The notes under the pieces are model-generated. The model worked only from the letters and a program-made list of their open reading frames with translations, had not been told where the DNA came from and did not search any database. From a virus (lineage: Duplodnaviria; Caudoviricetes): 64,000 bases of DNA. Position 1 is the stretch's first letter; every line of letters starts with the position of its first letter. The stretch lies in the IMG/VR virus record IMGVR_UViG_3300042997_000575, positions 1,993 to 65,992 of that record; one strand, 5' to 3'. This document shows positions 1 through 64,000 of this stretch, piece by piece. The translations under genes were made by a program, and so were the position numbers.

Positions 1-2
1 AT

Positions 3-2366
3 CCAACAGGGGTAGTTGCTTTCTCTTCAGCTACTAACTATTGTTATACTATATTAGGGGAGTCAGTTGCACCTGCAATTGATGAAGTTAACTCGCTTGT
101 GGATTCATGTTTTGAAATTCAATGCGAAAGTCCAGATATACCTTCTACTACAACTACAACTACTCTGCCTCCATACAATTATTATGCAGCAGAACCATGT
201 GGCGGTGGAGAAGTAATTAGTATTAGAACTACATCAACTATAACTTTAGGTAAAGTAGTTCAAATAGCAGGATTTTGTCATACAATAATTGCTATAACAG
301 GAGTTAATCCTAATGATTTAATTGATACAACTGAGTATATAGATTGTTTTGATTGCGGATATATTCCCCCATCAACTACAACTACTACTACTGAGGCTCC
401 ATATTATTACTTTAATGCAACAACATGTTATGATGGGACACCTGTTGTAGTTCAAAGTTTAACAAATTATGTTCTTGATACAGTTGCTTATTCATCATTT
501 ACAAATCTTTGTTACACAATAGGTTCAGCGGCTGTTGGCCCTGCAATTGATGAGGTCAACTCAACAGTTGATAATTGTTTTAATGTAATATGCGGTAGCC
601 CTTCCCCACCTACTACTACTACCACAACCACTGCTTCATTGCAATGGTATCAATTAACTAAATGTTCAGATAGTAGTATAGACTACTCAGCAGGTTATGC
701 AGCTGGATATGCTTCAATAAATTCTCGTGTTACTGACTTTGGCTCTAATCCTTGGATAGTTACTAATATATATTCTTCAGATCAAGGTGGATCAGGGTTA
801 TTTATATTTAACACTGGTTTTACAGGATGTCCTGAAATTACTACTACTACAAGTACGACTACTTTTCAACCTATTTGGTATGAGGTAACTAATTGTCAAG
901 ATGGCACTATACTTAATTCAATTAGTTATCCAGCTTTAACTTTTGATTTTGGTCAAAGAGTTACTATATCGGGTGTTAATTATGTAGTAACAGATTTTTA
1001 TGTAGCTAACCCTGGAGGAATTTTATATCCAATTGTTCAAACAGGATTGATAGGATGCCCTACTACAACGACTACAACGAGTGCTCCTACAACGACTACT
1101 ACAACTGTAGCTCCTGCGACAACTACAACAACACAAGCACCTGCTACTACAACTACTCAAGGGCCAACTACTACTACAACTAGTACAACAACTCTTCAGA
1201 CAGTTTGGTATCAACTTGCTCGTTGTTCTGATGGGGGAGTTGTTAATTCAATTGGATATACCATTGGTTCATTTAGTATTGGAAATAGGGTGACAATAAG
1301 TGGAATAACATATGTAATTATAGATTTCTTTACTAACAATCCGGGTGGAACTCAGTATACACTTACTTCTACAGGATTGACAGGATGTCCTCCTAACACT
1401 ACTACAACAACTACATGTAATCCTACTGCTAATTGGCAGTTTAATGGTAGTTACAATTGTTATGGAACATGTAATAAATATCAAGTAGAGCAGGATCAAA
1501 ACCCTTGTTCTCCAACATATAACCAAACTCGCCAAGGCTCAGTAGTAGAATTTAATTCTACATTCTGTGGAGGATGTTGTGGTCAATCTACAGCGGCAAA
1601 CTGGACTAATGAAGGTGGTGCATATTGCGACAACTGTGTATCTAAGCAATTACAACGTGATACTAATCCATGTAGTGGTTCATACAATCAAACTAGAGTT
1701 ATAAATAGCGGTACTGCATGTAACTACACAGCTAACTGGGTTAACTCAGGTTCTTACGATTGCTATGGTACATGTAATAAATATAACATTGAAGTAGATA
1801 ATAACCAATGTTCATCAACATATAACCAAACTAGACAAGGATCTTTAGTAGAAAGTAACTCTACATTCTGCGGAGGATGTTGCGGCCAAGGCACAGGAGC
1901 TAATTGGGTAGATAATGGAAGCACATTCTGTTCAGATTGTAATTTATATCAACCACAAATAGATAATAATCCTTGTTCGTTTACTTATGGAGACACAAGA
2001 AATGTAGACTTAGGTGTTAGCACAGCTTGCGGAACTTGGGTTCAATCTTTCTACTGTGTAGGATATGACAAGTGGTCTAAAGAAACTAATTCTTGTACAG
2101 GAAATATACGTAATGAATTTTTAGTAGAAGTTAATAGTGCTTATTGTGGATATGTTCCGCCTCCAACTTGTAGAACATACCAAATAGTAGGGGATAATGC
2201 AGATGAGTCTGTAAATGGAGTTTACACCAATTGTGCTGGAGGTAGTGATAGCTTCTCATTCTTTGGTGGACCAGGTACAGTAGGATATATATGTGCTCAA
2301 ATATCAACTGTTTATGTTACAAGTGGTAATGGATATGCTACAGATACAGGTAGTAGCTGTACGTAA
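3..2366 (+). CDS. Modular Thr-rich / Cys-rich virion (decoration or fibre) protein, 5'-truncated by the window
   Basis: Frame is open from base 3 (PTGVVAFSSATNYCYTILGESVAPAIDEVNSLVDSC...), so the GTG at 99 is not the true start. Repeated domains (three copies of WYxxxxCxDxxxxxS...TGxxGCP) are joined by poly-Thr linkers, followed by Cys-rich ANWxxxG...NPCSxxYxxTR repeats. Structural-gene context. Confidence 0.8.
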   Translation, partial: PTGVVAFSSATNYCYTILGESVAPAIDEVNSLVDSCFEIQCESPDIPSTTTTTTLPPYNYYAAEPCGGGEVISIRTTSTITLGKVVQIAGFCHTIIAITGVNPNDLIDTTEYIDCFDCGYIPPSTTTTTTEAPYYYFNATTCYDGTPVVVQSLTNYVLDTVAYSSFTNLCYTIGSAAVGPAIDEVNSTVDNCFNVICGSPSPPTTTTTTTASLQWYQLTKCSDSSIDYSAGYAAGYASINSRVTDFGSNPWIVTNIYSSDQGGSGLFIFNTGFTGCPEITTTTSTTTFQPIWYEVTNCQDGTILNSISYPALTFDFGQRVTISGVNYVVTDFYVANPGGILYPIVQTGLIGCPTTTTTTSAPTTTTTTVAPATTTTTQAPATTTTQGPTTTTTSTTTLQTVWYQLARCSDGGVVNSIGYTIGSFSIGNRVTISGITYVIIDFFTNNPGGTQYTLTSTGLTGCPPNTTTTTTCNPTANWQFNGSYNCYGTCNKYQVEQDQNPCSPTYNQTRQGSVVEFNSTFCGGCCGQSTAANWTNEGGAYCDNCVSKQLQRDTNPCSGSYNQTRVINSGTACNYTANWVNSGSYDCYGTCNKYNIEVDNNQCSSTYNQTRQGSLVESNSTFCGGCCGQGTGANWVDNGSTFCSDCNLYQPQIDNNPCSFTYGDTRNVDLGVSTACGTWVQSFYCVGYDKWSKETNSCTGNIRNEFLVEVNSAYCGYVPPPTCRTYQIVGDNADESVNGVYTNCAGGSDSFSFFGGPGTVGYICAQISTVYVTSGNGYATDTGSSCT

Positions 2367-2381
2367 TTAAAATTTAATGAA

Positions 2382-3314
2382 ATGAATTTAAGATTTGTGT
2401 GTGCACAACCTGCTATAATTTATTATGCATGGCAGGTAGAGGTTATGATAAATAACTTCATGAAGAATGGTATTAACCCAAATAACATTGATATAGTTTG
2501 CTCTAAGCCTGATGGCATTGTGCCTGAGGAGTGGAGCAAACTAGCTAATAAGTATGCAGCAAGATTCTTTTTTTACGATGACCTGCGTGCGACCAAAGGA
2601 TATATATCTTCTATACGTCCTAATATTTTAAAGCAACATTTTGCCAAATATCCCGAACTTGAAAAAGAAGCAATTTTTTATCATGATTGTGATATTGTTT
2701 TTACTAAACCCATTGATTGGATTTATCAATATCTAGATGGGAATGAGTGGTACGGATCAGATACCCGTTGGTATATTGCACATTCTTACATTGAATCAAA
2801 AGGCAGAGATGTAATTGAACAGATGTGTAAGATTGCTAACATTGATGAGCAACTTGTCAAAGACAATGAGATGAACTCCATCGGAGCTCAATACTTAATG
2901 AAGAATATAAACGCAAAGTATTGGGATGATGTCGAGCAACTATGCGAGAAACTATTTGTAGATATCACTCAATTAAATATTAAAAAGAAACAAGCAGACC
3001 CATCGCACCATGAGTTACAAATATGGTGTGCCGATATGTGGGCTGTATTGTGGGAAGCGTGGAAGCGTGGCTACAAAACTAATTGCGAGGATAATTTACA
3101 ATTTGGGTGGGCCACATCTGCCCCATCTGATTGGGAGAAATTCAATATATTCCATAATGCTGGAGTAACAAACTCAGGACATGGTAAATTTTATAAGGCT
3201 GAGTACATGAATAAGTTGCCTTATAATATTGCTCCCGAACCAAATAAAGAAACTGCTAGTTGGTACTATTGGAACGAAATACAAGAAACCGCTAAACACT
3301 CTTGCTTAATATAG
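2382..3314 (+). CDS. GT-A fold glycosyltransferase, resembles plant HPAT/SGT1-type protein O-glycosyltransferases
   Basis: DxD motif (YHDCDIVF), plus YYAWQ, YISSIRP and WCADMW motifs in the same order as recalled SGT1/HPAT motifs (YFDWQ, YPAINKP, DAD, WISEMY). Confidence 0.65.
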   Translation: MNLRFVCAQPAIIYYAWQVEVMINNFMKNGINPNNIDIVCSKPDGIVPEEWSKLANKYAARFFFYDDLRATKGYISSIRPNILKQHFAKYPELEKEAIFYHDCDIVFTKPIDWIYQYLDGNEWYGSDTRWYIAHSYIESKGRDVIEQMCKIANIDEQLVKDNEMNSIGAQYLMKNINAKYWDDVEQLCEKLFVDITQLNIKKKQADPSHHELQIWCADMWAVLWEAWKRGYKTNCEDNLQFGWATSAPSDWEKFNIFHNAGVTNSGHGKFYKAEYMNKLPYNIAPEPNKETASWYYWNEIQETAKHSCLI

Positions 3315-4307
3315 ATGATAAAAATAATAGAAGCTGATTGGGGTGGGCTTGATGTATCTTCAGTTGTCAGGGATAAATTTTTAATTAATAATAAAATTCA
3401 CCTATGTGCAACCAATGATTATTTTACCGATCCAAAACCATTTCATACAAAAGAACTTAAATTAGTTTTTGAATATAATGGGGAGGTTATTGAAGAAATA
3501 GTAAATGAAAATGCTACATTTGAATTTCCTTTCCCAAAATATAAAATAGATAATGCACTTATACTTACCTCATGTAACAGAGTTGAGCAAATATGTTTAG
3601 CCTTATCTGTAAATAGTAGAATAATTAACCATCCATTTACACTTATAGTTGTTGATAGTTCAACTCCTCATTTAGATGCTAATGGTGCAATTATGATGCA
3701 CAGGGGTGACGATCCATACAACTTAATTAATGACAAAAATTATAATCCAAATTGGAAACTTATAGAAGAGCATATTAAAACCTTGCCTAACATAAAAGAA
3801 TATAGGGTTATACATCAATCTCCTCGTCAAGAGAAACAAGTAGGGGAGGCTGAGCTGATGAGCCTAGGCATTACATCTGCATCAATGTTAGGATGCAAAT
3901 ATGGCATTAAACTTACCGGAGTATGTCACCTTAAACGGAACCCATTTGACGATAAACTAGGAGATGAATCTGTGTATACTTGGGAAAGAACAATGAGCGA
4001 ACAAAAGAGTACGAGAGTTGTAATGTTCCGACCAGAAGAATTTGGTTCTTTATTAGTGAATAAAGGATGGAAGGAGTGGGTATACACCTACGATTTTATT
4101 GAAAAAAAATTAGATAAAATAGTAAATAAATATTTACCGACTAATAAAATATCTCATTTTAATTTAAAAGAAAAAGATATTATAGTTGACGAAGGAGTAG
4201 GTAGGCATGACCATAGAGAAATCATAACTAATAATTTAATTAAACACAATCTATTAGATTGTAACGATAAATATATTCAATCATTTTTACAAGGAAACAT
4301 ATGGTAA
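3315..4307 (+). CDS. Putative glycosyltransferase-like protein with N-terminal DUF3395/lectin-like domain
   Basis: N-terminus IIEADWGGLDVS...NDYFTDPKPFHTKELKLVF resembles the A-x-YG...FGDPxPGxxKxL domain. It is followed by a GT-A-like start (LILTSCNR...LIVVDSS). Flanked by glycosyltransferase genes. Confidence 0.5.
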   Translation: MIKIIEADWGGLDVSSVVRDKFLINNKIHLCATNDYFTDPKPFHTKELKLVFEYNGEVIEEIVNENATFEFPFPKYKIDNALILTSCNRVEQICLALSVNSRIINHPFTLIVVDSSTPHLDANGAIMMHRGDDPYNLINDKNYNPNWKLIEEHIKTLPNIKEYRVIHQSPRQEKQVGEAELMSLGITSASMLGCKYGIKLTGVCHLKRNPFDDKLGDESVYTWERTMSEQKSTRVVMFRPEEFGSLLVNKGWKEWVYTYDFIEKKLDKIVNKYLPTNKISHFNLKEKDIIVDEGVGRHDHREIITNNLIKHNLLDCNDKYIQSFLQGNIW

Positions 4308-5104
4308 AGAAAGTAAGTTTTGTATGCACGACATACAGACGGTTTACATGCTTAAAAAGAATTTTAGCACAATTTAATGCCCAATCATACCCTAATAAAG
4401 AACTTATTATTTTTAATACAGATGAGGAATATCCATATGTATTAGAGTATCCACAAGATAATGTCATTGTTGTAAACAATGGTATTGATTATCAAACAGG
4501 TGAGCCATATTTAAATAGAGGTTTTATTTGTAGAGATGCAGTTACTCATGCTACAGGAGATTACTTTATGCTTGCAGATGACGATGACATATATTTGCCT
4601 TGGCATATTAAACAGGCAGTAGAAGGTATTGAAGAGATAGGCAAAGATGCTTGGAAACCTGAGCAATCTTTCTTTGCTACGCAAAACAAACTTGAGTTAA
4701 CTATGAATACCTTAGAAGCATCTGTCATCGTAAAGATGCCTCGCATAAGACAGATTGGGTTCCGTAGTGACATCACAGGATACGAAGGATTAAGTTGGTA
4801 TACTAAGTTAAGAGATGAGGGCAACTTAAACGAACACAATAAAAATTATGTCCCATCATATTGTTTTAATTGGGGAGACCCACATGAGGTAGCTGGCCAC
4901 AAGCAAAGCGGTAATATAAACTCTCCAACTAATTTTGATGAACATAAAGAAGCATCAAGAGACGTGGCAAATGCTCCATTGGTTGCATTATCTATTGAAG
5001 AATTAAGCAATGTGTATGCTAAATATTTTGAATGGCTTAAATCTAATCTTTCTGTTATAAATCAAGATTATTATAATAGATATGTTGTAGGTTATAATTT
5101 TTAG
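4301..5104 (+). CDS. Glycosyltransferase family 2
   Basis: VSFVCTTYRR...AQSYPNKELIIFN...ATGDYFMLADDDDIY is the classic GT2 pattern. Confidence 0.9.
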   Translation: MVKKVSFVCTTYRRFTCLKRILAQFNAQSYPNKELIIFNTDEEYPYVLEYPQDNVIVVNNGIDYQTGEPYLNRGFICRDAVTHATGDYFMLADDDDIYLPWHIKQAVEGIEEIGKDAWKPEQSFFATQNKLELTMNTLEASVIVKMPRIRQIGFRSDITGYEGLSWYTKLRDEGNLNEHNKNYVPSYCFNWGDPHEVAGHKQSGNINSPTNFDEHKEASRDVANAPLVALSIEELSNVYAKYFEWLKSNLSVINQDYYNRYVVGYNF

Positions 5105-5122
5105 ATTTAAATTTATAATATG

Positions 5123-5130
5123 TAAATTTG
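5123..5130 (+). promoter_or_regulatory. Bacteroidota sigma-A -7 box (TAAATTTG)
   Basis: Matches TAnnTTTG, intergenic, 19 nt before the ATG at 5150. Confidence 0.6.
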
Positions 5131-5149
5131 TAAACATATAGCTATTACT

Positions 5150-5893
5150 ATGCCTTCAATTAATTGTCCAAAATGTTATACTATTACCTATTCCCCAAAT
5201 CAAAATGGATGGACATCGTACCATTCATACGAGCCTGAGTGGATGGTGACAATGAATAACTTTCTTTATACTTTTAAAGATGGTAATTTATATAAGCACA
5301 ATAGCAATGAAACTAGAAATAGTTATTATGGGACTTTATACCCATCTAAGATAACAACCATATTTAACAACGAGCCATCTCAAACAAAGCAGTTTAAAAC
5401 AATTGCTACTAACTCAACTACTCCTTGGGAGACTGCTATTCTTTCTGATCAAGGAGCAGGATTTATAGATGCTGATTATTATGATTTAAAAGAAGGGACA
5501 TGGTATGCGTACATACGCAGACTTCCTGGTGATAATAATTTATCCATGATATCTGCCCAAGGAATTGGCAATGTGACTTCTTATGTAAGCAATATATTAA
5601 TATTTAATTTTCATGTAGGTAATATCATTAGTGATGGCGATATTTTATATTGGAGCAATAATGGCAATCTTGAATTAATAGGTAGTGTAATTTGGCATAC
5701 AGATAACTCAATATTTGTTAATCAAACAGGAAGCACTCCTCCTAACGGAGCATTTATATTATTTATTAAAAATAGTGTGGCTGAGTCAACTCCAACAAGA
5801 GGGACTTATTTGTCAGTAGAACTTACTAATAGTGATACTGAGTATACAGAAATGTATATGATAACATCTGATGTATTTAAATCATATCCTTAA
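5150..5893 (+). CDS. C-terminal fragment of tail stabilisation (muzzle) protein
   Basis: TITYS...GWTSYHSYEPEWM..MNNFLYTFKDGNLYKHN...RNSYYG...NNEPSQTKQFK matches the recalled C-terminal beta-propeller part of P22 gp10-like/crAss muzzle proteins. Confidence 0.7.
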   Translation: MPSINCPKCYTITYSPNQNGWTSYHSYEPEWMVTMNNFLYTFKDGNLYKHNSNETRNSYYGTLYPSKITTIFNNEPSQTKQFKTIATNSTTPWETAILSDQGAGFIDADYYDLKEGTWYAYIRRLPGDNNLSMISAQGIGNVTSYVSNILIFNFHVGNIISDGDILYWSNNGNLELIGSVIWHTDNSIFVNQTGSTPPNGAFILFIKNSVAESTPTRGTYLSVELTNSDTEYTEMYMITSDVFKSYP

Positions 5894-5899
5894 TATAAC

Positions 5900-5907
5900 T
5901 ATCTTTG
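5900..5907 (+). promoter_or_regulatory. Bacteroidota -7 box (TATCTTTG), probably leaderless transcript
   Basis: TAnnTTTG only 3 nt before the ATG at 5911. Confidence 0.6.
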
Positions 5908-5910
5908 TAA

Positions 5911-6318
5911 ATGGAATTTAATATTAGGTTGCTAAACGACAGCGACTATGATAATACGTTGGTGAAGTGGTGGGAAGATTGGGGATGGGTGGCTCCGCCA
6001 AAAGAATATCTTCCTGAAAATGGGTTAGGTGGATTTATGGTATCGAAAGGAGAGGTTGATATTTGTGCAGGATTTGCCTATTTTACTAACTCAAAACTTG
6101 CATGGTGTGAGTTTGTTATATCAAACTTTAACTATAGAGAAAAGGATAGATCAGATGCTATTGAATATTTAATTGATTCAATTAGTAATTCTTGCAAAGA
6201 AGCAGGATATTTATCTGTTTGGACATGTGTAGTAAATGAACATTTAATAACCAAGTATGAGAATTGCGGCTTTAATAAAGTAACTAGCAATTGTACAGAA
6301 ATGATAAAAGTTTTATAA
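5911..6318 (+). CDS. GNAT-family acetyltransferase-like protein
   Basis: 135 aa with GNAT-like topology ending in LITKYENCGF. Typical position just upstream of podovirus ejection proteins. Confidence 0.65.
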   Translation: MEFNIRLLNDSDYDNTLVKWWEDWGWVAPPKEYLPENGLGGFMVSKGEVDICAGFAYFTNSKLAWCEFVISNFNYREKDRSDAIEYLIDSISNSCKEAGYLSVWTCVVNEHLITKYENCGFNKVTSNCTEMIKVL

Positions 6319-6319
6319 T

Positions 6320-7096
6320 ATGGCAATAGCAACAGCAACGGCAATAAGTTTAGGTATAGCGGCAGCAGGATCCGGATATCAAATGATACAAGGAGCAAAT
6401 GCAAAGGCTCAAGCTAATCAAGCGGCATCAAATGCGGCTAATCAATTAGCACAATTAGCTGAGGCTGATAGATTTAAGTCGCTTCAAGTACCAACCCTTG
6501 GCTTAGGATTAGCACAACAAAATATACAAGCTAGACAAGCTCAACAACTGCAAGGACTCCAAGATATTGGAGCGGCAGGAGTTCTAGGCGGAACGACAGC
6601 ATTAAATGTTCAAGGACAAAGAGAAGACCTTGCATTAGCAGCTCAAGGGCAACAAGCTCAATATGAAAGAGATTTAGCTCAAGCAGAAAATGCTCAGAGA
6701 ATTGAGGCAAATAGAATTGCTCGTCAATCAGGGTTAGCACAATCAAGACTTCAAGGGGCTCAACTAGCTGCTTCTCAAGGGCAAGCAGAACAAAATGCAG
6801 GATTAGCAGGACTTGCTAGTACAGCAGGACAATTTGCTGTAGAGTCTTTTAAGAATCAGCCTTTATATGATCAAACTAAAGTTAATGTAGGAGCTCCAAG
6901 TACAAAGAATCAAGAGATGCTACAAATGCAAAATAATGTTGATCAAATGTACAACAGAGGACAAGGGCTTTTAAGAAATCCATTGCCTGTAGGGCTGAGT
7001 GCTATCCCAACTGGGAATCAATTTACACCTAGGATGCCACAAAATATTACCCCTTACCAATGGATGATGAGTGATTTAACTAGTGGAGAATTTTAA
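6320..7096 (+). CDS. Internal virion / ejection protein
   Basis: Hydrophobic Ala/Gly N-terminus, Ala/Gln-rich helical body, first of three ejection-type genes. Confidence 0.65.
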   Translation: MAIATATAISLGIAAAGSGYQMIQGANAKAQANQAASNAANQLAQLAEADRFKSLQVPTLGLGLAQQNIQARQAQQLQGLQDIGAAGVLGGTTALNVQGQREDLALAAQGQQAQYERDLAQAENAQRIEANRIARQSGLAQSRLQGAQLAASQGQAEQNAGLAGLASTAGQFAVESFKNQPLYDQTKVNVGAPSTKNQEMLQMQNNVDQMYNRGQGLLRNPLPVGLSAIPTGNQFTPRMPQNITPYQWMMSDLTSGEF

Positions 7097-7101
7097 AAAA
7101 T

Positions 7102-8544
7102 ATGGCAGAATACGCAGGATACATAGGGAATCAATATCCGCCAACAGATTGGTCTAAGATTGGTGCGAACTTATTAGGTCAAATTGACCAAGAGAAAGAA
7201 CGCCGTAAACTTGAGAAAGAAAAAATTGACAATGACTACGCAGATTCATTTGCTAAGATTGGCGATTACGAGCAAACTACGGACCAAGATGTAAACGAAT
7301 TTGTTTACAAAGGAGTTGATGAAGTAAGAAATGGTATCAAAACACAATATGACTTATTAAAACAAGGAGCCATTACTATGTCTGATTACAAATTGTATAA
7401 GACAACTGCTATGGCTGACTGGACTAATTTAAATAAAGCGGTTAAAAACTTTGGACAGGTAAATGCTAGTAATCAAAAACTGATTACCGAAGGTAAGATG
7501 TCAGGTCTTGGTCAATATAATGCTTTAAACTTTGCCAAACTTGGCGATTTAAAGCAAGCTAAAATTATGATAAATCCTTCCACGGGAAGGTTATATAGAA
7601 CTAATATTGATCCTAAAACAGGAAAGATCGCATCTCAAAATGATGTATATAGTCCAACGGCTATGCTTAACCCTGCTAACTTAGTTGACTTAAAAGTTAA
7701 CATTGACGACCAAGTTTCATCATTCTTAAAAAGACTTGGTGAGGTTGGGGTAGTTACAGATTTAGGTAATGGTAAAATAAAGTTAATTGAATCTGCTCAA
7801 AATAATCCAGCTTATAAAGAAGCTTTACAAGCACAGGCAAATGCATTAACTGCTACTGCTCGTTCAACAGCAAGTGTGTTGACTGATTATGTTGGAGGAT
7901 ATAAATTCTTTGAAACTGAGGCACAGAAAAGTGAACTAATGGCTTCAGGTGTACCTGCATCTAAATTAATTTCTGTAGAAAGAAAGAATGGTGTTGCCGA
8001 ACCTGTATTAACAGGTGCTCAAGAAGCAGAAGCAGAAGCTTATGTTAAAAATCAAATAGAGGTAGGTGTTGGGACTAAAGTTCAACAGACTCAAGGTTTT
8101 GCTCCACAGAGACCTGAAAGAACCCCTGCATATGAGGTTAAAGAAAATATGAGACTTGAAAAATTAGCTAATCAAGCAGGTATTGCAAATGATATATATC
8201 AAAATGGAAGAAATAGTGCTAGTATAAGAAGATTAAAAGATTCTGCATTAAAACAAGGTATAGATTCTCCACAGGTTACAGTCCATTTGGCTAGAGATTC
8301 TCGTAATAATGTAATTCCTGGAACTATTGATGTGACTGGATATGAAATGATTGTTACTGAAGGAGGTAAAAGGAAAAAGGGTAAAAAGATTACAAGGACT
8401 TTAACAAATCCAGAAGATGTAGCTGTCTTCATTTCAAATACCAAAGATGCTCTTAAAGCAGCTAGTGATTATCAAGAAGGGAATGATTATACAGGTGGAG
8501 GCACTCCGCAACCCCCTGCAACAAAAAAAGGATTATTAGATTAG
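7102..8544 (+). CDS. Internal virion / ejection protein
   Basis: 480 aa helical protein between the pilot-like gene and the giant virion gene. Confidence 0.55.
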   Translation: MAEYAGYIGNQYPPTDWSKIGANLLGQIDQEKERRKLEKEKIDNDYADSFAKIGDYEQTTDQDVNEFVYKGVDEVRNGIKTQYDLLKQGAITMSDYKLYKTTAMADWTNLNKAVKNFGQVNASNQKLITEGKMSGLGQYNALNFAKLGDLKQAKIMINPSTGRLYRTNIDPKTGKIASQNDVYSPTAMLNPANLVDLKVNIDDQVSSFLKRLGEVGVVTDLGNGKIKLIESAQNNPAYKEALQAQANALTATARSTASVLTDYVGGYKFFETEAQKSELMASGVPASKLISVERKNGVAEPVLTGAQEAEAEAYVKNQIEVGVGTKVQQTQGFAPQRPERTPAYEVKENMRLEKLANQAGIANDIYQNGRNSASIRRLKDSALKQGIDSPQVTVHLARDSRNNVIPGTIDVTGYEMIVTEGGKRKKGKKITRTLTNPEDVAVFISNTKDALKAASDYQEGNDYTGGGTPQPPATKKGLLD

Positions 8545-8548
8545 TTTT

Positions 8549-11500
8549 ATGGAGAACCCAAAAAGTTTATATAAAAAACTTTCCGATAACGGATTGTACA
8601 CCAAAACTTACGAAGATTTTGTAGGCCAATATGGCAATGCAAAAGGTCAAAAAGAACTTTATACTAAGTTAAGTTCTAACGGTCTTTACACAAAATCAGA
8701 ACAAGAATTTGTTGGACAATATTGGGCCCCTGAAAAAAAAAATTCTACGGAGTCCGTTTCAACACCAACTCCGCCAATTACACCTTCGGTTTCTACAGAG
8801 ACTTCGCCGGTTTCACCTTCGGTTTCACCTGCACCTATACCGGTTGAAGAACCTATTACAGGCAGTCAAGGTAAATTATTAATTCCGCAAAAACCTTTTT
8901 ACGAATTTAAAGTGCCTGAGCAACAACCGCAAATTGCTGCTAAAACACCTATGCCTCAACCTATAGTAAAAGAAGAAATTGCTGTAGAGAAACCAATCGT
9001 GGGTAGCCAAGGTAAACTATTAATACCTGAAAGAAAAGAAAAATTCCCTGCGGTTACTGAGACAGTTACCACTTATAAAAATGTTCCCGTAACTGCTCCA
9101 TCAAAAAATACTAAGAATGTCCCATTAAATCCTGAGTTAATGTTGCAAGCAATTGCAAAGAATGAAGGAGGTAGATTAGGAATTAAAACAGCAATTAAAG
9201 GTAGAGGCACAAATAATACGGCATCAGGTACTTATCAAATAACAGAAGGTACTTTAGAAAGTATTTATAATAAAGATGCTGACTTTAAAAAATCTTACGA
9301 TAATTTTCAAAAATTTAAAAAAGAATTTAATATTAATCCAGAAGTAGAACATGATGCGGCTTTATCTCATATGAGTAGTTTAATAAAGCAGTTTGGCATC
9401 CATGCTTTAACAGCATGGTATTCTCCTGATCATGCCGCAAGAGCAGCAGCAGGAAATGCATCGGCTTTAAAAGAAGTTCCAAGAAGAGATGCAGGAAATA
9501 AAATGACAGCAGGTAGTTATTTTAGGAATGCGTTTTCTAATTATAAGAATTTATTAGGTATGCAACCTGAACAGCAAAAAACTGCACGCATACCTGTTAA
9601 ACAAGAAGTTGTTAAAGAACCAGCAGTTGAGGTCCCATCATTAAGTAAATATGATGTAACTAATCCTAATTATTACAACGCTAAGGGCGAAGCATATCCT
9701 GAGGTTGAGGAGATAGGTTACATGGAAGATCTATATAATAGATTAAAAGGGACAGGGGCTAGAGCATTGGCAGGAGTTTTATCTATGCCTGCATTAGCTA
9801 GAACATATGCTGAAGATATTGTATATGCTGCCTCAGGATTAGATAAGGAATTTAATAAATTACCTTCTGCCGCAAAAAAAGAAGTTTTAAATACAGTAAG
9901 AACCATTCAAGCAAGTGGAGATATAAATACGGCTGCTGCAATACAATCACAAGAGGCTTTTGATTATTTGAATAAAAAAGCAGATAAAATTTATGAAAGA
10001 ACTATAAAACAAGAAGGCGATGTTTTTACCGACATAGCTAATTTTAAAGATAATCCTTCGGCTGACAATGCATTAAATATTGTGAACAGAGGAGTACGTT
10101 CACTTGTTGAATCTATCCCATATATGGCTACTGCTATCTTACCTGGTGGGAATATTACTCAAGGTATTGCATCGGCTGGTTCTAAAAGACTTGAAGACCT
10201 TAATAAAGATGGTAATGTTGGCCTAGGTTATATGCTTTCTTCTGCGGTACATGGTACAGCTGAAGGGTTCTTTGAAGCAAAGACAAATGCTATTCTAAAA
10301 AAAGCAGGCACTATTTTACGTGGTAATACTAAAGCAGTTGAAGAATTTTCTAAAGGAATTGTAAAGTCTATTTTAAAAGACTTTAATGAAGAAGGATTAT
10401 CAGAAGGTGCTACCACATTTATACAAGAACTTGCTGATAAAATTAATAAAGGAGAAGATATTGACATTGGTCAAGTATTTAGAAATGTGGCAAATAGTTA
10501 TTTCTTAGGAGGCTTTGCTGGAGGTAGTATTACTGCTAGTGCAGGAGGAATTAGAAAGGCTATAGATGGGTCAATTGCTGCAAAAACATATGTGGCAAAT
10601 AAAATAATGCCTACAGAAGATCGTAAAAAATACGATAATAATCTTGCTACCATACAAAACTTAAATACTCAAAAATCAGAAGATACTAGTCCTGAGGTTA
10701 ATCAAGTTATTGACAATAAGATTCAGCAATTAGCTACTGAAAATGAGACTCTGTTTAAATCAAGTGTTCAAGTTGTAGATAATTTATCTAACGAACAATT
10801 GTCTCAAGTATTTAATATTGACGATGAATTAGAACGCAATTATAATGATGCCAAATCAATTATTGATGATGCTACTATGGATGATTCCGCTAAGGAATTA
10901 TTGCTTAAAGATTTATTAGATAAACAAAATAACTTAAAACAACAAAGAGATGCCGTTCAAGAGCAAACAACAAGTGAAGTACCTGTACAGCCAGAAGCCG
11001 GAGGTAGCCTCCAAGTGGCGGAAGGAGAACCCCAAGCAGAACCTCAAGTCCCTACCGAAGAAAGTAAAGAATTAAAAGTTCAATCTGATAAAGTTGAAGA
11101 TATTTTAGGTGTGTCTGAGCAAGATGCAGATGTTTTATCTGTTATTTATAATTCAAATTTAACAAAAGCTGAAAAATCTATAGCGTGGCGACAATATAAA
11201 AGAGGTGTAATAGATTTACAGGGTGTAAAAAACCTTGCAGGTGTCATTGATTTAGAACAATTCAATAAAACCGGAGATATTGGAAAATGGGCAAGAGCAA
11301 CTTTAGCATTTCAAAAAAGTAAAGGTGGTGAATTTAATGCGGAGGATGTTAATTTTGAAGATATCCCTGCCGAAGAAGGTCAAGGAGAAGAAGTAAAATC
11401 TATATTTCCTAATACAACGGTAGAAACAGTTTTATACCACGATTCGGATTCAGATAACATATCTGAATTAAAAGCAGGACCTAATGGAATATTTGCGACC

Positions 11501-14500
11501 GCTGATAAAAATTGGTGGCAAAAAAAGAAATATAAATATAAGGTAGCTCTTGATATAAAAAATCCAAAAATTATATCTGAGCCACTTAATAGTGATAGAA
11601 CAAAAGAATTTTTTGCCAATCCTGAGAATAGTCAATATGATGCCATCATTACGACAGGTCCTGAAGGAGATATGTCTAATGCAGTTTATGTAGTTAGAAA
11701 TCCATCGCAAACTAAAGTTTTAGGTAAAGTTGAGGAAGTGCCTACCGGAGAAACTACGGATGAAACTATTACCCCTGCTGAACCAATATCGCCTCAGCAA
11801 AAGACAGAGCAAAACAATGCAGTTCAAAAAGGTGTTGATGCTGTTAATAAAGGGTTAAAGCGTGGTCGTCCTAAGAAGGAAGCTGTGCAAGGAGGCATAT
11901 CATTTATGCAACAAACAATTGCGTACGAAGAAGCTGACGATATAACTCGTGAGCAAATGGTGCGTGATATAAATAAGCAATTTGGCGTTAAAGAAAAGAA
12001 AGCTCCAAGTGTTAAAAAAATTATTGGTCAGCCTGTTCCTAATAAAGTGACTGTTCAAGAAATGACTGCTCTTAAAGATCAGATTAAACTTGAGATTAAA
12101 GCTGCTAAGGGTGGTGCTAAGTATGCCGATGACTTGCGTAAGTCAATTGTTGCACAAGTTAAGGATTTCATTACTCGTGGAAAGATGAGTGTGGCGAATC
12201 AAAAAGCTCTTTTAAATGGGCTGAAAGGCAACCTTTTAAATCCTGTGATTCGTGAAAGATTCTTTGCTCGAATGGAGAAGATGTTTGGGCGAATAGATTA
12301 TGCAGATAGATTACTCGAAGCAAATACAATAAAGAATAAGATAAAAAAATTAGCCAAATCAGATACTTTGCAAGCATCTGTAGTTAATATGGCTAAAGAT
12401 TTTTCTAAAGTAATCCCTGACTTTACAGATATTGATGAGTACATTGAAAAAGCAAAAGAAGTTTTTGATGCAATTAAATCTCCTGGATTAAAAGGGCAAG
12501 AATTATCTCTACGTCAATCTGCATCTATTGAAGATATTAGTGCTTATACAAAAGAAGCATTGGCTGCACAAGAAGAAAGAGTTAAGAATAACTTGTTAGA
12601 TCAATATGATTATTTAGTTGAGGCAGGATTGATTGATAACAAGATGTCCTTGAAAGAAATTCAAGACTACGTTGCAGCTGTTGAATCAGGGCAAGAAGCC
12701 CCAATATTAGATAGAGACCAAGAGATTAGAGATAGAGTAGGTGAGTTATTTGACTCTATGGCAGGTATAGTAAACTCTATTTTAGAAGATGGGTTAAACC
12801 CACTTACCGGTGAAAATGTTGAATTAGATGCAACTACTAGGTCTATAATAAAAAGATTTGTTGGAATGGATTTAAAGAGATTGTCCATTACTCAAATGTA
12901 TCGTGCTACTGAAGCTTTAGAAAATTATCTAACAAATGACATTGTAGATAATATGGAGTCTATAAATAAATTATACGAAGGATCTATCAAGGCTAATGCT
13001 ATAGAAAAAGAAGGTATAAGAGCACAAAATCTAAAAAGATTTGGAGCCTTTAGTAGATTTAATTTAGTTGCTAGAACATGGGCTGTTAATATTTCTCCTA
13101 TTAAATCTATATTAGATTTAATGTTTCGTTCAAGAGAAGTTGGAACAAAAATGTTTAATGCAATGGGATTGCGTGAGATAGCAAATCAATCAAGTAAAGC
13201 CAAGAATGAAACAAAAAAAATTGACGAGGCTTATGTTAAAAGATTTGATAAAACAAAACCCAATGGGAAAGATTTTAATTCAGCAGAAAATGCATACGAA
13301 AGAGGCATATATGCCCATTTAAAAAGAACATTTGTAGGAACAAAAGAAGAAGTTAAAAATGAATTTGATCGTCGTAAAAAACAAATAGTTGATACGATTG
13401 CTAAATTAAAGGAATCAGGAGATAGTAAGCTAATTAAAAAAGCACAATTATACGAGCAAGCATTTAAAAAAATAAAAGATGCTGAAGATATACAAGAGGT
13501 AGAAAAAAACATTGATGGTATAAATAAAGATGCAGTAAAATGGTGGAATGCTATTTTTGATAAATATTATCCTGAGGTAAAACAAGTAGCTGCTTCTGTT
13601 TATAACACAGTTTTAGAAGATGATATTAATTACACCCCAGATAATTATGAGAAAATAATTGAAGATGGTACCTCGGACTTAGATGATAAATCATCTTATA
13701 AAATGTCATTTAACTTTTTAAATACAGAGAAGTCAGGTACTTTGATGAAAAACAAAAGGATAAAAACATTGCCTAAAAATAGAGTAATAAGTTTTGATTT
13801 TGATTCTAACAATTCTTCTGCATTAGCAAAAATGTTAGTTGATATTAGAACAGCTCCTGCTGTACAACAATACAAAGGGTTTACTGAATCTGAGTCATTT
13901 GAAAAAATATTTCCTGATACTAAAGATAGAAATGTAATCAAGGAAAGAATGAATTGGTATGTTAATGAAGTTCGTCATAAAAACGTAGTAGATGCTAATG
14001 TAAGAGCTAAAGATGCACAAAAAATATTAAGATCTATTGGTAAATATGGAACGGCACGTGCATTAGGTTCTTTTTCATCATTTGTAAAACAATTTGGAAC
14101 AGCTACTTTAAATACAATGATTAATCTAGCAAATAATCCAACTGCATATGCTAAAGGATTTATTGCATTACGAAATAAAGATGCTCAGAAATTCTTAAAC
14201 GATTCAGGATATGGAATTGCAAATAGAGGTATTGAATCTCAAACTGCAATTGAATCAGCAGATAAGATATTAGAAAAAACAGATGTTAATTCTATTGATA
14301 AAATATCTACTGTTGTAGGTAAAGCTGGTAAAATATACTTAGATAATTTCTTAAAATATGGTGATGCTTTAGCAGCTCGTTCATCATGGTTGTCTTATTA
14401 TATTAGTAAGTTAGATAAGATGGGAGAGAATACGTCTAATATAGATTGGGCTACTCATAAATTAAATAAAGAAGCTGCTGATTATGCAGAGGATCAGGTA

Positions 14501-15265
14501 AACTTGCAACAAAACGTATCTGATGCAGATATGCTTGGTAAGTTTTTAAATACTAAAAATCCTTATGCATCATTTGCTAAGTCAATGTTCATGCCATTTT
14601 CAAGTTTTATTTTTAATGCTAAGGATAGGATATCTACAGATTTAACTATACTTACTTCTAACTCTAATAAAACAGAAAAGTTAAATGCGGTAAAATCCCT
14701 AACTGCTACAGCAGCAGAAATGGTCGTGTTTCAAGCAATAGCAGCAACAGCAAGCAATTTAATTATTATGGCTGCTTATAGTATATTGGGATACGACGAA
14801 GATGAAGATGAAAAAGAAAGTAGAATAAAAAAATATATTCAAATGGCATCTACTACAACAATAACAGATATTTTATCGCCTATTCCGAACTTGGGTGATA
14901 AGGTATTGGTAGCTGTGATAAATAAATTTTTAAATAATGTTCAAATAGATGAATATGAGGAAGATAGAGTATTATTATATGAATATGATCCACAAGGTCA
15001 AATTGATGCAATATTAGGATTAATTGGGGGAATACCTCAAATAGCTGGTAAGCCATTGGTTGATATATCTAGCACAATAAATATGTTATCATCTGAATAT
15101 TATGTTGATAAGTTTGGCAATGAGGTTTATTTAACACTAGAAGATAAAGACAAACTAAAATTTGTTTTAGGTGTTGAACTTTTAATGGCAACGAATGCTC
15201 TTCCAAATGAAGTTAGCCGAATAAATCAAAAGGTTAAGGATACCATAGAAAAAGAAGCTAGATAA
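8549..15265 (+). CDS. Giant ejection / polyvalent protein with lysozyme-like and ART-like domains
   Basis: 2238 aa. N-terminal tandem repeat LYxKLSxNGLYTK. AIAKNEGG...ASGTYQIT transglycosylase-like segment at about 9140-9550. LYHDS...GIFAT...LDIKNP...YDAII...YVVRNPSQTK ART-PolyVal-like segment at about 11390-11720. Confidence 0.75.
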   Translation: MENPKSLYKKLSDNGLYTKTYEDFVGQYGNAKGQKELYTKLSSNGLYTKSEQEFVGQYWAPEKKNSTESVSTPTPPITPSVSTETSPVSPSVSPAPIPVEEPITGSQGKLLIPQKPFYEFKVPEQQPQIAAKTPMPQPIVKEEIAVEKPIVGSQGKLLIPERKEKFPAVTETVTTYKNVPVTAPSKNTKNVPLNPELMLQAIAKNEGGRLGIKTAIKGRGTNNTASGTYQITEGTLESIYNKDADFKKSYDNFQKFKKEFNINPEVEHDAALSHMSSLIKQFGIHALTAWYSPDHAARAAAGNASALKEVPRRDAGNKMTAGSYFRNAFSNYKNLLGMQPEQQKTARIPVKQEVVKEPAVEVPSLSKYDVTNPNYYNAKGEAYPEVEEIGYMEDLYNRLKGTGARALAGVLSMPALARTYAEDIVYAASGLDKEFNKLPSAAKKEVLNTVRTIQASGDINTAAAIQSQEAFDYLNKKADKIYERTIKQEGDVFTDIANFKDNPSADNALNIVNRGVRSLVESIPYMATAILPGGNITQGIASAGSKRLEDLNKDGNVGLGYMLSSAVHGTAEGFFEAKTNAILKKAGTILRGNTKAVEEFSKGIVKSILKDFNEEGLSEGATTFIQELADKINKGEDIDIGQVFRNVANSYFLGGFAGGSITASAGGIRKAIDGSIAAKTYVANKIMPTEDRKKYDNNLATIQNLNTQKSEDTSPEVNQVIDNKIQQLATENETLFKSSVQVVDNLSNEQLSQVFNIDDELERNYNDAKSIIDDATMDDSAKELLLKDLLDKQNNLKQQRDAVQEQTTSEVPVQPEAGGSLQVAEGEPQAEPQVPTEESKELKVQSDKVEDILGVSEQDADVLSVIYNSNLTKAEKSIAWRQYKRGVIDLQGVKNLAGVIDLEQFNKTGDIGKWARATLAFQKSKGGEFNAEDVNFEDIPAEEGQGEEVKSIFPNTTVETVLYHDSDSDNISELKAGPNGIFATADKNWWQKKKYKYKVALDIKNPKIISEPLNSDRTKEFFANPENSQYDAIITTGPEGDMSNAVYVVRNPSQTKVLGKVEEVPTGETTDETITPAEPISPQQKTEQNNAVQKGVDAVNKGLKRGRPKKEAVQGGISFMQQTIAYEEADDITREQMVRDINKQFGVKEKKAPSVKKIIGQPVPNKVTVQEMTALKDQIKLEIKAAKGGAKYADDLRKSIVAQVKDFITRGKMSVANQKALLNGLKGNLLNPVIRERFFARMEKMFGRIDYADRLLEANTIKNKIKKLAKSDTLQASVVNMAKDFSKVIPDFTDIDEYIEKAKEVFDAIKSPGLKGQELSLRQSASIEDISAYTKEALAAQEERVKNNLLDQYDYLVEAGLIDNKMSLKEIQDYVAAVESGQEAPILDRDQEIRDRVGELFDSMAGIVNSILEDGLNPLTGENVELDATTRSIIKRFVGMDLKRLSITQMYRATEALENYLTNDIVDNMESINKLYEGSIKANAIEKEGIRAQNLKRFGAFSRFNLVARTWAVNISPIKSILDLMFRSREVGTKMFNAMGLREIANQSSKAKNETKKIDEAYVKRFDKTKPNGKDFNSAENAYERGIYAHLKRTFVGTKEEVKNEFDRRKKQIVDTIAKLKESGDSKLIKKAQLYEQAFKKIKDAEDIQEVEKNIDGINKDAVKWWNAIFDKYYPEVKQVAASVYNTVLEDDINYTPDNYEKIIEDGTSDLDDKSSYKMSFNFLNTEKSGTLMKNKRIKTLPKNRVISFDFDSNNSSALAKMLVDIRTAPAVQQYKGFTESESFEKIFPDTKDRNVIKERMNWYVNEVRHKNVVDANVRAKDAQKILRSIGKYGTARALGSFSSFVKQFGTATLNTMINLANNPTAYAKGFIALRNKDAQKFLNDSGYGIANRGIESQTAIESADKILEKTDVNSIDKISTVVGKAGKIYLDNFLKYGDALAARSSWLSYYISKLDKMGENTSNIDWATHKLNKEAADYAEDQVNLQQNVSDADMLGKFLNTKNPYASFAKSMFMPFSSFIFNAKDRISTDLTILTSNSNKTEKLNAVKSLTATAAEMVVFQAIAATASNLIIMAAYSILGYDEDEDEKESRIKKYIQMASTTTITDILSPIPNLGDKVLVAVINKFLNNVQIDEYEEDRVLLYEYDPQGQIDAILGLIGGIPQIAGKPLVDISSTINMLSSEYYVDKFGNEVYLTLEDKDKLKFVLGVELLMATNALPNEVSRINQKVKDTIEKEAR

Positions 15266-15266
15266 C

Positions 15267-15295
15267 AAAAATGGGGACCAATAGTCCCCACTTTT
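15267..15295. terminator. Bidirectional intrinsic terminator
   Basis: AAAAA-TGGGGAC-caata-GTCCCCA-CTTTT between convergent gene blocks. Confidence 0.85.
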
Positions 15296-15341
15296 AATTA
15301 AACAACCTTACTTAAACCATTATGAAAGAAAACGTAATATA

Positions 15342-15554
15342 CTAATCAATTAATTTAGATATAAAGCTACGTTGCAATACATCCTCTGGATTTTTCTTTG
15401 CCCGGCTAATAGCATTGCTAAGTTCTAAGTCTGTTAATAATAAGGCCAAGTCAATACTACCTTGCTTGATGATGACACAATTGTATGAGTCAATCTCAAC
15501 ATATTTTTTGTTAGTATTCTTAACTGTGTGCAGGTGTCCTATTCGTGTTTTCAT
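15342..15554 (-). CDS. Hypothetical protein
   Basis: 70 aa ORF with a TAACTTTG box 4 nt upstream. Confidence 0.65.
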   Translation of the reverse strand: MKTRIGHLHTVKNTNKKYVEIDSYNCVIIKQGSIDLALLLTDLELSNAISRAKKNPEDVLQRSFISKLID

Positions 15555-15558
15555 ATTA

Positions 15559-15566
15559 CAAAGTTA
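15559..15566 (-). promoter_or_regulatory. Bacteroidota -7 box (TAACTTTG)
   Basis: Minus strand reads TAACTTTG-TAAT-ATG. Confidence 0.55.
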
Positions 15567-16760
15567 AACTTTTTTTGTTAATTCAAAATAATAATCTGTG
15601 TGAGATATCTCGCCATTGTGCTTAGGTATTGTCTGAATAGAGTATCCACTATAACAATCCCCAAAATTATGCTGTACCCATGCACTCGGAGGTGCAAAGG
15701 TCATGTAGTTTCTATAGTCAAATTTCTTTGTTCTGTCGTACCCTATTCTGTGCAGGTCTCCTTTCTCAACGTGAATGTATTTTGTGTTGATGTCGTAATG
15801 GTCAATATAGTCATTAATGAATGAGGTGGCCTTGTCATTTAAATTATAAGGCAAGCCTTTGAACATATGCTTTGCATCTTTGCCATGTGTAAGAATAAAT
15901 GTATGGTCCCCATATTTAAAATGCTCCATGAACCTGTTGAGTATATGGAACTTAACATCTCTATCTGAGTAGGTGCGGTTAAGTAGCATCTGTATCGCCA
16001 TGTTGGCTATGCCAGCAAACGATCCGGAGTGGTTGTCATTAGCTACATTACGCACGATGACCTCATTGGCTATGCCCATCTGTATACAATTCTCAATTAA
16101 GTTTAACTTGCCTTCAACAAAGACTCTAAACATCTCTTCATTGCTCATGTTCTGATCTAACTTATGGCCTCCCCGTGTGGTAAAACCATCGTAACCATCA
16201 AGACCATCACCAAGGTCATCAATAACCAAAAGGTCAAACTTTCCATGAGCCTCAAATTCCTTACATAAAGAATTAAAAACCTTGTCCAAGTTTTGTTTAA
16301 AAATTGTTTCATTGTATTCGTATGCGAATAAAGAGTTGTTATGGGGGTTTGGTTCAAGCCCCACATGCATATCAGATACGGTGGCTTTTATTGCCACAGG
16401 AGACTTAACTTTAGTTCGATTGATAGATTTTACTTTGTCAGGATTATAGTTGCTGACGATGTCACGAATGACTTGTAGGAAGGACTCACGTTGCTCTTCT
16501 TCCCCGACTTTTACAAACGCAGAGTGCGTTTTAGTTTTGACCCAGTAGTGCGACACATTCTCGGTCGGCACACCTTCTCTATCACACTCAACATTTAAGC
16601 CCCTGTGTTCGGCTTTTAAAATATGATGTGATATATTTTTTCTTAATTGGTCAACATCTGCCGGGAGATTAAATTCTAATTTTGCTTTTCTAGCAATCTC
16701 AGTTTTAGTTATCCCACCTTGGCGGTATAGTTCTAGTGCGTATTCTAGGTAAGGTTTCAT
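15564..16760 (-). CDS. Calcineurin-like metallophosphoesterase with N-terminal HTH-like segment
   Basis: Motifs SDMHVG, DLGDGLDG, NDNH, THG, GDLH. Confidence 0.85.
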   Translation of the reverse strand: MKPYLEYALELYRQGGITKTEIARKAKLEFNLPADVDQLRKNISHHILKAEHRGLNVECDREGVPTENVSHYWVKTKTHSAFVKVGEEEQRESFLQVIRDIVSNYNPDKVKSINRTKVKSPVAIKATVSDMHVGLEPNPHNNSLFAYEYNETIFKQNLDKVFNSLCKEFEAHGKFDLLVIDDLGDGLDGYDGFTTRGGHKLDQNMSNEEMFRVFVEGKLNLIENCIQMGIANEVIVRNVANDNHSGSFAGIANMAIQMLLNRTYSDRDVKFHILNRFMEHFKYGDHTFILTHGKDAKHMFKGLPYNLNDKATSFINDYIDHYDINTKYIHVEKGDLHRIGYDRTKKFDYRNYMTFAPPSAWVQHNFGDCYSGYSIQTIPKHNGEISHTDYYFELTKKV

Positions 16761-16914
16761 CCTGAAGATTTTTTAATGAGTCGATTAGAATATAAATAGA
16801 ATCCTGTAGGTCTTCGAATTCTCGGTCAATGAGGGCTTCATAAATTTCATCAGTCATTTTGTTGATGAAACGCATAGTCTTGTTAGTATATTCTATATGT
16901 TCTTTGTCCTTCAT
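16705..16914 (-). CDS. Hypothetical protein
   Basis: 69 aa ORF co-oriented with its block. Confidence 0.55.
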   Translation of the reverse strand: MKDKEHIEYTNKTMRFINKMTDEIYEALIDREFEDLQDSIYILIDSLKNLQDETLPRIRTRTIPPRWDN

Positions 16915-17277
16915 TGTAAAAAAAATAGGGAGACTGAAAAACGATAAACAGCCTCCCCTTAACTAATCACATTTAACCCAACACAATTTAGCTAAATAAC
17001 TAATTACTTGTATACATTTCTTAATTTTTTTTGTAAAGACAGAAATGATACAATTCATTAGCCAAATAAAATGGTATAAATAATACCACTACAATGCAGG
17101 TTAATACAATTGAAACAAGAATTCTAAATGGGTTTGTCGTCTTCATGTTTATGAATTTTAGTTTTTTCTCCCAATGTTATAATTAACTCCAATAAACTTT
17201 CTGTTAGTTTAATAGCCGCATCGGTACCAGTAGCATTTAAAATAATATTAGATCCATCAGGGATACTAATCTCAACA

Positions 17278-17565
17278 TTAGTTGATAGTTCTTCGTTTTG
17301 CATTTTTTGAAGCTAAAATAAAATTAGTTAGAGACTCTATCTCATCAAAATAATAATTATCATAATCAAATAATTCCACTCTCCACTTACTATTAATAAC
17401 CTCATCGTTTGAGTTAGATATTAGTAATGGTCCATTATCTGAAAATAATTTAAGAGTATAATAATAAAAATCATTATCTCCACCATGCTCCTCCTTCGGA
17501 ACAAAAGTCATCTCAAAGTCCAAGTCTATTAAGTCTTGCTCTTCTATGTCATGTGTATGTATCAT
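17278..17565 (-). CDS. Hypothetical protein
   Basis: 95 aa acidic ORF, ATGA-coupled to the upstream gene. Confidence 0.65.
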   Translation of the reverse strand: MIHTHDIEEQDLIDLDFEMTFVPKEEHGGDNDFYYYTLKLFSDNGPLLISNSNDEVINSKWRVELFDYDNYYFDEIESLTNFILASKNAKRRTIN

Positions 17566-17912
17566 TCTACTCCGTATGTTTTAAGTAAAATATTTAATTG
17601 AGTATCAAATCCTTGTACCTTAATAGGGTCCAACTTCTGCAACTTTAGTCCAACAATAAAAAATTGAACCATTCGTTCGGCCGCATCAATGTGTTGTGCC
17701 ACAGCTCTATCCCATTCTTCACTCATCTCGTTCATAGGCAATATCTTGCTTATCTGTTTGTTAAGTGTTCGGGTTAGCTCCCATGTTCTTTCTCTGATGA
17801 TAGGTTTATCAAACGGCTTGGCCGTAAAGTCCACATCATCAGCCATCTCATATACCGCTTGCATCAATGCAAGGAACATAAGTGTCTTTTCTTTCTCAGT
17901 TGGGGTCAGCAT
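17562..17912 (-). CDS. Hypothetical protein
   Basis: 116 aa, tightly packed operon. Confidence 0.65.
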   Translation of the reverse strand: MLTPTEKEKTLMFLALMQAVYEMADDVDFTAKPFDKPIIRERTWELTRTLNKQISKILPMNEMSEEWDRAVAQHIDAAERMVQFFIVGLKLQKLDPIKVQGFDTQLNILLKTYGVE

Positions 17913-18123
17913 ATGTCTCTAGCATTTTGTCAAACTGTGCCTTATTAATCTTCTTGTATTCTTTTCTAAGAAGCCCAGCCTCAATGCGGTCGGTAAAACT
18001 ACCGAGTAATCTTCGGGTAAATCCTTCTTTAGAATAATAGTCATGTCGCAATGTGTCATAATCTATTTCAACTACTTCCATGCTGTTGGGTGATTTGTAA
18101 TACTTTGGTTTGTTCTTTTTCAT
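17896..18123 (-). CDS. Hypothetical protein
   Basis: 75 aa, tightly packed operon. Confidence 0.6.
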   Translation of the reverse strand: MKKNKPKYYKSPNSMEVVEIDYDTLRHDYYSKEGFTRRLLGSFTDRIEAGLLRKEYKKINKAQFDKMLETYADPN

Positions 18124-18509
18124 ATTAGACTATAGTTTAAAATTATTCGTTTAATTTCTTTATTCTTAATAATTTGGTTTCCTTCTATTACATTATCCAA
18201 GAATTCATCGACATCAATCTTACCTAGAAATTCAATGACATACATGTCCCTCTCCTCCACCATACCTTCTAGTTCAATAAGACCTAAGCCTACCTCAAAC
18301 TTATAATACTGTACCTCGTCATTAGTATGCACAGTAAATACAATGGTGGCCTCATCGTCTTCATTAAATTCATTATCAAAATGGATAAGAGCATCCATGA
18401 CCTGATCAAATACATTGTCAGGGAAAGATTCTATCCATCTGAATAGACTCTTGTCTAATGCTACTAATTCAGTTTCCTCTAAATACTTCAGTTCTAAATC
18501 CATAATCAT
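18120..18509 (-). CDS. Hypothetical acidic protein (start revised from 18671)
   Basis: The upstream part of the 183 aa track ORF overlaps VRR-NUC in another frame. MIMDLELK at 18509 is the more plausible start. Confidence 0.55.
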   Translation of the reverse strand: MIMDLELKYLEETELVALDKSLFRWIESFPDNVFDQVMDALIHFDNEFNEDDEATIVFTVHTNDEVQYYKFEVGLGLIELEGMVEERDMYVIEFLGKIDVDEFLDNVIEGNQIIKNKEIKRIILNYSLI

Positions 18510-18711
18510 GTAGTTCTTTAAGTCTATATTCCTGTAATTTTGATAACTTCCCTTCTGGTCTTTTAACTTCAGAGAACAAGATTCCTTTGTCCGGGTGTAA
18601 AGCCAATATATCAGGAAGACCATTCTTGTTTGCCTTGATAATTTTAATGACATAATATCCTTCAGATTCAAGTTGTTTAATACGGGTAGATTGAATTTGC
18701 TGTTCGGTCAT
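18469..18711 (-). CDS. VRR-NUC domain nuclease (PD-(D/E)xK)
   Basis: NGLPDILAL...LFSEVKRPEGKLSKLQEY; adjacent to an SF2 helicase. Confidence 0.9.
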   Translation of the reverse strand: MTEQQIQSTRIKQLESEGYYVIKIIKANKNGLPDILALHPDKGILFSEVKRPEGKLSKLQEYRLKELHDYGFRTEVFRGN

Positions 18712-18714
18712 ATC

Positions 18715-19950
18715 TTACGAAGATAAAAAATCTTTCTTGAAATAAGATAAGGTGTAATCCTTTTTTTCTTGCACAATTTTATAAATCTTTTCTTCTATGC
18801 CACCCTTAGAAAATATCCAATAGATATCATTAAACTTTCTATCAATGGTGGTCATGCGATCACGTGATTGCCAATAAGAAACAGAAGAGAAATCTATATT
18901 ATAGTACACCAAAGCCTCAGCATTTTTAAGGCTTATGCCCTCCCTACCTGACTGAATCTGTAGGGCGATGCTCTTGTTGGTAGAATTAAATTCCTCCAAG
19001 TCATCGGTAAGATTATCCCCAAATATTTGTTTAAGCAAATCCCACTCAGCCTTAAACTTATAGAAGATACCTATCTTTTTACCATGAAATGCTCTAACAA
19101 TAAACTGAGCCTTAGAGTCATCAAGTATTTGTCGCTTGCCTGACTCAAGTATAATAGTGCCACTATACATCTGATGTAACTTGCTCATTAACTTAGCACC
19201 GGTATCAGCTAAGATGACATCATCCTTGCCTTGTATGACTAAGTCTTTCTTTAGTTTGTCACACATAGCATAGGTAGATGCTTTCATGGGAGTAAAATAA
19301 ATAATCTCTTTAATCTTAGACTCAAAGCCTGACTCCTCTTGGGTATGCGTAATGATTAAATGATTGATAGCATTCTTTATGTTAGGTTCCAACGCTTGGC
19401 TGTAGTCATTTACCTTCATCGCCCCAATGTATTTGATCTTGACCTTAACAAACTCATTAGCCCATCTGTAAAAATTTACATAACTTCTAAATGGATTGTT
19501 AGGATGCACATACAATTGATGGTATACTTGAGAATAACTTTCAGGGGTAGGAGTACCTGATAAAAATATCACCTTGCTCCTATACTTGTGGACCAAATCT
19601 TTAACCTGCTTGGCACGCTTGCTAGGCTTAGGGAATGCCCCTAAGGTGTGAGCCTCATCACAGATAATTACATCAAATTTTAAACCTTCAAGTTTATGTA
19701 ACGACTCATAATTTAAACATGTAAGTTTAAAGTCACACCCTAAATCTCTATGGTCTTTCTCTATGCCCGGTATCACTTTTAACTTAGTGATAAACAAAAC
19801 ATTAGATGCACATAACTTATCGCATATAGACATAGCTGTCAATGTCTTACCTGTTCTAACCTCCATGGCTAGATATAGTAAACCATGTTGACTAATAATG
19901 CCAAGCCCTTCTTTTACTATTCGTTTTTGGTAACTCCGTAATTGTATCAT
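18715..19950 (-). CDS. SF2 (SNF2-like) helicase
   Basis: LRSYQ Q-motif, EVRTGKT Walker A, DEAH, LSGTP, QSGREGISL, QSRDR. Confidence 0.9.
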   Translation of the reverse strand: MIQLRSYQKRIVKEGLGIISQHGLLYLAMEVRTGKTLTAMSICDKLCASNVLFITKLKVIPGIEKDHRDLGCDFKLTCLNYESLHKLEGLKFDVIICDEAHTLGAFPKPSKRAKQVKDLVHKYRSKVIFLSGTPTPESYSQVYHQLYVHPNNPFRSYVNFYRWANEFVKVKIKYIGAMKVNDYSQALEPNIKNAINHLIITHTQEESGFESKIKEIIYFTPMKASTYAMCDKLKKDLVIQGKDDVILADTGAKLMSKLHQMYSGTIILESGKRQILDDSKAQFIVRAFHGKKIGIFYKFKAEWDLLKQIFGDNLTDDLEEFNSTNKSIALQIQSGREGISLKNAEALVYYNIDFSSVSYWQSRDRMTTIDRKFNDIYWIFSKGGIEEKIYKIVQEKKDYTLSYFKKDFLSS

Positions 19951-20104
19951 ATTTGTTTATTTCTAAAAAGTATTCACATTGTTGTCTCCCTTCTTCGGGC
20001 TCAAAACGTGCAGTTGCTTGGTAATCTGATGGGATAGCCATGAATCTATAGCATAATCTATGAGATGGGCAATCCGAGTTTTGGCACATGGATATATCAG
20101 GCAT
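19892..20104 (-). CDS. Small Cys-rich hypothetical protein
   Basis: MPDISMCxxxxCPxxxxCYRF pattern, commonly seen in Bacteroidota phages. Confidence 0.65.
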   Translation of the reverse strand: MPDISMCQNSDCPSHRLCYRFMAIPSDYQATARFEPEEGRQQCEYFLEINKYDTITELPKTNSKRRAWHY

Positions 20105-20357
20105 CTAAGTATCTTTTAATTGAGTTAATTACTTGGTTGAAATCAATTGCGTATGCAGTCTTTATACTAAAGTGTCTACGATTATATATCCATTGATCAG
20201 GCATTTCAAAAAATTGGATAACCAAGTAATGATAATTGCCTGCCGGTCTAAGGATCATTAGATTCTTAGAATCATTTACGTTCATAAAAGGAATGTCGTT
20301 TTCCTTTAGATGTCTCTTTACTTTACTAATAAAGTAATCTGTTATTCTAGTTGACAT
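20097..20357 (-). CDS. Hypothetical protein
   Basis: 86 aa, coupled to the primase stop codon. Confidence 0.6.
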   Translation of the reverse strand: MSTRITDYFISKVKRHLKENDIPFMNVNDSKNLMILRPAGNYHYLVIQFFEMPDQWIYNRRHFSIKTAYAIDFNQVINSIKRYLDA

Positions 20358-22729
20358 TATATTAAATCTAATTGTTCTTTATAGTTAAACATCATCCACT
20401 TGCCTCCGCCATCTCTACCCTCGGTAGGATTGTTACCGGTTTTATGGAGGCAATAGGTTCTCAACCAAGCATTAAATCTTTGCTTGGACAGCATTCTAAA
20501 CATGCCATTGTTATCTGCGATAAACTTATCGAACGCTTTGTCAGGTCTAATCTTCTCGTTTAGTGGCACAACACTCGCCCCAAACTCATACACCCACTCA
20601 GCAAACTCTGAGTTGGTCTCAGCCCTAAACTTCCGTTCTTTAAGGTTAATAAACTCGCACTTAACCAAGCCTGTGTTAAGATACCCTTGTAGCACCTTGA
20701 CCATGTAATTGTCAAATGCACACCAGTCATCCACGTTCCAGTCATTAAAGAGTAAACGCTTGAACTCATCCTGAGGAGTGAAGTCCTTAGTATAAAACTG
20801 CTTAAACTCCATCTCCCACTTACGCCTCTCGAAAGAGTTACCTTTGCCTTGAATGGCATAGTTAGTGGTGATGACCACCTTGGGTGACTTATGGAATGGA
20901 ATCTTAATGGCATCCTTGTTTTTACGCTCAATGGTGATTCCCTCTGTGATCACAGAGAATAATCTCTCGAAGTCAAAATTCTTGCGAACGTCATCAAAGA
21001 TTAGCACCTGCGTGTCTGTAGTAACCAACTGATAAGCAAATGACTTATCAAATGCAAAGGACTTGCCATCAATGGTAACCGCCTTCTTCATACGGCCTAT
21101 GCCGTTCATGAATAGGCCCTTACCTGTGCCACCCTCAGGGTTCTCTGATATCACCTCATCATTAATAATGACTGCCGGGCAGTACCCACCATTCTTAAAT
21201 GCGTGAAGGATGAACCCCATGGTCGACTCGATGGACGAAATGCGTTTGTCATCATTGCCACCGATGTTGCGTATAAACTGCTTGTAATCACAATCATCAG
21301 ATGGGCAAAAGATAAAGTCTCTTTGTATCACTTGATCAGCCCAGATGTAACCACCTAAGTCCTCATAGTTTAATAAAGTCTTTGAGTCCTTAGTCACCTT
21401 GACCACGCCATTCTTATAGTACAGATACGCCTCATCCTTAGTGTCCTCAACAAAGTAAATGGACACCGAGTCAAGCATAGATAAGAAGTCTTCTCTAAAG
21501 AATCTAGTCTTGTCAGCAAAGAAATTGTACACCGATAGGTCTTGAAAATTAGTAAGGATATGGTTTAGCACGAAGTCTTTCATGTCATCCTCAGTACACA
21601 TCTCTATGAGATTCTGATTGATACGAACAAAGATAAATCCCTTGTTACCCTCAGGCACATACTTGCGATAGCCATGCTCCTCCAAGAATCTTTTAAGGTC
21701 GTAGTGTATCAATGACACCACACCCTTATCGCTCTTAGCCCAAAATATATTCTTACTCTCCTCCTCCTCAATCTTAGTTAAGACTGAGTCAATGGTTCCG
21801 TCCTCCACTCCGGAGGCTTTCAATTGAGAACGGACATCCTTTTTTGGCACACCCTTGTTTAGTTGCAACTTAACTTGGCTAACACGTTGTGTGTCCTCAA
21901 AGTATTTAGTTGCGTGCTGATCGGTGAGCTTGTAGGCTGACTCAATGATAGTCTGAATCTCCTTGGAGTTAAAGTCATCAGATGAAAATACCATGAACCG
22001 ATACATAGCCTCAGACTTAGTCACACCATACTGATTGAAAGCGGAGGCTAATATAAATAAGTTGTTGTTGCGAGCCCCTGCTACGAAGCCATACTTGCCA
22101 TCCCACCACTTAACAAGTCTGTTTATAATCTCGTCCTCATCATCAATAGGTATGGTAGGTCGTTGCTCCCTAGTCACGTGGTCAATCTCCCCCTCATCAA
22201 TTTGATTCCACTCATGTGAGTTTAAGTTGACATAGATGGTCGGGTCAAATGACTCATAGCATACCCTCGATATATTCTTGGATGTCTTATCAAACTGCTC
22301 GCAGTCATAGTAGTTCTCAAGGGCATTGAAGAATGACTTATGCTTCTCAGGGTTATCAGGTATTTTAACTAATACCTTTAGGCCATTACCCGATGGTGAC
22401 ACAAACACAGAGAATGTGTATTGGTCAGCTGACAACTCCTCCTTCTTGGCCAACATCTCTGCATGGCTAGGGAAGTTATCAAAGTCCAAACAGATGAGCC
22501 CACTATGTTTAATCAATGAGCCATCATCACGCTTAGAGAATTTTCCTGAGAAGCATATAGCAGGTAAGTCCTGCTTTAATTTATTGCGTGTCTCCTTATC
22601 TTTCTCTAGTCTAATCTTACGGACCAGATCCTTTGTCTTACCATCTTTTATCCTGACTAATATATCAAGGACATCTTTATGGAAGGGGACTGAGGTCTCT
22701 TTAATGTTTCTAAAAATCGTTACTTCCAT
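20357..22729 (-). CDS. Primase-helicase (BT4734/VirE-N primase domain, PriCT, SF3 helicase)
   Basis: LPAICFSG...HSGLICLDFD...FVSPSGNGLKV; GARNNNLF PriCT segment; GGTGKGLF Walker A; LIFDD Walker B; ITTN motif C. Confidence 0.9.
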   Translation of the reverse strand: MEVTIFRNIKETSVPFHKDVLDILVRIKDGKTKDLVRKIRLEKDKETRNKLKQDLPAICFSGKFSKRDDGSLIKHSGLICLDFDNFPSHAEMLAKKEELSADQYTFSVFVSPSGNGLKVLVKIPDNPEKHKSFFNALENYYDCEQFDKTSKNISRVCYESFDPTIYVNLNSHEWNQIDEGEIDHVTREQRPTIPIDDEDEIINRLVKWWDGKYGFVAGARNNNLFILASAFNQYGVTKSEAMYRFMVFSSDDFNSKEIQTIIESAYKLTDQHATKYFEDTQRVSQVKLQLNKGVPKKDVRSQLKASGVEDGTIDSVLTKIEEEESKNIFWAKSDKGVVSLIHYDLKRFLEEHGYRKYVPEGNKGFIFVRINQNLIEMCTEDDMKDFVLNHILTNFQDLSVYNFFADKTRFFREDFLSMLDSVSIYFVEDTKDEAYLYYKNGVVKVTKDSKTLLNYEDLGGYIWADQVIQRDFIFCPSDDCDYKQFIRNIGGNDDKRISSIESTMGFILHAFKNGGYCPAVIINDEVISENPEGGTGKGLFMNGIGRMKKAVTIDGKSFAFDKSFAYQLVTTDTQVLIFDDVRKNFDFERLFSVITEGITIERKNKDAIKIPFHKSPKVVITTNYAIQGKGNSFERRKWEMEFKQFYTKDFTPQDEFKRLLFNDWNVDDWCAFDNYMVKVLQGYLNTGLVKCEFINLKERKFRAETNSEFAEWVYEFGASVVPLNEKIRPDKAFDKFIADNNGMFRMLSKQRFNAWLRTYCLHKTGNNPTEGRDGGGKWMMFNYKEQLDLI

Positions 22730-22950
22730 GGCTTATATTTGATTTGAAAATAAAATACAATCCAAGTAAAAGTTATTGTTCCAACTTTAGGATACAAGGA
22801 TAAACTAGGTAGAATTTCTATGTAATCTATAGTACTAAAGGTTGTTTTCATTTCGTTTTAATTAAAGTGAGCATTTTGTTCACAAAAAAGTGTACAAAAT
22901 TTATTAAAGTTGGTTGATTTAAATAACTAGTATATAGTTAGTTATCTTTT

Positions 22951-23025
22951 TTTATGTACAAAGTGTACAAAATAAGAGGAATAATTAGAAAAAATATTTT
23001 ATTGCCGAACTATAAAATATATATA
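22951..23025. repeat. Origin-like AT-rich element, copy A (imperfect repeat of 31498-31573)
   Basis: TTTATGTAcAAAGTGTACAAAATA...GGAA...TAGAAAAAA..TTTT...ATAAAATATATATA, between the primase and SSB genes. An extra AAGTGTACAAAA lies near 22890. Confidence 0.6.
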
Positions 23026-23063
23026 CACCTAATTACCCCCTCACTTTGTACATCTTTTACATA

Positions 23064-23372
23064 TTAGAATGGAAGATCATCTCCCTCTTCTACCTTTGAT
23101 TCAGAACTAGGACTAGGTGTTGGTTTAGCAGGTGCATTAGATCCACCATCAGATGACCATACTAACTTGCCATTACCTAAGTAGTTCTTCTTCTCCTTTG
23201 CCTCACGCTCCTCCTTAGAATGCGACTCGTATACTGCTAGTACATTGCCATACTGGTCTGCCTCATCATTTACTGAGATAGTAATGTTGAGGTAGTTACC
23301 TTTTGCTCCTTTGATTAACTTATCCTTGGAGATTTTTGATACATCTAATGATGCAGAAAATAATTGTGCCAT
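23064..23372 (-). CDS. ssb: Single-stranded DNA-binding protein
   Basis: Bacteroidota phage SSB pattern (SLDVSKI...KGNYLNITI...DQYGN) with acidic DDLPF tail. Confidence 0.8.
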   Translation of the reverse strand: MAQLFSASLDVSKISKDKLIKGAKGNYLNITISVNDEADQYGNVLAVYESHSKEEREAKEKKNYLGNGKLVWSSDGGSNAPAKPTPSPSSESKVEEGDDLPF

Positions 23373-23374
23373 TG

Positions 23375-24106
23375 TTATAAAGTTTGAATTGTGAAATACT
23401 GAGTAATATCATCGGTCGCACTTGGACCAAAAAATTTATTGTATACATCGATTGCTTTGTATACCTTCTCTCTGCCTCTGTCCAAGAACTCATCGCTACA
23501 TTCAAACAGACCTGTACGGCATGTCTCCTTTTCAACAACAATGAATACCATTGGCTTACCAAATAATTGATTATATATATATGCTTGACTATCGTAATTA
23601 TACTTGCGTGCTGAGTACTTAAACTCATCCAAATTTCCACTTGTTTTTAAATCAATGATGACATCATGACTAACAATGTCAGCCTTCCCCTTCCATTGTA
23701 TGCCACCTATCTCACCAATAGCCGGTTGCTCATACACATTTAACATGTCACGAATCATATCATAGAAAGTTATGTTGCTCAGAATGGTCTGTGCCATTCT
23801 TTCACAGTCATCAACTTCTTTCTGCAATAATAACATGTCTGTGCCATGCTCTTTTAACGCATCCTTATATAGGTTGGTGGATCGTGTCGATGCATCGACT
23901 GCTATGTAGTCCTTCACCTTATCAGGCTCAAGGATTGATGCATGAAAATATGACCCCTGCAACATAGCAGGAGTCTTATCTTTAGGCAAACCAAATTGTG
24001 ATGGGTTGCTTAATAGCGTACCGATATCTGAGTTAGACAGATAGTTCTTGCCAATGCCTGAGTAATACTCAGTATCGCTCTTTAATGTCTTTAATATTTC
24101 CTTCAT
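23375..24106 (-). CDS. RecE-like PD-(D/E)xK exonuclease (DUF3799-like)
   Basis: LSNSDI...GSYFHASILEP...KGKADI...IIDLKTS...YDSQAYIY; next to an annealase. Confidence 0.85.
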   Translation of the reverse strand: MKEILKTLKSDTEYYSGIGKNYLSNSDIGTLLSNPSQFGLPKDKTPAMLQGSYFHASILEPDKVKDYIAVDASTRSTNLYKDALKEHGTDMLLLQKEVDDCERMAQTILSNITFYDMIRDMLNVYEQPAIGEIGGIQWKGKADIVSHDVIIDLKTSGNLDEFKYSARKYNYDSQAYIYNQLFGKPMVFIVVEKETCRTGLFECSDEFLDRGREKVYKAIDVYNKFFGPSATDDITQYFTIQTL

Positions 24107-24708
24107 TATTTTCTAAGTTTATCGATTGATTTTTTAACTGCCTCTGAGATGTCATACTTAACTGATAGTTTCTTTATCACCTCCTCAGTACTCATGCCCA
24201 TGTTGTCTATGACAAAGTTTGACACCTTCACCCAATTGTCATCACCCTCCACTAATTTAATCTTAGCAGTTGATTTGGCTTGAGTCTTAACTGGAGCTGG
24301 GCCTGACCCATCAGCTTCTGAAGGGAAGTCCTCCTTAGCATAGATGTTTAAAGCTAGGCCATGTAATGCTAGTGCCTTCACCGTTGATCGTTGTATCGTT
24401 TTGTTGACATCGTACGATGTAAGGTTAGCCAATGGGATTGACTTGTTCATGTGGTTCATCACTGGTAGGTAGTCAATATGCTCCTGACCTTGAATGGTCA
24501 CCCCTACCTTTACCCATGCCGTAGCCCCATCGCTGAAGTAGTTCATGCATGTCTCCGACTCATACACTTTGCGTGTCATGTCAGGAAATAATTTCTTGCA
24601 TTCCCCCCAGGCATGAGCCCAGGATAAGTAAGTTAGATTGCCCCTTTTCTCTGTCTTAGAGCTGAGGTTAAGCGAGCTGAGTTGCTCGAATACTGATTTG
24701 TTACTCAT
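24106..24708 (-). CDS. sak: Sak / DUF1071 single-strand annealing protein (start revised to MSNKSV)
   Basis: LTYLSWAHAW...WVKVGVTI...LPVMNHMNK...DVNKTIQRSTVKALALHGL. A promoter box at 24735-24742 lies inside the longer ORF call. Confidence 0.85.
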   Translation of the reverse strand: MSNKSVFEQLSSLNLSSKTEKRGNLTYLSWAHAWGECKKLFPDMTRKVYESETCMNYFSDGATAWVKVGVTIQGQEHIDYLPVMNHMNKSIPLANLTSYDVNKTIQRSTVKALALHGLALNIYAKEDFPSEADGSGPAPVKTQAKSTAKIKLVEGDDNWVKVSNFVIDNMGMSTEEVIKKLSVKYDISEAVKKSIDKLRK

Positions 24709-24734
24709 ATTAGATTGGATTAAAATGTGTGCGA

Positions 24735-24742
24735 CAAAGATA
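24735..24742 (-). promoter_or_regulatory. Bacteroidota -7 box (TATCTTTG)
   Basis: Minus strand, 26 nt upstream of the sak ATG. Confidence 0.6.
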
Positions 24743-24772
24743 AAATAATATTTTATAAAAACAAATTCAATA

Positions 24773-25090
24773 TTATTTAGATACAGATGATTCTTTATAT
24801 AGTGCAAAACCTAGTAATAAATAATTGTATAGGTCATGCCATCTGCTATCTAATGGCTCTGCTTGTTTAAGATTTGGATTCTTAATGTGAGCCTGAATAC
24901 TTGACAATTGCTTGTCAAAAAAGATTGACCACACTTGCATCGGGTCAACGCCAGCCCTGATGGCTGACTGCTTAAAGTTGTTGAGAATATCTGTATTCTC
25001 AAGGGTATATTCGGGTTGTTTTTTTCTCCGAATATCTTCAGCCTCTACTCTTAGAATAGAAACGACTGCATTAAATTCTTCTTGTATCAT
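24773..25090 (-). CDS. DUF1599 / Nmad1-like all-alpha (MazG-like) protein
   Basis: KKxxEY...DILNNFK...DK...RWHDLYNYLLL pattern. Confidence 0.6.
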   Translation of the reverse strand: MIQEEFNAVVSILRVEAEDIRRKKQPEYTLENTDILNNFKQSAIRAGVDPMQVWSIFFDKQLSSIQAHIKNPNLKQAEPLDSRWHDLYNYLLLGFALYKESSVSK

Positions 25091-25405
25091 CTTATTTGTT
25101 TGTAAGGTTTGTAATTATAATCACGCTTTAATGTGTTAATCATTTTGTATCTACTTTTAGGAATTCTTGGCTTGCAATAGTTCCTGTGGCATGCTTGACA
25201 GATGATCAACACTACCATGATTATAAGTATTCTCATTATTTATTATTATTAGTTGCTTTCTCGTGAGCTGACCACAACAATAATGGCCAACAAATAAATA
25301 GTACAAGTAACATGTTCTCTTTTAAGACTACATCATTTGAACATATTGCTAATGTTGTACTTGCAATTATCCCACATAGGGACGTTAAAAAAACTGCTTT
25401 CATAT

Positions 25406-25606
25406 TTAGTTTAGATTAAAATGTTTTTTTCTTAATTGATTATACTCTATTACTTTCGGGTCTTTCTCCATTGCCTTGATGCTTTTAACAACATGAGCGT
25501 AGAAAAAACTTAAACATACTAAAGCTACCGCTATAGCTAAAATGACTATAAAATCAATAATATACTTTCCAAGTTGCATCTTTCTTTGTGAATGTTGTGT
25601 CTCCAT
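25406..25606 (-). CDS. Small membrane protein
   Basis: One transmembrane segment (FIVILAIAVALVCLSFFY); start uncertain. Confidence 0.5.
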   Translation of the reverse strand: METQHSQRKMQLGKYIIDFIVILAIAVALVCLSFFYAHVVKSIKAMEKDPKVIEYNQLRKKHFNLN

Positions 25607-25665
25607 ATTTTTTATCGATATACATACTATCTAGAGTATCATCCCAAATTATGTCGGGTGCTACC

Positions 25666-25989
25666 TCAAATGGTGGTTGAGCTGGTGCGTTCAGCACGCT
25701 CGATAATGCCACCAAGTTTATTATAATTAGCAAGATTGTTTTCATTTGATTTATATTTTTTAATGCCATACAAAATGGATGTATGCCCAATTGGATACCC
25801 ATACCTTTCGCAATATCTTTGTATCTCCGCTACCCTAATGCCTGCATCATGGCATAAATAATAAAAATGATGCCGAGCGTTTGAGCATGGAAATGCTTTT
25901 GTATTACGAAACATATCTAGTTTCTTTATGCGATGTCGATATACTATCTTCTTAGCAATCACATCAATTAGTTCTATATCTGTTACCAT
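25666..25989 (-). CDS. DnaA C-terminal-like HTH DNA-binding protein
   Basis: ARHHFYYLC...IGHTSILYGIKK resembles the DnaA domain IV HxTVxxxxxK signature. Confidence 0.6.
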   Translation of the reverse strand: MVTDIELIDVIAKKIVYRHRIKKLDMFRNTKAFPCSNARHHFYYLCHDAGIRVAEIQRYCERYGYPIGHTSILYGIKKYKSNENNLANYNKLGGIIERAERTSSTTI

Positions 25990-26293
25990 TATACCTTAAA
26001 AATAAAATGTGCTAAATAAAATAAAATACTGCAAGCGATGAGCCATATTATAATGGCATACTTAACATGTGAATTGTCTTTCATAAAATTGAAATTAAAA
26101 AGTTTATAACTAAAACGATTGTAACGGCCCAACATACATACATGACATAGGCTATTCTAACTAATTTATCTTCTTCCACAATGAATGATTTTTGTAATAC
26201 CTAATAAAGATATTGATAGGATTAAAGATTGAAAAAAATAACCAAGCATCATCAAAACAAAAATAAAAATTGTCATCGAAATTTGTATCACTC

Positions 26294-26530
26294 TCATAAG
26301 TATTGGATTGCTATAGTTTTAAATTGATCAGCCAAGTATTCTCGTGAACTATCATATGCAGTCCACAACCAATTAGCATCCTCATATACCTGAAGTATAT
26401 ACTTGTTGCTTTCCTTCGGTTTGTTGAAGGTCACTTGCAGTGTCAAATTCGATTGCGAAATGGCTAGATACCTTCCTGCCTTTCGGCCATTTAATATCAG
26501 CTCTATGAACTGTTCGATTGAATTTTGCAT
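26294..26530 (-). CDS. Hypothetical early protein
   Basis: 78 aa; overlapping alternative ORF 26382-26591, so start uncertain. Confidence 0.45.
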   Translation of the reverse strand: MQNSIEQFIELILNGRKAGRYLAISQSNLTLQVTFNKPKESNKYILQVYEDANWLWTAYDSSREYLADQFKTIAIQYL

Positions 26531-26642
26531 GCTTTTCTAATTGATTTTGGATGTAAATAGCCCATTGGCTAAAAGGTCTTTCGTTATTCATAATGTTTAT
26601 TTTTTGTGTAATTTAAAGTTTATATTTTTAAAAAACAATAGG

Positions 26643-26876
26643 CTAACTAGCTTCGTCTATCTTGGTTAAGTAATAGTCATACCAAAAGTTAAACTCGTCT
26701 TGCAGTTCTTCAGTGTACATTATCACGCCTGAATCTTCATCTTCTTTATAGATGTCATCATAATGGAATTCGAGTAATTCTTTTACACTCTCGCATCTAC
26801 GTTTGCACGCATACATAACAAGCATTCTGTCTTCAGCTAGTTCACTAGCTAGTTCAATTTCATTTACGTTTTTCAT
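26643..26876 (-). CDS. Hypothetical early protein
   Basis: 77 aa acidic, tandem small-gene array. Confidence 0.65.
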   Translation of the reverse strand: MKNVNEIELASELAEDRMLVMYACKRRCESVKELLEFHYDDIYKEDEDSGVIMYTEELQDEFNFWYDYYLTKIDEAS

Positions 26877-26887
26877 ATTTAAGTGAT

Positions 26888-27085
26888 TTAAATTTGCATA
26901 AAATAATGTTCAATACATTCGTACAATCCTTTGGTATCATCATTAGAATGGGACGTTAAAAAATCTTCATACAATTTTATAATGTCTCCAAATAATAAAT
27001 CGTATTCTAACTCAATATCAATTTTCCCGTAAGAAAAAGCTAATTGAGTAAATAAGAAAAAATCATAATCATATTTAGGTGTCAT
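26888..27085 (-). CDS. Hypothetical early protein
   Basis: 65 aa, tandem array. Confidence 0.6.
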   Translation of the reverse strand: MTPKYDYDFFLFTQLAFSYGKIDIELEYDLLFGDIIKLYEDFLTSHSNDDTKGLYECIEHYFMQI

Positions 27086-27089
27086 GTGA

Positions 27090-27347
27090 TTAATGTTTAG
27101 TAATTCGTCTATTAATATTTTTAGTTAAGCCTTTCGCCTCGCATGTAATATGCATGCACACTAGACTTTCATCGAACCAATTAGGAACCATTGACAACAA
27201 TACATTAGTCACCTCGTCGAAGGATCCGTAGCCATTGCTACGGATGTGTGGAGTTAATAATTTACCCCTCGAATTACTCGCATAAAAAATAAGCACGTCG
27301 CTTTTTGCTAGTTTAAAAATTGGCTTTTTCATATTATAATTCATCAA
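27090..27347 (-). CDS. Hypothetical early protein
   Basis: 85 aa, tandem array. Confidence 0.6.
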   Translation of the reverse strand: MMNYNMKKPIFKLAKSDVLIFYASNSRGKLLTPHIRSNGYGSFDEVTNVLLSMVPNWFDESLVCMHITCEAKGLTKNINRRITKH

Positions 27348-27672
27348 GTTGTAAAAATTCAGGTACTTTATAATACGCCATCATGTAGTCAATAAATTCG
27401 CCATCAGACATCATATCATCAGGATCAATCATCTTAAAGAATTCTTTCCATCGTCTTTCATTTTTTGCCATCTCAATAGCCTTAATATCTTCGTAGAATA
27501 TTTCTACATATCCATCCCATCCTACCACTGCATCCATTAAATCTTTAAGTAATGACGTGCGTTCGTTGTATTTAACAATGACATAGTGGAAATTATCATC
27601 CAAAAGACCTTTGACTCCACGTTCTTCGAATGCTCGGACTGAATCGAGTCCCATTAAAAAATACTTGTCCAT
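27334..27672 (-). CDS. Hypothetical early protein
   Basis: 112 aa, tandem array. Confidence 0.65.
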   Translation of the reverse strand: MDKYFLMGLDSVRAFEERGVKGLLDDNFHYVIVKYNERTSLLKDLMDAVVGWDGYVEIFYEDIKAIEMAKNERRWKEFFKMIDPDDMMSDGEFIDYMMAYYKVPEFLQLDEL

Positions 27673-27674
27673 AA

Positions 27675-27872
27675 TTATAATTCGTTAGGGTTATTTAAAA
27701 ACATAATTGATTCTAATATTGAATTTGTATCAGCGTCGTATAAATCTTCTTCAACATGCTGAATAATTTCTACATCTGAATCCCTATCATATCGATGATA
27801 AAGGCTTACATTGGATAAATCATAGACCTTGTCTAGCTCCAATAAATAATTTAATAGTTCTTTTGCGTTCAT
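27675..27872 (-). CDS. Hypothetical early protein
   Basis: 65 aa, tandem array. Confidence 0.6.
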   Translation of the reverse strand: MNAKELLNYLLELDKVYDLSNVSLYHRYDRDSDVEIIQHVEEDLYDADTNSILESIMFLNNPNEL

Positions 27873-27873
27873 T

Positions 27874-28095
27874 TTATAAGTTATTTAAATAGTTTAAAAT
27901 TTTAGTTGTGTCAAATCCTTCTAGATTATCTAAATAATCTTCTAGATCATTCCCAATATTTGAGAATGTTTTTTCTTCTAGGATCTCTTTAGTTTTTTTA
28001 TCTACAAGTTTGGCAAATATTACGCCACCTAGTGACGTAATAATATAGAGTTTATGATCTATTGCCTTGAATGCTTTTCGTGCCATCTTATCCAA
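27874..28095 (-). CDS. Hypothetical early protein
   Basis: 73 aa, tandem array. Confidence 0.6.
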   Translation of the reverse strand: MDKMARKAFKAIDHKLYIITSLGGVIFAKLVDKKTKEILEEKTFSNIGNDLEDYLDNLEGFDTTKILNYLNNL

Positions 28096-28483
28096 AAACT
28101 ACTTCGCCCATGGTTGCTATTTGAAGCCATACGTCTGCATCGTCCGCATCATATTCTTCTCTCATAATTCTAGATAGACATCCTTTATAATCCCTAGACA
28201 TAACATTAAATGCATTGGCAATAGAATCATAAGTAACAGCCCCAAGCAAATCTGCATTTTCTTCGTCATCGTCGCACGTTTCACGATCGTATACGTTCAC
28301 TTTATACTTTTTATCGATCATAAATGATCTAGTTAAATTGTCCGTAAATGTTAACGATCCATCTTTTATAAAATGGGTTTCGTCTATGTCCCCAAGCATG
28401 TACCAATAATTTGATCCACCTTCTAATGCAGTGCATAAAAGATCGCCTATAATTGTTTCTGAAATATTAAATTTGATTTCCAT
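28088..28483 (-). CDS. Hypothetical early protein
   Basis: 131 aa; TALEGGSNYW and DADDADVWLQ...GEVVFG pattern recalled from other phage early genes. Confidence 0.7.
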   Translation of the reverse strand: MEIKFNISETIIGDLLCTALEGGSNYWYMLGDIDETHFIKDGSLTFTDNLTRSFMIDKKYKVNVYDRETCDDDEENADLLGAVTYDSIANAFNVMSRDYKGCLSRIMREEYDADDADVWLQIATMGEVVFG

Positions 28484-28485
28484 GA

Positions 28486-28749
28486 TTAAATTGTTTTTAA
28501 GATTTTTTTAATTATTGTAAAATGTTTTTCGCTTGCATCTTCTAGGGTTAATCCATAATTTAAAAAATTATTATGGACCAATCGCCTTTCCTCAATGCTT
28601 GCATCCCTTAAATAATGTCGGTATTCATAGGACCAAAAATATGCAAGGCCCATATAATCAGGTGATCCTATAAATTTTTGATCTAATTCATGCATTTTTA
28701 TAAATGCATTTGTAGTAATTGAATTTAAATTTAGTTTGTCCATGATCAT
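28486..28749 (-). CDS. Hypothetical early protein
   Basis: 87 aa, tandem array. Confidence 0.6.
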   Translation of the reverse strand: MIMDKLNLNSITTNAFIKMHELDQKFIGSPDYMGLAYFWSYEYRHYLRDASIEERRLVHNNFLNYGLTLEDASEKHFTIIKKILKTI

Positions 28750-28973
28750 ATATTATTTAAAATAAATGTTTTGATCTCATTTGCTTTGTTTATGCAGAGT
28801 CTATGCTCTAAAAAATTTGTTAGGTATTCCGTCTCAAATTCTACATATTTCGGGTTCCCGAAATAAAAATTTATTTCTTCTGTATCTGTTTTTATGTTAG
28901 TTAATTTTGTGCGGTCCTTAATAAATACCTTGTATTTACTTTCCTTTGGTCCTAGGTTAAATGTTTTTTGCAT
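28746..28973 (-). CDS. Hypothetical early protein
   Basis: 75 aa, tandem array. Confidence 0.6.
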   Translation of the reverse strand: MQKTFNLGPKESKYKVFIKDRTKLTNIKTDTEEINFYFGNPKYVEFETEYLTNFLEHRLCINKANEIKTFILNNI

Positions 28974-28974
28974 T

Positions 28975-29250
28975 TTATATTATATTTAAACTATGATATC
29001 TTTTTAAATAATCTATTAATTTTAATTTTGTCGGGTATTGATTTGCTCCGGTAACTTCTACCAAAATTTGCCCGTCTTCGAGTTGATCAACTTGACAATA
29101 ATAGGGCACTTTATCCGGTTCAATAATGTAATATAGCGTCTCTTTACCACGTGTCCAACAATGTTTTAATTCAGCATTTTTTAACTCGATTTTAAATGGT
29201 TCCCCGAATACGTCAAGGCCCTCATTATATAGTTTTTCTTTCACTATCAT
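28975..29250 (-). CDS. Hypothetical early protein
   Basis: 91 aa, tandem array. Confidence 0.6.
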   Translation of the reverse strand: MIVKEKLYNEGLDVFGEPFKIELKNAELKHCWTRGKETLYYIIEPDKVPYYCQVDQLEDGQILVEVTGANQYPTKLKLIDYLKRYHSLNII

Positions 29251-29291
29251 AATAATTTAGTTTAGTGGGGCCCGTTAAGGCCCCGATTAGA

Positions 29292-29486
29292 TTAATAATT
29301 AAATTCTATTTTGTCAAGTTTTAAATTAAATTCACTTTCTAAACTTGTAATTGTTTCAGATACCCATTCATCGGGTTCTAAATTACGGGCCCTTTGTTGA
29401 GCTCCTCGCATGGACTTAGCGGTAATTATTGCAGTAAAAATAATTTCGCTATAAATGTTTTTGTAGGTCAATCGGTATTTTCTCAT
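29292..29486 (-). CDS. Hypothetical early protein
   Basis: 64 aa, tandem array. Confidence 0.6.
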   Translation of the reverse strand: MRKYRLTYKNIYSEIIFTAIITAKSMRGAQQRARNLEPDEWVSETITSLESEFNLKLDKIEFNY

Positions 29487-29487
29487 A

Positions 29488-30159
29488 TTAATGAATTTTA
29501 ATTTTAACGCTCTTTGCTTTACTTGTTGTACCCATACATAGCCTACAATTTTCGCACGTAGATTTACGGCCTGCTTCTTTACTTGCAGGACACGTCACGT
29601 TTTCGCTTGCCGTCGGATTCCCTGCATAAAATGTACGCCACCCCATATTTTTTGCGGTCTTATCGATCAAATCATTTTCCACGCTTGCCATAAAATATTT
29701 TTTGGCCCATGGATTTTTGTGCCATTCGTGGGTATAGCCCGTCCAAAAATCTACTTTTTCAGATATCTTTTTAACTAGATCTTCACCTAATAAAACGGGC
29801 TCCCCATAGGATCCAAAACGCAAAGGTTTGTTTTCTAGCTTTTTTAATAGCGTCGCTTCAATTTCGGCCGTCAAAAATGGGATGCTTGCCGATCCTTTAC
29901 GGCGTAAACTTTTGACCTTTCCAATTAGGCCCCGTAGGCCGTTTCCTTTAGTTACGTAGCAATCATTTTGATTATCTTTATTATGCACGCAATCAAAACA
30001 AATAGCCTTATCGGATAGCTTTTTTATATCGCCGTCCGTTTCTATCCACGAAGTAGGGATAAAATAATTTTGGATCATTGCACCCGTTTTTTTGTTGGAC
30101 GTTTTGAATTGAAAATTAACAATTACGTCCGCATTGATTTTAAAAAATAAGTTTTCCAT
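29488..30159 (-). CDS. Cys-rich, possibly Fe-S / radical-SAM-like early protein
   Basis: SNKKTG...ICFDCVH...CYV...RFGSYGEP...GYTHEW...MASV...CPAS...CENCRLC. Confidence 0.55.
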   Translation of the reverse strand: MENLFFKINADVIVNFQFKTSNKKTGAMIQNYFIPTSWIETDGDIKKLSDKAICFDCVHNKDNQNDCYVTKGNGLRGLIGKVKSLRRKGSASIPFLTAEIEATLLKKLENKPLRFGSYGEPVLLGEDLVKKISEKVDFWTGYTHEWHKNPWAKKYFMASVENDLIDKTAKNMGWRTFYAGNPTASENVTCPASKEAGRKSTCENCRLCMGTTSKAKSVKIKIH

Positions 30160-30180
30160 GATTAGTTTTATTTAAATTGT

Positions 30181-30480
30181 TTATTTTAATGCTTTTTTGA
30201 ATGCTCTTAATATTACGGATAGATCATATTTTAAATTCTCTAAATTGTATTCATTATTAGCTTTATACGTTTCCTCGTTTATATAGTTATGGCCGTATTT
30301 TTGATTTTTGGCCTTTATAGTTATTTTGAACCCGTTTATTTGTATTGGATCAATATTAATAATATAAGGCCACGTGCCACCTGCATAAGTATAAACGTGG
30401 TTTTCTAAATTGTCAACTTGTGGAAGCATAGCGTTAATTTCAGCTATTCTGTTTTCGATTTGTTTAGGTAGTTTCTTCAT
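30181..30480 (-). CDS. Hypothetical early protein (first gene of the leftward block)
   Basis: 99 aa, TAGTTTTG box upstream. Confidence 0.65.
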   Translation of the reverse strand: MKKLPKQIENRIAEINAMLPQVDNLENHVYTYAGGTWPYIINIDPIQINGFKITIKAKNQKYGHNYINEETYKANNEYNLENLKYDLSVILRAFKKALK

Positions 30481-30546
30481 AATTTGTTTTTTTAAAGTCT
30501 ATTACTCTAGTAGATTAGTGGGGTTTAGCCCGTTTTTTTTGATTTT

Positions 30547-30554
30547 CAAAACTA
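30547..30554 (-). promoter_or_regulatory. Bacteroidota -7 box (TAGTTTTG), candidate early promoter
   Basis: Minus-strand TAnnTTTG upstream of the leftward early array. Confidence 0.45.
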
Positions 30555-31014
30555 GGTATTTTATTTTAATTGTGCAAATCATGTTCATAACTTTTTTTAA
30601 ATATTGCCAAAAATCTACGTTTACGGCTTGCATTGGCCATTTTTATTGTCAAAATATTTTCTTCATTTGTTGGTCTTTTTTGGGAAAAACTTAAAATGGG
30701 GGTGAAATTAGGACAATGGGAACCAAAGAAGCTCGCACGCTTTACGTTTTTTTTGGTCCGTTTAAATATTTATTTATTCGCTTTGCAATTGATCCGCAGG
30801 ACCTGAAGCATTGGACCGAATGAATGTAGCAATTACCAAACCAATTAGCAGGCCGTCGGCCCGTCGTCGGATCCACTCAGGAAAAAGCCAAAAAATCTAA
30901 AGCAAATTTTCCAAATCCGACCCCCCCCATGATCAGATCGCCGGTTTTCCTTTTGGGTCCGGTTGGGCAAAATGCTATGGTTATCCCCAACCCATATTTT
31001 TCTAATAAATTTTT

Positions 31015-31022
31015 TAACTTTG
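31015..31022 (+). promoter_or_regulatory. Bacteroidota -7 box (TAACTTTG)
   Basis: 20 nt upstream of the ATG at 31043. Confidence 0.6.
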
Positions 31023-31042
31023 CGTATAAACAAATAACAAAA

Positions 31043-31189
31043 ATGGCAAAAGGTAAAATGATTTCAGAGTATGGCGGTAAAGAAAAGTACACGTCTAAAA
31101 AGCAAGAAGTAAAACATGAGAAGGCTGAAGGCAAGAAGGTAGAGAAGATGGAGAAGAAGGGTGTATTTCCTAAGATGAAGAAGAAGTAG
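31043..31189 (+). CDS. Small Lys-rich protein (MAKGKM..., 48 aa)
   Basis: A-rich leader and promoter box; start revised from 30929. Confidence 0.65.
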   Translation: MAKGKMISEYGGKEKYTSKKQEVKHEKAEGKKVEKMEKKGVFPKMKKK

Positions 31190-31191
31190 GC

Positions 31192-31320
31192 ATGGCGAAG
31201 GCGAAATCATCGGAGGCTTCTAAAAAGATTTCCTTTGGTAAAAAGAGTACGGGCAAACATAAAAAAAGGTTCGGACCTAAAGAACAAAAACCCAAAAAGT
31301 ATCGGGGACAAGGGAGATAA
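31192..31320 (+). CDS. Small Lys-rich protein (MAKAKS...KKYRGQGR, 42 aa)
   Basis: Translated by hand; below the ORF-track cutoff; followed by a terminator. Confidence 0.65.
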   Translation: MAKAKSSEASKKISFGKKSTGKHKKRFGPKEQKPKKYRGQGR

Positions 31321-31324
31321 ATTA

Positions 31325-31353
31325 AGGACTTGGCTTAGCCAGGTCTTTTTTTT
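31325..31353 (+). terminator. Intrinsic terminator
   Basis: AGGACTTGGC-tta-GCCAGGTCTT stem with G-U pairs, followed by a T-run. Confidence 0.7.
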
Positions 31354-31469
31354 GGCTTAAAAAGTATAGGATTATTTCAAGATGAATTGGATTATTTGTA
31401 AAGTTGTACATTTTGTACACTACTTTTTACTAAAGTTTACATAAAGTTTACATTTATAACTTATTGATT

Positions 31470-31491
31470 ATTAATAAGTTAACTTATTAAT
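31470..31491. repeat. Perfect 22-bp palindrome
   Basis: ATTAATAAGTT|AACTTATTAAT, overlapping a second inverted repeat AACTTATT-7nt-AATAAGTT (31458-31480). Confidence 0.85.
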
Positions 31492-31497
31492 TATTAA

Positions 31498-31573
31498 TTT
31501 ATGTAAAAAGTGTACAAAATATAAAGGAAAATAGAAAAAAATTTTTTTTTTATAAAATCATAAAATATATATA
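31498..31573. repeat. Origin-like AT-rich element, copy B
   Basis: TTTATGTAaAAAGTGTACAAAATA...GGAAAATAGAAAAAA TTTT...ATAAAATATATATA aligns with 22951-23025. Confidence 0.6.
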
Positions 31574-31681
31574 GTCGTAATTCGGCAAAAAAGTTTGCAT
31601 AAGTACATAACATTATTTTTGATTTGAATATTGTTTGGCATACAAATTGTAATTAGATTTGTAACAATAATTAAATTCAAT

Positions 31682-33235
31682 ATGATAGTTAAGGATATTC
31701 TATTTGGCGACAATGGTCGCAGTAAATTAATCAAGGGTGTCAACACGATAGCGGATGCGGTTGGCTCAACCTTAGGGGCTCGTGGTCGTACGGTGCTCAT
31801 TGAATCGGAGAATCATATCGGTGGCATCACAGTAACCAAGGATGGGGTGACAGTGGCCAAGGCCATTAATCTTATGGACCCGGCGGAGAACCTAGCGGTG
31901 ATGATCATGAGGGAGGCATCAGAGAAGACTGCCACATCGGCAGGCGATGGGACAACGACAAGTATGGTGCTGGCACAGGCCATTATTCATTCGGCTATGG
32001 GCATCATCGATGAGAAGGACAACCTAACACATGTGCTACGTGAGATACAAGATGCATGCAACAAAGTAATGACCGAGCTAGATAGCATGTCGACCGTCAT
32101 AACAGACAAGGAGCTGGAGGCGGTGGCGACAATCTCAGCCAATGGGGACAAACAGACGGGGGCCATTATAGCCGATGCATATAGTAAGGTGGGGCTCACA
32201 GGCGTGGTGAGCGTTGAGCCATCGGCCGATGCGGTGACATACTCAGATATTATAAGTGGGATGAAGGTGGACAGGGGGTTCACGAGTAAGTATTTTGTTA
32301 CAGACCACAAGAAGCAAGAGGCCATATTAGACAAGCCATATATCTTGGTGACAGATCAGCCAATCGGGCATATTAACGACATACTAACTATACTAGAGTT
32401 TATATATGAGGGAGGGCGTAACAGCAGCTCATTGCTTATCATTGGGGAGATAGAGGAGAACGCACTAAATGCTCTGAACACAAATAAGATAAAGTCTAAG
32501 TTAAAGGTCTGCTCAATCATCCCTCCTCAGTTTGGCTACAAGAGACATCAGTTGATGCAGGACATAGCGACAGCTACAGGGGCTAAGTATTTTAGCGAGC
32601 AGACAGGCGACAACTTACAGATGCTAACTATGGACGACCTTGGCAGGGCCGAGAAAGTAATATCAGGGCGGTTCAACACATTAGTGTTCGGACCAGGGGG
32701 TGACGTGGAGGCTAGGACCCAGGAGCTGCAAGAGCAGTTAAACGTGGAGACGAGCCCACATGAGAAAGACTTCTTAAAAGAAAGAGTTGCAAACCTAGGC
32801 GGTGGGGTGGCTGTCATATATGTGGGGGCTCAGTCAGACATTGAGCAGAAGGAGAAGAGGGACAGAGTAGATGATGCGGTGTGTGCGGTGAGAGCTGCAC
32901 TAGAGCAGGGCATACTGCCCGGCGGAGGCGTGGCCCTAAAGGACACGGCACTAGCGATGAGCACAGAGACTAAAGGGTCACAGATATTAAGTTATGCGAT
33001 GCTGTCACCAATGGCTAAGATACTTGACAATGCAGGGGCAGACTACACTCAAGTGGCCATTTTATTAAGGGACAAGGGTATCGGCATGGACGTGAGTGAC
33101 ATGAGCATTAGAGACATGATGGAGGCAGGGATTATAGATCCGACCAAGGTGACCAAGGAGGCCCTAAAGAATGCGGTCAGCGTTGCTACAACATTACTAG
33201 GCACACATACAATAATAACAAATGTCAGAGGCTAA
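31682..33235 (+). CDS. groEL: Chaperonin GroEL (phage-encoded)
   Basis: VGSTLGARGRTV, TKDGVTVAK, AGDGTTT, LGGGVAVI, RVDDA, PGGG, GIIDPTKV. No GGM tail. Start revised to MIVKDI. Confidence 0.97.
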   Translation: MIVKDILFGDNGRSKLIKGVNTIADAVGSTLGARGRTVLIESENHIGGITVTKDGVTVAKAINLMDPAENLAVMIMREASEKTATSAGDGTTTSMVLAQAIIHSAMGIIDEKDNLTHVLREIQDACNKVMTELDSMSTVITDKELEAVATISANGDKQTGAIIADAYSKVGLTGVVSVEPSADAVTYSDIISGMKVDRGFTSKYFVTDHKKQEAILDKPYILVTDQPIGHINDILTILEFIYEGGRNSSSLLIIGEIEENALNALNTNKIKSKLKVCSIIPPQFGYKRHQLMQDIATATGAKYFSEQTGDNLQMLTMDDLGRAEKVISGRFNTLVFGPGGDVEARTQELQEQLNVETSPHEKDFLKERVANLGGGVAVIYVGAQSDIEQKEKRDRVDDAVCAVRAALEQGILPGGGVALKDTALAMSTETKGSQILSYAMLSPMAKILDNAGADYTQVAILLRDKGIGMDVSDMSIRDMMEAGIIDPTKVTKEALKNAVSVATTLLGTHTIITNVRG

Positions 33236-33455
33236 ACAAACAGCAACAGAGTGGCTATTCCATAAGTTATGGGACACGCCAAAGGACAAATTTAATTGGT
33301 ATGCTATATTAAAAAAAGCAGAAGAAATGCATGAGGAGCAGATAAAGGATGCATTTACTGATGGATGCATAGGTGAGATGTACGAGCTAAATGCTTATTA
33401 TACTTCCGAAAAATATTATAATAAAACATATGAAAATAACGGCAACAAAAGTTAA
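33222..33455 (+). CDS. Hypothetical protein (KQTAxEWL...EQIxDA...YYNKTY type)
   Basis: Pattern recalled from Bacteroidota phages. Confidence 0.65.
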   Translation: MSEAKQTATEWLFHKLWDTPKDKFNWYAILKKAEEMHEEQIKDAFTDGCIGEMYELNAYYTSEKYYNKTYENNGNKS

Positions 33456-33594
33456 AAAGATTTTAGTCGATAAATACGGATACCGAAATATGCAAGATTT
33501 AGATGAATTTATTTATACTGAATTGATTAAGGATACAATGAAAGTAATTAATGAAATTTTAGTTTCACAAGGTCAAAAACAATTTATAAAATGA
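33430..33594 (+). CDS. Hypothetical protein
   Basis: Start revised to MKITAT; ATGA-coupled to the next gene. Confidence 0.5.
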   Translation: MKITATKVKKILVDKYGYRNMQDLDEFIYTELIKDTMKVINEILVSQGQKQFIK

Positions 33595-33818
33595 TAAAGG
33601 AGAACCAAAACGCTAAGATGACATTAAGTTGTTACGGCATCACTACAACAATTGAGTTTGATCATTCAGACGTAGGGCTAGAAGATTACTTCCATGCCTT
33701 TAAAACATTATTGGTCGGAGCTACATTCTCCGAGAAACAATTTGAGCATTATATCATAGACGAGGCGGAGACATACGCTGAGATGTCACCTGAGAATAAG
33801 AGTAATTTATTTCCATAA
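33591..33818 (+). CDS. Hypothetical protein
   Basis: 75 aa ORF. Confidence 0.55.
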   Translation: MIKENQNAKMTLSCYGITTTIEFDHSDVGLEDYFHAFKTLLVGATFSEKQFEHYIIDEAETYAEMSPENKSNLFP

Positions 33819-34034
33819 CATTAAACATATTTTACAAATGTGAACAAAGTGTAAAATATAATTAACATTAAGTGTAAGTTAAAATGATGGAGAAATCCGA
33901 CATTAAATATTATTATGTCACATAATGAGGGTAAAATCCGACATCTGGTGTAACAAAACTAGGTGCAATTAAAAAATAATGAGTGCAAATTATCAAAAGT
34001 TTAAAAAAATGCGAGTTTTAAAACAAAAAATAAA

Positions 34035-34292
34035 ATGAAATTAATTGGACTAAACATTTTAATCGTACCTCAAGAAGAGGAGACAAAGTCAAAAGGTGGG
34101 CTGTTAATGACAGCCTCAGACACTAAAGAGTTAAGATACAAGAAAGCCACGGTGGTTAGCGTAGGCAACCTAGTGGAGGGCGTGCAACCGGGTAACTTTA
34201 TTTACTTTGACAAGGCCGCAGGCCACGCCATTCGAATCAATGAGGACCTATATACGGTCATTACAATTCGGGACGTTGTTGTCGTTCTTTAA
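34035..34292 (+). CDS. groES: Co-chaperonin GroES
   Basis: EEETKSKGGLLM mobile loop, VVSVG, PGNFIYFDK, DVVVVL. Confidence 0.9.
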   Translation: MKLIGLNILIVPQEEETKSKGGLLMTASDTKELRYKKATVVSVGNLVEGVQPGNFIYFDKAAGHAIRINEDLYTVITIRDVVVVL

Positions 34293-34749
34293 AATCTTCA
34301 TTGGCCCTCCTTGCTACTCTATTGAACTGACGTTCGGAGTACCGGGTGGGCCTTTTGATTTCAGTAATAGGCTTCTCGCCTAAAAGTCTAGCGTATACAT
34401 CACGCATGATGGCTCTGCCTGTGTGAGAAAGCTCATACATGGGTACAGTCCGCACAGTTCCTTTCCTAAAAACAGAGATAAGTCCCATATCTATCATGTC
34501 CTTACGCTTCTTAGGGGCAAAGCCAAGTATTTGATTGTACTTCTCGATAGATTTCACGTTAAAAATACCTTCTGAGTGCAGAAAGCAAAGCATATCAAAG
34601 TAAGGTGCTGAGAGTTTATAATGTCTAAGCACATATTTGCGTACAAGCCCTATATATTTTAGAAAATCATGCTCAATGGGCATGCGTGTAACGGGAGGAT
34701 ACTTCTTCGGTCGGTAGACCTTAGGCATCATATAAGTTTTAATTGCCAT
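34261..34749 (-). CDS. Winged-helix (MarR-like) DNA-binding protein
   Basis: Helical core followed by LISVFRKG...MYELSHTGR wing. Lone reverse gene with its own promoter box. Confidence 0.55.
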   Translation of the reverse strand: MAIKTYMMPKVYRPKKYPPVTRMPIEHDFLKYIGLVRKYVLRHYKLSAPYFDMLCFLHSEGIFNVKSIEKYNQILGFAPKKRKDMIDMGLISVFRKGTVRTVPMYELSHTGRAIMRDVYARLLGEKPITEIKRPTRYSERQFNRVARRANEDFKERQQRPEL

Positions 34750-34764
34750 TCAATTATATTTTTA

Positions 34765-34782
34765 CAAATTTAGTTATATTTG
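34765..34782. promoter_or_regulatory. Back-to-back divergent -7 boxes
   Basis: Minus TAAATTTG (34765-34772) and plus TATATTTG (34775-34782) between the wHTH gene and the basic-protein operon. Confidence 0.65.
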
Positions 34783-34805
34783 CCTAAATTTTAAATAATA
34801 AAGTA

Positions 34806-35219
34806 ATGGCTGATAAATTAAAGAAGTCTGCATCTAAATATATCGCTCCTAAAAAAGAAGCGAAAAAAATTAACACATTTGGTGCAAAGACATCATCTGA
34901 CTTAAAGTCTAAGAGAGACTCAGTTAGAAATGTTGCAAATGAGAACGCTGAGAAATCTCGTTATGCATTTACTAGTATGACTGGCAATCAAGGATCAAAC
35001 CTTGCTAATGCAACAAAGGCATCTAGTAGGTATGATAGGATGTCAAGCGATGCTGACTATTTAGCAAACAGAATGAACAATTCTGTTAAGCCAATGATGA
35101 TGCAAGAAGCTTCAAATGCAGCAAGAGCACAAGTTGGGAAATTAAGCATGGCTCCTATAGATGCTACAGGGGTTTCAAGAATATCAGTTCCATTAGCAGA
35201 AACTCAATTTAACAAATAA
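34806..35219 (+). CDS. Small basic protein with C-terminal PLAETQF motif
   Basis: Lys/Ala/Ser-rich, ends SVPLAETQFNK. Confidence 0.75.
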   Translation: MADKLKKSASKYIAPKKEAKKINTFGAKTSSDLKSKRDSVRNVANENAEKSRYAFTSMTGNQGSNLANATKASSRYDRMSSDADYLANRMNNSVKPMMMQEASNAARAQVGKLSMAPIDATGVSRISVPLAETQFNK

Positions 35220-35220
35220 T

Positions 35221-35676
35221 ATGGCAAAGCAAAAACTAGAAACATTAAAACCAATGGCAGTCAAAAAGATGCCAGTAAATATACCTGCAATGCAAGCTCC
35301 TATTAGGGGATATGTAGGTAAAAGCGGAAGCACATTATCCGATGTACAAGTAAAGTCTAAATCATCCGTTCCAAGAGCAGTTTACGAAAAGTCAAAAGAT
35401 TTTTATGGTGGCAGTCCATTAGGAGCTAGTAAGATGAAAAGTGGATTAGGTAAATCTATTGCTAAAGCAGGAGAAGGTATATTAAAAGCCGCAGGTTCTA
35501 TTCCTATGGTTGCTCAAGGAGCATTAGAAACTGCTTATTCTGGAGTTAGAAATGCTTTAGGAAAAGGTGGCTACTCAAACAAAAGATTAAACAAGGGAGA
35601 TATTGAATATCAATCTAAAAAAAGTTTAGTAAGAGACTCATCTATTCCATTAGCACAAACTCAATTCAATGATTAA
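35221..35676 (+). CDS. Small basic protein with C-terminal RDSSIPLAQTQF motif
   Basis: Starts MAKQK; Lys/Gly-rich. Confidence 0.75.
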   Translation: MAKQKLETLKPMAVKKMPVNIPAMQAPIRGYVGKSGSTLSDVQVKSKSSVPRAVYEKSKDFYGGSPLGASKMKSGLGKSIAKAGEGILKAAGSIPMVAQGALETAYSGVRNALGKGGYSNKRLNKGDIEYQSKKSLVRDSSIPLAQTQFND

Positions 35677-35677
35677 T

Positions 35678-36043
35678 ATGGCAAAGATGAAACCAGGGCA
35701 GGTATCTGCTAAACGTGCTTACGAGATTTCTGATTCTTTGATGAGTAATTCTAATAGATTAAAAAAAGCTGCTTATCCTCAAATTCAAATCGGTAAGGGT
35801 GCTATAAGAAATAAAGTTGGAGGTAAGCAATTGCGTGCTGATTATGGTGATATTAAAAACTTAGGTAAAACTTTAAGTGGAAAAGATAGACTTAATATTG
35901 GTCAAAATTTGCTTAAAAAAGCATCTGCTGATTCAACTAAATCTGTAATGTTAAAATCACGTGCTGATGCTGCAATGAGTAAAGCAAATAGAGACTATCC
36001 ATTATCAGAAAGCCCAAATCCAACTTTTAAAAATCAAAAATAA
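35678..36043 (+). CDS. Small basic protein with C-terminal RDYPLSE...TF variant
   Basis: Starts MAKMK (alternative start 35669). Confidence 0.7.
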   Translation: MAKMKPGQVSAKRAYEISDSLMSNSNRLKKAAYPQIQIGKGAIRNKVGGKQLRADYGDIKNLGKTLSGKDRLNIGQNLLKKASADSTKSVMLKSRADAAMSKANRDYPLSESPNPTFKNQK

Positions 36044-36183
36044 TGGCAAAGCAAGAAAAAACACCGATGACTCGTCCAATGCCCCCTCAAATGATGGGCA
36101 TTAGTAAAATAGTAGCAGCATCTAAAGCAATCAACCTAGTTAAGACGGTTGGAGCAGCTAAGATGGCTAAAAAAATGTGCTAA
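36043..36183 (+). CDS. Small basic protein (MAKQEKTPM..., 46 aa)
   Basis: Hand-translated; TAATG overlap with the upstream stop. Confidence 0.6.
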   Translation: MAKQEKTPMTRPMPPQMMGISKIVAASKAINLVKTVGAAKMAKKMC

Positions 36184-36184
36184 C

Positions 36185-36391
36185 ATGGAGGGCCTAGGAG
36201 ATTTAGTTGCTAAAGTTACCGAGGTAACAGGCATCAAGGCTGTGGTAGAGGCAGTAGCAGGGAAAGACTGTGGCTGTGCTCAACGCCAAGCTAAGTTGAA
36301 CGACATGTTCCCTTTTAATACGCCTAAGCATCAGCAGTACATTGACAAAATGAACAATGCGAGACAACAAGAAACTAACCCTGTTGGGTAA
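36185..36391 (+). CDS. Conserved phage protein with GLGD...TGIK...DCGC motif
   Basis: Start revised to MEGLGD; motif recalled from Bacteroidota phages. Confidence 0.7.
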   Translation: MEGLGDLVAKVTEVTGIKAVVEAVAGKDCGCAQRQAKLNDMFPFNTPKHQQYIDKMNNARQQETNPVG

Positions 36392-36424
36392 GACGTTAAT
36401 TAGATTAATTCTAAATAGATATAA

Positions 36425-36868
36425 ATGAAGGTATTAGTTAAAAATATTAGGCATTACGACATGGGTGATTATATACTAGTCATTGGCAATGATGCGACTG
36501 ATATTTTTAAGCATTACAATGTCTCCGAGATGCATGGCCTTAATATCTTAGATGCACAAGCAGAAGAGGTGGACAAGACAAAGGGTAATGGCGTTTATAT
36601 CTATGGGCTTACAAATTATGACCCAGCAGATAAAAAGTTAACAGCCAAAGCTCCTTACAAGCCTTTTATTTTTTTAAACATGGGGACATTTAAAAAATAC
36701 TCCCTTACCGAGCAAGCAACGGCTGTTATGCATGAGACTATGCACATGGGTATTTTGTTGAACAAGTGGAATATAAAAGATAAGGAGGAAGAAGTTATTG
36801 GGACTGCTGAAGAGGAGGCTAATAAAATAATTGCAAAATTAAAAGGACTTAATTTGTTAAAGAAATAA
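36425..36868 (+). CDS. Putative zinc metallopeptidase
   Basis: HETMH (HExxH) with downstream acidic residues (EEEVI...EEE). Confidence 0.55.
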   Translation: MKVLVKNIRHYDMGDYILVIGNDATDIFKHYNVSEMHGLNILDAQAEEVDKTKGNGVYIYGLTNYDPADKKLTAKAPYKPFIFLNMGTFKKYSLTEQATAVMHETMHMGILLNKWNIKDKEEEVIGTAEEEANKIIAKLKGLNLLKK

Positions 36869-37137
36869 TGGCAACACCAGCTTGGACAAGGTCAGAAGGA
36901 AAAAACAAATCGGGAGGGCTTAACGCTAAAGGCGTAGCTTCATATAGACGTGCAAACCCTGGAAGTAAATTACAAACAGCGGTGACCACTCCTCCTTCAA
37001 AATTAAAAGCAGGCAGTAAAGATGCTGCCAGACGTAAGTCTTTTTGTGCAAGGATGTCCGGCGTGGATGGACCAATGAAAAAGCCAAATGGCGAACCAAC
37101 AAGAAAAGCACTAGCACTAAGAAAATGGAACTGTTAA
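36868..37137 (+). CDS. Conserved basic phage protein (DUF6321-like)
   Basis: AWTRSEGKNxxGGLNAKG...RRKSFCARMSG...ALRKWNC. Confidence 0.75.
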   Translation: MATPAWTRSEGKNKSGGLNAKGVASYRRANPGSKLQTAVTTPPSKLKAGSKDAARRKSFCARMSGVDGPMKKPNGEPTRKALALRKWNC

Positions 37138-37265
37138 AAAGAAAAGATGGGTCAAAGTCTCCAAGGGGATTATGGGATAATATCCGTGCCAACAAAGGAA
37201 GCGGAAAGAAGCCAACTAAGGAAATGTTAAAGCAAGAGAAGAAAATTCTTGCCAAGAAGAAATAA
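37125..37265 (+). CDS. Small basic protein (GLWDNIRA...KPTK)
   Basis: Start revised to MELLKRK; TAATG-coupled. Confidence 0.6.
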   Translation: MELLKRKDGSKSPRGLWDNIRANKGSGKKPTKEMLKQEKKILAKKK

Positions 37266-37543
37266 TGAAAGCAACAGCTAAATACTATGCTACTCATCCT
37301 GAGGCTCGCAAGAAACGTCTTGAGTATCAAGCCGACTATAACAAGCGACCTGATCAGTTAAAGAAACGCATTGAGTTAAATAAAATTAATAGAGACCGTG
37401 GGCAGTATGCTGATAAAGATGGCAAAGATATGAGCCATCAAAAGAATGGCCGTGTCATTGAGGAGTCGGCTAGTAAAAATCGTGGCTCAAAGTCAAATTC
37501 ACCGGGTGATGTAAGAAGTAGAGGGACTAAAAAGAAAAAGTAA
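37265..37543 (+). CDS. Basic protein, degenerate HNH / T7 gp7.7-like
   Basis: YNK...KKRIELNK...DGKDMSH...SASKNRG. Confidence 0.5.
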   Translation: MKATAKYYATHPEARKKRLEYQADYNKRPDQLKKRIELNKINRDRGQYADKDGKDMSHQKNGRVIEESASKNRGSKSNSPGDVRSRGTKKKK

Positions 37544-38004
37544 TGGCAAAGCAAAAAACTTTTGTAAGAGATTCATCATTTCCTTTAGCTGCCACTCAAT
37601 TTGAGACAGATGCTACATTTGTAAAACCAGCATCATCAAAAGGTTTTATATATGCTGATCCTGAAAAAGTTACTGTTAAGCGTTGGGCAAATGGCGAATA
37701 TAGGAATAATCCTGATGGTACTACTAGTACACATAAAATGGCTTCATTTGGTTCAGATAAAGAAGGTTTTTATGCAGCCCCAACTGTTTATCCAAAAGAT
37801 AGAAAAGGAACTAAATCTCGTGCGTCAAAAGATTGGTACGAAGCTCCAACTAAAGGATTTGCTTTTGCAGATACAGCTAAAGCTAGAGGTGAATTATATG
37901 GGCCATTTAAAACTCAAAAAATAGCTGATGATTTTTCAGCCAATGGATACAAAAATAAACCCATTCAATTAGCCGCTTCAAAAAAATTAGGAAAGAAAAA
38001 ATAG
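37543..38004 (+). CDS. Basic protein with N-terminal VRDSSFPLAATQF motif
   Basis: Starts MAKQK; later NPDGTTSTHKM domain. Confidence 0.75.
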   Translation: MAKQKTFVRDSSFPLAATQFETDATFVKPASSKGFIYADPEKVTVKRWANGEYRNNPDGTTSTHKMASFGSDKEGFYAAPTVYPKDRKGTKSRASKDWYEAPTKGFAFADTAKARGELYGPFKTQKIADDFSANGYKNKPIQLAASKKLGKKK

Positions 38005-38007
38005 TTA

Positions 38008-38015
38008 TATCTTTG
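38008..38015 (+). promoter_or_regulatory. Bacteroidota -7 box (TATCTTTG)
   Basis: Intergenic, upstream of the spike-base and lysis genes. Confidence 0.6.
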
Positions 38016-38036
38016 TAACTGAAAACAAATAAAAAA

Positions 38037-38300
38037 ATGGGAGTTTTAAATTATGTACAATCCGGTAGAGCTGCGGCAATCACCCCATCAGATACGGTCA
38101 ATATACCTAGTGTTTCGGGTGGTACGAATACCGAAGGATGTATTCTATACACAGGATCAGGAGGCACCATTAAGGTGATGACTATCGGTGGAGATATAGT
38201 AACATTTTTCTCAGTACCAGCTGGCCAAGTTTTACAAGTAAGAGTACTTCGTGTTTATGCCGAGGTGACTACAGCTTCTAACCTTGTTGCTCTTTGGTAA
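38037..38300 (+). CDS. Head spike base protein (RcGTA Rcc01079-like)
   Basis: AAAITPSD...LYTGSGGTIKV...VTFxxVPAG...RVLRV...TTASNLVALW. Confidence 0.75.
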   Translation: MGVLNYVQSGRAAAITPSDTVNIPSVSGGTNTEGCILYTGSGGTIKVMTIGGDIVTFFSVPAGQVLQVRVLRVYAEVTTASNLVALW

Positions 38301-38301
38301 A

Positions 38302-38475
38302 ATGACAGAAGACGATTTGAAAGTAGCATTCGTGAATACCCTTGCTCTCGCCATGTCGTTTGCGGAACTAGAAGTGTGGTTTAAAATAGCCCTAATGGCG
38401 GTAACTATTGGTTACACCATTACAAAATGGGTAATGTTATTTAAAGAGAAAAATGAGCGAATCAAAAATAAATGA
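38302..38475 (+). CDS. Holin-like membrane protein
   Basis: Hydrophobic helices, basic C-terminus, upstream of the endolysin; start revised. Confidence 0.55.
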   Translation: MTEDDLKVAFVNTLALAMSFAELEVWFKIALMAVTIGYTITKWVMLFKEKNERIKNK

Positions 38476-38767
38476 TTTTTTTAAACATAAAGGCGAATAT
38501 TCTCACACAAGACTCATTTCTATAATTGGGTCTTTTGTTATTTTCGGGGCTTTTATATATTACCCAGATAATAATGGCTTACAAAATTTAATGGCTATAA
38601 TTATATCAGCATCGTTAATAAATGCTACTGCATCTAAATTCTCAAAACAAATAAAATATGGTAACGAGCCAGCAAGCGATGAAGAAGTATGGGGTGCCGA
38701 GTGCGAGCAATACGAGCATGATCCTGTGGGACCTACCAAGCGAACTAGAAATAGGCGTAATTCCTAA
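38453..38767 (+). CDS. Holin-like two-TM protein
   Basis: LISIIGSFVIFGAFIYY and LMAIIISASLI; 3' end overlaps the endolysin by about 110 nt. Confidence 0.55.
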   Translation: MSESKINDFFKHKGEYSHTRLISIIGSFVIFGAFIYYPDNNGLQNLMAIIISASLINATASKFSKQIKYGNEPASDEEVWGAECEQYEHDPVGPTKRTRNRRNS

Positions 38768-39077
38768 ACGCATTTATTGCAATAAGGATATGGTTGGTCC
38801 ACTATCTAATGCCTTTAAAAAACTTATTGATACTAATTGTGTCCATGAATTAAAGACATGGGATGGATGCTTTAATATTCGTAAGAAGCGTGGCTTAAGT
38901 TCTATGAGCTTACACTCCTGGGGATTGGCTGTGGATGTAAATGCTTTTGAGAATGGGCTAGGACAGAATCCTAAGTTATCTAAAGAATTTGTAGAATGCT
39001 TTACAAGCTCAGGATTTGAATGGGGCGGAGTTTGGAAAAGAAAAGACGGCATGCATTTTCAGTTAGCTAAAATATGA
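38658..39077 (+). CDS. Endolysin, M15-family peptidase
   Basis: GCFNIR...SLHSWGLAVD...WGG...DGMHFQ (SxHxxGxAxD and H zinc ligands). Confidence 0.9.
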   Translation: MVTSQQAMKKYGVPSASNTSMILWDLPSELEIGVIPKRIYCNKDMVGPLSNAFKKLIDTNCVHELKTWDGCFNIRKKRGLSSMSLHSWGLAVDVNAFENGLGQNPKLSKEFVECFTSSGFEWGGVWKRKDGMHFQLAKI

Positions 39078-39535
39078 AAAATTTAAAGTACTTATTCGGA
39101 ATTTTGTCGATTTACTTAATATTTTCTTGCAAACCGTTACAAAATGTAACGGCTACAAAAGAAGTTATACGTATTGACACGGTCCGTGATTACAAAGTAA
39201 TTACAAAATATGATGCGGTGCATGACACGACTGTCATTGAGAACCCTTGCGATTCTGCTGGCATTCTAACGACTTTCTATAGTAAGATTAAGATACCACA
39301 AGGGCAAGTAATAATTCGTAGCGTACGTGGCAAGATTCAGGCCACAGTAAACATTGATTCAATTGCTCAAGTATATGACTCAAAGTATAAATCTATTGTA
39401 CGCAAATCTGCGGAGAATAAAGAAACTATTCTACGCATAAATACAATCCCTAAGTGGGCGATATGGGTAATGGCTATAGGAGCAATATTTACTTTCTTAT
39501 ATATTAGAGAGAAAGTTAGTATTTTTGTAAAATAA
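39074..39535 (+). CDS. Spanin, probably unimolecular (u-spanin)
   Basis: N-terminal lipoprotein signal (LIFS|C) and C-terminal TM (WAIWVMAIGAIFTFLYI), directly after the endolysin. Confidence 0.65.
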   Translation: MKNLKYLFGILSIYLIFSCKPLQNVTATKEVIRIDTVRDYKVITKYDAVHDTTVIENPCDSAGILTTFYSKIKIPQGQVIIRSVRGKIQATVNIDSIAQVYDSKYKSIVRKSAENKETILRINTIPKWAIWVMAIGAIFTFLYIREKVSIFVK

Positions 39536-39553
39536 CTACCAAAGAAAAAGCCA

Positions 39554-42500
39554 ATGGCCAGAATTAGTACATACCCAAATGATACCTATGTTATTGGTAT
39601 TGATAAATGGATCGGTTCCGATGCCAATAATAATAATATTACCAAGAACTTTACAGCTGATGCAGTAGCATCTTATTATAATAGAGTATCAAAGATTGAC
39701 ACAGGGTATTTCTCTTGGAATTTTGTTCCTGATTTAGCTCCTGCCGTTCAGTCATCAATGACATTTGAGAAAGTAGGCTGGACTAATAATACCATTAACT
39801 TAACAGGATTTCAAGGCGTTATTAGAGTATCTAACTTAACGCTTGCTAATACTGTACCAGGTACATTTATTGAGAACGAGTGGGTCAATAAAATTATATT
39901 AGCCCATATCCCTGAGAGTCCTAGCTTTTACGCATTTTATCAAGTAACAGCAGTAGCTCAAGATGGGTGGTTCTATTTACTGACATTGACATTTTTAGAT
40001 GGTAACAATACGGTTATCCAACAAAATGACCCTGTTGCCTTTGGTATATTCTCTGCGGTTGCAGGCACAAGTGGCACATCGGGCACATCCGGGACAAGTG
40101 GCACGACAGGCACTAGCGGTACAAGTGGCACTAGCGGTACGTCGGGCACCACAGGCACATCAGGGACTTCGGGAACAAGCGGTACGTCAGCGACAAGTGG
40201 AACGACAGGTACTTCAGGAACGAGTGGAAGCTCAGGCTCAAGTGCGACATCAGGAACGAGTGGTACAAGTGCCACATCGGGTACAAGTGGCACATCAGCT
40301 ACTAGTGGGACATCAGGTACGTCAGGCACGAGCGGTAGTTCAGGTAGTTCAGGGTCATCAGCTACATCAGGAACAAGTGGGACATCAGCGACATCAGGAA
40401 CTAGTGGAACAACAGGAACTAGTGGCACCTCAGGTACGTCAGGTACAACAGGTACAAGCGGTAGCTCAGGATTTACAGGAGATAGATATGCAACCACATC
40501 TACGACCACATTTACTTTAGGTAATGCAGGGACAATTACAGTTGGCTTAGATTTATCTTACACAGTTGCTCAATCTATTATCGTTGTTTATGATGCTAAT
40601 AACTTCCAAGAATGCGAGGTTATTGCTTATAATCCTGCAACGGGAGCATTGCAGTTTGCTGCACCAACAAGAACTGTTGGAGGTGGCACATATAGTGTTT
40701 GGTCTGTCAATCTTGATGGAGCAAGTGGAGGCGATGGCTCATCAGGTACAAGTGGGACAAGTGGTACGTCTTCTACTAGTGGAACGAGTGGGACAAGTGG
40801 TACAACAGGTACTAGTGGAACGACAGGTACTTCAGGCACAAGCGGAACGACAGGGGTAGATGGTACAAGTGGGACTAGCGGAACAGCAGGTACCACAGGT
40901 ACCTCAGGTACGACAGGTACAAGTGGAACAACTGGAACGTCAGGAACAAGTGGAACTACAGGAACAGATGGTACAAGTGGGACTAGCGGAACAGCAGGTA
41001 CTACAGGTACAAGTGGAACGAGTGGTACTTCGGGTACGACAGGGACAAGTGGTTCTTCAGGAACGACAGGTACATCAGGTACGACAGGAACCTCAGGCTC
41101 TAGTGGTACATCAGGTACGACAGGTACTAGTGGAACTAGCGGTACAAGTGGATCAGATGGCACAAGTGGAAGTAGTGGTATAGATGGAACTTCGGGTACA
41201 AATGGAACTAGTGGTACGTCAGGTACAACTGGAACTAGTGGAACTAGTGGAGCAGATGGGAACTCAAAAGGTCAGATTTATTATTTTAATCAATCTCAAA
41301 GTTCAGATGTAAGTCCATATAAGGTTTTATCAATAAATCCATCGGGTGCTGCTCAACAGACTGTGTCTAATGCGTTAGGTTCAAATCAGCAGAATAAATT
41401 AGTTAGTTCATTTTTAACTCCTGCGTTAGGCTTTGCGGTTATTCCTGCTGGTGTACAAACATTCCATAATCATTTTTTAAAGCAGGCATCAAACGACCAC
41501 ATACAAGTATATGTAACTATCGAGCTTGCTAACTCAGCAGGCGTAGGGTATGGTACGATATTGGCAACCAATACTGCTGAGATTGGATGGGTAAGTGCAT
41601 CAATTCCTGTAGAGACAACTACAGATTTAGTTTTGCCAACGACAACAATCCTGACAACTGATAGGATGATTGTTAAGATATATGTTAATAATAATGATAG
41701 CACAAGTCATACTGTCAATTGGTATACTGAGGGCGTGTCTTATTATTCATATGCAATTACATCCATTGCTCCTTCAGCAGGGACAAGTGGTACTAGTGGT
41801 ACATCAGGTACTTCAGGTGCTCAGGGTACAAGTGGGGCAAGTGGTAGTTCAGGTACTTCGGGTACGTCAGGTGCTCAAGGTACAAGCGGTGCTAGTGGTA
41901 CATCAGGTACATCTGGTACGTCAGGAGCTCAGGGTACGAGTGGAGCAAGCGGATCGTCAGGTACCTCAGGTACAAGTGGACTAGCAGGCACATCAACAAG
42001 AGTTGAGCAAAACTATACAGCCACAGCAGGGCAAACGACATTTACCTTCACAGGTGGATACACAGTTGGTCTTATAGATGTATATGTCAATGGAGTTAGA
42101 TATTTGCCTACAGACTACACAGCCACTAATGGCACGACAGTAGTATTAGGCATAGGGCTATTGGCAGGAGATGCTGTGACTATATTAAACTATACGTCAA
42201 GCATTGCAGCTTTGCCAACATCAAGAAACGTGCAAGACTTTACTGCAACAGCAGCACAGACTACGTTCACAGTTACTAATGGCTACATAGTAGGACTTAT
42301 AGATGTATTTGTTAATGGTTCAAAGTTAACTTCTTCAGAGTTTACAGCTACTAATGGAACGACATTTGTTCTTACAGTAGCTTCTACAGTAGGAGACCAA
42401 GTGCAGAGCATTAACTACACAGCAAGTGTTAATGGTATAAGTGGTGCAGGGACAGCTAACTATGTGCCTAAGTTCACAGCAAGTGGTACGATTGGAAATA

Positions 42501-43330
42501 GTTCTATTTTTGATAATGGAACTAATGTGGGGATTGGTACTGGTTCGCCAAATGGAGGATTAACTGTTGTAGCACCTTCTTCTTCTACTGCTATTAGTTT
42601 ATGGGGAAGGTCTACTGATAATTATTCTGCATTAAGATTTCAAAGTAATACAGGAGCAACCACTTATTCAACTATATATTCAGATGCCTCTAATTTAATT
42701 TTTGAAAACAATGGTTCAGAACGTATGCGAATTACCTCTACTGGGAACATAGGGATTGGAACGACTGCACCTAAATCATATGGAGTATTAACTATAAGTG
42801 GACAAACTATTGGATTAAGTAATATAGCAGTAGATGTTAATCAGGCTTTTAAACTTAACAATTATTATAATAGTAGTACTGGGACAGATAAAACTATTTC
42901 AACAGGATATGCAGCACAAATGGGTTTAGATAATTCAAATGGTGGATTAACATTTTCAAATAGTTCAAGTTCAGTTACAGCAGATGGTAATATTACAACT
43001 ACTGAACGTATGCGGATTACAAGTGGGGGAAATATAGATACTAAAGGTAATCCAATTTTTGCTCATAGTGGCTCAATTACTATAAATGGGACTTATCAAA
43101 CTATCTTTACTGCTGCTTCAAATTCAGTTTATTTAGTTTCAGTTAATACAAGCATAAGTGCAGGTGATGGTACTTATGGATTATTAATTGCCTTTAATGA
43201 AGCTGATAAGGTATGTGATTTAATAAGTGGAAATAATTTATCATTACAATTTAGTGGTGATAATGTTCAAATAAGGTCAAACAATAGTGCAGGATACGCT
43301 ACTACTTGGACTGCAACTCGTTTAAAATAA
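39554..43330 (+). CDS. Fibre protein with three Gly-Thr-Ser collagen-like tracts
   Basis: (G-T/S-S/T)n at about 40064-40480, 40718-41260 and 41780-41994; two TATAxQTTF...VxVNG domains; GNVGIGT/ERMRIT fibre repeats. Upstream TATTTTTG box at 39520. Confidence 0.85.
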   Translation: MARISTYPNDTYVIGIDKWIGSDANNNNITKNFTADAVASYYNRVSKIDTGYFSWNFVPDLAPAVQSSMTFEKVGWTNNTINLTGFQGVIRVSNLTLANTVPGTFIENEWVNKIILAHIPESPSFYAFYQVTAVAQDGWFYLLTLTFLDGNNTVIQQNDPVAFGIFSAVAGTSGTSGTSGTSGTTGTSGTSGTSGTSGTTGTSGTSGTSGTSATSGTTGTSGTSGSSGSSATSGTSGTSATSGTSGTSATSGTSGTSGTSGSSGSSGSSATSGTSGTSATSGTSGTTGTSGTSGTSGTTGTSGSSGFTGDRYATTSTTTFTLGNAGTITVGLDLSYTVAQSIIVVYDANNFQECEVIAYNPATGALQFAAPTRTVGGGTYSVWSVNLDGASGGDGSSGTSGTSGTSSTSGTSGTSGTTGTSGTTGTSGTSGTTGVDGTSGTSGTAGTTGTSGTTGTSGTTGTSGTSGTTGTDGTSGTSGTAGTTGTSGTSGTSGTTGTSGSSGTTGTSGTTGTSGSSGTSGTTGTSGTSGTSGSDGTSGSSGIDGTSGTNGTSGTSGTTGTSGTSGADGNSKGQIYYFNQSQSSDVSPYKVLSINPSGAAQQTVSNALGSNQQNKLVSSFLTPALGFAVIPAGVQTFHNHFLKQASNDHIQVYVTIELANSAGVGYGTILATNTAEIGWVSASIPVETTTDLVLPTTTILTTDRMIVKIYVNNNDSTSHTVNWYTEGVSYYSYAITSIAPSAGTSGTSGTSGTSGAQGTSGASGSSGTSGTSGAQGTSGASGTSGTSGTSGAQGTSGASGSSGTSGTSGLAGTSTRVEQNYTATAGQTTFTFTGGYTVGLIDVYVNGVRYLPTDYTATNGTTVVLGIGLLAGDAVTILNYTSSIAALPTSRNVQDFTATAAQTTFTVTNGYIVGLIDVFVNGSKLTSSEFTATNGTTFVLTVASTVGDQVQSINYTASVNGISGAGTANYVPKFTASGTIGNSSIFDNGTNVGIGTGSPNGGLTVVAPSSSTAISLWGRSTDNYSALRFQSNTGATTYSTIYSDASNLIFENNGSERMRITSTGNIGIGTTAPKSYGVLTISGQTIGLSNIAVDVNQAFKLNNYYNSSTGTDKTISTGYAAQMGLDNSNGGLTFSNSSSSVTADGNITTTERMRITSGGNIDTKGNPIFAHSGSITINGTYQTIFTAASNSVYLVSVNTSISAGDGTYGLLIAFNEADKVCDLISGNNLSLQFSGDNVQIRSNNSAGYATTWTATRLK
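40064..41994 (+). repeat. 9-bp-period low-complexity tracts encoding Gly-X-Y (about 130 triplets in three blocks)
   Basis: ggN acN agt/tcN codon repeats with synonymous variation, which indicates protein-level selection. Confidence 0.9.
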
Positions 43331-43338
43331 ATAATAAG

Positions 43339-44463
43339 ATGACAAAAATATCCAATCAATATAGTTTAACCAATATACTAACGGCTGATTTAGCAAATAG
43401 TCGTTTAGGGATAAATAATGTTAGCCCAACAGTAGCTTTGGATGTGACAGGGGCAGGGAAGTTTTCGGGAAATATAACTGCTGACGGAGGAACTCCTGTT
43501 GTTTTAACTGGAACAGGAACAGTTAATATATGGAACTCAAGAGTAATTTTAAGACAAAATGGAGCTGCATTAAATAGAGCAGAACTTTATTCAGATAATG
43601 GTATTCAGTTAACAACAAATTCAGGGTTTGGTGTTGTAATACCAAACGGCAACGTAGGAATTGGAACAACTTCGCCAAGTTCAATTTTAGATATTTATAA
43701 ATCTCAAAATACATCTACAACTTTTCTTATAAAAAATAATAATGCTGGAGCAAGTGCAGAAACTTATATTACTGCTTCAAATGGAACATATATTACAAGT
43801 ATAGGAACAAGGGGAACAGGAACAGCAGCATATTTAGGTTTAGATACTAATTCGGGAATGCTTAATTATGATGGAAATACTTCATTAACTATTAATGCGA
43901 CAAATCCAAGTGGGGTAATTAAATTTACTACTAATGGATTTACTGAACGTATGCGAATATTAGCTAATGGGAATGTGGGTATAGGAACTAGTTCTCCAAC
44001 TAATTTGCTTCAAGTAAATGGTACTGGTTATTTTAGTGGCAGTCTAGGTAGTGGTGGTACTATTAGTGGTAGTAGTGTAAGTGCTTCTGGGACTACAAGT
44101 GGTTCTAGCATAGTTGCTAACTCAGCAATAATTACATATAACGTACAGCAATATTATTATGGAAACACTTTTACCTTCACTCCTCCTAATGCATTAAACT
44201 CTGGTTCGTTTAATTCTGAGATGCGTATTTATTTGGTTTGGGTAATTGGAGTAAATGGTTATACAGAAGCAGGATTAAGAGTTTGGTTGATAGCAATGAA
44301 TGGAGGAGGTACAGCATATAATGCAAATGAACTTTTAGGAAGAGATGCAAATGGAGGAACAGGATTAAATATATCTAGGTCTTCAGCATCACAAATATCT
44401 ATTAACTCTAATAATAATGCTTTCATTAAATTTGTAAGTATCATGCAGTTAAATGCTTTTTAA
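43339..44463 (+). CDS. Tail fibre-like protein
   Basis: RLGINNxSP, GNVGIGTTSP and ERMRI repeats; start revised to MTKISN. Confidence 0.75.
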   Translation: MTKISNQYSLTNILTADLANSRLGINNVSPTVALDVTGAGKFSGNITADGGTPVVLTGTGTVNIWNSRVILRQNGAALNRAELYSDNGIQLTTNSGFGVVIPNGNVGIGTTSPSSILDIYKSQNTSTTFLIKNNNAGASAETYITASNGTYITSIGTRGTGTAAYLGLDTNSGMLNYDGNTSLTINATNPSGVIKFTTNGFTERMRILANGNVGIGTSSPTNLLQVNGTGYFSGSLGSGGTISGSSVSASGTTSGSSIVANSAIITYNVQQYYYGNTFTFTPPNALNSGSFNSEMRIYLVWVIGVNGYTEAGLRVWLIAMNGGGTAYNANELLGRDANGGTGLNISRSSASQISINSNNNAFIKFVSIMQLNAF

Positions 44464-44483
44464 TAGAAAACAAATAATATATT

Positions 44484-45551
44484 ATGTCAAAAAATACTAA
44501 TTTATCCTTCCTGACAGATTACATTACTGCCGACATCACCAATGGTAGAATTGGTATTAATAACGCTTCGCCTTCATATGCTTTTGATGTGACAGGAATT
44601 GCTAGGACAAGTACGTCAGCGTATTTTGCAACTACTAGTGGGTCTGTGGGAATTGGGACTACGAGTCCAAGTTCAAAACTTCAAGTAGCAAATGGAGATA
44701 TTAATATTCAAAATGCTAATCAAACTACTGGAGATTTTAGTCAAGCTCAATCTTTAATATTTTCTCAAGAAACTGCAATTACTGGAGCAAGTATAAAAGC
44801 TATTAGGGAAGCATGGAGTTCAATGCCTTTTGCACTAACATTTTTAACAAATTCAGTTGCATCATCGCTTACAGAAAAAATGCGAATTACAAGCATTGGT
44901 AATGTAGGTATTGGAACTACTGATCCTCAAAAGTTATTACATATAGCTAATACATCTTCTGGAACTACTACAGATGCTTTAATGTTACAAAATGGTGGCA
45001 ATACTTCTAATGTTGCTACAGGTACTAGATTAATATTTAAAATTGGGGGGTTTGCAAGTAATCAAATTAATACTTATGCAACTATTGATGCAGTTATTAA
45101 TGGAGAATCAGCAATAGATTTATTATTTAAAACACCAAGCTATGGTATATTATTTCCTCCAAACGAAAGGATGAGAATCACTGGAAGTGGTAATGTAGGA
45201 ATAGGAACAAGTAATCCTGGATACGCACTTCAAGTTGCTGGAACTACAGTTGCAAGTAATTTCTTTAGTGCAACTGGAACTCAACTTATTCAAGTAAATA
45301 CCTGGACAACATTTTATACATTAGCAGCAGACCAAGGTATGTATACAATATCAATAGGTTTAGGAGAAAATGTGTTTGCAACTTGGTATGCTTATGGAAC
45401 AGTTTTTTCAGCATTTACTATATGTATATTTCAATCACTTACTAATGGAACATTAGTTCAAATGAGATTATCAGGAATGGATGTACAAGTTCTTTTGGGG
45501 TCTGGAGCAAGTTTTGCTAGAACCCTAAACTATAAAATTTTAAGGTCTTAA
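44484..45551 (+). CDS. Tail fibre-like protein (paralogue of 43339)
   Basis: Shared N-terminus LTxxxTADxxNxRxGINNxSP; three GxVGIGT repeats. Confidence 0.75.
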   Translation: MSKNTNLSFLTDYITADITNGRIGINNASPSYAFDVTGIARTSTSAYFATTSGSVGIGTTSPSSKLQVANGDINIQNANQTTGDFSQAQSLIFSQETAITGASIKAIREAWSSMPFALTFLTNSVASSLTEKMRITSIGNVGIGTTDPQKLLHIANTSSGTTTDALMLQNGGNTSNVATGTRLIFKIGGFASNQINTYATIDAVINGESAIDLLFKTPSYGILFPPNERMRITGSGNVGIGTSNPGYALQVAGTTVASNFFSATGTQLIQVNTWTTFYTLAADQGMYTISIGLGENVFATWYAYGTVFSAFTICIFQSLTNGTLVQMRLSGMDVQVLLGSGASFARTLNYKILRS

Positions 45552-45569
45552 ACAATAAACAATAAATAT

Positions 45570-45605
45570 ATGACAAACTTTTTTTGGAGCGTATATCAGC
45601 TCTAA
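45570..45605 (+). pseudogene. 11-codon relic (MTNFFWSVYQL*) of the 5' end of gene 46391
   Basis: Matches MNTNYFWSVYQL of 46391; both are preceded by ACAATAAACA. Confidence 0.75.
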
Positions 45606-45625
45606 AATAAATTAAATTTAAACTA

Positions 45626-46378
45626 ATGGCATTCGTTTATAGACATATTAGATTAGACACAAATCAACCTTTTTATATTGGGATAGGAAAGGATGAGCGT
45701 TATTATTTTAGGGCGACTAAAAAAAGCCAAAGAAATATACATTGGAAAAGAATTGTAGCTAAAACTGATTATAGGGTAGAAATACTTATGGATGATATTA
45801 CCTATGATGAAGCTAAAGAAAAGGAAATTGAATTTATAAAATTATATGGAAGGATAAATTTATCGAATGGACCTTTATGTAATATGACTGATGGAGGAGA
45901 AGGCAATTTAGGATATGTAGCTACAGAAGAAACTAGAAAAAAGTTATCTAAATCTATAAGCGAATGGAATAAAAATAGAGTAAGAAGTGAAAAAGAAATT
46001 GAATCTTTATCACAAAGAATGAAAGCATTCCAAAATGACCCTGATTTTATAAGAAAGAAAAATGAAGGATTAAGAAATAGCGAAAAGTTAAAAGCATTTA
46101 ATGCTTTAAGAAAAGGACTTCCTGGTATAAAACATACTGAGGAAACAAAATTAAAAATGTCGTTAGCAAGAATTGGTAAAAAAGTTGCAAAAGAATTTGT
46201 TGACAAAAGATCAAAAAAGATAACACAAAAAACATTGTCAGGTGAATTTATAAAAATATGGGATTCAGCAAGAGAAATTCAAAGGGAACTTGGATTATCA
46301 CAAGGCAATATATCTAGATGTTGCAATGGGGAATACAAGAAAGCTAATGGATATAAATGGGAGTATTATAAACAATAA
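45626..46378 (+). mobile_element. Free-standing GIY-YIG-like homing endonuclease with NUMOD3/NUMOD1 domains
   Basis: VYRH...FYIGIG...R...EKE...NMTDGGEG; HTEETKLKMS (NUMOD3); IWDSAREIQRELG...ISRCC...ANGYKWEY (NUMOD1). Confidence 0.85.
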
Positions 46379-46390
46379 ACATATATAAAA

Positions 46391-46810
46391 ATGAATACTA
46401 ATTATTTTTGGTCAGTTTACCAGCTTGATACAGTTCCGAGTCTCGATGGGCTTGTGGATGTGGTTATCACAGTTCACTGGGGTAGAACAGCAGTAGAAGA
46501 AATATCAACAGAAGAAAAATATACAGCCCATGTTTATGGAACAATGGGATGTCAAACTCCTTCAGAGACAGACTTTACAGCCTATCCAGACTTGACATTT
46601 GAGCAAGTATGTGGCTGGCTTGAAAATGGGCTCGACTATGAGGCTATTGATGCAGGACTACAGCAGGATATTGATAATCAAATCAATCCTCCTGTGATTG
46701 TTTTGCCATTACCATGGGTTCCTGAACCAACGACTACCACAACAACCACAATGGCTCCTCCTCCTCCTGAGCCAACAACTACTAGCACAACAACAGAAGC
46801 TCCTATTTAA
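46391..46810 (+). CDS. Tail-associated protein (DUF7936-like) with poly-Thr/Pro C-terminal tail
   Basis: VVITVHW...DFTAYPDLTFEQVCGWL; ends PEPTTTTTTTMAPPPPEPTTTSTTTEAPI. Confidence 0.65.
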   Translation: MNTNYFWSVYQLDTVPSLDGLVDVVITVHWGRTAVEEISTEEKYTAHVYGTMGCQTPSETDFTAYPDLTFEQVCGWLENGLDYEAIDAGLQQDIDNQINPPVIVLPLPWVPEPTTTTTTTMAPPPPEPTTTSTTTEAPI

Positions 46811-46871
46811 TTAGGAGTTTTAAATGTTTTTAGTAATTTTGTGTTTGTTAAACATTTAAATCAACTAAACA

Positions 46872-47267
46872 ATGAAAAAGTATCGTGATCTGTTAGGGTT
46901 AGTACATTATATTAACCAGTCAATAGAACAAGGCAAGACCATAGGTCAAAAGAAATTAGTCAAGATAGGTGACTTATTAAAGCCACATATTGATGCTTAC
47001 AACGACAAGAGAGATTGGATTTTATTATCTAACGCTAGTGTAGATGATGACAAGAATCTTATTGTTGATGAAAAGGGTGGATATAAATATACACCTGAAG
47101 GAGCACACAAGAGAGACAAAGAACTAATGGAATTGTTCATGTCTGACTTTGACTACACTCAAATTCAAATTAACTCACCATCTGAACTTGACCAATATAC
47201 ATTCTTGTATGGATGGGTGAATGGTGTGAATTTTATTATTGAAGAAGAGGAAGAGGTAGAACTTTAA
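46872..47267 (+). CDS. Hypothetical protein (possible fibre assembly chaperone)
   Basis: 131 aa after the fibre genes; TAATTTTG box at 46834. Confidence 0.6.
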   Translation: MKKYRDLLGLVHYINQSIEQGKTIGQKKLVKIGDLLKPHIDAYNDKRDWILLSNASVDDDKNLIVDEKGGYKYTPEGAHKRDKELMELFMSDFDYTQIQINSPSELDQYTFLYGWVNGVNFIIEEEEEVEL

Positions 47268-50103
47268 TTACATCCTCAGCTGTGATACTCCTTTGACATT
47301 CAAATTGTCGAGGAGTATTTTTATTAAATGGGCACCAATCGAAATCCCCTTTATCAAATTTTAACGCAGGGTCGTTCCAACAGCCGTGGCATACATTCTC
47401 GTTAACTACACGTATACAATTGAACTCATGTGCACGTGTAGTAAAGTTACTTATCATCACCACAGGTTTACCAATAGCCCACGCTAACCATGAAATTCCT
47501 GAGCTAAGTCCGATAAAAAACTGACTATGGTAGATAACGCTCATAGTATTCTCAATGTCGATGTCATCTATCTTCTGGCAATGCTCAAATGGGTTATCTT
47601 CTTTACTGACATTCACCACCTTGTAGCCTTTGTTATGCAAGTAAGTTATAACCTCTTGCCATCCATCTCTTGTCCAAAACTTACAGCCTGCTGTTGAGTT
47701 AGTAGCTATCGTCACATACTGCCCATACTTATTCTTACGCTTTCTAAACTTTAAGTTTGGCCTAAGCTCTTCAAACTCTAAGCCTAATATATTAGTGGCC
47801 GCCTCTTGTAGCTTTATCGTATTAGGTAGCACAGGTTCTTTATTCTCATCGTAGTGCCACCCGATATTATACTGAGCATAAATATTATTGACCACCATGC
47901 CAGGCTCGACTAGTTCTATCTCAGGGATGTCAAGTATATGGTTCCAAAATGTGGAGAGTATTACTTTGCAGTTATGTTTCTTTTGAAATGCAAGTGCATA
48001 TGGTGCCCATGCGATGGTGTCGCCTAGTGACTTACTAGCCAAGGTGATGAACACTCTTCTGTTTTCTAATGATAACTTATACTCGTAGACTAATTCATTA
48101 TACTCAAATACTTTAATGGTCCAGTCAGTATAGTACTCCCTATTTAGTCTCACCCATGAGTTAGAGTTAATAGTATTCTCATAATGACATACATTATTCT
48201 CGTCAAAGTATTGCACCTTAAACTTAGAGTTGACAGGCGACTTAATCTCTAGAAATGGTTGCTCAATAAAGTATTTATATATGTGCACATCTTGGTCTTC
48301 TTTTTTATTCTGCAAGATGGTCTTATAGAAGCCCATGTACTCAATTCCAAAATAATAGGTTGAACTTAACTCAGGTATATTATAATTAGCTGTAATAGTA
48401 TTTAGGTCTGTATCAATCGGTTGGATGTATTTATCATATCTTGAGCGATAAACGGGTAAGTTGTGAGCGATAATTGGTAAGCCATAAGATATAGCCTCTC
48501 TAAGAACTAATGGGTTGCACTCCCATGTACTATTGAACATAAATATGTTAGCATGCTTTAAGAACTCGTCCACGTCATCCCTCTCTCCCCACACCTTGAC
48601 ATTACTTGGTAGGTCAGCCATTAAGGGCTCCCAATAATCTTTAAAGTTGCCTGCTTGGTTGCCCACAAAATTAAAATTAAAGTTAGGGTTAGCACGGGCA
48701 ATCTCTATCCCCTCGGCTTGGTTCTTGCCGGGTGTCCATAGTCCCACGTTGACCACATTATTTATGCCCGGAAGTTTCTTTGATTCCTTTTGGTCAATAG
48801 GGTACTCAATGACTTGCTTGTAAGATGGCAGGTGAGCGAAGGTATCAAAGTGGTAAGACGTGCAGAAAGCATACCCATCAGGGTGATATAACTTAGTCTT
48901 AGGATCAAATGAGACATCATGACAAGTCTCAACAATCTTGTAAAGTCTATTAGGTTTATAGAGTTCGCTCATTACATCTGCATCGAACCGCTCGGATGGT
49001 TCGTGAATGTGAATTAAATCTGGTTTGAATTTATTAATTACATCAAACAGCTCCATTTTATTCTCATACAGAGTTGTGAAGTTTGTGCCAACAATATCTT
49101 TTATTTTATTTCTTTGTACCACATAGTCTAGGCTGTAGCAATTGTACTCAACCACATAAGGTGTAATCTTATCCCCTAAAGCCTCTAGCGTTTTTAATAC
49201 AAAGGCAGGCATGCCCCCTGTTGATAGGTGAGGAACTAGGTATAATACTTTATTGGGCCTGATCATTTTTAGCATCTCATCTTTTCTTTTCTCTCCATGG
49301 TAGAATAGTAACTTGTCCTCGCTTGCAGGCACCCTACCCCAATCACCTATCATGTAGTCTTGGCCAGTAAAAATATTATTATGGTCAATCAAGTTGACTA
49401 AATCTAAATTTGCGTTCATATAAATATATGGTAAGCCCTTTTGAATATTATACTTCCATAATAGCACGTTGGCTATGGTCTCCTCATTATAGGCTGCGTA
49501 ATAACTATTGTCAGCCATCACCTGTGGGTGCGTGCACATCTGATACCACTCATCTAAGAAGTCAATGCAGTTTTTATTAGCGACAAAGTAGCCTGTCTGC
49601 CTGTAGCGTTCTCTAACATATTGGTCCACACCAAATAGCTCGCAAGCCGGGTGCTCAAGTGTTGTGCTTAGGTCATCCCTGCTCTCAGCTCCCCCCCTGT
49701 CTCCTACGTGCAAGTAGTCATATATGCCCTCCACAAAATATGGGTGGCTTGACTCATCATCAAACATATTAAATATAGTATGTGCATACTTTGTAGCTAC
49801 AGAGTCTGAGTCAATGTAGGCCACCGTGTAAGCAAATTTGTTTATAGCATCCTTGACAATAAGTGGGCGTTGAATTAAAAGTTTATAGATATTAATATCT
49901 GATCGGTCAATGAATCTATTTTGCTTAGTCTCTGCCACATCGCAGTCCCATCTAATGGTAAAGGTTGCACCCTTAATCTGCCTGTCTGAGTTTAGCATAT
50001 ATACTAGAGTTGGAATGCTAGTATAATAATTTAATGACTCTACACACGCCTCAACAGTATCAGCATATGACTCATTTGCATATAGAACGAATGCTTGCTT
50101 CAT
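47236..50103 (-). CDS. Three-domain glycosyltransferase: GT-A + GT4 + TibC/AAH-type heptosyltransferase
   Basis: N-terminal DxD (YIDSD). Middle HLSTGG...KNQ...ECNPLVLREA GT4. C-terminal beta domain (YYTDWTIKV), SLGDTIAW, FIGLSSGISWLAWA...VVMISNF and CHGC...WCP...FEC four-Cys site. Confidence 0.85.
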   Translation of the reverse strand: MKQAFVLYANESYADTVEACVESLNYYTSIPTLVYMLNSDRQIKGATFTIRWDCDVAETKQNRFIDRSDINIYKLLIQRPLIVKDAINKFAYTVAYIDSDSVATKYAHTIFNMFDDESSHPYFVEGIYDYLHVGDRGGAESRDDLSTTLEHPACELFGVDQYVRERYRQTGYFVANKNCIDFLDEWYQMCTHPQVMADNSYYAAYNEETIANVLLWKYNIQKGLPYIYMNANLDLVNLIDHNNIFTGQDYMIGDWGRVPASEDKLLFYHGEKRKDEMLKMIRPNKVLYLVPHLSTGGMPAFVLKTLEALGDKITPYVVEYNCYSLDYVVQRNKIKDIVGTNFTTLYENKMELFDVINKFKPDLIHIHEPSERFDADVMSELYKPNRLYKIVETCHDVSFDPKTKLYHPDGYAFCTSYHFDTFAHLPSYKQVIEYPIDQKESKKLPGINNVVNVGLWTPGKNQAEGIEIARANPNFNFNFVGNQAGNFKDYWEPLMADLPSNVKVWGERDDVDEFLKHANIFMFNSTWECNPLVLREAISYGLPIIAHNLPVYRSRYDKYIQPIDTDLNTITANYNIPELSSTYYFGIEYMGFYKTILQNKKEDQDVHIYKYFIEQPFLEIKSPVNSKFKVQYFDENNVCHYENTINSNSWVRLNREYYTDWTIKVFEYNELVYEYKLSLENRRVFITLASKSLGDTIAWAPYALAFQKKHNCKVILSTFWNHILDIPEIELVEPGMVVNNIYAQYNIGWHYDENKEPVLPNTIKLQEAATNILGLEFEELRPNLKFRKRKNKYGQYVTIATNSTAGCKFWTRDGWQEVITYLHNKGYKVVNVSKEDNPFEHCQKIDDIDIENTMSVIYHSQFFIGLSSGISWLAWAIGKPVVMISNFTTRAHEFNCIRVVNENVCHGCWNDPALKFDKGDFDWCPFNKNTPRQFECQRSITAEDVIKVLPLPLLQ

Positions 50104-50107
50104 TGAG

Positions 50108-50115
50108 CAAAATTA
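50108..50115 (-). promoter_or_regulatory. Bacteroidota -7 box (TAATTTTG), 4 nt before ATG
   Basis: Minus strand reads TAATTTTG-CTCA-ATG; divergent from gene 50143. Confidence 0.6.
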
Positions 50116-50142
50116 ATTAATATTGCATCAAATACAAATAAA

Positions 50143-50511
50143 ATGACAATAGAAGTTAGTATTGGAGAAGCTCTTGACAAACTGTCGATACTTAGCATTA
50201 AGATGGACAAGATAAAAGACCAAACAAAGCTTGAAAATATTTCCAAAGAATATTTTAGATTGATTCACCCAATAGATGAACGTATGTTGATTGACCCTTT
50301 ATATAAAGCTTTAAAATCAATAAATGAAAAGTTGTGGGATATCGAAGATGATATAAGAGTATGTGAAAGACACGGGGATTTTAATTTAAATTTTATTAGA
50401 TTAGCACGTATGGTTTATCAAAATAATGATAGAAGAGCCGCTCTAAAGAAAGAAATAAACATTAAATACAACTCAGAATTTATGGAAGAAAAATCTTATA
50501 ATAATAATTAG
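50143..50511 (+). CDS. DUF6165-like protein
   Basis: SIGEALDKLSILSIK...NEKLWDIED...LARMVYQNNDRR..LKKEIN...EEKSY. Confidence 0.75.
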   Translation: MTIEVSIGEALDKLSILSIKMDKIKDQTKLENISKEYFRLIHPIDERMLIDPLYKALKSINEKLWDIEDDIRVCERHGDFNLNFIRLARMVYQNNDRRAALKKEINIKYNSEFMEEKSYNNN

Positions 50512-50539
50512 TAATTTTACATACTTTAATAAAATAACA

Positions 50540-50794
50540 ATGGCACAAATAGAAGAAGAAGAATTAACAAGACTAAAAGAAGCAAGTAATTCATTACGTG
50601 AATCTCGCTCAACAATTGCAGACATTGAGATATCAATGCATCGTCTAGAAAGCAAAAAGAAAGCTGTTCTCTTTAATGCAGAACAAGCAGCAGAACAACT
50701 TAATAACATCCAGGAGGAACTTCAACAAAAATATGGCAACATATTAATTGACCTTGCTACCGGAGAAATCAAAGATAACGATGGTAATTCGTAA
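50540..50794 (+). CDS. Coiled-coil hypothetical protein
   Basis: Heptad-rich, ends KYGNILIDLATGEI. Confidence 0.7.
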   Translation: MAQIEEEELTRLKEASNSLRESRSTIADIEISMHRLESKKKAVLFNAEQAAEQLNNIQEELQQKYGNILIDLATGEIKDNDGNS

Positions 50795-50999
50795 ACTATC
50801 TATAGGGAATGACTATAAATCTGCTATGCATTATTTGCAAAGTCAATCCGTGCTAAACGATAACTACATCATTCATTTAATTAAGATTACAGATAGTGGG
50901 TCCTATCAAATCTACATTGAGAAAAACAATGAGATTATTCTTTGGAAAGAGATAGGTGCTCATGTTCCTGTTATAATTGAATACGATATTTCATTTTAA
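50781..50999 (+). CDS. Conserved hypothetical protein
   Basis: MVIRKLSIGNDYKSAMHY; start revised. Confidence 0.65.
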   Translation: MVIRKLSIGNDYKSAMHYLQSQSVLNDNYIIHLIKITDSGSYQIYIEKNNEIILWKEIGAHVPVIIEYDISF

Positions 51000-51001
51000 T
51001 T

Positions 51002-51586
51002 ATGAGGTCACCTCAATACTTTGTCATCAAGTCGAAAGATGGCCATCGATACGATAACGTCCGTAATGGTATAATTATTTCTACATCAAAAGAAGACCAT
51101 TTAGTTACCACTCGTGAGGCTATTATTATTGAAACCCCTATTGGGTATGAAGGCCCTATTGAGAAGGGAGACTTAGTCTTAGTTCACCACAATACATTTA
51201 GACTTTACTTTGACATGCAAGGGCGTGAGAAGTCATCATGGAATTATTTTAAAGATGACATGTTTTTTATCGATGACCCATACGCATACAAAAAACCCGA
51301 TGGTCAATGGAAGGGAATAGGTAGATACGTATTTGTTTCTCCTGTTCCTAACGACCAGTCAGGAATTACGACTACGGATGCAGAGATGCCACTTGTAGGC
51401 ATTATTAGGTTTGGTAATGATGAAATGCTAGATCTAGGATTAAACGAAGGTGACAGGGTTGTATTTGAGCCTGAGTCTGAGTACCCATTCCATGTGGATG
51501 GAGAGAAAGTTTATCGTATGTACACCAAGAATTTGACAATTAAATTAAATGAACAAGATAACGGAATTAAAGAAGAAGATAATTGA
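51002..51586 (+). CDS. Tandem GroES-like (Cpn10-fold) protein
   Basis: Two units: GIIIS...PIGYEGPIEKGDLVLVHH and GITT...GIIRFG...GLNEGDRVVF. Confidence 0.6.
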   Translation: MRSPQYFVIKSKDGHRYDNVRNGIIISTSKEDHLVTTREAIIIETPIGYEGPIEKGDLVLVHHNTFRLYFDMQGREKSSWNYFKDDMFFIDDPYAYKKPDGQWKGIGRYVFVSPVPNDQSGITTTDAEMPLVGIIRFGNDEMLDLGLNEGDRVVFEPESEYPFHVDGEKVYRMYTKNLTIKLNEQDNGIKEEDN

Positions 51587-51830
51587 TTCTGGATACAAGG
51601 CTGTCGAAGAATTAATTAAGGTTGCAGAAGAAAGAATCATTACTCATGCTGATGATGATTTATCTGCCGACAAATTAAAGAATGCTGCTCAAGCAAAAAA
51701 GACAGCTATCATGGATGCTTTTGAAATTCTTAAAAGAGTTGAGGAGGAGAATAACATCATTGAAGGCGTTGTTAACAATCAAGTTAATACCAACCGAGGA
51801 TTCGCTGAGTCTAGAGCTAAGAATAAATGA
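51549..51830 (+). CDS. terS: Terminase small subunit (putative)
   Basis: Helical 93 aa protein immediately upstream of and overlapping the large terminase. Confidence 0.65.
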   Translation: MNKITELKKKIIDSGYKAVEELIKVAEERIITHADDDLSADKLKNAAQAKKTAIMDAFEILKRVEEENNIIEGVVNNQVNTNRGFAESRAKNK

Positions 51831-54040
51831 GTTTACACAGAGTCCTTTCTAATATTGTTCCTGAGAAAATTCTTGCCAAAAAGAATGAGAAGAAACAATG
51901 GGAGTATGGATGGGATCCGGAATATGATATGGTTGTCATATCTAGAGATGGGACTATTGGAGATATCTATGAGATAGCTAATCTAAGAGTTGCTTTACCA
52001 CTAACTCCAAATAAAGTTACGTATAAAGGCAATAAATGGCAACCTGTTGATTTACCAAAAGAACTATCTCGCATCAAGACAATCTTTGATTGGAATAGGC
52101 GTGACAATACTTTTAAGAATCAATGGGTAGACTTTATCGAAGAAGAGTTTGATCGTCGTGAATATGGTTATTGGTTCATTAACAATCAGGTCAAGACTTA
52201 TATCACAGGTAGCCACTACATGTATCTTCAATGGACTAAAACTGACGTTGGTCATCCCGACTTCAGAGAGTCCAATAGAATATTCTTTTTATTTTGGGAA
52301 GCATGTAAAGCTGATGCTAGATGTTTTGGGATGTGCTATCTTAAAAATAGACGTTCAGGATTCTCATTTATGGCATCATCAGAATCTGTCAATATTGCAA
52401 CTTTAGCTAAAGATGCACGTATTGGTATGGTGTCCAAGACAGGACCCGATGCTAAAAAAATGTTTACCGATAAGGTTGTGCCTATTGCCAACAACTACCC
52501 TTTCTTCTTTCAGCCTGTGCGTGATGGTATGACCACACCTAAGACTGAACTTGCGTTCCGTGTCCCTGCATCTAAGATTACACGTAAGAACATGGACCAA
52601 GAACAAGGCGAAGATGTTGATGGACTAGATACATCGATTGACTGGCGTAACACAGCAGACAACTCCTATGATGGAGAGAAGCTACGATTCTTAATTGAGG
52701 ATGAGGCAGCTAAGTTAGAGAAGCCAATGAACATCGAGAACGGATGGCGTATACGTAAGACTTGTCTTCGTCTAGGAGCAAGGATTATTGGTAAGTGTAT
52801 GATGGGCTCAACATCTAATGCTCTTGACAAAGGAGGGGAAAACTACAAGCGATTGTTCGCTGACTCTGATGTAACCAAAAGAAATAAGAATGGTCAGACT
52901 CTATCAGGGCTATACTCATTGTTTATCCCTATGGAATATAACTTTGAAGGATACATCGATGAGTTTGGACACGCAGTATTAGAAACGCCTGAGAAGCCTG
53001 TCCGTTCAGCTGAAGGGACATGGATAATTCAAGGGGTCATTGAGTATTGGAACAATGAGGTTGCCTCATTAAAGTCTAATCCCGATGCACTTAATGAATT
53101 CTATCGTCAATTCCCAAGGACCGAGTCGCATGCTTTTAGAGATGAGACCAAATCGTCAATCTATAACTTAACTAAAATATACCAACAAGTAGACTACAAC
53201 GATGGTATGTTAGAAGATAGAGTCTTGACTCGTGGCTTCTTTCATTGGAAAGATGGCGAGAAAGACGGTGAGGTCATTTGGACTCCTGATAGGAATGGCA
53301 GGTTCTTGGTATCATGGATTCCTGAGATATCTATGCGTAATAACTTTATTTCTAAGAATGGGACTCGTTACCCATTAAATGAACACGTAGGTGCTTTTGG
53401 ATGTGACCCTTATGATATATCAGGTGCGACCTTTGGAGGATCAAACGGTTCATTGCATGGGCTTACTAAGTTTAACATGTCTAACGCTCCATCAAACGCA
53501 TTCTTCTTAGAGTATATTGCTAGACCACAAACAGCTGAGATATTTTTTGAAGAAGTATTGATGGCTTGTGTATTTTATGGAATGCCTATCTTAGCAGAAA
53601 ATAATAAAGCCCGGTTGCTTTACCATTTTAAGAACAGAGGCTATAGAGGATTCTCTATGAATAGACCTGATAAGCATAAGGCTAAATTGTCATTTACAGA
53701 AATAGAGATTGGTGGCATACCGTCTTCAAGTGAAGACATGAAGCAGGCCCATGCGGCAGGTATAGGTACTTACATTGAGAAATATGTAGGGTATGATTTA
53801 GAAGGCATTTATAGAAATCCCGATGAAATTGGCAACATGCCATTTACTAGAACTCTTATGGATTGGTCTAAATTTAATGTAAATGATAGAACAAAGTTTG
53901 ATGCTTCTATCAGCTCAGGGCTTGCGATTATGGCAAACCAAAAACATATTTATTTGCCAGAGAAAAAAGAGTCAAAAATAAGCATTAAATTTGCAAGATA
54001 CGATAACAGCGGTTCAGCGAGTAGACTGAAAATAATATGA
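51827..54040 (+). CDS. terL: Terminase large subunit
   Basis: LKNRRSGFS Walker A, LIEDE Walker B, MGST coupling motif, GCDPYD nuclease aspartate. Confidence 0.92.
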   Translation: MSLHRVLSNIVPEKILAKKNEKKQWEYGWDPEYDMVVISRDGTIGDIYEIANLRVALPLTPNKVTYKGNKWQPVDLPKELSRIKTIFDWNRRDNTFKNQWVDFIEEEFDRREYGYWFINNQVKTYITGSHYMYLQWTKTDVGHPDFRESNRIFFLFWEACKADARCFGMCYLKNRRSGFSFMASSESVNIATLAKDARIGMVSKTGPDAKKMFTDKVVPIANNYPFFFQPVRDGMTTPKTELAFRVPASKITRKNMDQEQGEDVDGLDTSIDWRNTADNSYDGEKLRFLIEDEAAKLEKPMNIENGWRIRKTCLRLGARIIGKCMMGSTSNALDKGGENYKRLFADSDVTKRNKNGQTLSGLYSLFIPMEYNFEGYIDEFGHAVLETPEKPVRSAEGTWIIQGVIEYWNNEVASLKSNPDALNEFYRQFPRTESHAFRDETKSSIYNLTKIYQQVDYNDGMLEDRVLTRGFFHWKDGEKDGEVIWTPDRNGRFLVSWIPEISMRNNFISKNGTRYPLNEHVGAFGCDPYDISGATFGGSNGSLHGLTKFNMSNAPSNAFFLEYIARPQTAEIFFEEVLMACVFYGMPILAENNKARLLYHFKNRGYRGFSMNRPDKHKAKLSFTEIEIGGIPSSSEDMKQAHAAGIGTYIEKYVGYDLEGIYRNPDEIGNMPFTRTLMDWSKFNVNDRTKFDASISSGLAIMANQKHIYLPEKKESKISIKFARYDNSGSASRLKII

Positions 54041-56466
54041 ACGACCCTTTAATAATGATTAATCCTTCTAGCTTCCCCACGCAGCTGGCAACAGATGCAG
54101 AGAAAGCATCTCAAGAATTTGGATTAAAAGTAGGACAGAGTATCATGTGGGAGTGGTTTGCCAAAACAGGCAATAACTGTAGGTACTATTCTCAATGGAT
54201 TGATTTTCATCGCATTAGGCTATATGCCCGTGGTGAGCAGTCTATTGCTAAGTATAAAGAACAATTCCAAGTTGATGGAGATATGTCACATATCAACCTT
54301 GATTGGACACCCGTTCCTATTATTCCTAAGTTTGTTGATATCGTAGTCAATGGGATGAATGACCGTCTTTTCCAAGTAAAGGCATATGCACAAGATGCTA
54401 TGTCAGCAGAGAAAAGAAGCAAGTTTCAAGAGATGGTTGAAGCTGATATGGTTGCAAAAGAATTTTTAACTCAAGTAAAAGAAGAGTCAGGAATTGATGC
54501 ATTTAATGTACCATCACAAGACTTGCCTGCTAATGAGCAAGAGTTAAATCTTTATATGCAACTTAAATATAAGCCTGCTATAGAGATTGCTGAAGAAGAA
54601 GCTATTAATACTATCTTAGATGTTAACCACTATAATGATATTAGAAAAAGAGTCGATTACGACATTACAACCATCGGTCTTGGTATGGTCAAACATTCTT
54701 TCGTTCCAGGTACTGGAGTACAAGTAGAATATGTTGACCCTGCTAATATGGTATATTCTTACACGGAATCGCCTACCTTTGACGACTGCTTCTATTTTGG
54801 TGAGGTTAAGCAAGTTCCAATTACAGAGCTTATTAAGATTAAGCCGAATATTACTAACGAGGAGCTTGCGGAAATTCAGCAATTGGGCACAGCGTGGTAT
54901 AACTACTATGGTGTTCTTCGTCCTTATCGTAGTGATTTGTTTAATCGTGATGTTGTTACATTAATGTACTTTAATTATAAGACAGATAAAACATATGTCT
55001 ATAAGAAAAAGTATAATGACAACGGAGGAAATAAAGTAATCCAAAAGGATGAAAGTTTTAATCCCCCTGAAGGAACAGAAGAAAGATTTGAGCGTATAGA
55101 GAAACGCATAGATGTTTGGTATGAAGGGGTAATGGTGATGGGATCAAGTTATCTATTGAAATGGGAGCTTGCTAAGAACATGGTTCGCCCTAAGTCTGCA
55201 TCTCAGTATGCATTGCCTCAATATATTGCTGTAGCACCAAGAATGTACAAAGGAGTCATTGAGTCTTTAACTAGACGTATGATACCTTTTGCTGATTTGA
55301 TTCAACTTACTCACTTAAAGCTTCAACAAGTTCTTCAACGTGTTGTGCCGGATGGTGTGTACATTGATGCTGATGGTATCAACGAGGTTGACTTAGGAAC
55401 CGGGGCTGCGTATAATCCTGAGGATGCATTAAGATTGTATTTCCAAACGGGTAGTGTTATTGGTCGTAGCATGACGATTGATGGTGATTTAAACCATGGT
55501 CGTATCCCAATCCAAGAACTTAATACTAATAGTGGTCAAGGTAAGATTACTGCATTGATTAATGCATACAATCAATACTTATCTATGATAAGGGATGTAA
55601 CAGGATTGAATGAAGCAAGAGATGCTTCTACTCCTAACCCTGATGCATTAGTAGGTGTACAAAAACTAGCGGCTTTAAATTCAAACACAGCCACTCGCCA
55701 CATCTTAGAAGGAAGTTTATTTATAACTAGACGTTTATCTGAGGCATTATCTTGCCGTATAGCTGATATATTAGAATACTCTGATTTTAAAGAACAATTT
55801 GCTATGCAGATTGGTAAGTTTGCTGTTGGTATATTAGATGAGATTAAAAATTTATACCTACACGACTTTGGTGTATTTATTGAAGTGTCTCCTGATGAGG
55901 AGCAACAAGCTCAATTAGAAGCTAATATTCAAATGGCTCTACAACGTGATCAAATATCACTTGAAGACGCTATTGATATTCGTCAAATGAAAAACTTAAA
56001 ATTAGCCAATGAGTTACTCAAAGTCAAAAGGAAAGAGAAGCAACGCATCGACATGGAGCAAGAGCAAGCAAAAATTAATATGCAAACTCAAGGCAACATT
56101 CAGTCGTCTCAAGCGGCAGCTCAAGCGGCTTTACAAAAGGTTCAAGCAGAATCTCAAGCAAAGGCACAATTAGCTCAGGCTCAAATGCAGTTTGATATTC
56201 AACGCATGCAAGCAGAAGCTCAAATAAAAGAGCAATTGATGAGTGTGGAATTTAGCTACAACATGCAACTTAAAGGCATGGAGGTTGAGAAGATTAAAGA
56301 GCTTGACATGGACAAAGAAAAAGCTAAGGATGAAAGAACTAAACTACAAGCCACACAGCAGTCTAAGTTGATTGAGCAACGCCAAAAAGACTTACCTGCA
56401 ATGGACTTTGAATCAGAAGAAGATTCACTAGATGGGTTTAGTTTAGAGCAATTCAATCCAAGATAA
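54037..56466 (+). CDS. Portal protein
   Basis: 809 aa after TerL; PVPIIPKFVDIVVNG, VTGLNEARD; long Gln-rich C-terminal barrel as in P22-type portals. Confidence 0.9.
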   Translation: MNDPLIMINPSSFPTQLATDAEKASQEFGLKVGQSIMWEWFAKTGNNCRYYSQWIDFHRIRLYARGEQSIAKYKEQFQVDGDMSHINLDWTPVPIIPKFVDIVVNGMNDRLFQVKAYAQDAMSAEKRSKFQEMVEADMVAKEFLTQVKEESGIDAFNVPSQDLPANEQELNLYMQLKYKPAIEIAEEEAINTILDVNHYNDIRKRVDYDITTIGLGMVKHSFVPGTGVQVEYVDPANMVYSYTESPTFDDCFYFGEVKQVPITELIKIKPNITNEELAEIQQLGTAWYNYYGVLRPYRSDLFNRDVVTLMYFNYKTDKTYVYKKKYNDNGGNKVIQKDESFNPPEGTEERFERIEKRIDVWYEGVMVMGSSYLLKWELAKNMVRPKSASQYALPQYIAVAPRMYKGVIESLTRRMIPFADLIQLTHLKLQQVLQRVVPDGVYIDADGINEVDLGTGAAYNPEDALRLYFQTGSVIGRSMTIDGDLNHGRIPIQELNTNSGQGKITALINAYNQYLSMIRDVTGLNEARDASTPNPDALVGVQKLAALNSNTATRHILEGSLFITRRLSEALSCRIADILEYSDFKEQFAMQIGKFAVGILDEIKNLYLHDFGVFIEVSPDEEQQAQLEANIQMALQRDQISLEDAIDIRQMKNLKLANELLKVKRKEKQRIDMEQEQAKINMQTQGNIQSSQAAAQAALQKVQAESQAKAQLAQAQMQFDIQRMQAEAQIKEQLMSVEFSYNMQLKGMEVEKIKELDMDKEKAKDERTKLQATQQSKLIEQRQKDLPAMDFESEEDSLDGFSLEQFNPR

Positions 56467-56476
56467 AATTATTTAC

Positions 56477-56484
56477 TACTTTTG
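56477..56484 (+). promoter_or_regulatory. Bacteroidota -7 box (TACTTTTG)
   Basis: Intergenic, upstream of the scaffold and capsid genes. Confidence 0.6.
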
Positions 56485-56505
56485 TGCAACTAAAATTTAA
56501 TTTAA

Positions 56506-57633
56506 ATGGAAAATTATCAAGTAAAGTTGGTAGACTTTGAAGAAAAGTCTGTCCAAGAAGTAGAGGAGACTTTACTAAAAGTACACGAGGAAAAGACAGG
56601 CATACCTCAAATTGAGGAGTCTGAAGAAATTAAGTTAGAGATTCCAGCTGAACCCGACACAGTTAATGGAATCTCAGGAGGAGAGCAATCAACTCCACAA
56701 GCACCATCATTTGATGATGCAGACGTTCTTTCATATATCAAAAGCAAGTACAACAGGGATGTTAATTCCATGGAAGATTTGTTTAAGCCCATTGAGTCTA
56801 ATCAGGAATTATTACCTGAAGATGTTTCAGCATTCTTAAAATTTAAGAAAGAGACAGGCCGTGGCTTAGATGACTTTTATCGTGTTAACCAAGATTTCTC
56901 TAATGAGAAGCCGGAGCGTTTAATCGCTACGTATTTAAAAGAGATGAACCCTGAGTTAGATGATGACGACATCCAATATGAGATGTCTGATAGATTTGGA
57001 TATGATGAGGAGATGGATGAGGAAAGAGATGTCAAAAAGAAAAAGCTTGCATTTAAAAAAGAACTTACTAAGGCAACAAGGTATTTCGAGGATCAAAAAG
57101 AAAAATACAGAGCACCAATTGAGTCGATTGGTAAACAATCTGTTTCTTCTCAAGACCAAGAAGAATTGCAGTCTTATAAGCAATACATGAGTCAGCTTAC
57201 TGAGCAACAACAGGAGCAGACAAAGAAGTCTGAATTTTTTGTTCAAAAGACAAATGAATTATTTACTAATGAATTTGAAGGTTTCAAATTCGGAATTGGT
57301 GATAAGGAGTTATCTTGGAAACCATCAAATGCAGAGGACTTAAAAAACAAACAGTTGGACTTATCTAAATTCTTCAACAATTTCGTTGATGAAAAAGGAT
57401 ACATTAAGGATGCGAAAGAGTATCATAAAACTATAGCTGTTGCTATGAACAGAGATGCATTTGCCAAGTTCTTTTATGAACAAGGTAAATCAGATGCCAT
57501 TGATGAGACTGCTAAACAAAGCAAGAACATTGATATGGGATCAGTTCGTACAACAGGCCAACCAATAGATAAGGGTGGCTTTAAGATAACAGCTATGGAT
57601 AATGATCACGGAAACAGACTTAGAATAAAATAA
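56506..57633 (+). CDS. Capsid scaffolding protein (putative)
   Basis: Acidic coiled-coil protein between portal and MCP. Confidence 0.75.
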   Translation: MENYQVKLVDFEEKSVQEVEETLLKVHEEKTGIPQIEESEEIKLEIPAEPDTVNGISGGEQSTPQAPSFDDADVLSYIKSKYNRDVNSMEDLFKPIESNQELLPEDVSAFLKFKKETGRGLDDFYRVNQDFSNEKPERLIATYLKEMNPELDDDDIQYEMSDRFGYDEEMDEERDVKKKKLAFKKELTKATRYFEDQKEKYRAPIESIGKQSVSSQDQEELQSYKQYMSQLTEQQQEQTKKSEFFVQKTNELFTNEFEGFKFGIGDKELSWKPSNAEDLKNKQLDLSKFFNNFVDEKGYIKDAKEYHKTIAVAMNRDAFAKFFYEQGKSDAIDETAKQSKNIDMGSVRTTGQPIDKGGFKITAMDNDHGNRLRIK

Positions 57634-57660
57634 TTTTCTAACCAAACAAAATTTACAATT

Positions 57661-59073
57661 ATGGGCTCAGTACAATCCGTACCTGGCTTTGCTTTAACCC
57701 CTTCGGCGGTAAAAGCAACATTGCCAACCAACTACATTACCAACTTCGATTTCATGAACCAGTATCTTCCAGATACTTATGAGAAAGAATTCGAGCGTTA
57801 TGGTAATCGTTCTATTGCATCTTTCTTACGTTTAGTAGGAGCTGAGATGCCGTCTAACTCTGACTTAATTAAGTGGGCAGAACAAGGACGTTTACACACT
57901 AAATATACTAGTGTAACTACTACTGCTGTTGTAGGAGCTGATACAGCTACTTGGACAGTTGCTGATGCTGGAGTTAACTGTAACTTCCGTGTTAATCAAA
58001 CTGTATTCTTATCTGCTAACGCAGGTTCTGCTTCTGACAAAGCTGTTATTACTGCTGTTAACTCATCTGCTAACACTTTCACAGTAGCTTACTATGCTGG
58101 TGGTGGACAAACTATCGCTGCTTCTGCTGTTTCTACTGCATTCGTTTATGGTTCTGAATTCACTAAAGGATCAACAGGAATGATTGGTTCATTAGAGTCT
58201 GAAGATTTATTCTTCGAGAACAAGCCTATTATCATTAAGGACAAATACTCAGTATCTGGTTCTGATATGGCTCAAATTGGGTGGGTTGAAGTAACTTCTG
58301 AGAATGGTGCTACTGGATATTTATGGTACATCAAATCTGAGCACGAGACTCGTTTACGTTTCGAAGATTACTTAGAGATGTCAATGGTTGAAGGTGTTCC
58401 AGCTGAGGCTGCTAGTGGAGCTTTGGCTTACTTAACAGTTGCTGCTTCTCAAGTACAACCTGGTGCTGCTGGTACTGAAGGTTTATTTGATGCTGTTGCT
58501 ACTCGTGGTAACGTATGGGCTGGTGGTAACCCTACTACTTTGTCTGACTTTGATTCAATCATCCAACGTCTTGACAAGCAAGGATCTATCCAAGAGAATG
58601 TTATCTTCTTAAATCGTCAGTTCTCTTTCGATATCGATGATATGTTAGCTTCTCAAAACTCTTATGGTACTAACGGTACTTCTTACGGTTTGTTTAACAA
58701 CGATGAGAACATGGCTTTGAACTTAGGCTTCAAAGGATTCAAGCGTGGTTATGACTTCTACAAGACTGACTGGAAATACTTGAATGATGCTACTTTACGT
58801 GGTGGTATCGTAGGTGGTGCTATCAACGGAATCTTGGTTCCTGCTGGTTCTACTACTGTATACGATCAAATCTTAGGTAAAAACGCTAAGCGTCCGTTCT
58901 TACACGTTCGTTACCGTGCTTCTGAGACTGAAGATCGTCGTTACAAAACTTGGATCACAGGTTCTGCCGGTGGTGCTCAAACTAGTGACCTAGATGCAAT
59001 GGAGGTTAACTTCTTATCTGAGCGTGCTTTATGTACTCTTGGTGCGAACAACTTCTTCTTGTTCGAAGCTTAG
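57661..59073 (+). CDS. Major capsid protein
   Basis: 470 aa, strongly biased T-ending codons, position after the scaffold, followed by a terminator. Confidence 0.9.
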   Translation: MGSVQSVPGFALTPSAVKATLPTNYITNFDFMNQYLPDTYEKEFERYGNRSIASFLRLVGAEMPSNSDLIKWAEQGRLHTKYTSVTTTAVVGADTATWTVADAGVNCNFRVNQTVFLSANAGSASDKAVITAVNSSANTFTVAYYAGGGQTIAASAVSTAFVYGSEFTKGSTGMIGSLESEDLFFENKPIIIKDKYSVSGSDMAQIGWVEVTSENGATGYLWYIKSEHETRLRFEDYLEMSMVEGVPAEAASGALAYLTVAASQVQPGAAGTEGLFDAVATRGNVWAGGNPTTLSDFDSIIQRLDKQGSIQENVIFLNRQFSFDIDDMLASQNSYGTNGTSYGLFNNDENMALNLGFKGFKRGYDFYKTDWKYLNDATLRGGIVGGAINGILVPAGSTTVYDQILGKNAKRPFLHVRYRASETEDRRYKTWITGSAGGAQTSDLDAMEVNFLSERALCTLGANNFFLFEA

Positions 59074-59082
59074 TAAAAATTT

Positions 59083-59110
59083 AGGGAGGGGGAAACTCCT
59101 CCCTTATTTT
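59083..59110 (+). terminator. Intrinsic terminator after MCP
   Basis: AGGGAGGGG-gaaa-CTCCTCCCT followed by TATTTT. Confidence 0.8.
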
Positions 59111-59135
59111 ATTTTAAAATTTAAATCTAAATCAA

Positions 59136-59882
59136 ATGTCAAAAGTAACTATCCAGGACAAAATGTATGTCCTAAAAAGAAAAACATTCCCTATGTCATT
59201 TATGTTGGCTGCAAGAAATACTCTTCGTAAGCCATTATTATATTTTGACGAAACAACAAATCAAAACAGAGCATTGCGTTATGCTGTTAATCAAAAGTCT
59301 CCTTTTGAGGATGAGCAAGATGGTAATGCTATTTTACAGCCAATTATTTTTGAAGATGGTCTATTGACTGTTGGAAAGAATAACCAAGTGCTACAAATGT
59401 TCTTAACTTACCATCCTGACAACGGAAGTTTATTTGAAGAAGTAGATACTAAAAAAGATGCATCTGCACAAATCGATTGGATGAATGTTCAGTTAGATGC
59501 TCAGTTAGCAGCTCGTACATTAGACTTACAAACTAAAGAAGCTATTGGTCGTATCTTATTAGGTACACGTGTTGATAAATTATCAAGCGAAGAACTTAAT
59601 CGTGATATCTTAATTCATGCTCGTAACAATCCACAAGAATTCTTGGATATGTTAAACGATCCTGATTTACGTTTACACAATATTGCGGCTAAAGCATTGC
59701 AAGATGGGTTCTTTACTTTAAGAAACAATAATCGTGATATCTATTTTAATTTGCCTGATAATAAAAAGAAATTAATGGGTATCCCATTTGGGGAAGATGC
59801 AGTAACATTGCTTAGATCTTACCTACAAAGTGACGATGGTATTGATTTGTATAAAATGCTAGAAAAAAAATATAGCAAATAA
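59136..59882 (+). CDS. Conserved hypothetical protein downstream of MCP
   Basis: 248 aa; LLYFDE...RALRY...SPFEDEQ pattern. Confidence 0.75.
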   Translation: MSKVTIQDKMYVLKRKTFPMSFMLAARNTLRKPLLYFDETTNQNRALRYAVNQKSPFEDEQDGNAILQPIIFEDGLLTVGKNNQVLQMFLTYHPDNGSLFEEVDTKKDASAQIDWMNVQLDAQLAARTLDLQTKEAIGRILLGTRVDKLSSEELNRDILIHARNNPQEFLDMLNDPDLRLHNIAAKALQDGFFTLRNNNRDIYFNLPDNKKKLMGIPFGEDAVTLLRSYLQSDDGIDLYKMLEKKYSK

Positions 59883-59887
59883 TATAG

Positions 59888-59912
59888 GGAGGACAAAAGT
59901 CCTCCTTTTTTT
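59888..59912 (+). terminator. Intrinsic terminator
   Basis: GGAGGAC-aaaa-GTCCTCC-TTTTTTT. Confidence 0.85.
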
Positions 59913-59913
59913 A

Positions 59914-59921
59914 TATCTTTG
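59914..59921 (+). promoter_or_regulatory. Bacteroidota -7 box (TATCTTTG) abutting the terminator
   Basis: 5 nt before the ATG at 59927. Confidence 0.6.
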
Positions 59922-59926
59922 TCATC

Positions 59927-60619
59927 ATGATAAATTCGGTGAGAAATACTGTAATGTCCATTCTTAACAAGGATAATAATGGATATATAACTCCTGAAGA
60001 ATTTAACTCGTTTGCTAAGCAAGCACAGTTAGAAATCTTCAATCAATATTTTGTGGACTTTAAAAACTCTAAACTAGAGGATTTTAAAGGAATGGAGTCA
60101 TCAGGCTACTCTGATATAACTAAGCAGATGGACCAAACCATTGACTATTTTTCTAAAAATGTGCCATTGGTTTATGATTCCCCATCTCAAACATTTGCAA
60201 TGCCTGCTGATTGGTTCTTGCTTAATGCATTGTATTACAACCAAAAAGAGATTGAGCATGTGGACCAAAGAAACGTCTATAAATTGCTACAATCTAACTT
60301 AACAGCACCAAATACATTGTATCCTGCATATGTTATGCAAGGAGATAATATGACTATTTACCCATTAACAATTGTTAATAATGTCGAAACATATTATGTT
60401 CGATTCCCATATGACCCTAAGTGGACATATACGTTAGTTAATGGTAGCCCATTGTTTAACCAATCGGCTGGTGATTATCAAGACTTTGAATTAACTAAAT
60501 CTGATTTCCCTAAACTTGTTATTAAGATTTGCGAATATGCTGGTACTAGTATTAGAGAGCAAGAGGTAGTATCTGCTGCTAAACAACAAGAAGTTTACAT
60601 GGATCAAATGGCACAATAA
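59927..60619 (+). CDS. Head-tail adaptor / ring protein
   Basis: NKDNNGYITPEEFN...AQLEIF pattern; first tail gene. Confidence 0.7.
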   Translation: MINSVRNTVMSILNKDNNGYITPEEFNSFAKQAQLEIFNQYFVDFKNSKLEDFKGMESSGYSDITKQMDQTIDYFSKNVPLVYDSPSQTFAMPADWFLLNALYYNQKEIEHVDQRNVYKLLQSNLTAPNTLYPAYVMQGDNMTIYPLTIVNNVETYYVRFPYDPKWTYTLVNGSPLFNQSAGDYQDFELTKSDFPKLVIKICEYAGTSIREQEVVSAAKQQEVYMDQMAQ

Positions 60620-61515
60620 TGACTCAAGAAGAATATTACACCAATAACGGGACAAATCCACAGGATAGCAATTGGGGATCATATCAAAATGTGACATTAA
60701 AGGATGTTGTTAACAACTTCCAATTAATGTACATGGATGACGGTGACCTTTTGAATAATATCAATAGGTATAAGATTCTATTCCATGCTAAGCGTGCTCT
60801 TCAAGAATTACAATATGATGGCAATAGAGTTATTAATACATTGCAACTTGATGTTGGTGATGACTTAAAATTTGTATTGCCTCCAGACTATGTCAATTGG
60901 GTTCGTATCTCTTTATTTTGTGGAGGTGTACTTTATCCGATGAGCGAGAATATACAAGCGAACTCATCAGTAGAATTTCTTCAGGACCAATATTATAATA
61001 TTCTTTTTGATGAAGATGGAGAAGCATTAATAGGTACATCTAAATTAGATGAATCTAGAATACTTGGAATCAACCAATGTTATTGTGAAAACAATGATCA
61101 ATGGGGATGGTATATTGATGGCTTATGGTATTTTAATTATCCGGGTGGACAATACTACGGATTAAATACTGAGACTGCTAATTCAAACCCAACATTTACA
61201 ATTAATAAAACCCAAGGGGTTATTAACTTTAGCACAGGCGTTCATCGTAGGTCAGTAGTATTAGAATATATATCTGATGGACTATACGGATTAAACGATG
61301 AAGATATTCCTGCTCCTAAACTTGCAGAAGAATATTTTTATTCATACATTAAATGGGCAATATTAAATACTAAGGCTAATCAGCCTGAGTACATTATTAA
61401 TAGAGCACGTAAAGAAAAAGTATCCAATTGGAGAAATACTAAAATTAGATTAAGCAATTTACACCCTGGCCGATTATTAATGAATATGAGAGGTCAATCT
61501 AAGTGGATAAAATAA
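60619..61515 (+). CDS. Tail ring protein
   Basis: LFHAKRALQEL...LPPDYVNWVRI...LEYISDG pattern. Confidence 0.7.
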   Translation: MTQEEYYTNNGTNPQDSNWGSYQNVTLKDVVNNFQLMYMDDGDLLNNINRYKILFHAKRALQELQYDGNRVINTLQLDVGDDLKFVLPPDYVNWVRISLFCGGVLYPMSENIQANSSVEFLQDQYYNILFDEDGEALIGTSKLDESRILGINQCYCENNDQWGWYIDGLWYFNYPGGQYYGLNTETANSNPTFTINKTQGVINFSTGVHRRSVVLEYISDGLYGLNDEDIPAPKLAEEYFYSYIKWAILNTKANQPEYIINRARKEKVSNWRNTKIRLSNLHPGRLLMNMRGQSKWIK

Positions 61516-63990
61516 ATGGCAGAATTACAAAGAAACTTTTTGCAAGGGATAATGAACAAGGATCTCGATCCTCATTTCCTGCCTGATGGACAATATCGTG
61601 ACGGATTAAATATAATTGTTGCTGATTCAGACGGAGGATTTGTGGAAATTGATGGTTCCAATAATGGGTCTGTGCAAAACTATCTTGGTAATGAATTACA
61701 AAACACAAGTTTAGGATTGACTAATGCTCAATGCATTGGGTCAATATCTTACGAGGCTAATAATTTAATTTATTGGCTTGTCGCTTCGGATACAGCTGAT
61801 GCTATTTATGAGTACAATGAAAATTTAGGGTTAACAACGATTGTTTTAAAGGCTACTAAAACTACACCAACAACACCGTCAATTTTAAACTTCAACAAAA
61901 CATTCTACGTTACAGGGATAAATTATATCAATGGATTATTATTTTGGACAGATAATTACAACCCTCCACGTAGAATTAATATTGAGCGTGCAAAGAATTA
62001 TGGTGTAAATGGATTTACTGAGGAGGATATTAATGTAATCGTTGCACCTCCTCTTCATGCTCCAAATATAGCATTAACATTAGATGGGAGTGCTAATAAT
62101 TTAGAAAATAAATTTATTTATTTTTCATATCGATATAAATACATTGATGATGAGTATAGTGCATTATCTCCATTTTCTTCTGTAGCCTTTTTTCCAAAAC
62201 CTTATGAATTTGACTATGGTGTATCTGAAAATATATCAATGGTTAATCAGTATAATAAGGCAACCATTTCATATAATACAGGAAGTAAAAATGTAAAAGA
62301 AATACAATTAGTATTTAGAGATACTCTTTCTTTAAATACTTATGTAATAGATAATATTGACAAGGCTGCAAATGGGTTTTCAGACAATGTTGATGAACAA
62401 TTTATATTTTCAAATAATAAAGTATTTACTATTCTTGATCCTAATCAAATAAATAGATTGTTTGATAATGTGCCATTAAAAGCTAAATCTCAAGACTTAA
62501 TTGGTAGTCGTTTAGTATATGGTAACTATACACAATTTTTTAATTTAGTTGATTGCGATGCTGAACCAATTGCCCCTGCATTTTCTTTAACTTATAATAT
62601 TGCAACCATAGGAGCAACTCCTATGCCAACTTTTAAAAGTAATAGAGACTATGAAGTAGGGATTGTTTATTTAGATGATTATGGTAGAAGCACAACAGTT
62701 ATAACTCCAACTGACAATACTAATACTATTTTTATACCACCAGCATATGCAAAATATTCTAATAGTTTAAGAGTTACAATTTCAAAAGATTTTAAACCGC
62801 CATGTTTTGCTACATATTATAGAATCGTTTTAAAACAAAACAAGCAAGACTTTTATAATATATTCCCATTGACTTATTTTTCTGATGGGGAATTTAAATG
62901 GTTTTTATTAAATCAAGCTGATGTTGATAAAGTTCCTGTTGGTACTTATTTATATTTCAAAGATTATACTTCAACAAGTACAGATATACAATATAAAATA
63001 TTAGATGTTGTTTCAAAAAGTGCTAACTTTTTAAATGATAGTAGATCACAGCCTGCTGGAGTTTATTTTAAAATAAAAATAGATGCTAATTTATTGCCTC
63101 TTGTATATTACTACAATTTTACCAATATAACATTAAGTACTAATGCAATTGAACCTGTAAATAACATGTATAGTGTTGCTGAAAATGCAATATTTTATGG
63201 AGTTGGTATAGCAGGAGATATGGTAACTGCTCCAGGTAATGTATATTCTGGTGTTAATGATATACGATTTAAAATTGAAATATCAGATACTAATAAATTT
63301 AAATATTATGCATTTTTATTAGGTACTCCATATACTTATGTAAATGAAGTTACCATTACTCCTGGATCAAATCAAACATTATCTTATACATATAATAGTA
63401 TTACTTATTCATGTAACATACGATTTAATTCTATTACTAATCTTGTATTAAAAGATTATTGGATAGTTAATTGTAGAAGCAATGGAAGTCTTAATATTTT
63501 TGGAGGTAAAACAAATTACTCATCTACTGCATCAGATTGTCCATATGGTTTTGTTACAGGAACTAATTGGAATTTAAATGGTGGATATGCTGGGGATAGA
63601 GAAATAAAAGCAGGAGCGGTTCTTACAATAAAAATGAAAGAACCTAATAATGGCAATACTACATCAACACAAACATTTTTAGCAAGTAAAGATTATGTAA
63701 ACATTGAAGAATGGTTTATTGAAGGAAATATTTATGCTAGTTGGGTTCAATATCAAGGAGCCCTTAGTATTGGTCCTAAAAATGTATGTTTTAGAAGAAT
63801 ACATAATTTTCAACTTTATTCAGGAAATCAATATAGGTGTAGCCAAGGAGGTGTAATTAATTCAACAACTTTGGATTATCCTGTATTTATGTGGATTTTT
63901 GGATTTACTACAGGATCAGGACCAACTATGGAAGTTACTTTTGATTTTCAAGAATCAGAATATCCATCAATTTTTGAAAATCAAAAGTAA
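61516..63990 (+). CDS. Tail stabilisation / muzzle protein, N-terminal part
   Basis: NFLQGIMNKDLD...GQYRDGLNI; FSYRYKYIDDEYS; DNVPLKAKSQ; KSNRDYEVGIVYLDDYGR. Ends abruptly at IFENQK*. Confidence 0.85.
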   Translation: MAELQRNFLQGIMNKDLDPHFLPDGQYRDGLNIIVADSDGGFVEIDGSNNGSVQNYLGNELQNTSLGLTNAQCIGSISYEANNLIYWLVASDTADAIYEYNENLGLTTIVLKATKTTPTTPSILNFNKTFYVTGINYINGLLFWTDNYNPPRRINIERAKNYGVNGFTEEDINVIVAPPLHAPNIALTLDGSANNLENKFIYFSYRYKYIDDEYSALSPFSSVAFFPKPYEFDYGVSENISMVNQYNKATISYNTGSKNVKEIQLVFRDTLSLNTYVIDNIDKAANGFSDNVDEQFIFSNNKVFTILDPNQINRLFDNVPLKAKSQDLIGSRLVYGNYTQFFNLVDCDAEPIAPAFSLTYNIATIGATPMPTFKSNRDYEVGIVYLDDYGRSTTVITPTDNTNTIFIPPAYAKYSNSLRVTISKDFKPPCFATYYRIVLKQNKQDFYNIFPLTYFSDGEFKWFLLNQADVDKVPVGTYLYFKDYTSTSTDIQYKILDVVSKSANFLNDSRSQPAGVYFKIKIDANLLPLVYYYNFTNITLSTNAIEPVNNMYSVAENAIFYGVGIAGDMVTAPGNVYSGVNDIRFKIEISDTNKFKYYAFLLGTPYTYVNEVTITPGSNQTLSYTYNSITYSCNIRFNSITNLVLKDYWIVNCRSNGSLNIFGGKTNYSSTASDCPYGFVTGTNWNLNGGYAGDREIKAGAVLTIKMKEPNNGNTTSTQTFLASKDYVNIEEWFIEGNIYASWVQYQGALSIGPKNVCFRRIHNFQLYSGNQYRCSQGGVINSTTLDYPVFMWIFGFTTGSGPTMEVTFDFQESEYPSIFENQK

Positions 63991-64000
63991 CTTCCATAGT

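What the first reader, a model, noticed from the sequence alone, without database searches (positions are those of the whole stretch)
3..50511. Candidate phage-encoded protein O-glycosylation system that glycosylates its own virion
Seen: about six glycosyltransferase domains in two loci (2382-5104; 47236-50103 plus the DUF6165-like gene), both embedded in structural-gene regions. Each lies beside Ser/Thr-dense virion proteins: the poly-Thr modular protein (3-2366), the Gly-Thr-Ser fibre (39554-43330) and the poly-Thr-tailed protein (46391-46810). Established: TibC/AAH enzymes O-heptosylate Ser in autotransporters, SGT1/HPAT enzymes O-glycosylate Ser/Hyp, and mycobacteriophage GTs are known to glycosylate virion proteins. 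Inference: initiating and elongating GTs build a glycan coat on mucin-like and collagen-like virion appendages, for stability, receptor mimicry or shielding. No nucleotide-sugar synthesis genes were seen, so host donors would be used.
Basis: partly seen in the sequence, partly recalled or inferred. Interest (0 to 1): 0.9.

Follow-up and report, generated by a model that had tools for sequence, protein, structure and literature searches.

The report
Phage enzymes likely sugar-coating its appendages
A 66-kb uncultured aquatic phage carries two sets of sugar-transferring enzymes next to threonine-rich and collagen-like tail proteins. The same enzyme-plus-target pairs recur in hundreds of other phages, some of them culturable, so the phage very probably sugar-coats its own particle, although nobody has measured a sugar.

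Summary
The window is almost a whole circular ~65.8-kb podophage related to Flavobacterium, Cellulophaga and Maribacter phages.

Locus 1 (2382-5104) encodes three GT-A glycosyltransferases. They sit directly after a 2231-aa muzzle-like tail protein whose C-terminal modules are joined by poly-Thr linkers.

Locus 2 (47236-50103, minus strand) encodes a 955-aa fusion. It has a probable GT8-like domain, a GT4 domain and a genuine TibC/Aah-family domain. That domain scores 262.7 bits on TIGR04414 (cut-off 200) and keeps the catalytic Asp and the four iron-finger Cys. The locus lies beside a proline-free Gly-Thr/Ser-Ser collagen-like fibre and a DUF7936 protein with a poly-Thr tail.

- 28 of 39 lineages of the first enzyme have an abutting poly-S/T protein, against 7 of 991 control ORFs.
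- 14 of 20 TibC lineages have an S/T-collagen gene, median 0.8 kb away, against 0 of 117 random loci.
- Relatives without the enzymes carry the same modules without poly-Thr linkers.
- Cultured phages (Lactococcus 1706, Lactobacillus iLp84, Enterococcus phiFL1A, Microcystis Mel-JY01) show the same pairings.

No glycan has been measured, and the donor sugar and the proposed plant SGT1/HPAT kinship remain unverified. This scan has noted the same modules before on other DNA. I class it as a new variant of the known mycobacteriophage virion glycosylation.

The parts
61516..64000 (+). N-terminal part of a 2231-aa muzzle-like tail or virion structural protein. The ORF continues across the circular junction into window 3-2366. 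The stop at 63990 lies in an artefactual inverted copy at the contig end.
   Evidence: phrog_14478 'virion structural protein' at 1.6e-132. Junction and frame reconstruction.
3..2366 (+). C-terminal part of the same tail protein. Small Cys-containing modules are joined by poly-Thr linkers (11 S/T runs here, 19 in the whole protein). Candidate O-glycan acceptor.
   Evidence: Translation and run coordinates. Relatives without GTs carry homologous modules joined without poly-Thr.
2382..3314 (+). GTA1: soluble GT-A, GT8-like retaining-type glycosyltransferase (phrog_4417) with an invariant H-D-x-D motif. Candidate initiating poly-Thr O-glycosyltransferase.
   Evidence: for family and fold. Synteny with poly-S/T ORFs.
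3315..4307 (+). GTA2: N-terminal beta domain (about 75 aa) plus a GT-A glycosyltransferase domain. Candidate elongating enzyme.
   Evidence: AF2 pLDDT 90.6. Foldseek and VIA matches to GT-A enzymes, Z about 14 over residues 77-319. The same GTA1-GTA2-GT2 cassette occurs in L193.
4301..5104 (+). GT2-family (inverting GT-A) glycosyltransferase. Candidate elongating enzyme.
   Evidence: PF00535 at 1.5e-7, over the cut-off. Co-occurs with GTA1 in 13 of 80 loci.
39554..43330 (+). 1258-aa tail fibre with proline-free Gly-Thr/Ser-Ser collagen-like blocks at 40064-40486, 40781-41266 and 41780-41995. Candidate acceptor of the TibC-like enzyme.
   Evidence: Pfam Collagen 1.3e-44, tail-fibre PHROGs, block statistics.
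46391..46810 (+). DUF7936 protein with a C-terminal poly-Thr tail (about the last 30 residues). Candidate acceptor.
   Evidence: PF25590 at 5e-24. The poly-Thr tail is present in 6 of 13 homologues with GTs nearby and 0 of 8 without.
49204..50103 (-). N-terminal domain (aa 1-300) of the 955-aa fusion. Probable GT8-like GT-A with a Y-I-D-S-D motif.
   Evidence: Atlas look-alikes include GT8 and Nucleotid_trans clusters. Two homologues carry PF01501, and many are fused to methyltransferases. hhalign to the GTA1 family gives E 9e-4 across the DxD region.
48304..49203 (-). Middle GT4 (GT-B, retaining) domain of the fusion, about aa 300-600.
   Evidence: PF00534 at 1.9e-11, PF13692 at 1.5e-9, phrog_2170.
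47236..48228 (-). C-terminal TibC/Aah-family (BAHT) protein O-glycosyltransferase domain, aa 626-955, with the catalytic Asp695 and a four-Cys iron finger.
   Evidence: TIGR04414 262.7 bits against cut-off 200, PDB 4rap 2.9e-52, residue conservation in 67 phage homologues.
50143..50511 (+). DUF6165/DUF4254-like small protein, a recurrent divergent neighbour of the fusion gene. Role unknown.
   Evidence: PF19662 at 4e-13. A mostly viral family. Next to the fusion in 17 of 21 loci.

Best explanation
The phage encodes two cytoplasmic protein O-glycosylation modules that decorate its own tail appendages before or during assembly, using host nucleotide sugars.

Module 1: a GT8-like retaining GT-A enzyme (2382-3314) puts the first sugar on the Thr runs that link the small modules at the C-terminus of the muzzle-like tail protein. 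It probably also acts on the poly-Thr tail of the DUF7936 protein. The next two GT-A enzymes (3315-4307 and 4301-5104) extend the glycan.

Module 2: the TibC/Aah-type domain of the 955-aa fusion O-glycosylates Ser/Thr in the proline-free Gly-Thr/Ser-Ser collagen-like blocks of the tail fibre. The fused GT4 and GT8-like domains extend that glycan. DUF6165 is an accessory of unknown role.

Shown here: the enzyme folds and families, conservation of the catalytic residues, lack of membrane segments, and the comparative coupling of each enzyme family to its acceptor type.

Inferred: that sugars are actually attached, which enzyme initiates, which sugar is used, and the benefit (stiff, protease-resistant linkers and a stabilised Pro-free triple helix).
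For: 1. The enzyme family is right.
- The TibC-like domain passes the curated equivalog cut-off of TIGR04414, 'autotransporter strand-loop-strand O-heptosyltransferase' (262.7 against 200). LPS heptosyltransferase models score 26 bits or less.
- Asp-110, Thr-226, Lys-230, Trp-305 and Cys-339/342/358/370 of TibC (roles from eLife PMC4358343) are kept here and in 66-67 of 67 phage homologues.

2. TibC pairs with collagen.
- 31 of 61 viral loci with a TibC-like domain hold an S/T-rich collagen ORF. That is 14 of 20 lineages at 70% identity.
- The median gap is 0.8 kb, and Pro makes up 0.1% of repeat residues.
- The control is 0 of 117 random viral loci (974 kb), Fisher p 8e-15.
- Among TerL relatives with at least 8 kb of upstream flank, 5 of 5 TibC-positive loci have S/T collagen and 0 of 23 TibC-negative loci do.

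3. GTA1 pairs with poly-Thr.
- 28 of 39 lineages have a co-oriented ORF ending within 400 nt upstream that carries two or more S/T runs of at least 5 residues. The control is 7 of 991 ORFs, p 2e-39.
- In the reverse direction, 9 of 72 random poly-Thr ORF loci have a GTA1 homologue, and it always abuts the poly-Thr ORF. The control is 0 of 117.

4. There is a natural control.
- Relatives L005-L009 lack the GT cassette and carry homologous tail-protein modules joined without poly-Thr.
- L194, L003/4 and L010-12 have the GTs and have Thr-rich linkers or a separate poly-Thr ORF. No case is discordant.

5. Cultured phages with a GTA1 homologue carry poly-Thr tags on major capsid or tail proteins. 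These are Lactococcus 1706, Lactobacillus iLp84, Staphylococcus SA2, Clostridium phiCTP1, Enterococcus phiFL1A and Chryseobacterium MA9V-3. Microcystis phage Mel-JY01 has a GTS collagen ORF 1.7 kb from its TibC-like fusion.

6. The setting fits.
- The acceptors are virion proteins by homology.
- The GTs have no TM or signal segment.
- No genes for DNA hypermodification or nucleotide-sugar synthesis were found.
Against: - There is no experimental evidence of glycans on any of these proteins.
- Arg-286, one of four TibC sugar-binding residues, is Thr here, and the thumb hairpin that TibC needs to form its dodecamer is shortened. Donor and quaternary structure may therefore differ.
- Characterised TibC/Aah enzymes act on beta-helical autotransporters, not on collagen.
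- Within this phage family the TibC/collagen pairing reflects only two independent gains or losses.
- Controls are random viral loci, not matched tail-fibre regions.
- Most poly-Thr ORF loci (63 of 72) show no GTA1 homologue in the short flank available.
- 6 of 20 TibC lineages show no S/T collagen within 10 kb.
- The literature usually reads GTs in phage fibre islands as O-antigen modifiers (PMC7029224).
Confidence: 0.7

Rival explanations
1. The glycosyltransferases modify host cell-surface glycans (LPS core, O-antigen or capsule) during infection, to block superinfection or prevent progeny from re-adsorbing. They sit in tail-fibre regions only because those are hypervariable cargo islands.
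For: This is the usual reading of GTs in phage fibre islands (PMC7029224; PMC10202952). Both cassettes are accessory insertions that the closest relative MW202828.1 lacks. GT2, GT4, GT8 and GT9 families are typical of LPS synthesis.
Against: The GT9-like domain belongs to the protein-specific TibC/Aah equivalog, not to the LPS heptosyltransferases. The enzymes are soluble. Enzyme presence tracks an intragenic feature of neighbouring virion proteins, namely poly-Thr linkers, C-terminal poly-Thr tags and Pro-free S/T collagen, across phages of Bacteroidota, Firmicutes and cyanobacteria whose envelopes differ.
Confidence: 0.1
2. Enzymes and Ser/Thr-rich proteins travel together as a recombination cassette with no enzyme-substrate relation. 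The S/T tracts would be plain flexible linkers, or a collagen that needs no sugar, or substrates of host enzymes. The GTs would have another target, for example another phage protein or a small molecule.
For: Poly-Thr ORFs mostly occur without a detectable GTA1 homologue (63 of 72). GTS collagen-like fibres are common PHROG families. Only two independent transitions occur within this family.
Against: Co-inheritance holds across enzyme sequences as divergent as 30-36% identity and across unrelated genome backbones. Gene order is conserved and the genes abut, which argues for selection on the pair. Poly-Thr appears inside otherwise homologous modules only when GTs are present.
Confidence: 0.15
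3. The enzymes glycosylate phage DNA (hydroxymethyl-base glucosylation) to evade restriction.
For: This is a known role of some phage GT-A and GT-B enzymes (reviewed in the references cited in PMC12619734).
Against: No hydroxymethylase or other base-hypermodification gene appears among 33 early or replication ORFs. The genes lie in late structural modules. TibC-family membership and the acceptor coupling are unexplained by DNA modification.
Confidence: 0.02

Closest known systems
TibC-TibA and Aah-AIDA-I of E. coli (bacterial autotransporter heptosyltransferases, BAHT; TIGR04414; PDB 4RAP/4RB4)
   Same: The C-terminal domain of the 955-aa protein is a sequence-level family member. It keeps the catalytic Asp, three of four sugar-binding residues and the four-Cys iron finger. 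It is a soluble cytoplasmic enzyme that hyperglycosylates Ser in a repetitive surface protein encoded next door.
   Different: It is encoded by a phage and fused to GT4 and GT8-like domains. Arg-286 is Thr and the thumb hairpin is shortened. The likely acceptor is a Pro-free Gly-S/T-S/T collagen-like tail fibre rather than a beta-helical autotransporter. The donor sugar is unknown.
Mycobacteriophage virion glycosylation (Che8 and others; Freeman et al. 2023, Cell Host Microbe, PMID 37329881, as described in PMC12619734 and PMC11256854; the original paper was not readable here)
   Same: Phage-encoded GTs in the structural module modify the phage's own virion proteins. In Firmicute phages carrying a GTA1 homologue, the poly-Thr tags sit at the C-termini of capsid and tail-tube proteins, which are the sites glycosylated in mycobacteriophages.
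   Different: The enzyme families differ (a GT8-like phrog_4417 family and a TibC-like family). The acceptor signatures are explicit (poly-Thr runs, S/T collagen). In this phage the targets are tail appendages, not capsid or tube. The hosts are different phyla. No glycan has yet been shown.
GT8 retaining GT-A enzymes that act on proteins or protein-bound glycans: glycogenin, Skp1 alpha-galactosyltransferase, GlyE of the pneumococcal serine-rich repeat protein PsrP
   Same: GTA1 shares the fold (Z 15.3, 14.5 and 13.5) and a DxD motif. Several of these enzymes glycosylate proteins in the cytoplasm.
   Different: There is no detectable sequence similarity (no PF01501 hit). The acceptor would be poly-Thr.
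O-glycosylated collagen-like proteins: Bacillus anthracis BclA (Gly-Pro-Thr repeats) and Riftia cuticle collagen (galactosylated Thr). Cited from my own knowledge, not checked here.
   Same: Thr in Gly-X-Y repeats carries O-glycans that stabilise or decorate the triple helix.
   Different: The glycosyltransferases are unrelated and those systems are cellular. Here the repeats have no Pro at all.
Plant peptidyl-Ser alpha-galactosyltransferase SGT1 (GT96) and Hyp O-arabinosyltransferases HPAT (GT95)
   Same: Both add the first sugar to hydroxyl-rich repeats.
   Different: Kinship could not be tested: no model or structure is in the libraries, and Pfam finds nothing for GTA1 at E up to 5. GT96 has been predicted to have a non-GT-A fold (PMC8476585), whereas GTA1 is clearly GT-A.

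Membership tests
BAHT / TibC-Aah O-heptosyltransferases (TIGR04414) | Scores above the curated equivalog cut-off of the family model | tested here: met
   262.7 bits against cut-off 200, residues 626-948. LPS heptosyltransferase I/II/III models score 26 bits or less. PDB TibC 2.9e-52.
BAHT / TibC-Aah O-heptosyltransferases (TIGR04414) | Catalytic base Asp-110 | tested here: met
   Asp695 aligns to it, and the column is D in 67 of 67 phage homologues. Role taken from PMC4358343.
BAHT / TibC-Aah O-heptosyltransferases (TIGR04414) | Sugar-binding residues Thr-226, Lys-230, Trp-305 | tested here: met
   T804, K808 and W872 here. Conserved in 66, 67 and 66 of 67 homologues.
BAHT / TibC-Aah O-heptosyltransferases (TIGR04414) | Sugar-binding residue Arg-286 | tested here: not met
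   Thr853 here. The column is T in 50, R in 6, L in 6, V in 4 and K in 1 of 67.
BAHT / TibC-Aah O-heptosyltransferases (TIGR04414) | Iron-finger Cys-339, Cys-342, Cys-358, Cys-370 | tested here: met
   C905, C908, C924 and C936 here. Each is C in 66 of 67 homologues. Iron binding itself was not tested.
BAHT / TibC-Aah O-heptosyltransferases (TIGR04414) | Beta-hairpin thumb (Phe-265/Val-266) that mediates the dodecamer ring | tested here: inconclusive
   The HMMER alignment shows about 10 residues missing around TibC 261-280. The domain was not folded.
BAHT / TibC-Aah O-heptosyltransferases (TIGR04414) | Acceptor is the beta-helical passenger of an adjacent autotransporter | tested here: not met
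   No autotransporter appeared in any ORF scanned. The recurrent neighbour is an S/T collagen-like fibre.
BAHT / TibC-Aah O-heptosyltransferases (TIGR04414) | Donor is ADP-heptose | not testable with these tools
   Only 2 of 24 phage records with a TibC-like gene hold an rfaE_dom_II-like gene, and both score below the cut-off. This phage has none.
GT8 (retaining GT-A; glycogenin, LgtC), for ORF 2382-3314 | GT-A fold closest to GT8 structures | tested here: met
   Model pLDDT 91.8. Glycogenin Z 15.3 (223 aligned, rmsd 3.4) and LgtC Z 14.7.
GT8 (retaining GT-A; glycogenin, LgtC), for ORF 2382-3314 | DxD metal/nucleotide-sugar motif | tested here: met
   H101, D102 and D104 are invariant in the 24-sequence alignment A1.
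GT8 (retaining GT-A; glycogenin, LgtC), for ORF 2382-3314 | Matches the family sequence model PF01501 | tested here: not met
   No PF01501 hit at E up to 5, no NCBIfam hit and no PDB sequence hit.
Plant GT95/GT96 peptide O-glycosyltransferases (HPAT, SGT1) | Sequence or fold kinship with HPAT or SGT1 | not testable with these tools
No family model or solved structure is available here. The fold-prediction literature is ambiguous.
Phage-encoded virion glycosylation (mycobacteriophage type) | GT genes embedded in the structural module next to the modified virion proteins | tested here: met
   Gene maps. Abutting arrangement in relatives and in cultured phages.
Phage-encoded virion glycosylation (mycobacteriophage type) | Glycans demonstrated on virion proteins | not testable with these tools
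   Needs mass spectrometry or glycan staining of virions.
Collagen triple-helix repeat proteins (PF01391) | Uninterrupted Gly-X-Y repeats that match the family model | tested here: met
   1.3e-44 over 6 stretches. Blocks of 14, 10, 54 and 24 triplets with no Pro in the repeats.

The most novel reading that the evidence does not exclude
Tailed phages of several bacterial phyla share two modular 'glyco-tag' systems that published work has not recognised.

1. A GT8-like enzyme family (phrog_4417) marks poly-Thr tags. These occur as linkers in tail appendages of aquatic Bacteroidota phages and as C-terminal tags on major capsid and tail-tube proteins of Lactococcus, Lactobacillus, Enterococcus, Staphylococcus and Clostridium phages.

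2. A phage clade of the TibC/Aah adhesin-glycosylating family has been re-targeted to proline-free Gly-Ser/Thr-Ser/Thr collagen-like fibres, possibly making sugar-stabilised triple helices.

If so, virion glycosylation would be widespread rather than a mycobacteriophage peculiarity.
Probability: 0.6. Interest if true: 0.85.

Novelty: new variant of a known kind. Interest (0 to 1): 0.78.

Why it matters
Published evidence for sugar-coated phage particles rests almost entirely on mycobacteriophages. GTs in the fibre islands of aquatic phages are routinely annotated as O-antigen modifiers.

If these two enzyme/acceptor pairs work as proposed, several things follow:
- Virion glycosylation would be common across phage and host phyla.
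- It would be predictable from sequence: a poly-Thr tag next to a phrog_4417 enzyme, or an S/T collagen next to a TibC-like enzyme.
- It would bear on particle stability, host recognition, immune recognition of therapeutic phages, and glyco-engineering with short genetically encoded tags.
- The TibC family would gain a second kind of substrate.
- It would explain how proline-free collagen-like fibres could be stable.

Several carriers are cultured phages of laboratory or dairy bacteria, so the question can be tested directly.

Tried and rejected
- **Sequence searches of ORFs 2382-3314 and 3315-4307.** Pfam at E up to 5, NCBIfam and PDB by sequence gave nothing. Only structure prediction resolved them.
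- **N-terminal domain of the 955-aa fusion.** A single-sequence hhalign to the GTA1 and GTA2 families was not significant. A profile against PDB gave nothing. The profile-profile match to GTA1 is weak (E 9e-4, probability 23%).
- **GTA1 against GTA2.** No detectable relationship.
- **Heptose pathway genes as a donor clue.** Only 2 of 24 TibC-carrying phage records have an rfaE_dom_II-like gene, both below the cut-off. The residue at the Arg-286 position does not track them. This is uninformative.
- **Phylogenetically independent contrasts within the TerL family.** Only two transitions, both concordant, which is too few for a test.
- **Literature.** The Freeman et al. 2023 paper could not be read. 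Searches for TibC-like enzymes with phage collagen, poly-threonine tags on phage tail proteins, DUF6165, DUF7936 or DUF4254 found no prior description.
- **DNA-glycosylation reading.** Rejected, because no hypermodification genes were found.
- **GNAT gene 5911-6318.** Considered as part of the cassette and rejected. It is conserved next to the muzzle C-terminal-domain gene (MUZC, 5150-5893) in relatives with and without GTs.

Full report
**What the window is.** The window is positions 1993-65992 of a single 65,992-bp contig. The first bases of that contig recur at its end, so the genome is circular or terminally redundant at about 65.8 kb.
- Terminase, portal and capsid genes place it among podophages related to Flavobacterium 'elemo', Cellulophaga and Maribacter phages. 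One protein has a crAss muzzle C-terminal domain.
- The closest record is MW202828.1, Caudoviricetes sp. from Manatee Spring.
- The last ~24 bases of the contig are an inverted copy of preceding sequence, which creates a false stop at 63990.
- Read round the circle, ORF 61516... and ORF ...2366 form one 2231-aa protein. Its N-terminus matches phrog_14478, 'virion structural protein'. The 'poly-Thr modular protein' is therefore the C-terminal third of a tail (muzzle-like) structural protein.

**Checking the observation: the enzymes.**
- ORF 4301-5104 is GT2.
- ORFs 2382-3314 (here GTA1) and 3315-4307 (GTA2) have no Pfam, NCBIfam or PDB sequence hit, but both belong to sizeable metagenomic families (2526 and 54 homologues).
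- AlphaFold models built from these alignments are confident (pLDDT 91.8 and 90.6).
- GTA1 is a GT-A enzyme closest to GT8 retaining transferases:
  - glycogenin Z 15.3 (223 aligned, rmsd 3.4)
  - LgtC Z 14.7
  - Skp1 alpha-galactosyltransferase Z 14.5
  - pneumococcal GlyE Z 13.5
- GTA1 also has an invariant H-D-x-D motif.
- GTA2 has a ~75-aa beta domain followed by a generic GT-A domain. Z is about 14 to WrtF, GtrB and GlyE, and 13.0 to the chlorovirus capsid-glycosylating A64R.
- The 955-aa minus-strand protein has a GT4 domain and a C-terminal domain that passes the curated equivalog threshold of TIGR04414, the Aah/TibC protein O-heptosyltransferases (262.7 against 200 bits). That domain matches TibC structures at 2.9e-52.
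- Its N-terminal 300 residues are probably GT8-like. They carry a Y-I-D-S-D motif, some homologues carry PF01501, and hhalign to the GTA1 family gives E 9e-4.
- ORF 50143-50511 is DUF6165.
- None of these proteins has a hydrophobic segment typical of a membrane anchor or signal peptide.

**Checking the observation: the Ser/Thr-rich proteins**.
- The tail protein has 19 S/T runs.
- The fibre has at least 102 Gly-X-Y triplets with no proline in the repeats, and 77-100% of X/Y positions are S or T.
- DUF7936 has a poly-Thr tail.
- S/T runs occur nowhere else in the phage.

**Is the TibC-like domain functional?** The eLife structure paper (PMC4358343) defines the key residues. Asp-110 is the catalytic base. 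Thr-226, Lys-230, Arg-286 and Trp-305 bind sugar. Cys-339, 342, 358 and 370 form the iron finger. A thumb hairpin is needed for the dodecamer.
- In the HMMER alignment and in 67 non-identical phage homologues, the Asp, Thr, Lys, Trp and all four Cys are invariant or nearly so.
- Arg-286 is Thr here and in 50 of 67 homologues.
- The thumb region is about 10 residues shorter.
- The catalytic machinery is under selection, but the donor sugar and the oligomeric state may differ from TibC.

**Both cassettes are accessory.**
- In MW202828.1 a 183-aa 'glycosidase' gene occupies the place of the three GT-A genes. Nothing resembling the 955-aa fusion, DUF6165, DUF7936 or a collagen fibre lies upstream of its terminase.

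**The co-occurrence test: the TibC-like domain.**
- A scan of IMG/VR found 61 loci on contigs of 4-321 kb, at 35-97% identity.
- 31 of them hold an ORF with at least 60 residues of S/T-rich Gly-X-Y repeat, some with up to about 2500 residues.
- After clustering, 19 of 31 lineages at 90% identity and 14 of 20 at 70% have one.
- The median distance to the TibC ORF is 0.8 kb, and Pro makes up 0.1% of repeat residues.
- As a base rate I fetched 117 random viral loci (974 kb) with an arbitrary 15-mer. None has such an ORF (0 of 991 ORFs; Fisher p 8e-15).
- Among relatives found through the terminase, with at least 8 kb of upstream flank, 5 of 5 TibC-positive loci have S/T collagen and 0 of 23 TibC-negative loci do.
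- On a TerL tree this amounts to only two independent changes, both concordant.

**The co-occurrence test: GTA1.**
- 401 IMG/VR loci encode a homologue, and the best 80 were fetched. They show two recurrent arrangements.
- In the first, one or two ORFs full of S/T runs (some runs up to 65 residues) end 10-100 bp before GTA1 on the same strand, often followed by GTA2 and/or GT2. L193 has the identical three-gene cassette.
- In the second, the order is collagen fibre, DUF7936 with poly-Thr tail, the fusion gene on the opposite strand, DUF6165, then GTA1.
- 28 of 39 lineages have the abutting poly-S/T ORF, against 7 of 991 control ORFs.
- In the reverse direction I searched for DNA encoding nine Thr codons in a row. 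Of 72 random viral loci with a T8-or-longer ORF, 9 have a GTA1 homologue, each directly abutting the poly-Thr ORF. None of 117 random loci does.

**A natural control.** In the same phage family, loci that cover the interval from the muzzle gene to the gene for the muzzle C-terminal-domain protein (MUZC, window 5150-5893) split cleanly.
- This phage, L194, L003/4 and L010-12 have GTA1 (with or without GT2 and GTA2). They also have Thr-rich linkers or a separate 883-aa ORF with Thr runs of up to 24.
- L001, L005-L009 and L013/14 have no GT and no Thr linkers.
- L005 and L006 carry homologous 'WY..C...TGLTGCP' modules at the tail-protein C-terminus, joined directly without poly-Thr.
- Similarly, the poly-Thr tail of DUF7936 is present in 6 of 13 homologues with GTs nearby and 0 of 8 without. 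This includes near-identical proteins that differ only in the tail.

**Cultured phages.** GTA1 homologues at about 30-36% identity occur in 77 isolate genomes. In every one I opened, the homologue sits beside poly-Thr-tagged structural proteins.

| Phage | Poly-Thr feature next to the GTA1 homologue |
|---|---|
| Lactococcus phage 1706 | Capsid/protease and major structural protein both end in T9-10-HHD |
| Lactobacillus phage iLp84 | Major head and major tail proteins end in T7-SK, plus a 126-aa protein with five Thr runs |
| Staphylococcus phage SA2 | Major tail protein ends in S-T8-P |
| Clostridium phage phiCTP1 | ORF18 has a Thr tail |
| Enterococcus phage phiFL1A | Major tail protein gp50 has a 21-residue Thr/Ser tail abutting gp51 |
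| Chryseobacterium phage MA9V-3 | Proteins with 21- and 41-residue runs lie upstream |

- Papers that cite Freeman et al. 2023 (PMC12619734) report glycans at the C-termini of capsid and tail-tube subunits in mycobacteriophages. These tags sit at the same positions.
- For the TibC pairing, Microcystis phage Mel-JY01 carries a collagen ORF of at least 1016 aa made of GTS/GSS repeats. GenBank annotates it on the wrong strand. It lies 1.7 kb upstream of a 1227-aa methyltransferase...TibC-like fusion.

**Mechanism I commit to, about 70%.** There are two cytoplasmic O-glycosylation modules using host nucleotide sugars.
- GTA1 initiates on poly-Thr, and GTA2 and GT2 extend.
- The TibC-like domain initiates on Ser/Thr of the Pro-free collagen repeats, and the fused GT4 and GT8-like domains extend.
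- Homologues of the N-terminal domain are often fused to SAM methyltransferases, which suggests methylated sugars in other phages.
- The likely benefits are stiff, protease-resistant linkers and a stabilised triple helix. These are inferences.
- No nucleotide-sugar synthesis or DNA-hypermodification genes were found.

**Rivals.**
- Host-glycan modification (0.10) is the textbook reading. It does not explain TibC-family membership, or why enzyme presence tracks an intragenic feature of neighbouring virion proteins across phages of hosts with very different envelopes.
- Cassette hitch-hiking without an enzyme-substrate relation (0.15) is weakened by conserved abutting gene order across 30-36% identical enzymes and unrelated genome backbones.
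- DNA glycosylation (0.02) has no support.

**Caveats.**
- Nothing here is experimental.
- The controls are random loci rather than matched fibre regions.
- Within-family independence is low.
- Six of 20 TibC lineages, and most poly-Thr loci, lack the partner within the flank available.
- The donor sugar is unknown. Arg-286 is replaced, and heptose-pathway genes occur in only 2 of 24 records, both below the cut-off.
- The SGT1/HPAT kinship is untested.

**Novelty.**
- I found no paper that describes TibC-like enzymes with phage collagen fibres, phrog_4417 enzymes with poly-Thr tags, or any function for DUF6165 or DUF7936.
- The general phenomenon, phage-encoded virion glycosylation, is known from mycobacteriophages. 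I therefore class this as a new variant of a known kind.
- This scan has already noted the same two modules in other genomes. My tests were run independently on this window and agree with those notes.

Noticed in passing
window 63853-64000 and contig start (G000:C1:1-148): The contig's first ~124 bases recur at its end, so the assembly is circular or terminally redundant at about 65,845 bp. The last ~24 bases are an inverted copy of preceding sequence. That assembly artefact creates a false stop at 63990 and splits a 2231-aa tail-protein ORF.
   Followed up: yes
L361:2-3049 (Microcystis phage Mel-JY01, PP395634.1): GenBank annotates two minus-strand 'hypothetical proteins' with PEVP-type repeats here. 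The plus strand is one open frame of at least 1016 aa of Gly-Thr/Ser-Ser collagen-like repeats plus fibre domains, so the deposited annotation is probably on the wrong strand.
   Followed up: partly
window 45626-46378: An HNH/NUMOD homing endonuclease sits between the fibre genes and the DUF7936 gene. Homologues occur at varying positions in related loci (for example L196, L197, L201 and L221), so it looks like a mobile element within this variable region.
   Followed up: no
proteins P0182-P0297: Stand-alone homologues of the fusion's N-terminal domain are mostly about 450 aa and fused to SAM-dependent methyltransferase domains (PF13489, PF08241, PF05050). This hints that glycans in related phages carry O-methyl sugars.
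   Followed up: no
L356:3117-3930 (Staphylococcus phage SA2): An 88-aa ORF that is 44% Thr overlaps the 3' end of the major tail protein gene in another frame. It may be a frameshift extension that adds a long poly-Thr tail to a fraction of tail-tube subunits.
   Followed up: no
window 5911-6318: A small GNAT-like acetyltransferase (weak PF13420 match, phrog_17252) is conserved next to the gene for the muzzle C-terminal-domain protein (MUZC, window 5150-5893) in relatives with and without the GT cassette. It is not part of the glycosylation module, and its target is unknown.
   Followed up: partly
window 31631-33235 and neighbouring ORF: The phage encodes its own GroEL-like (Cpn60, 3.6e-58) and GroES-like (Cpn10) chaperonins, as does its relative MW202828.1.
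   Followed up: no
L001:16438-16989 (MW202828.1): In the closest relative, a 183-aa 'putative glycosidase' gene occupies the swap site between the muzzle-like gene and the gene for the muzzle C-terminal-domain protein (MUZC). In this phage that site holds the three GT genes.
   Followed up: no
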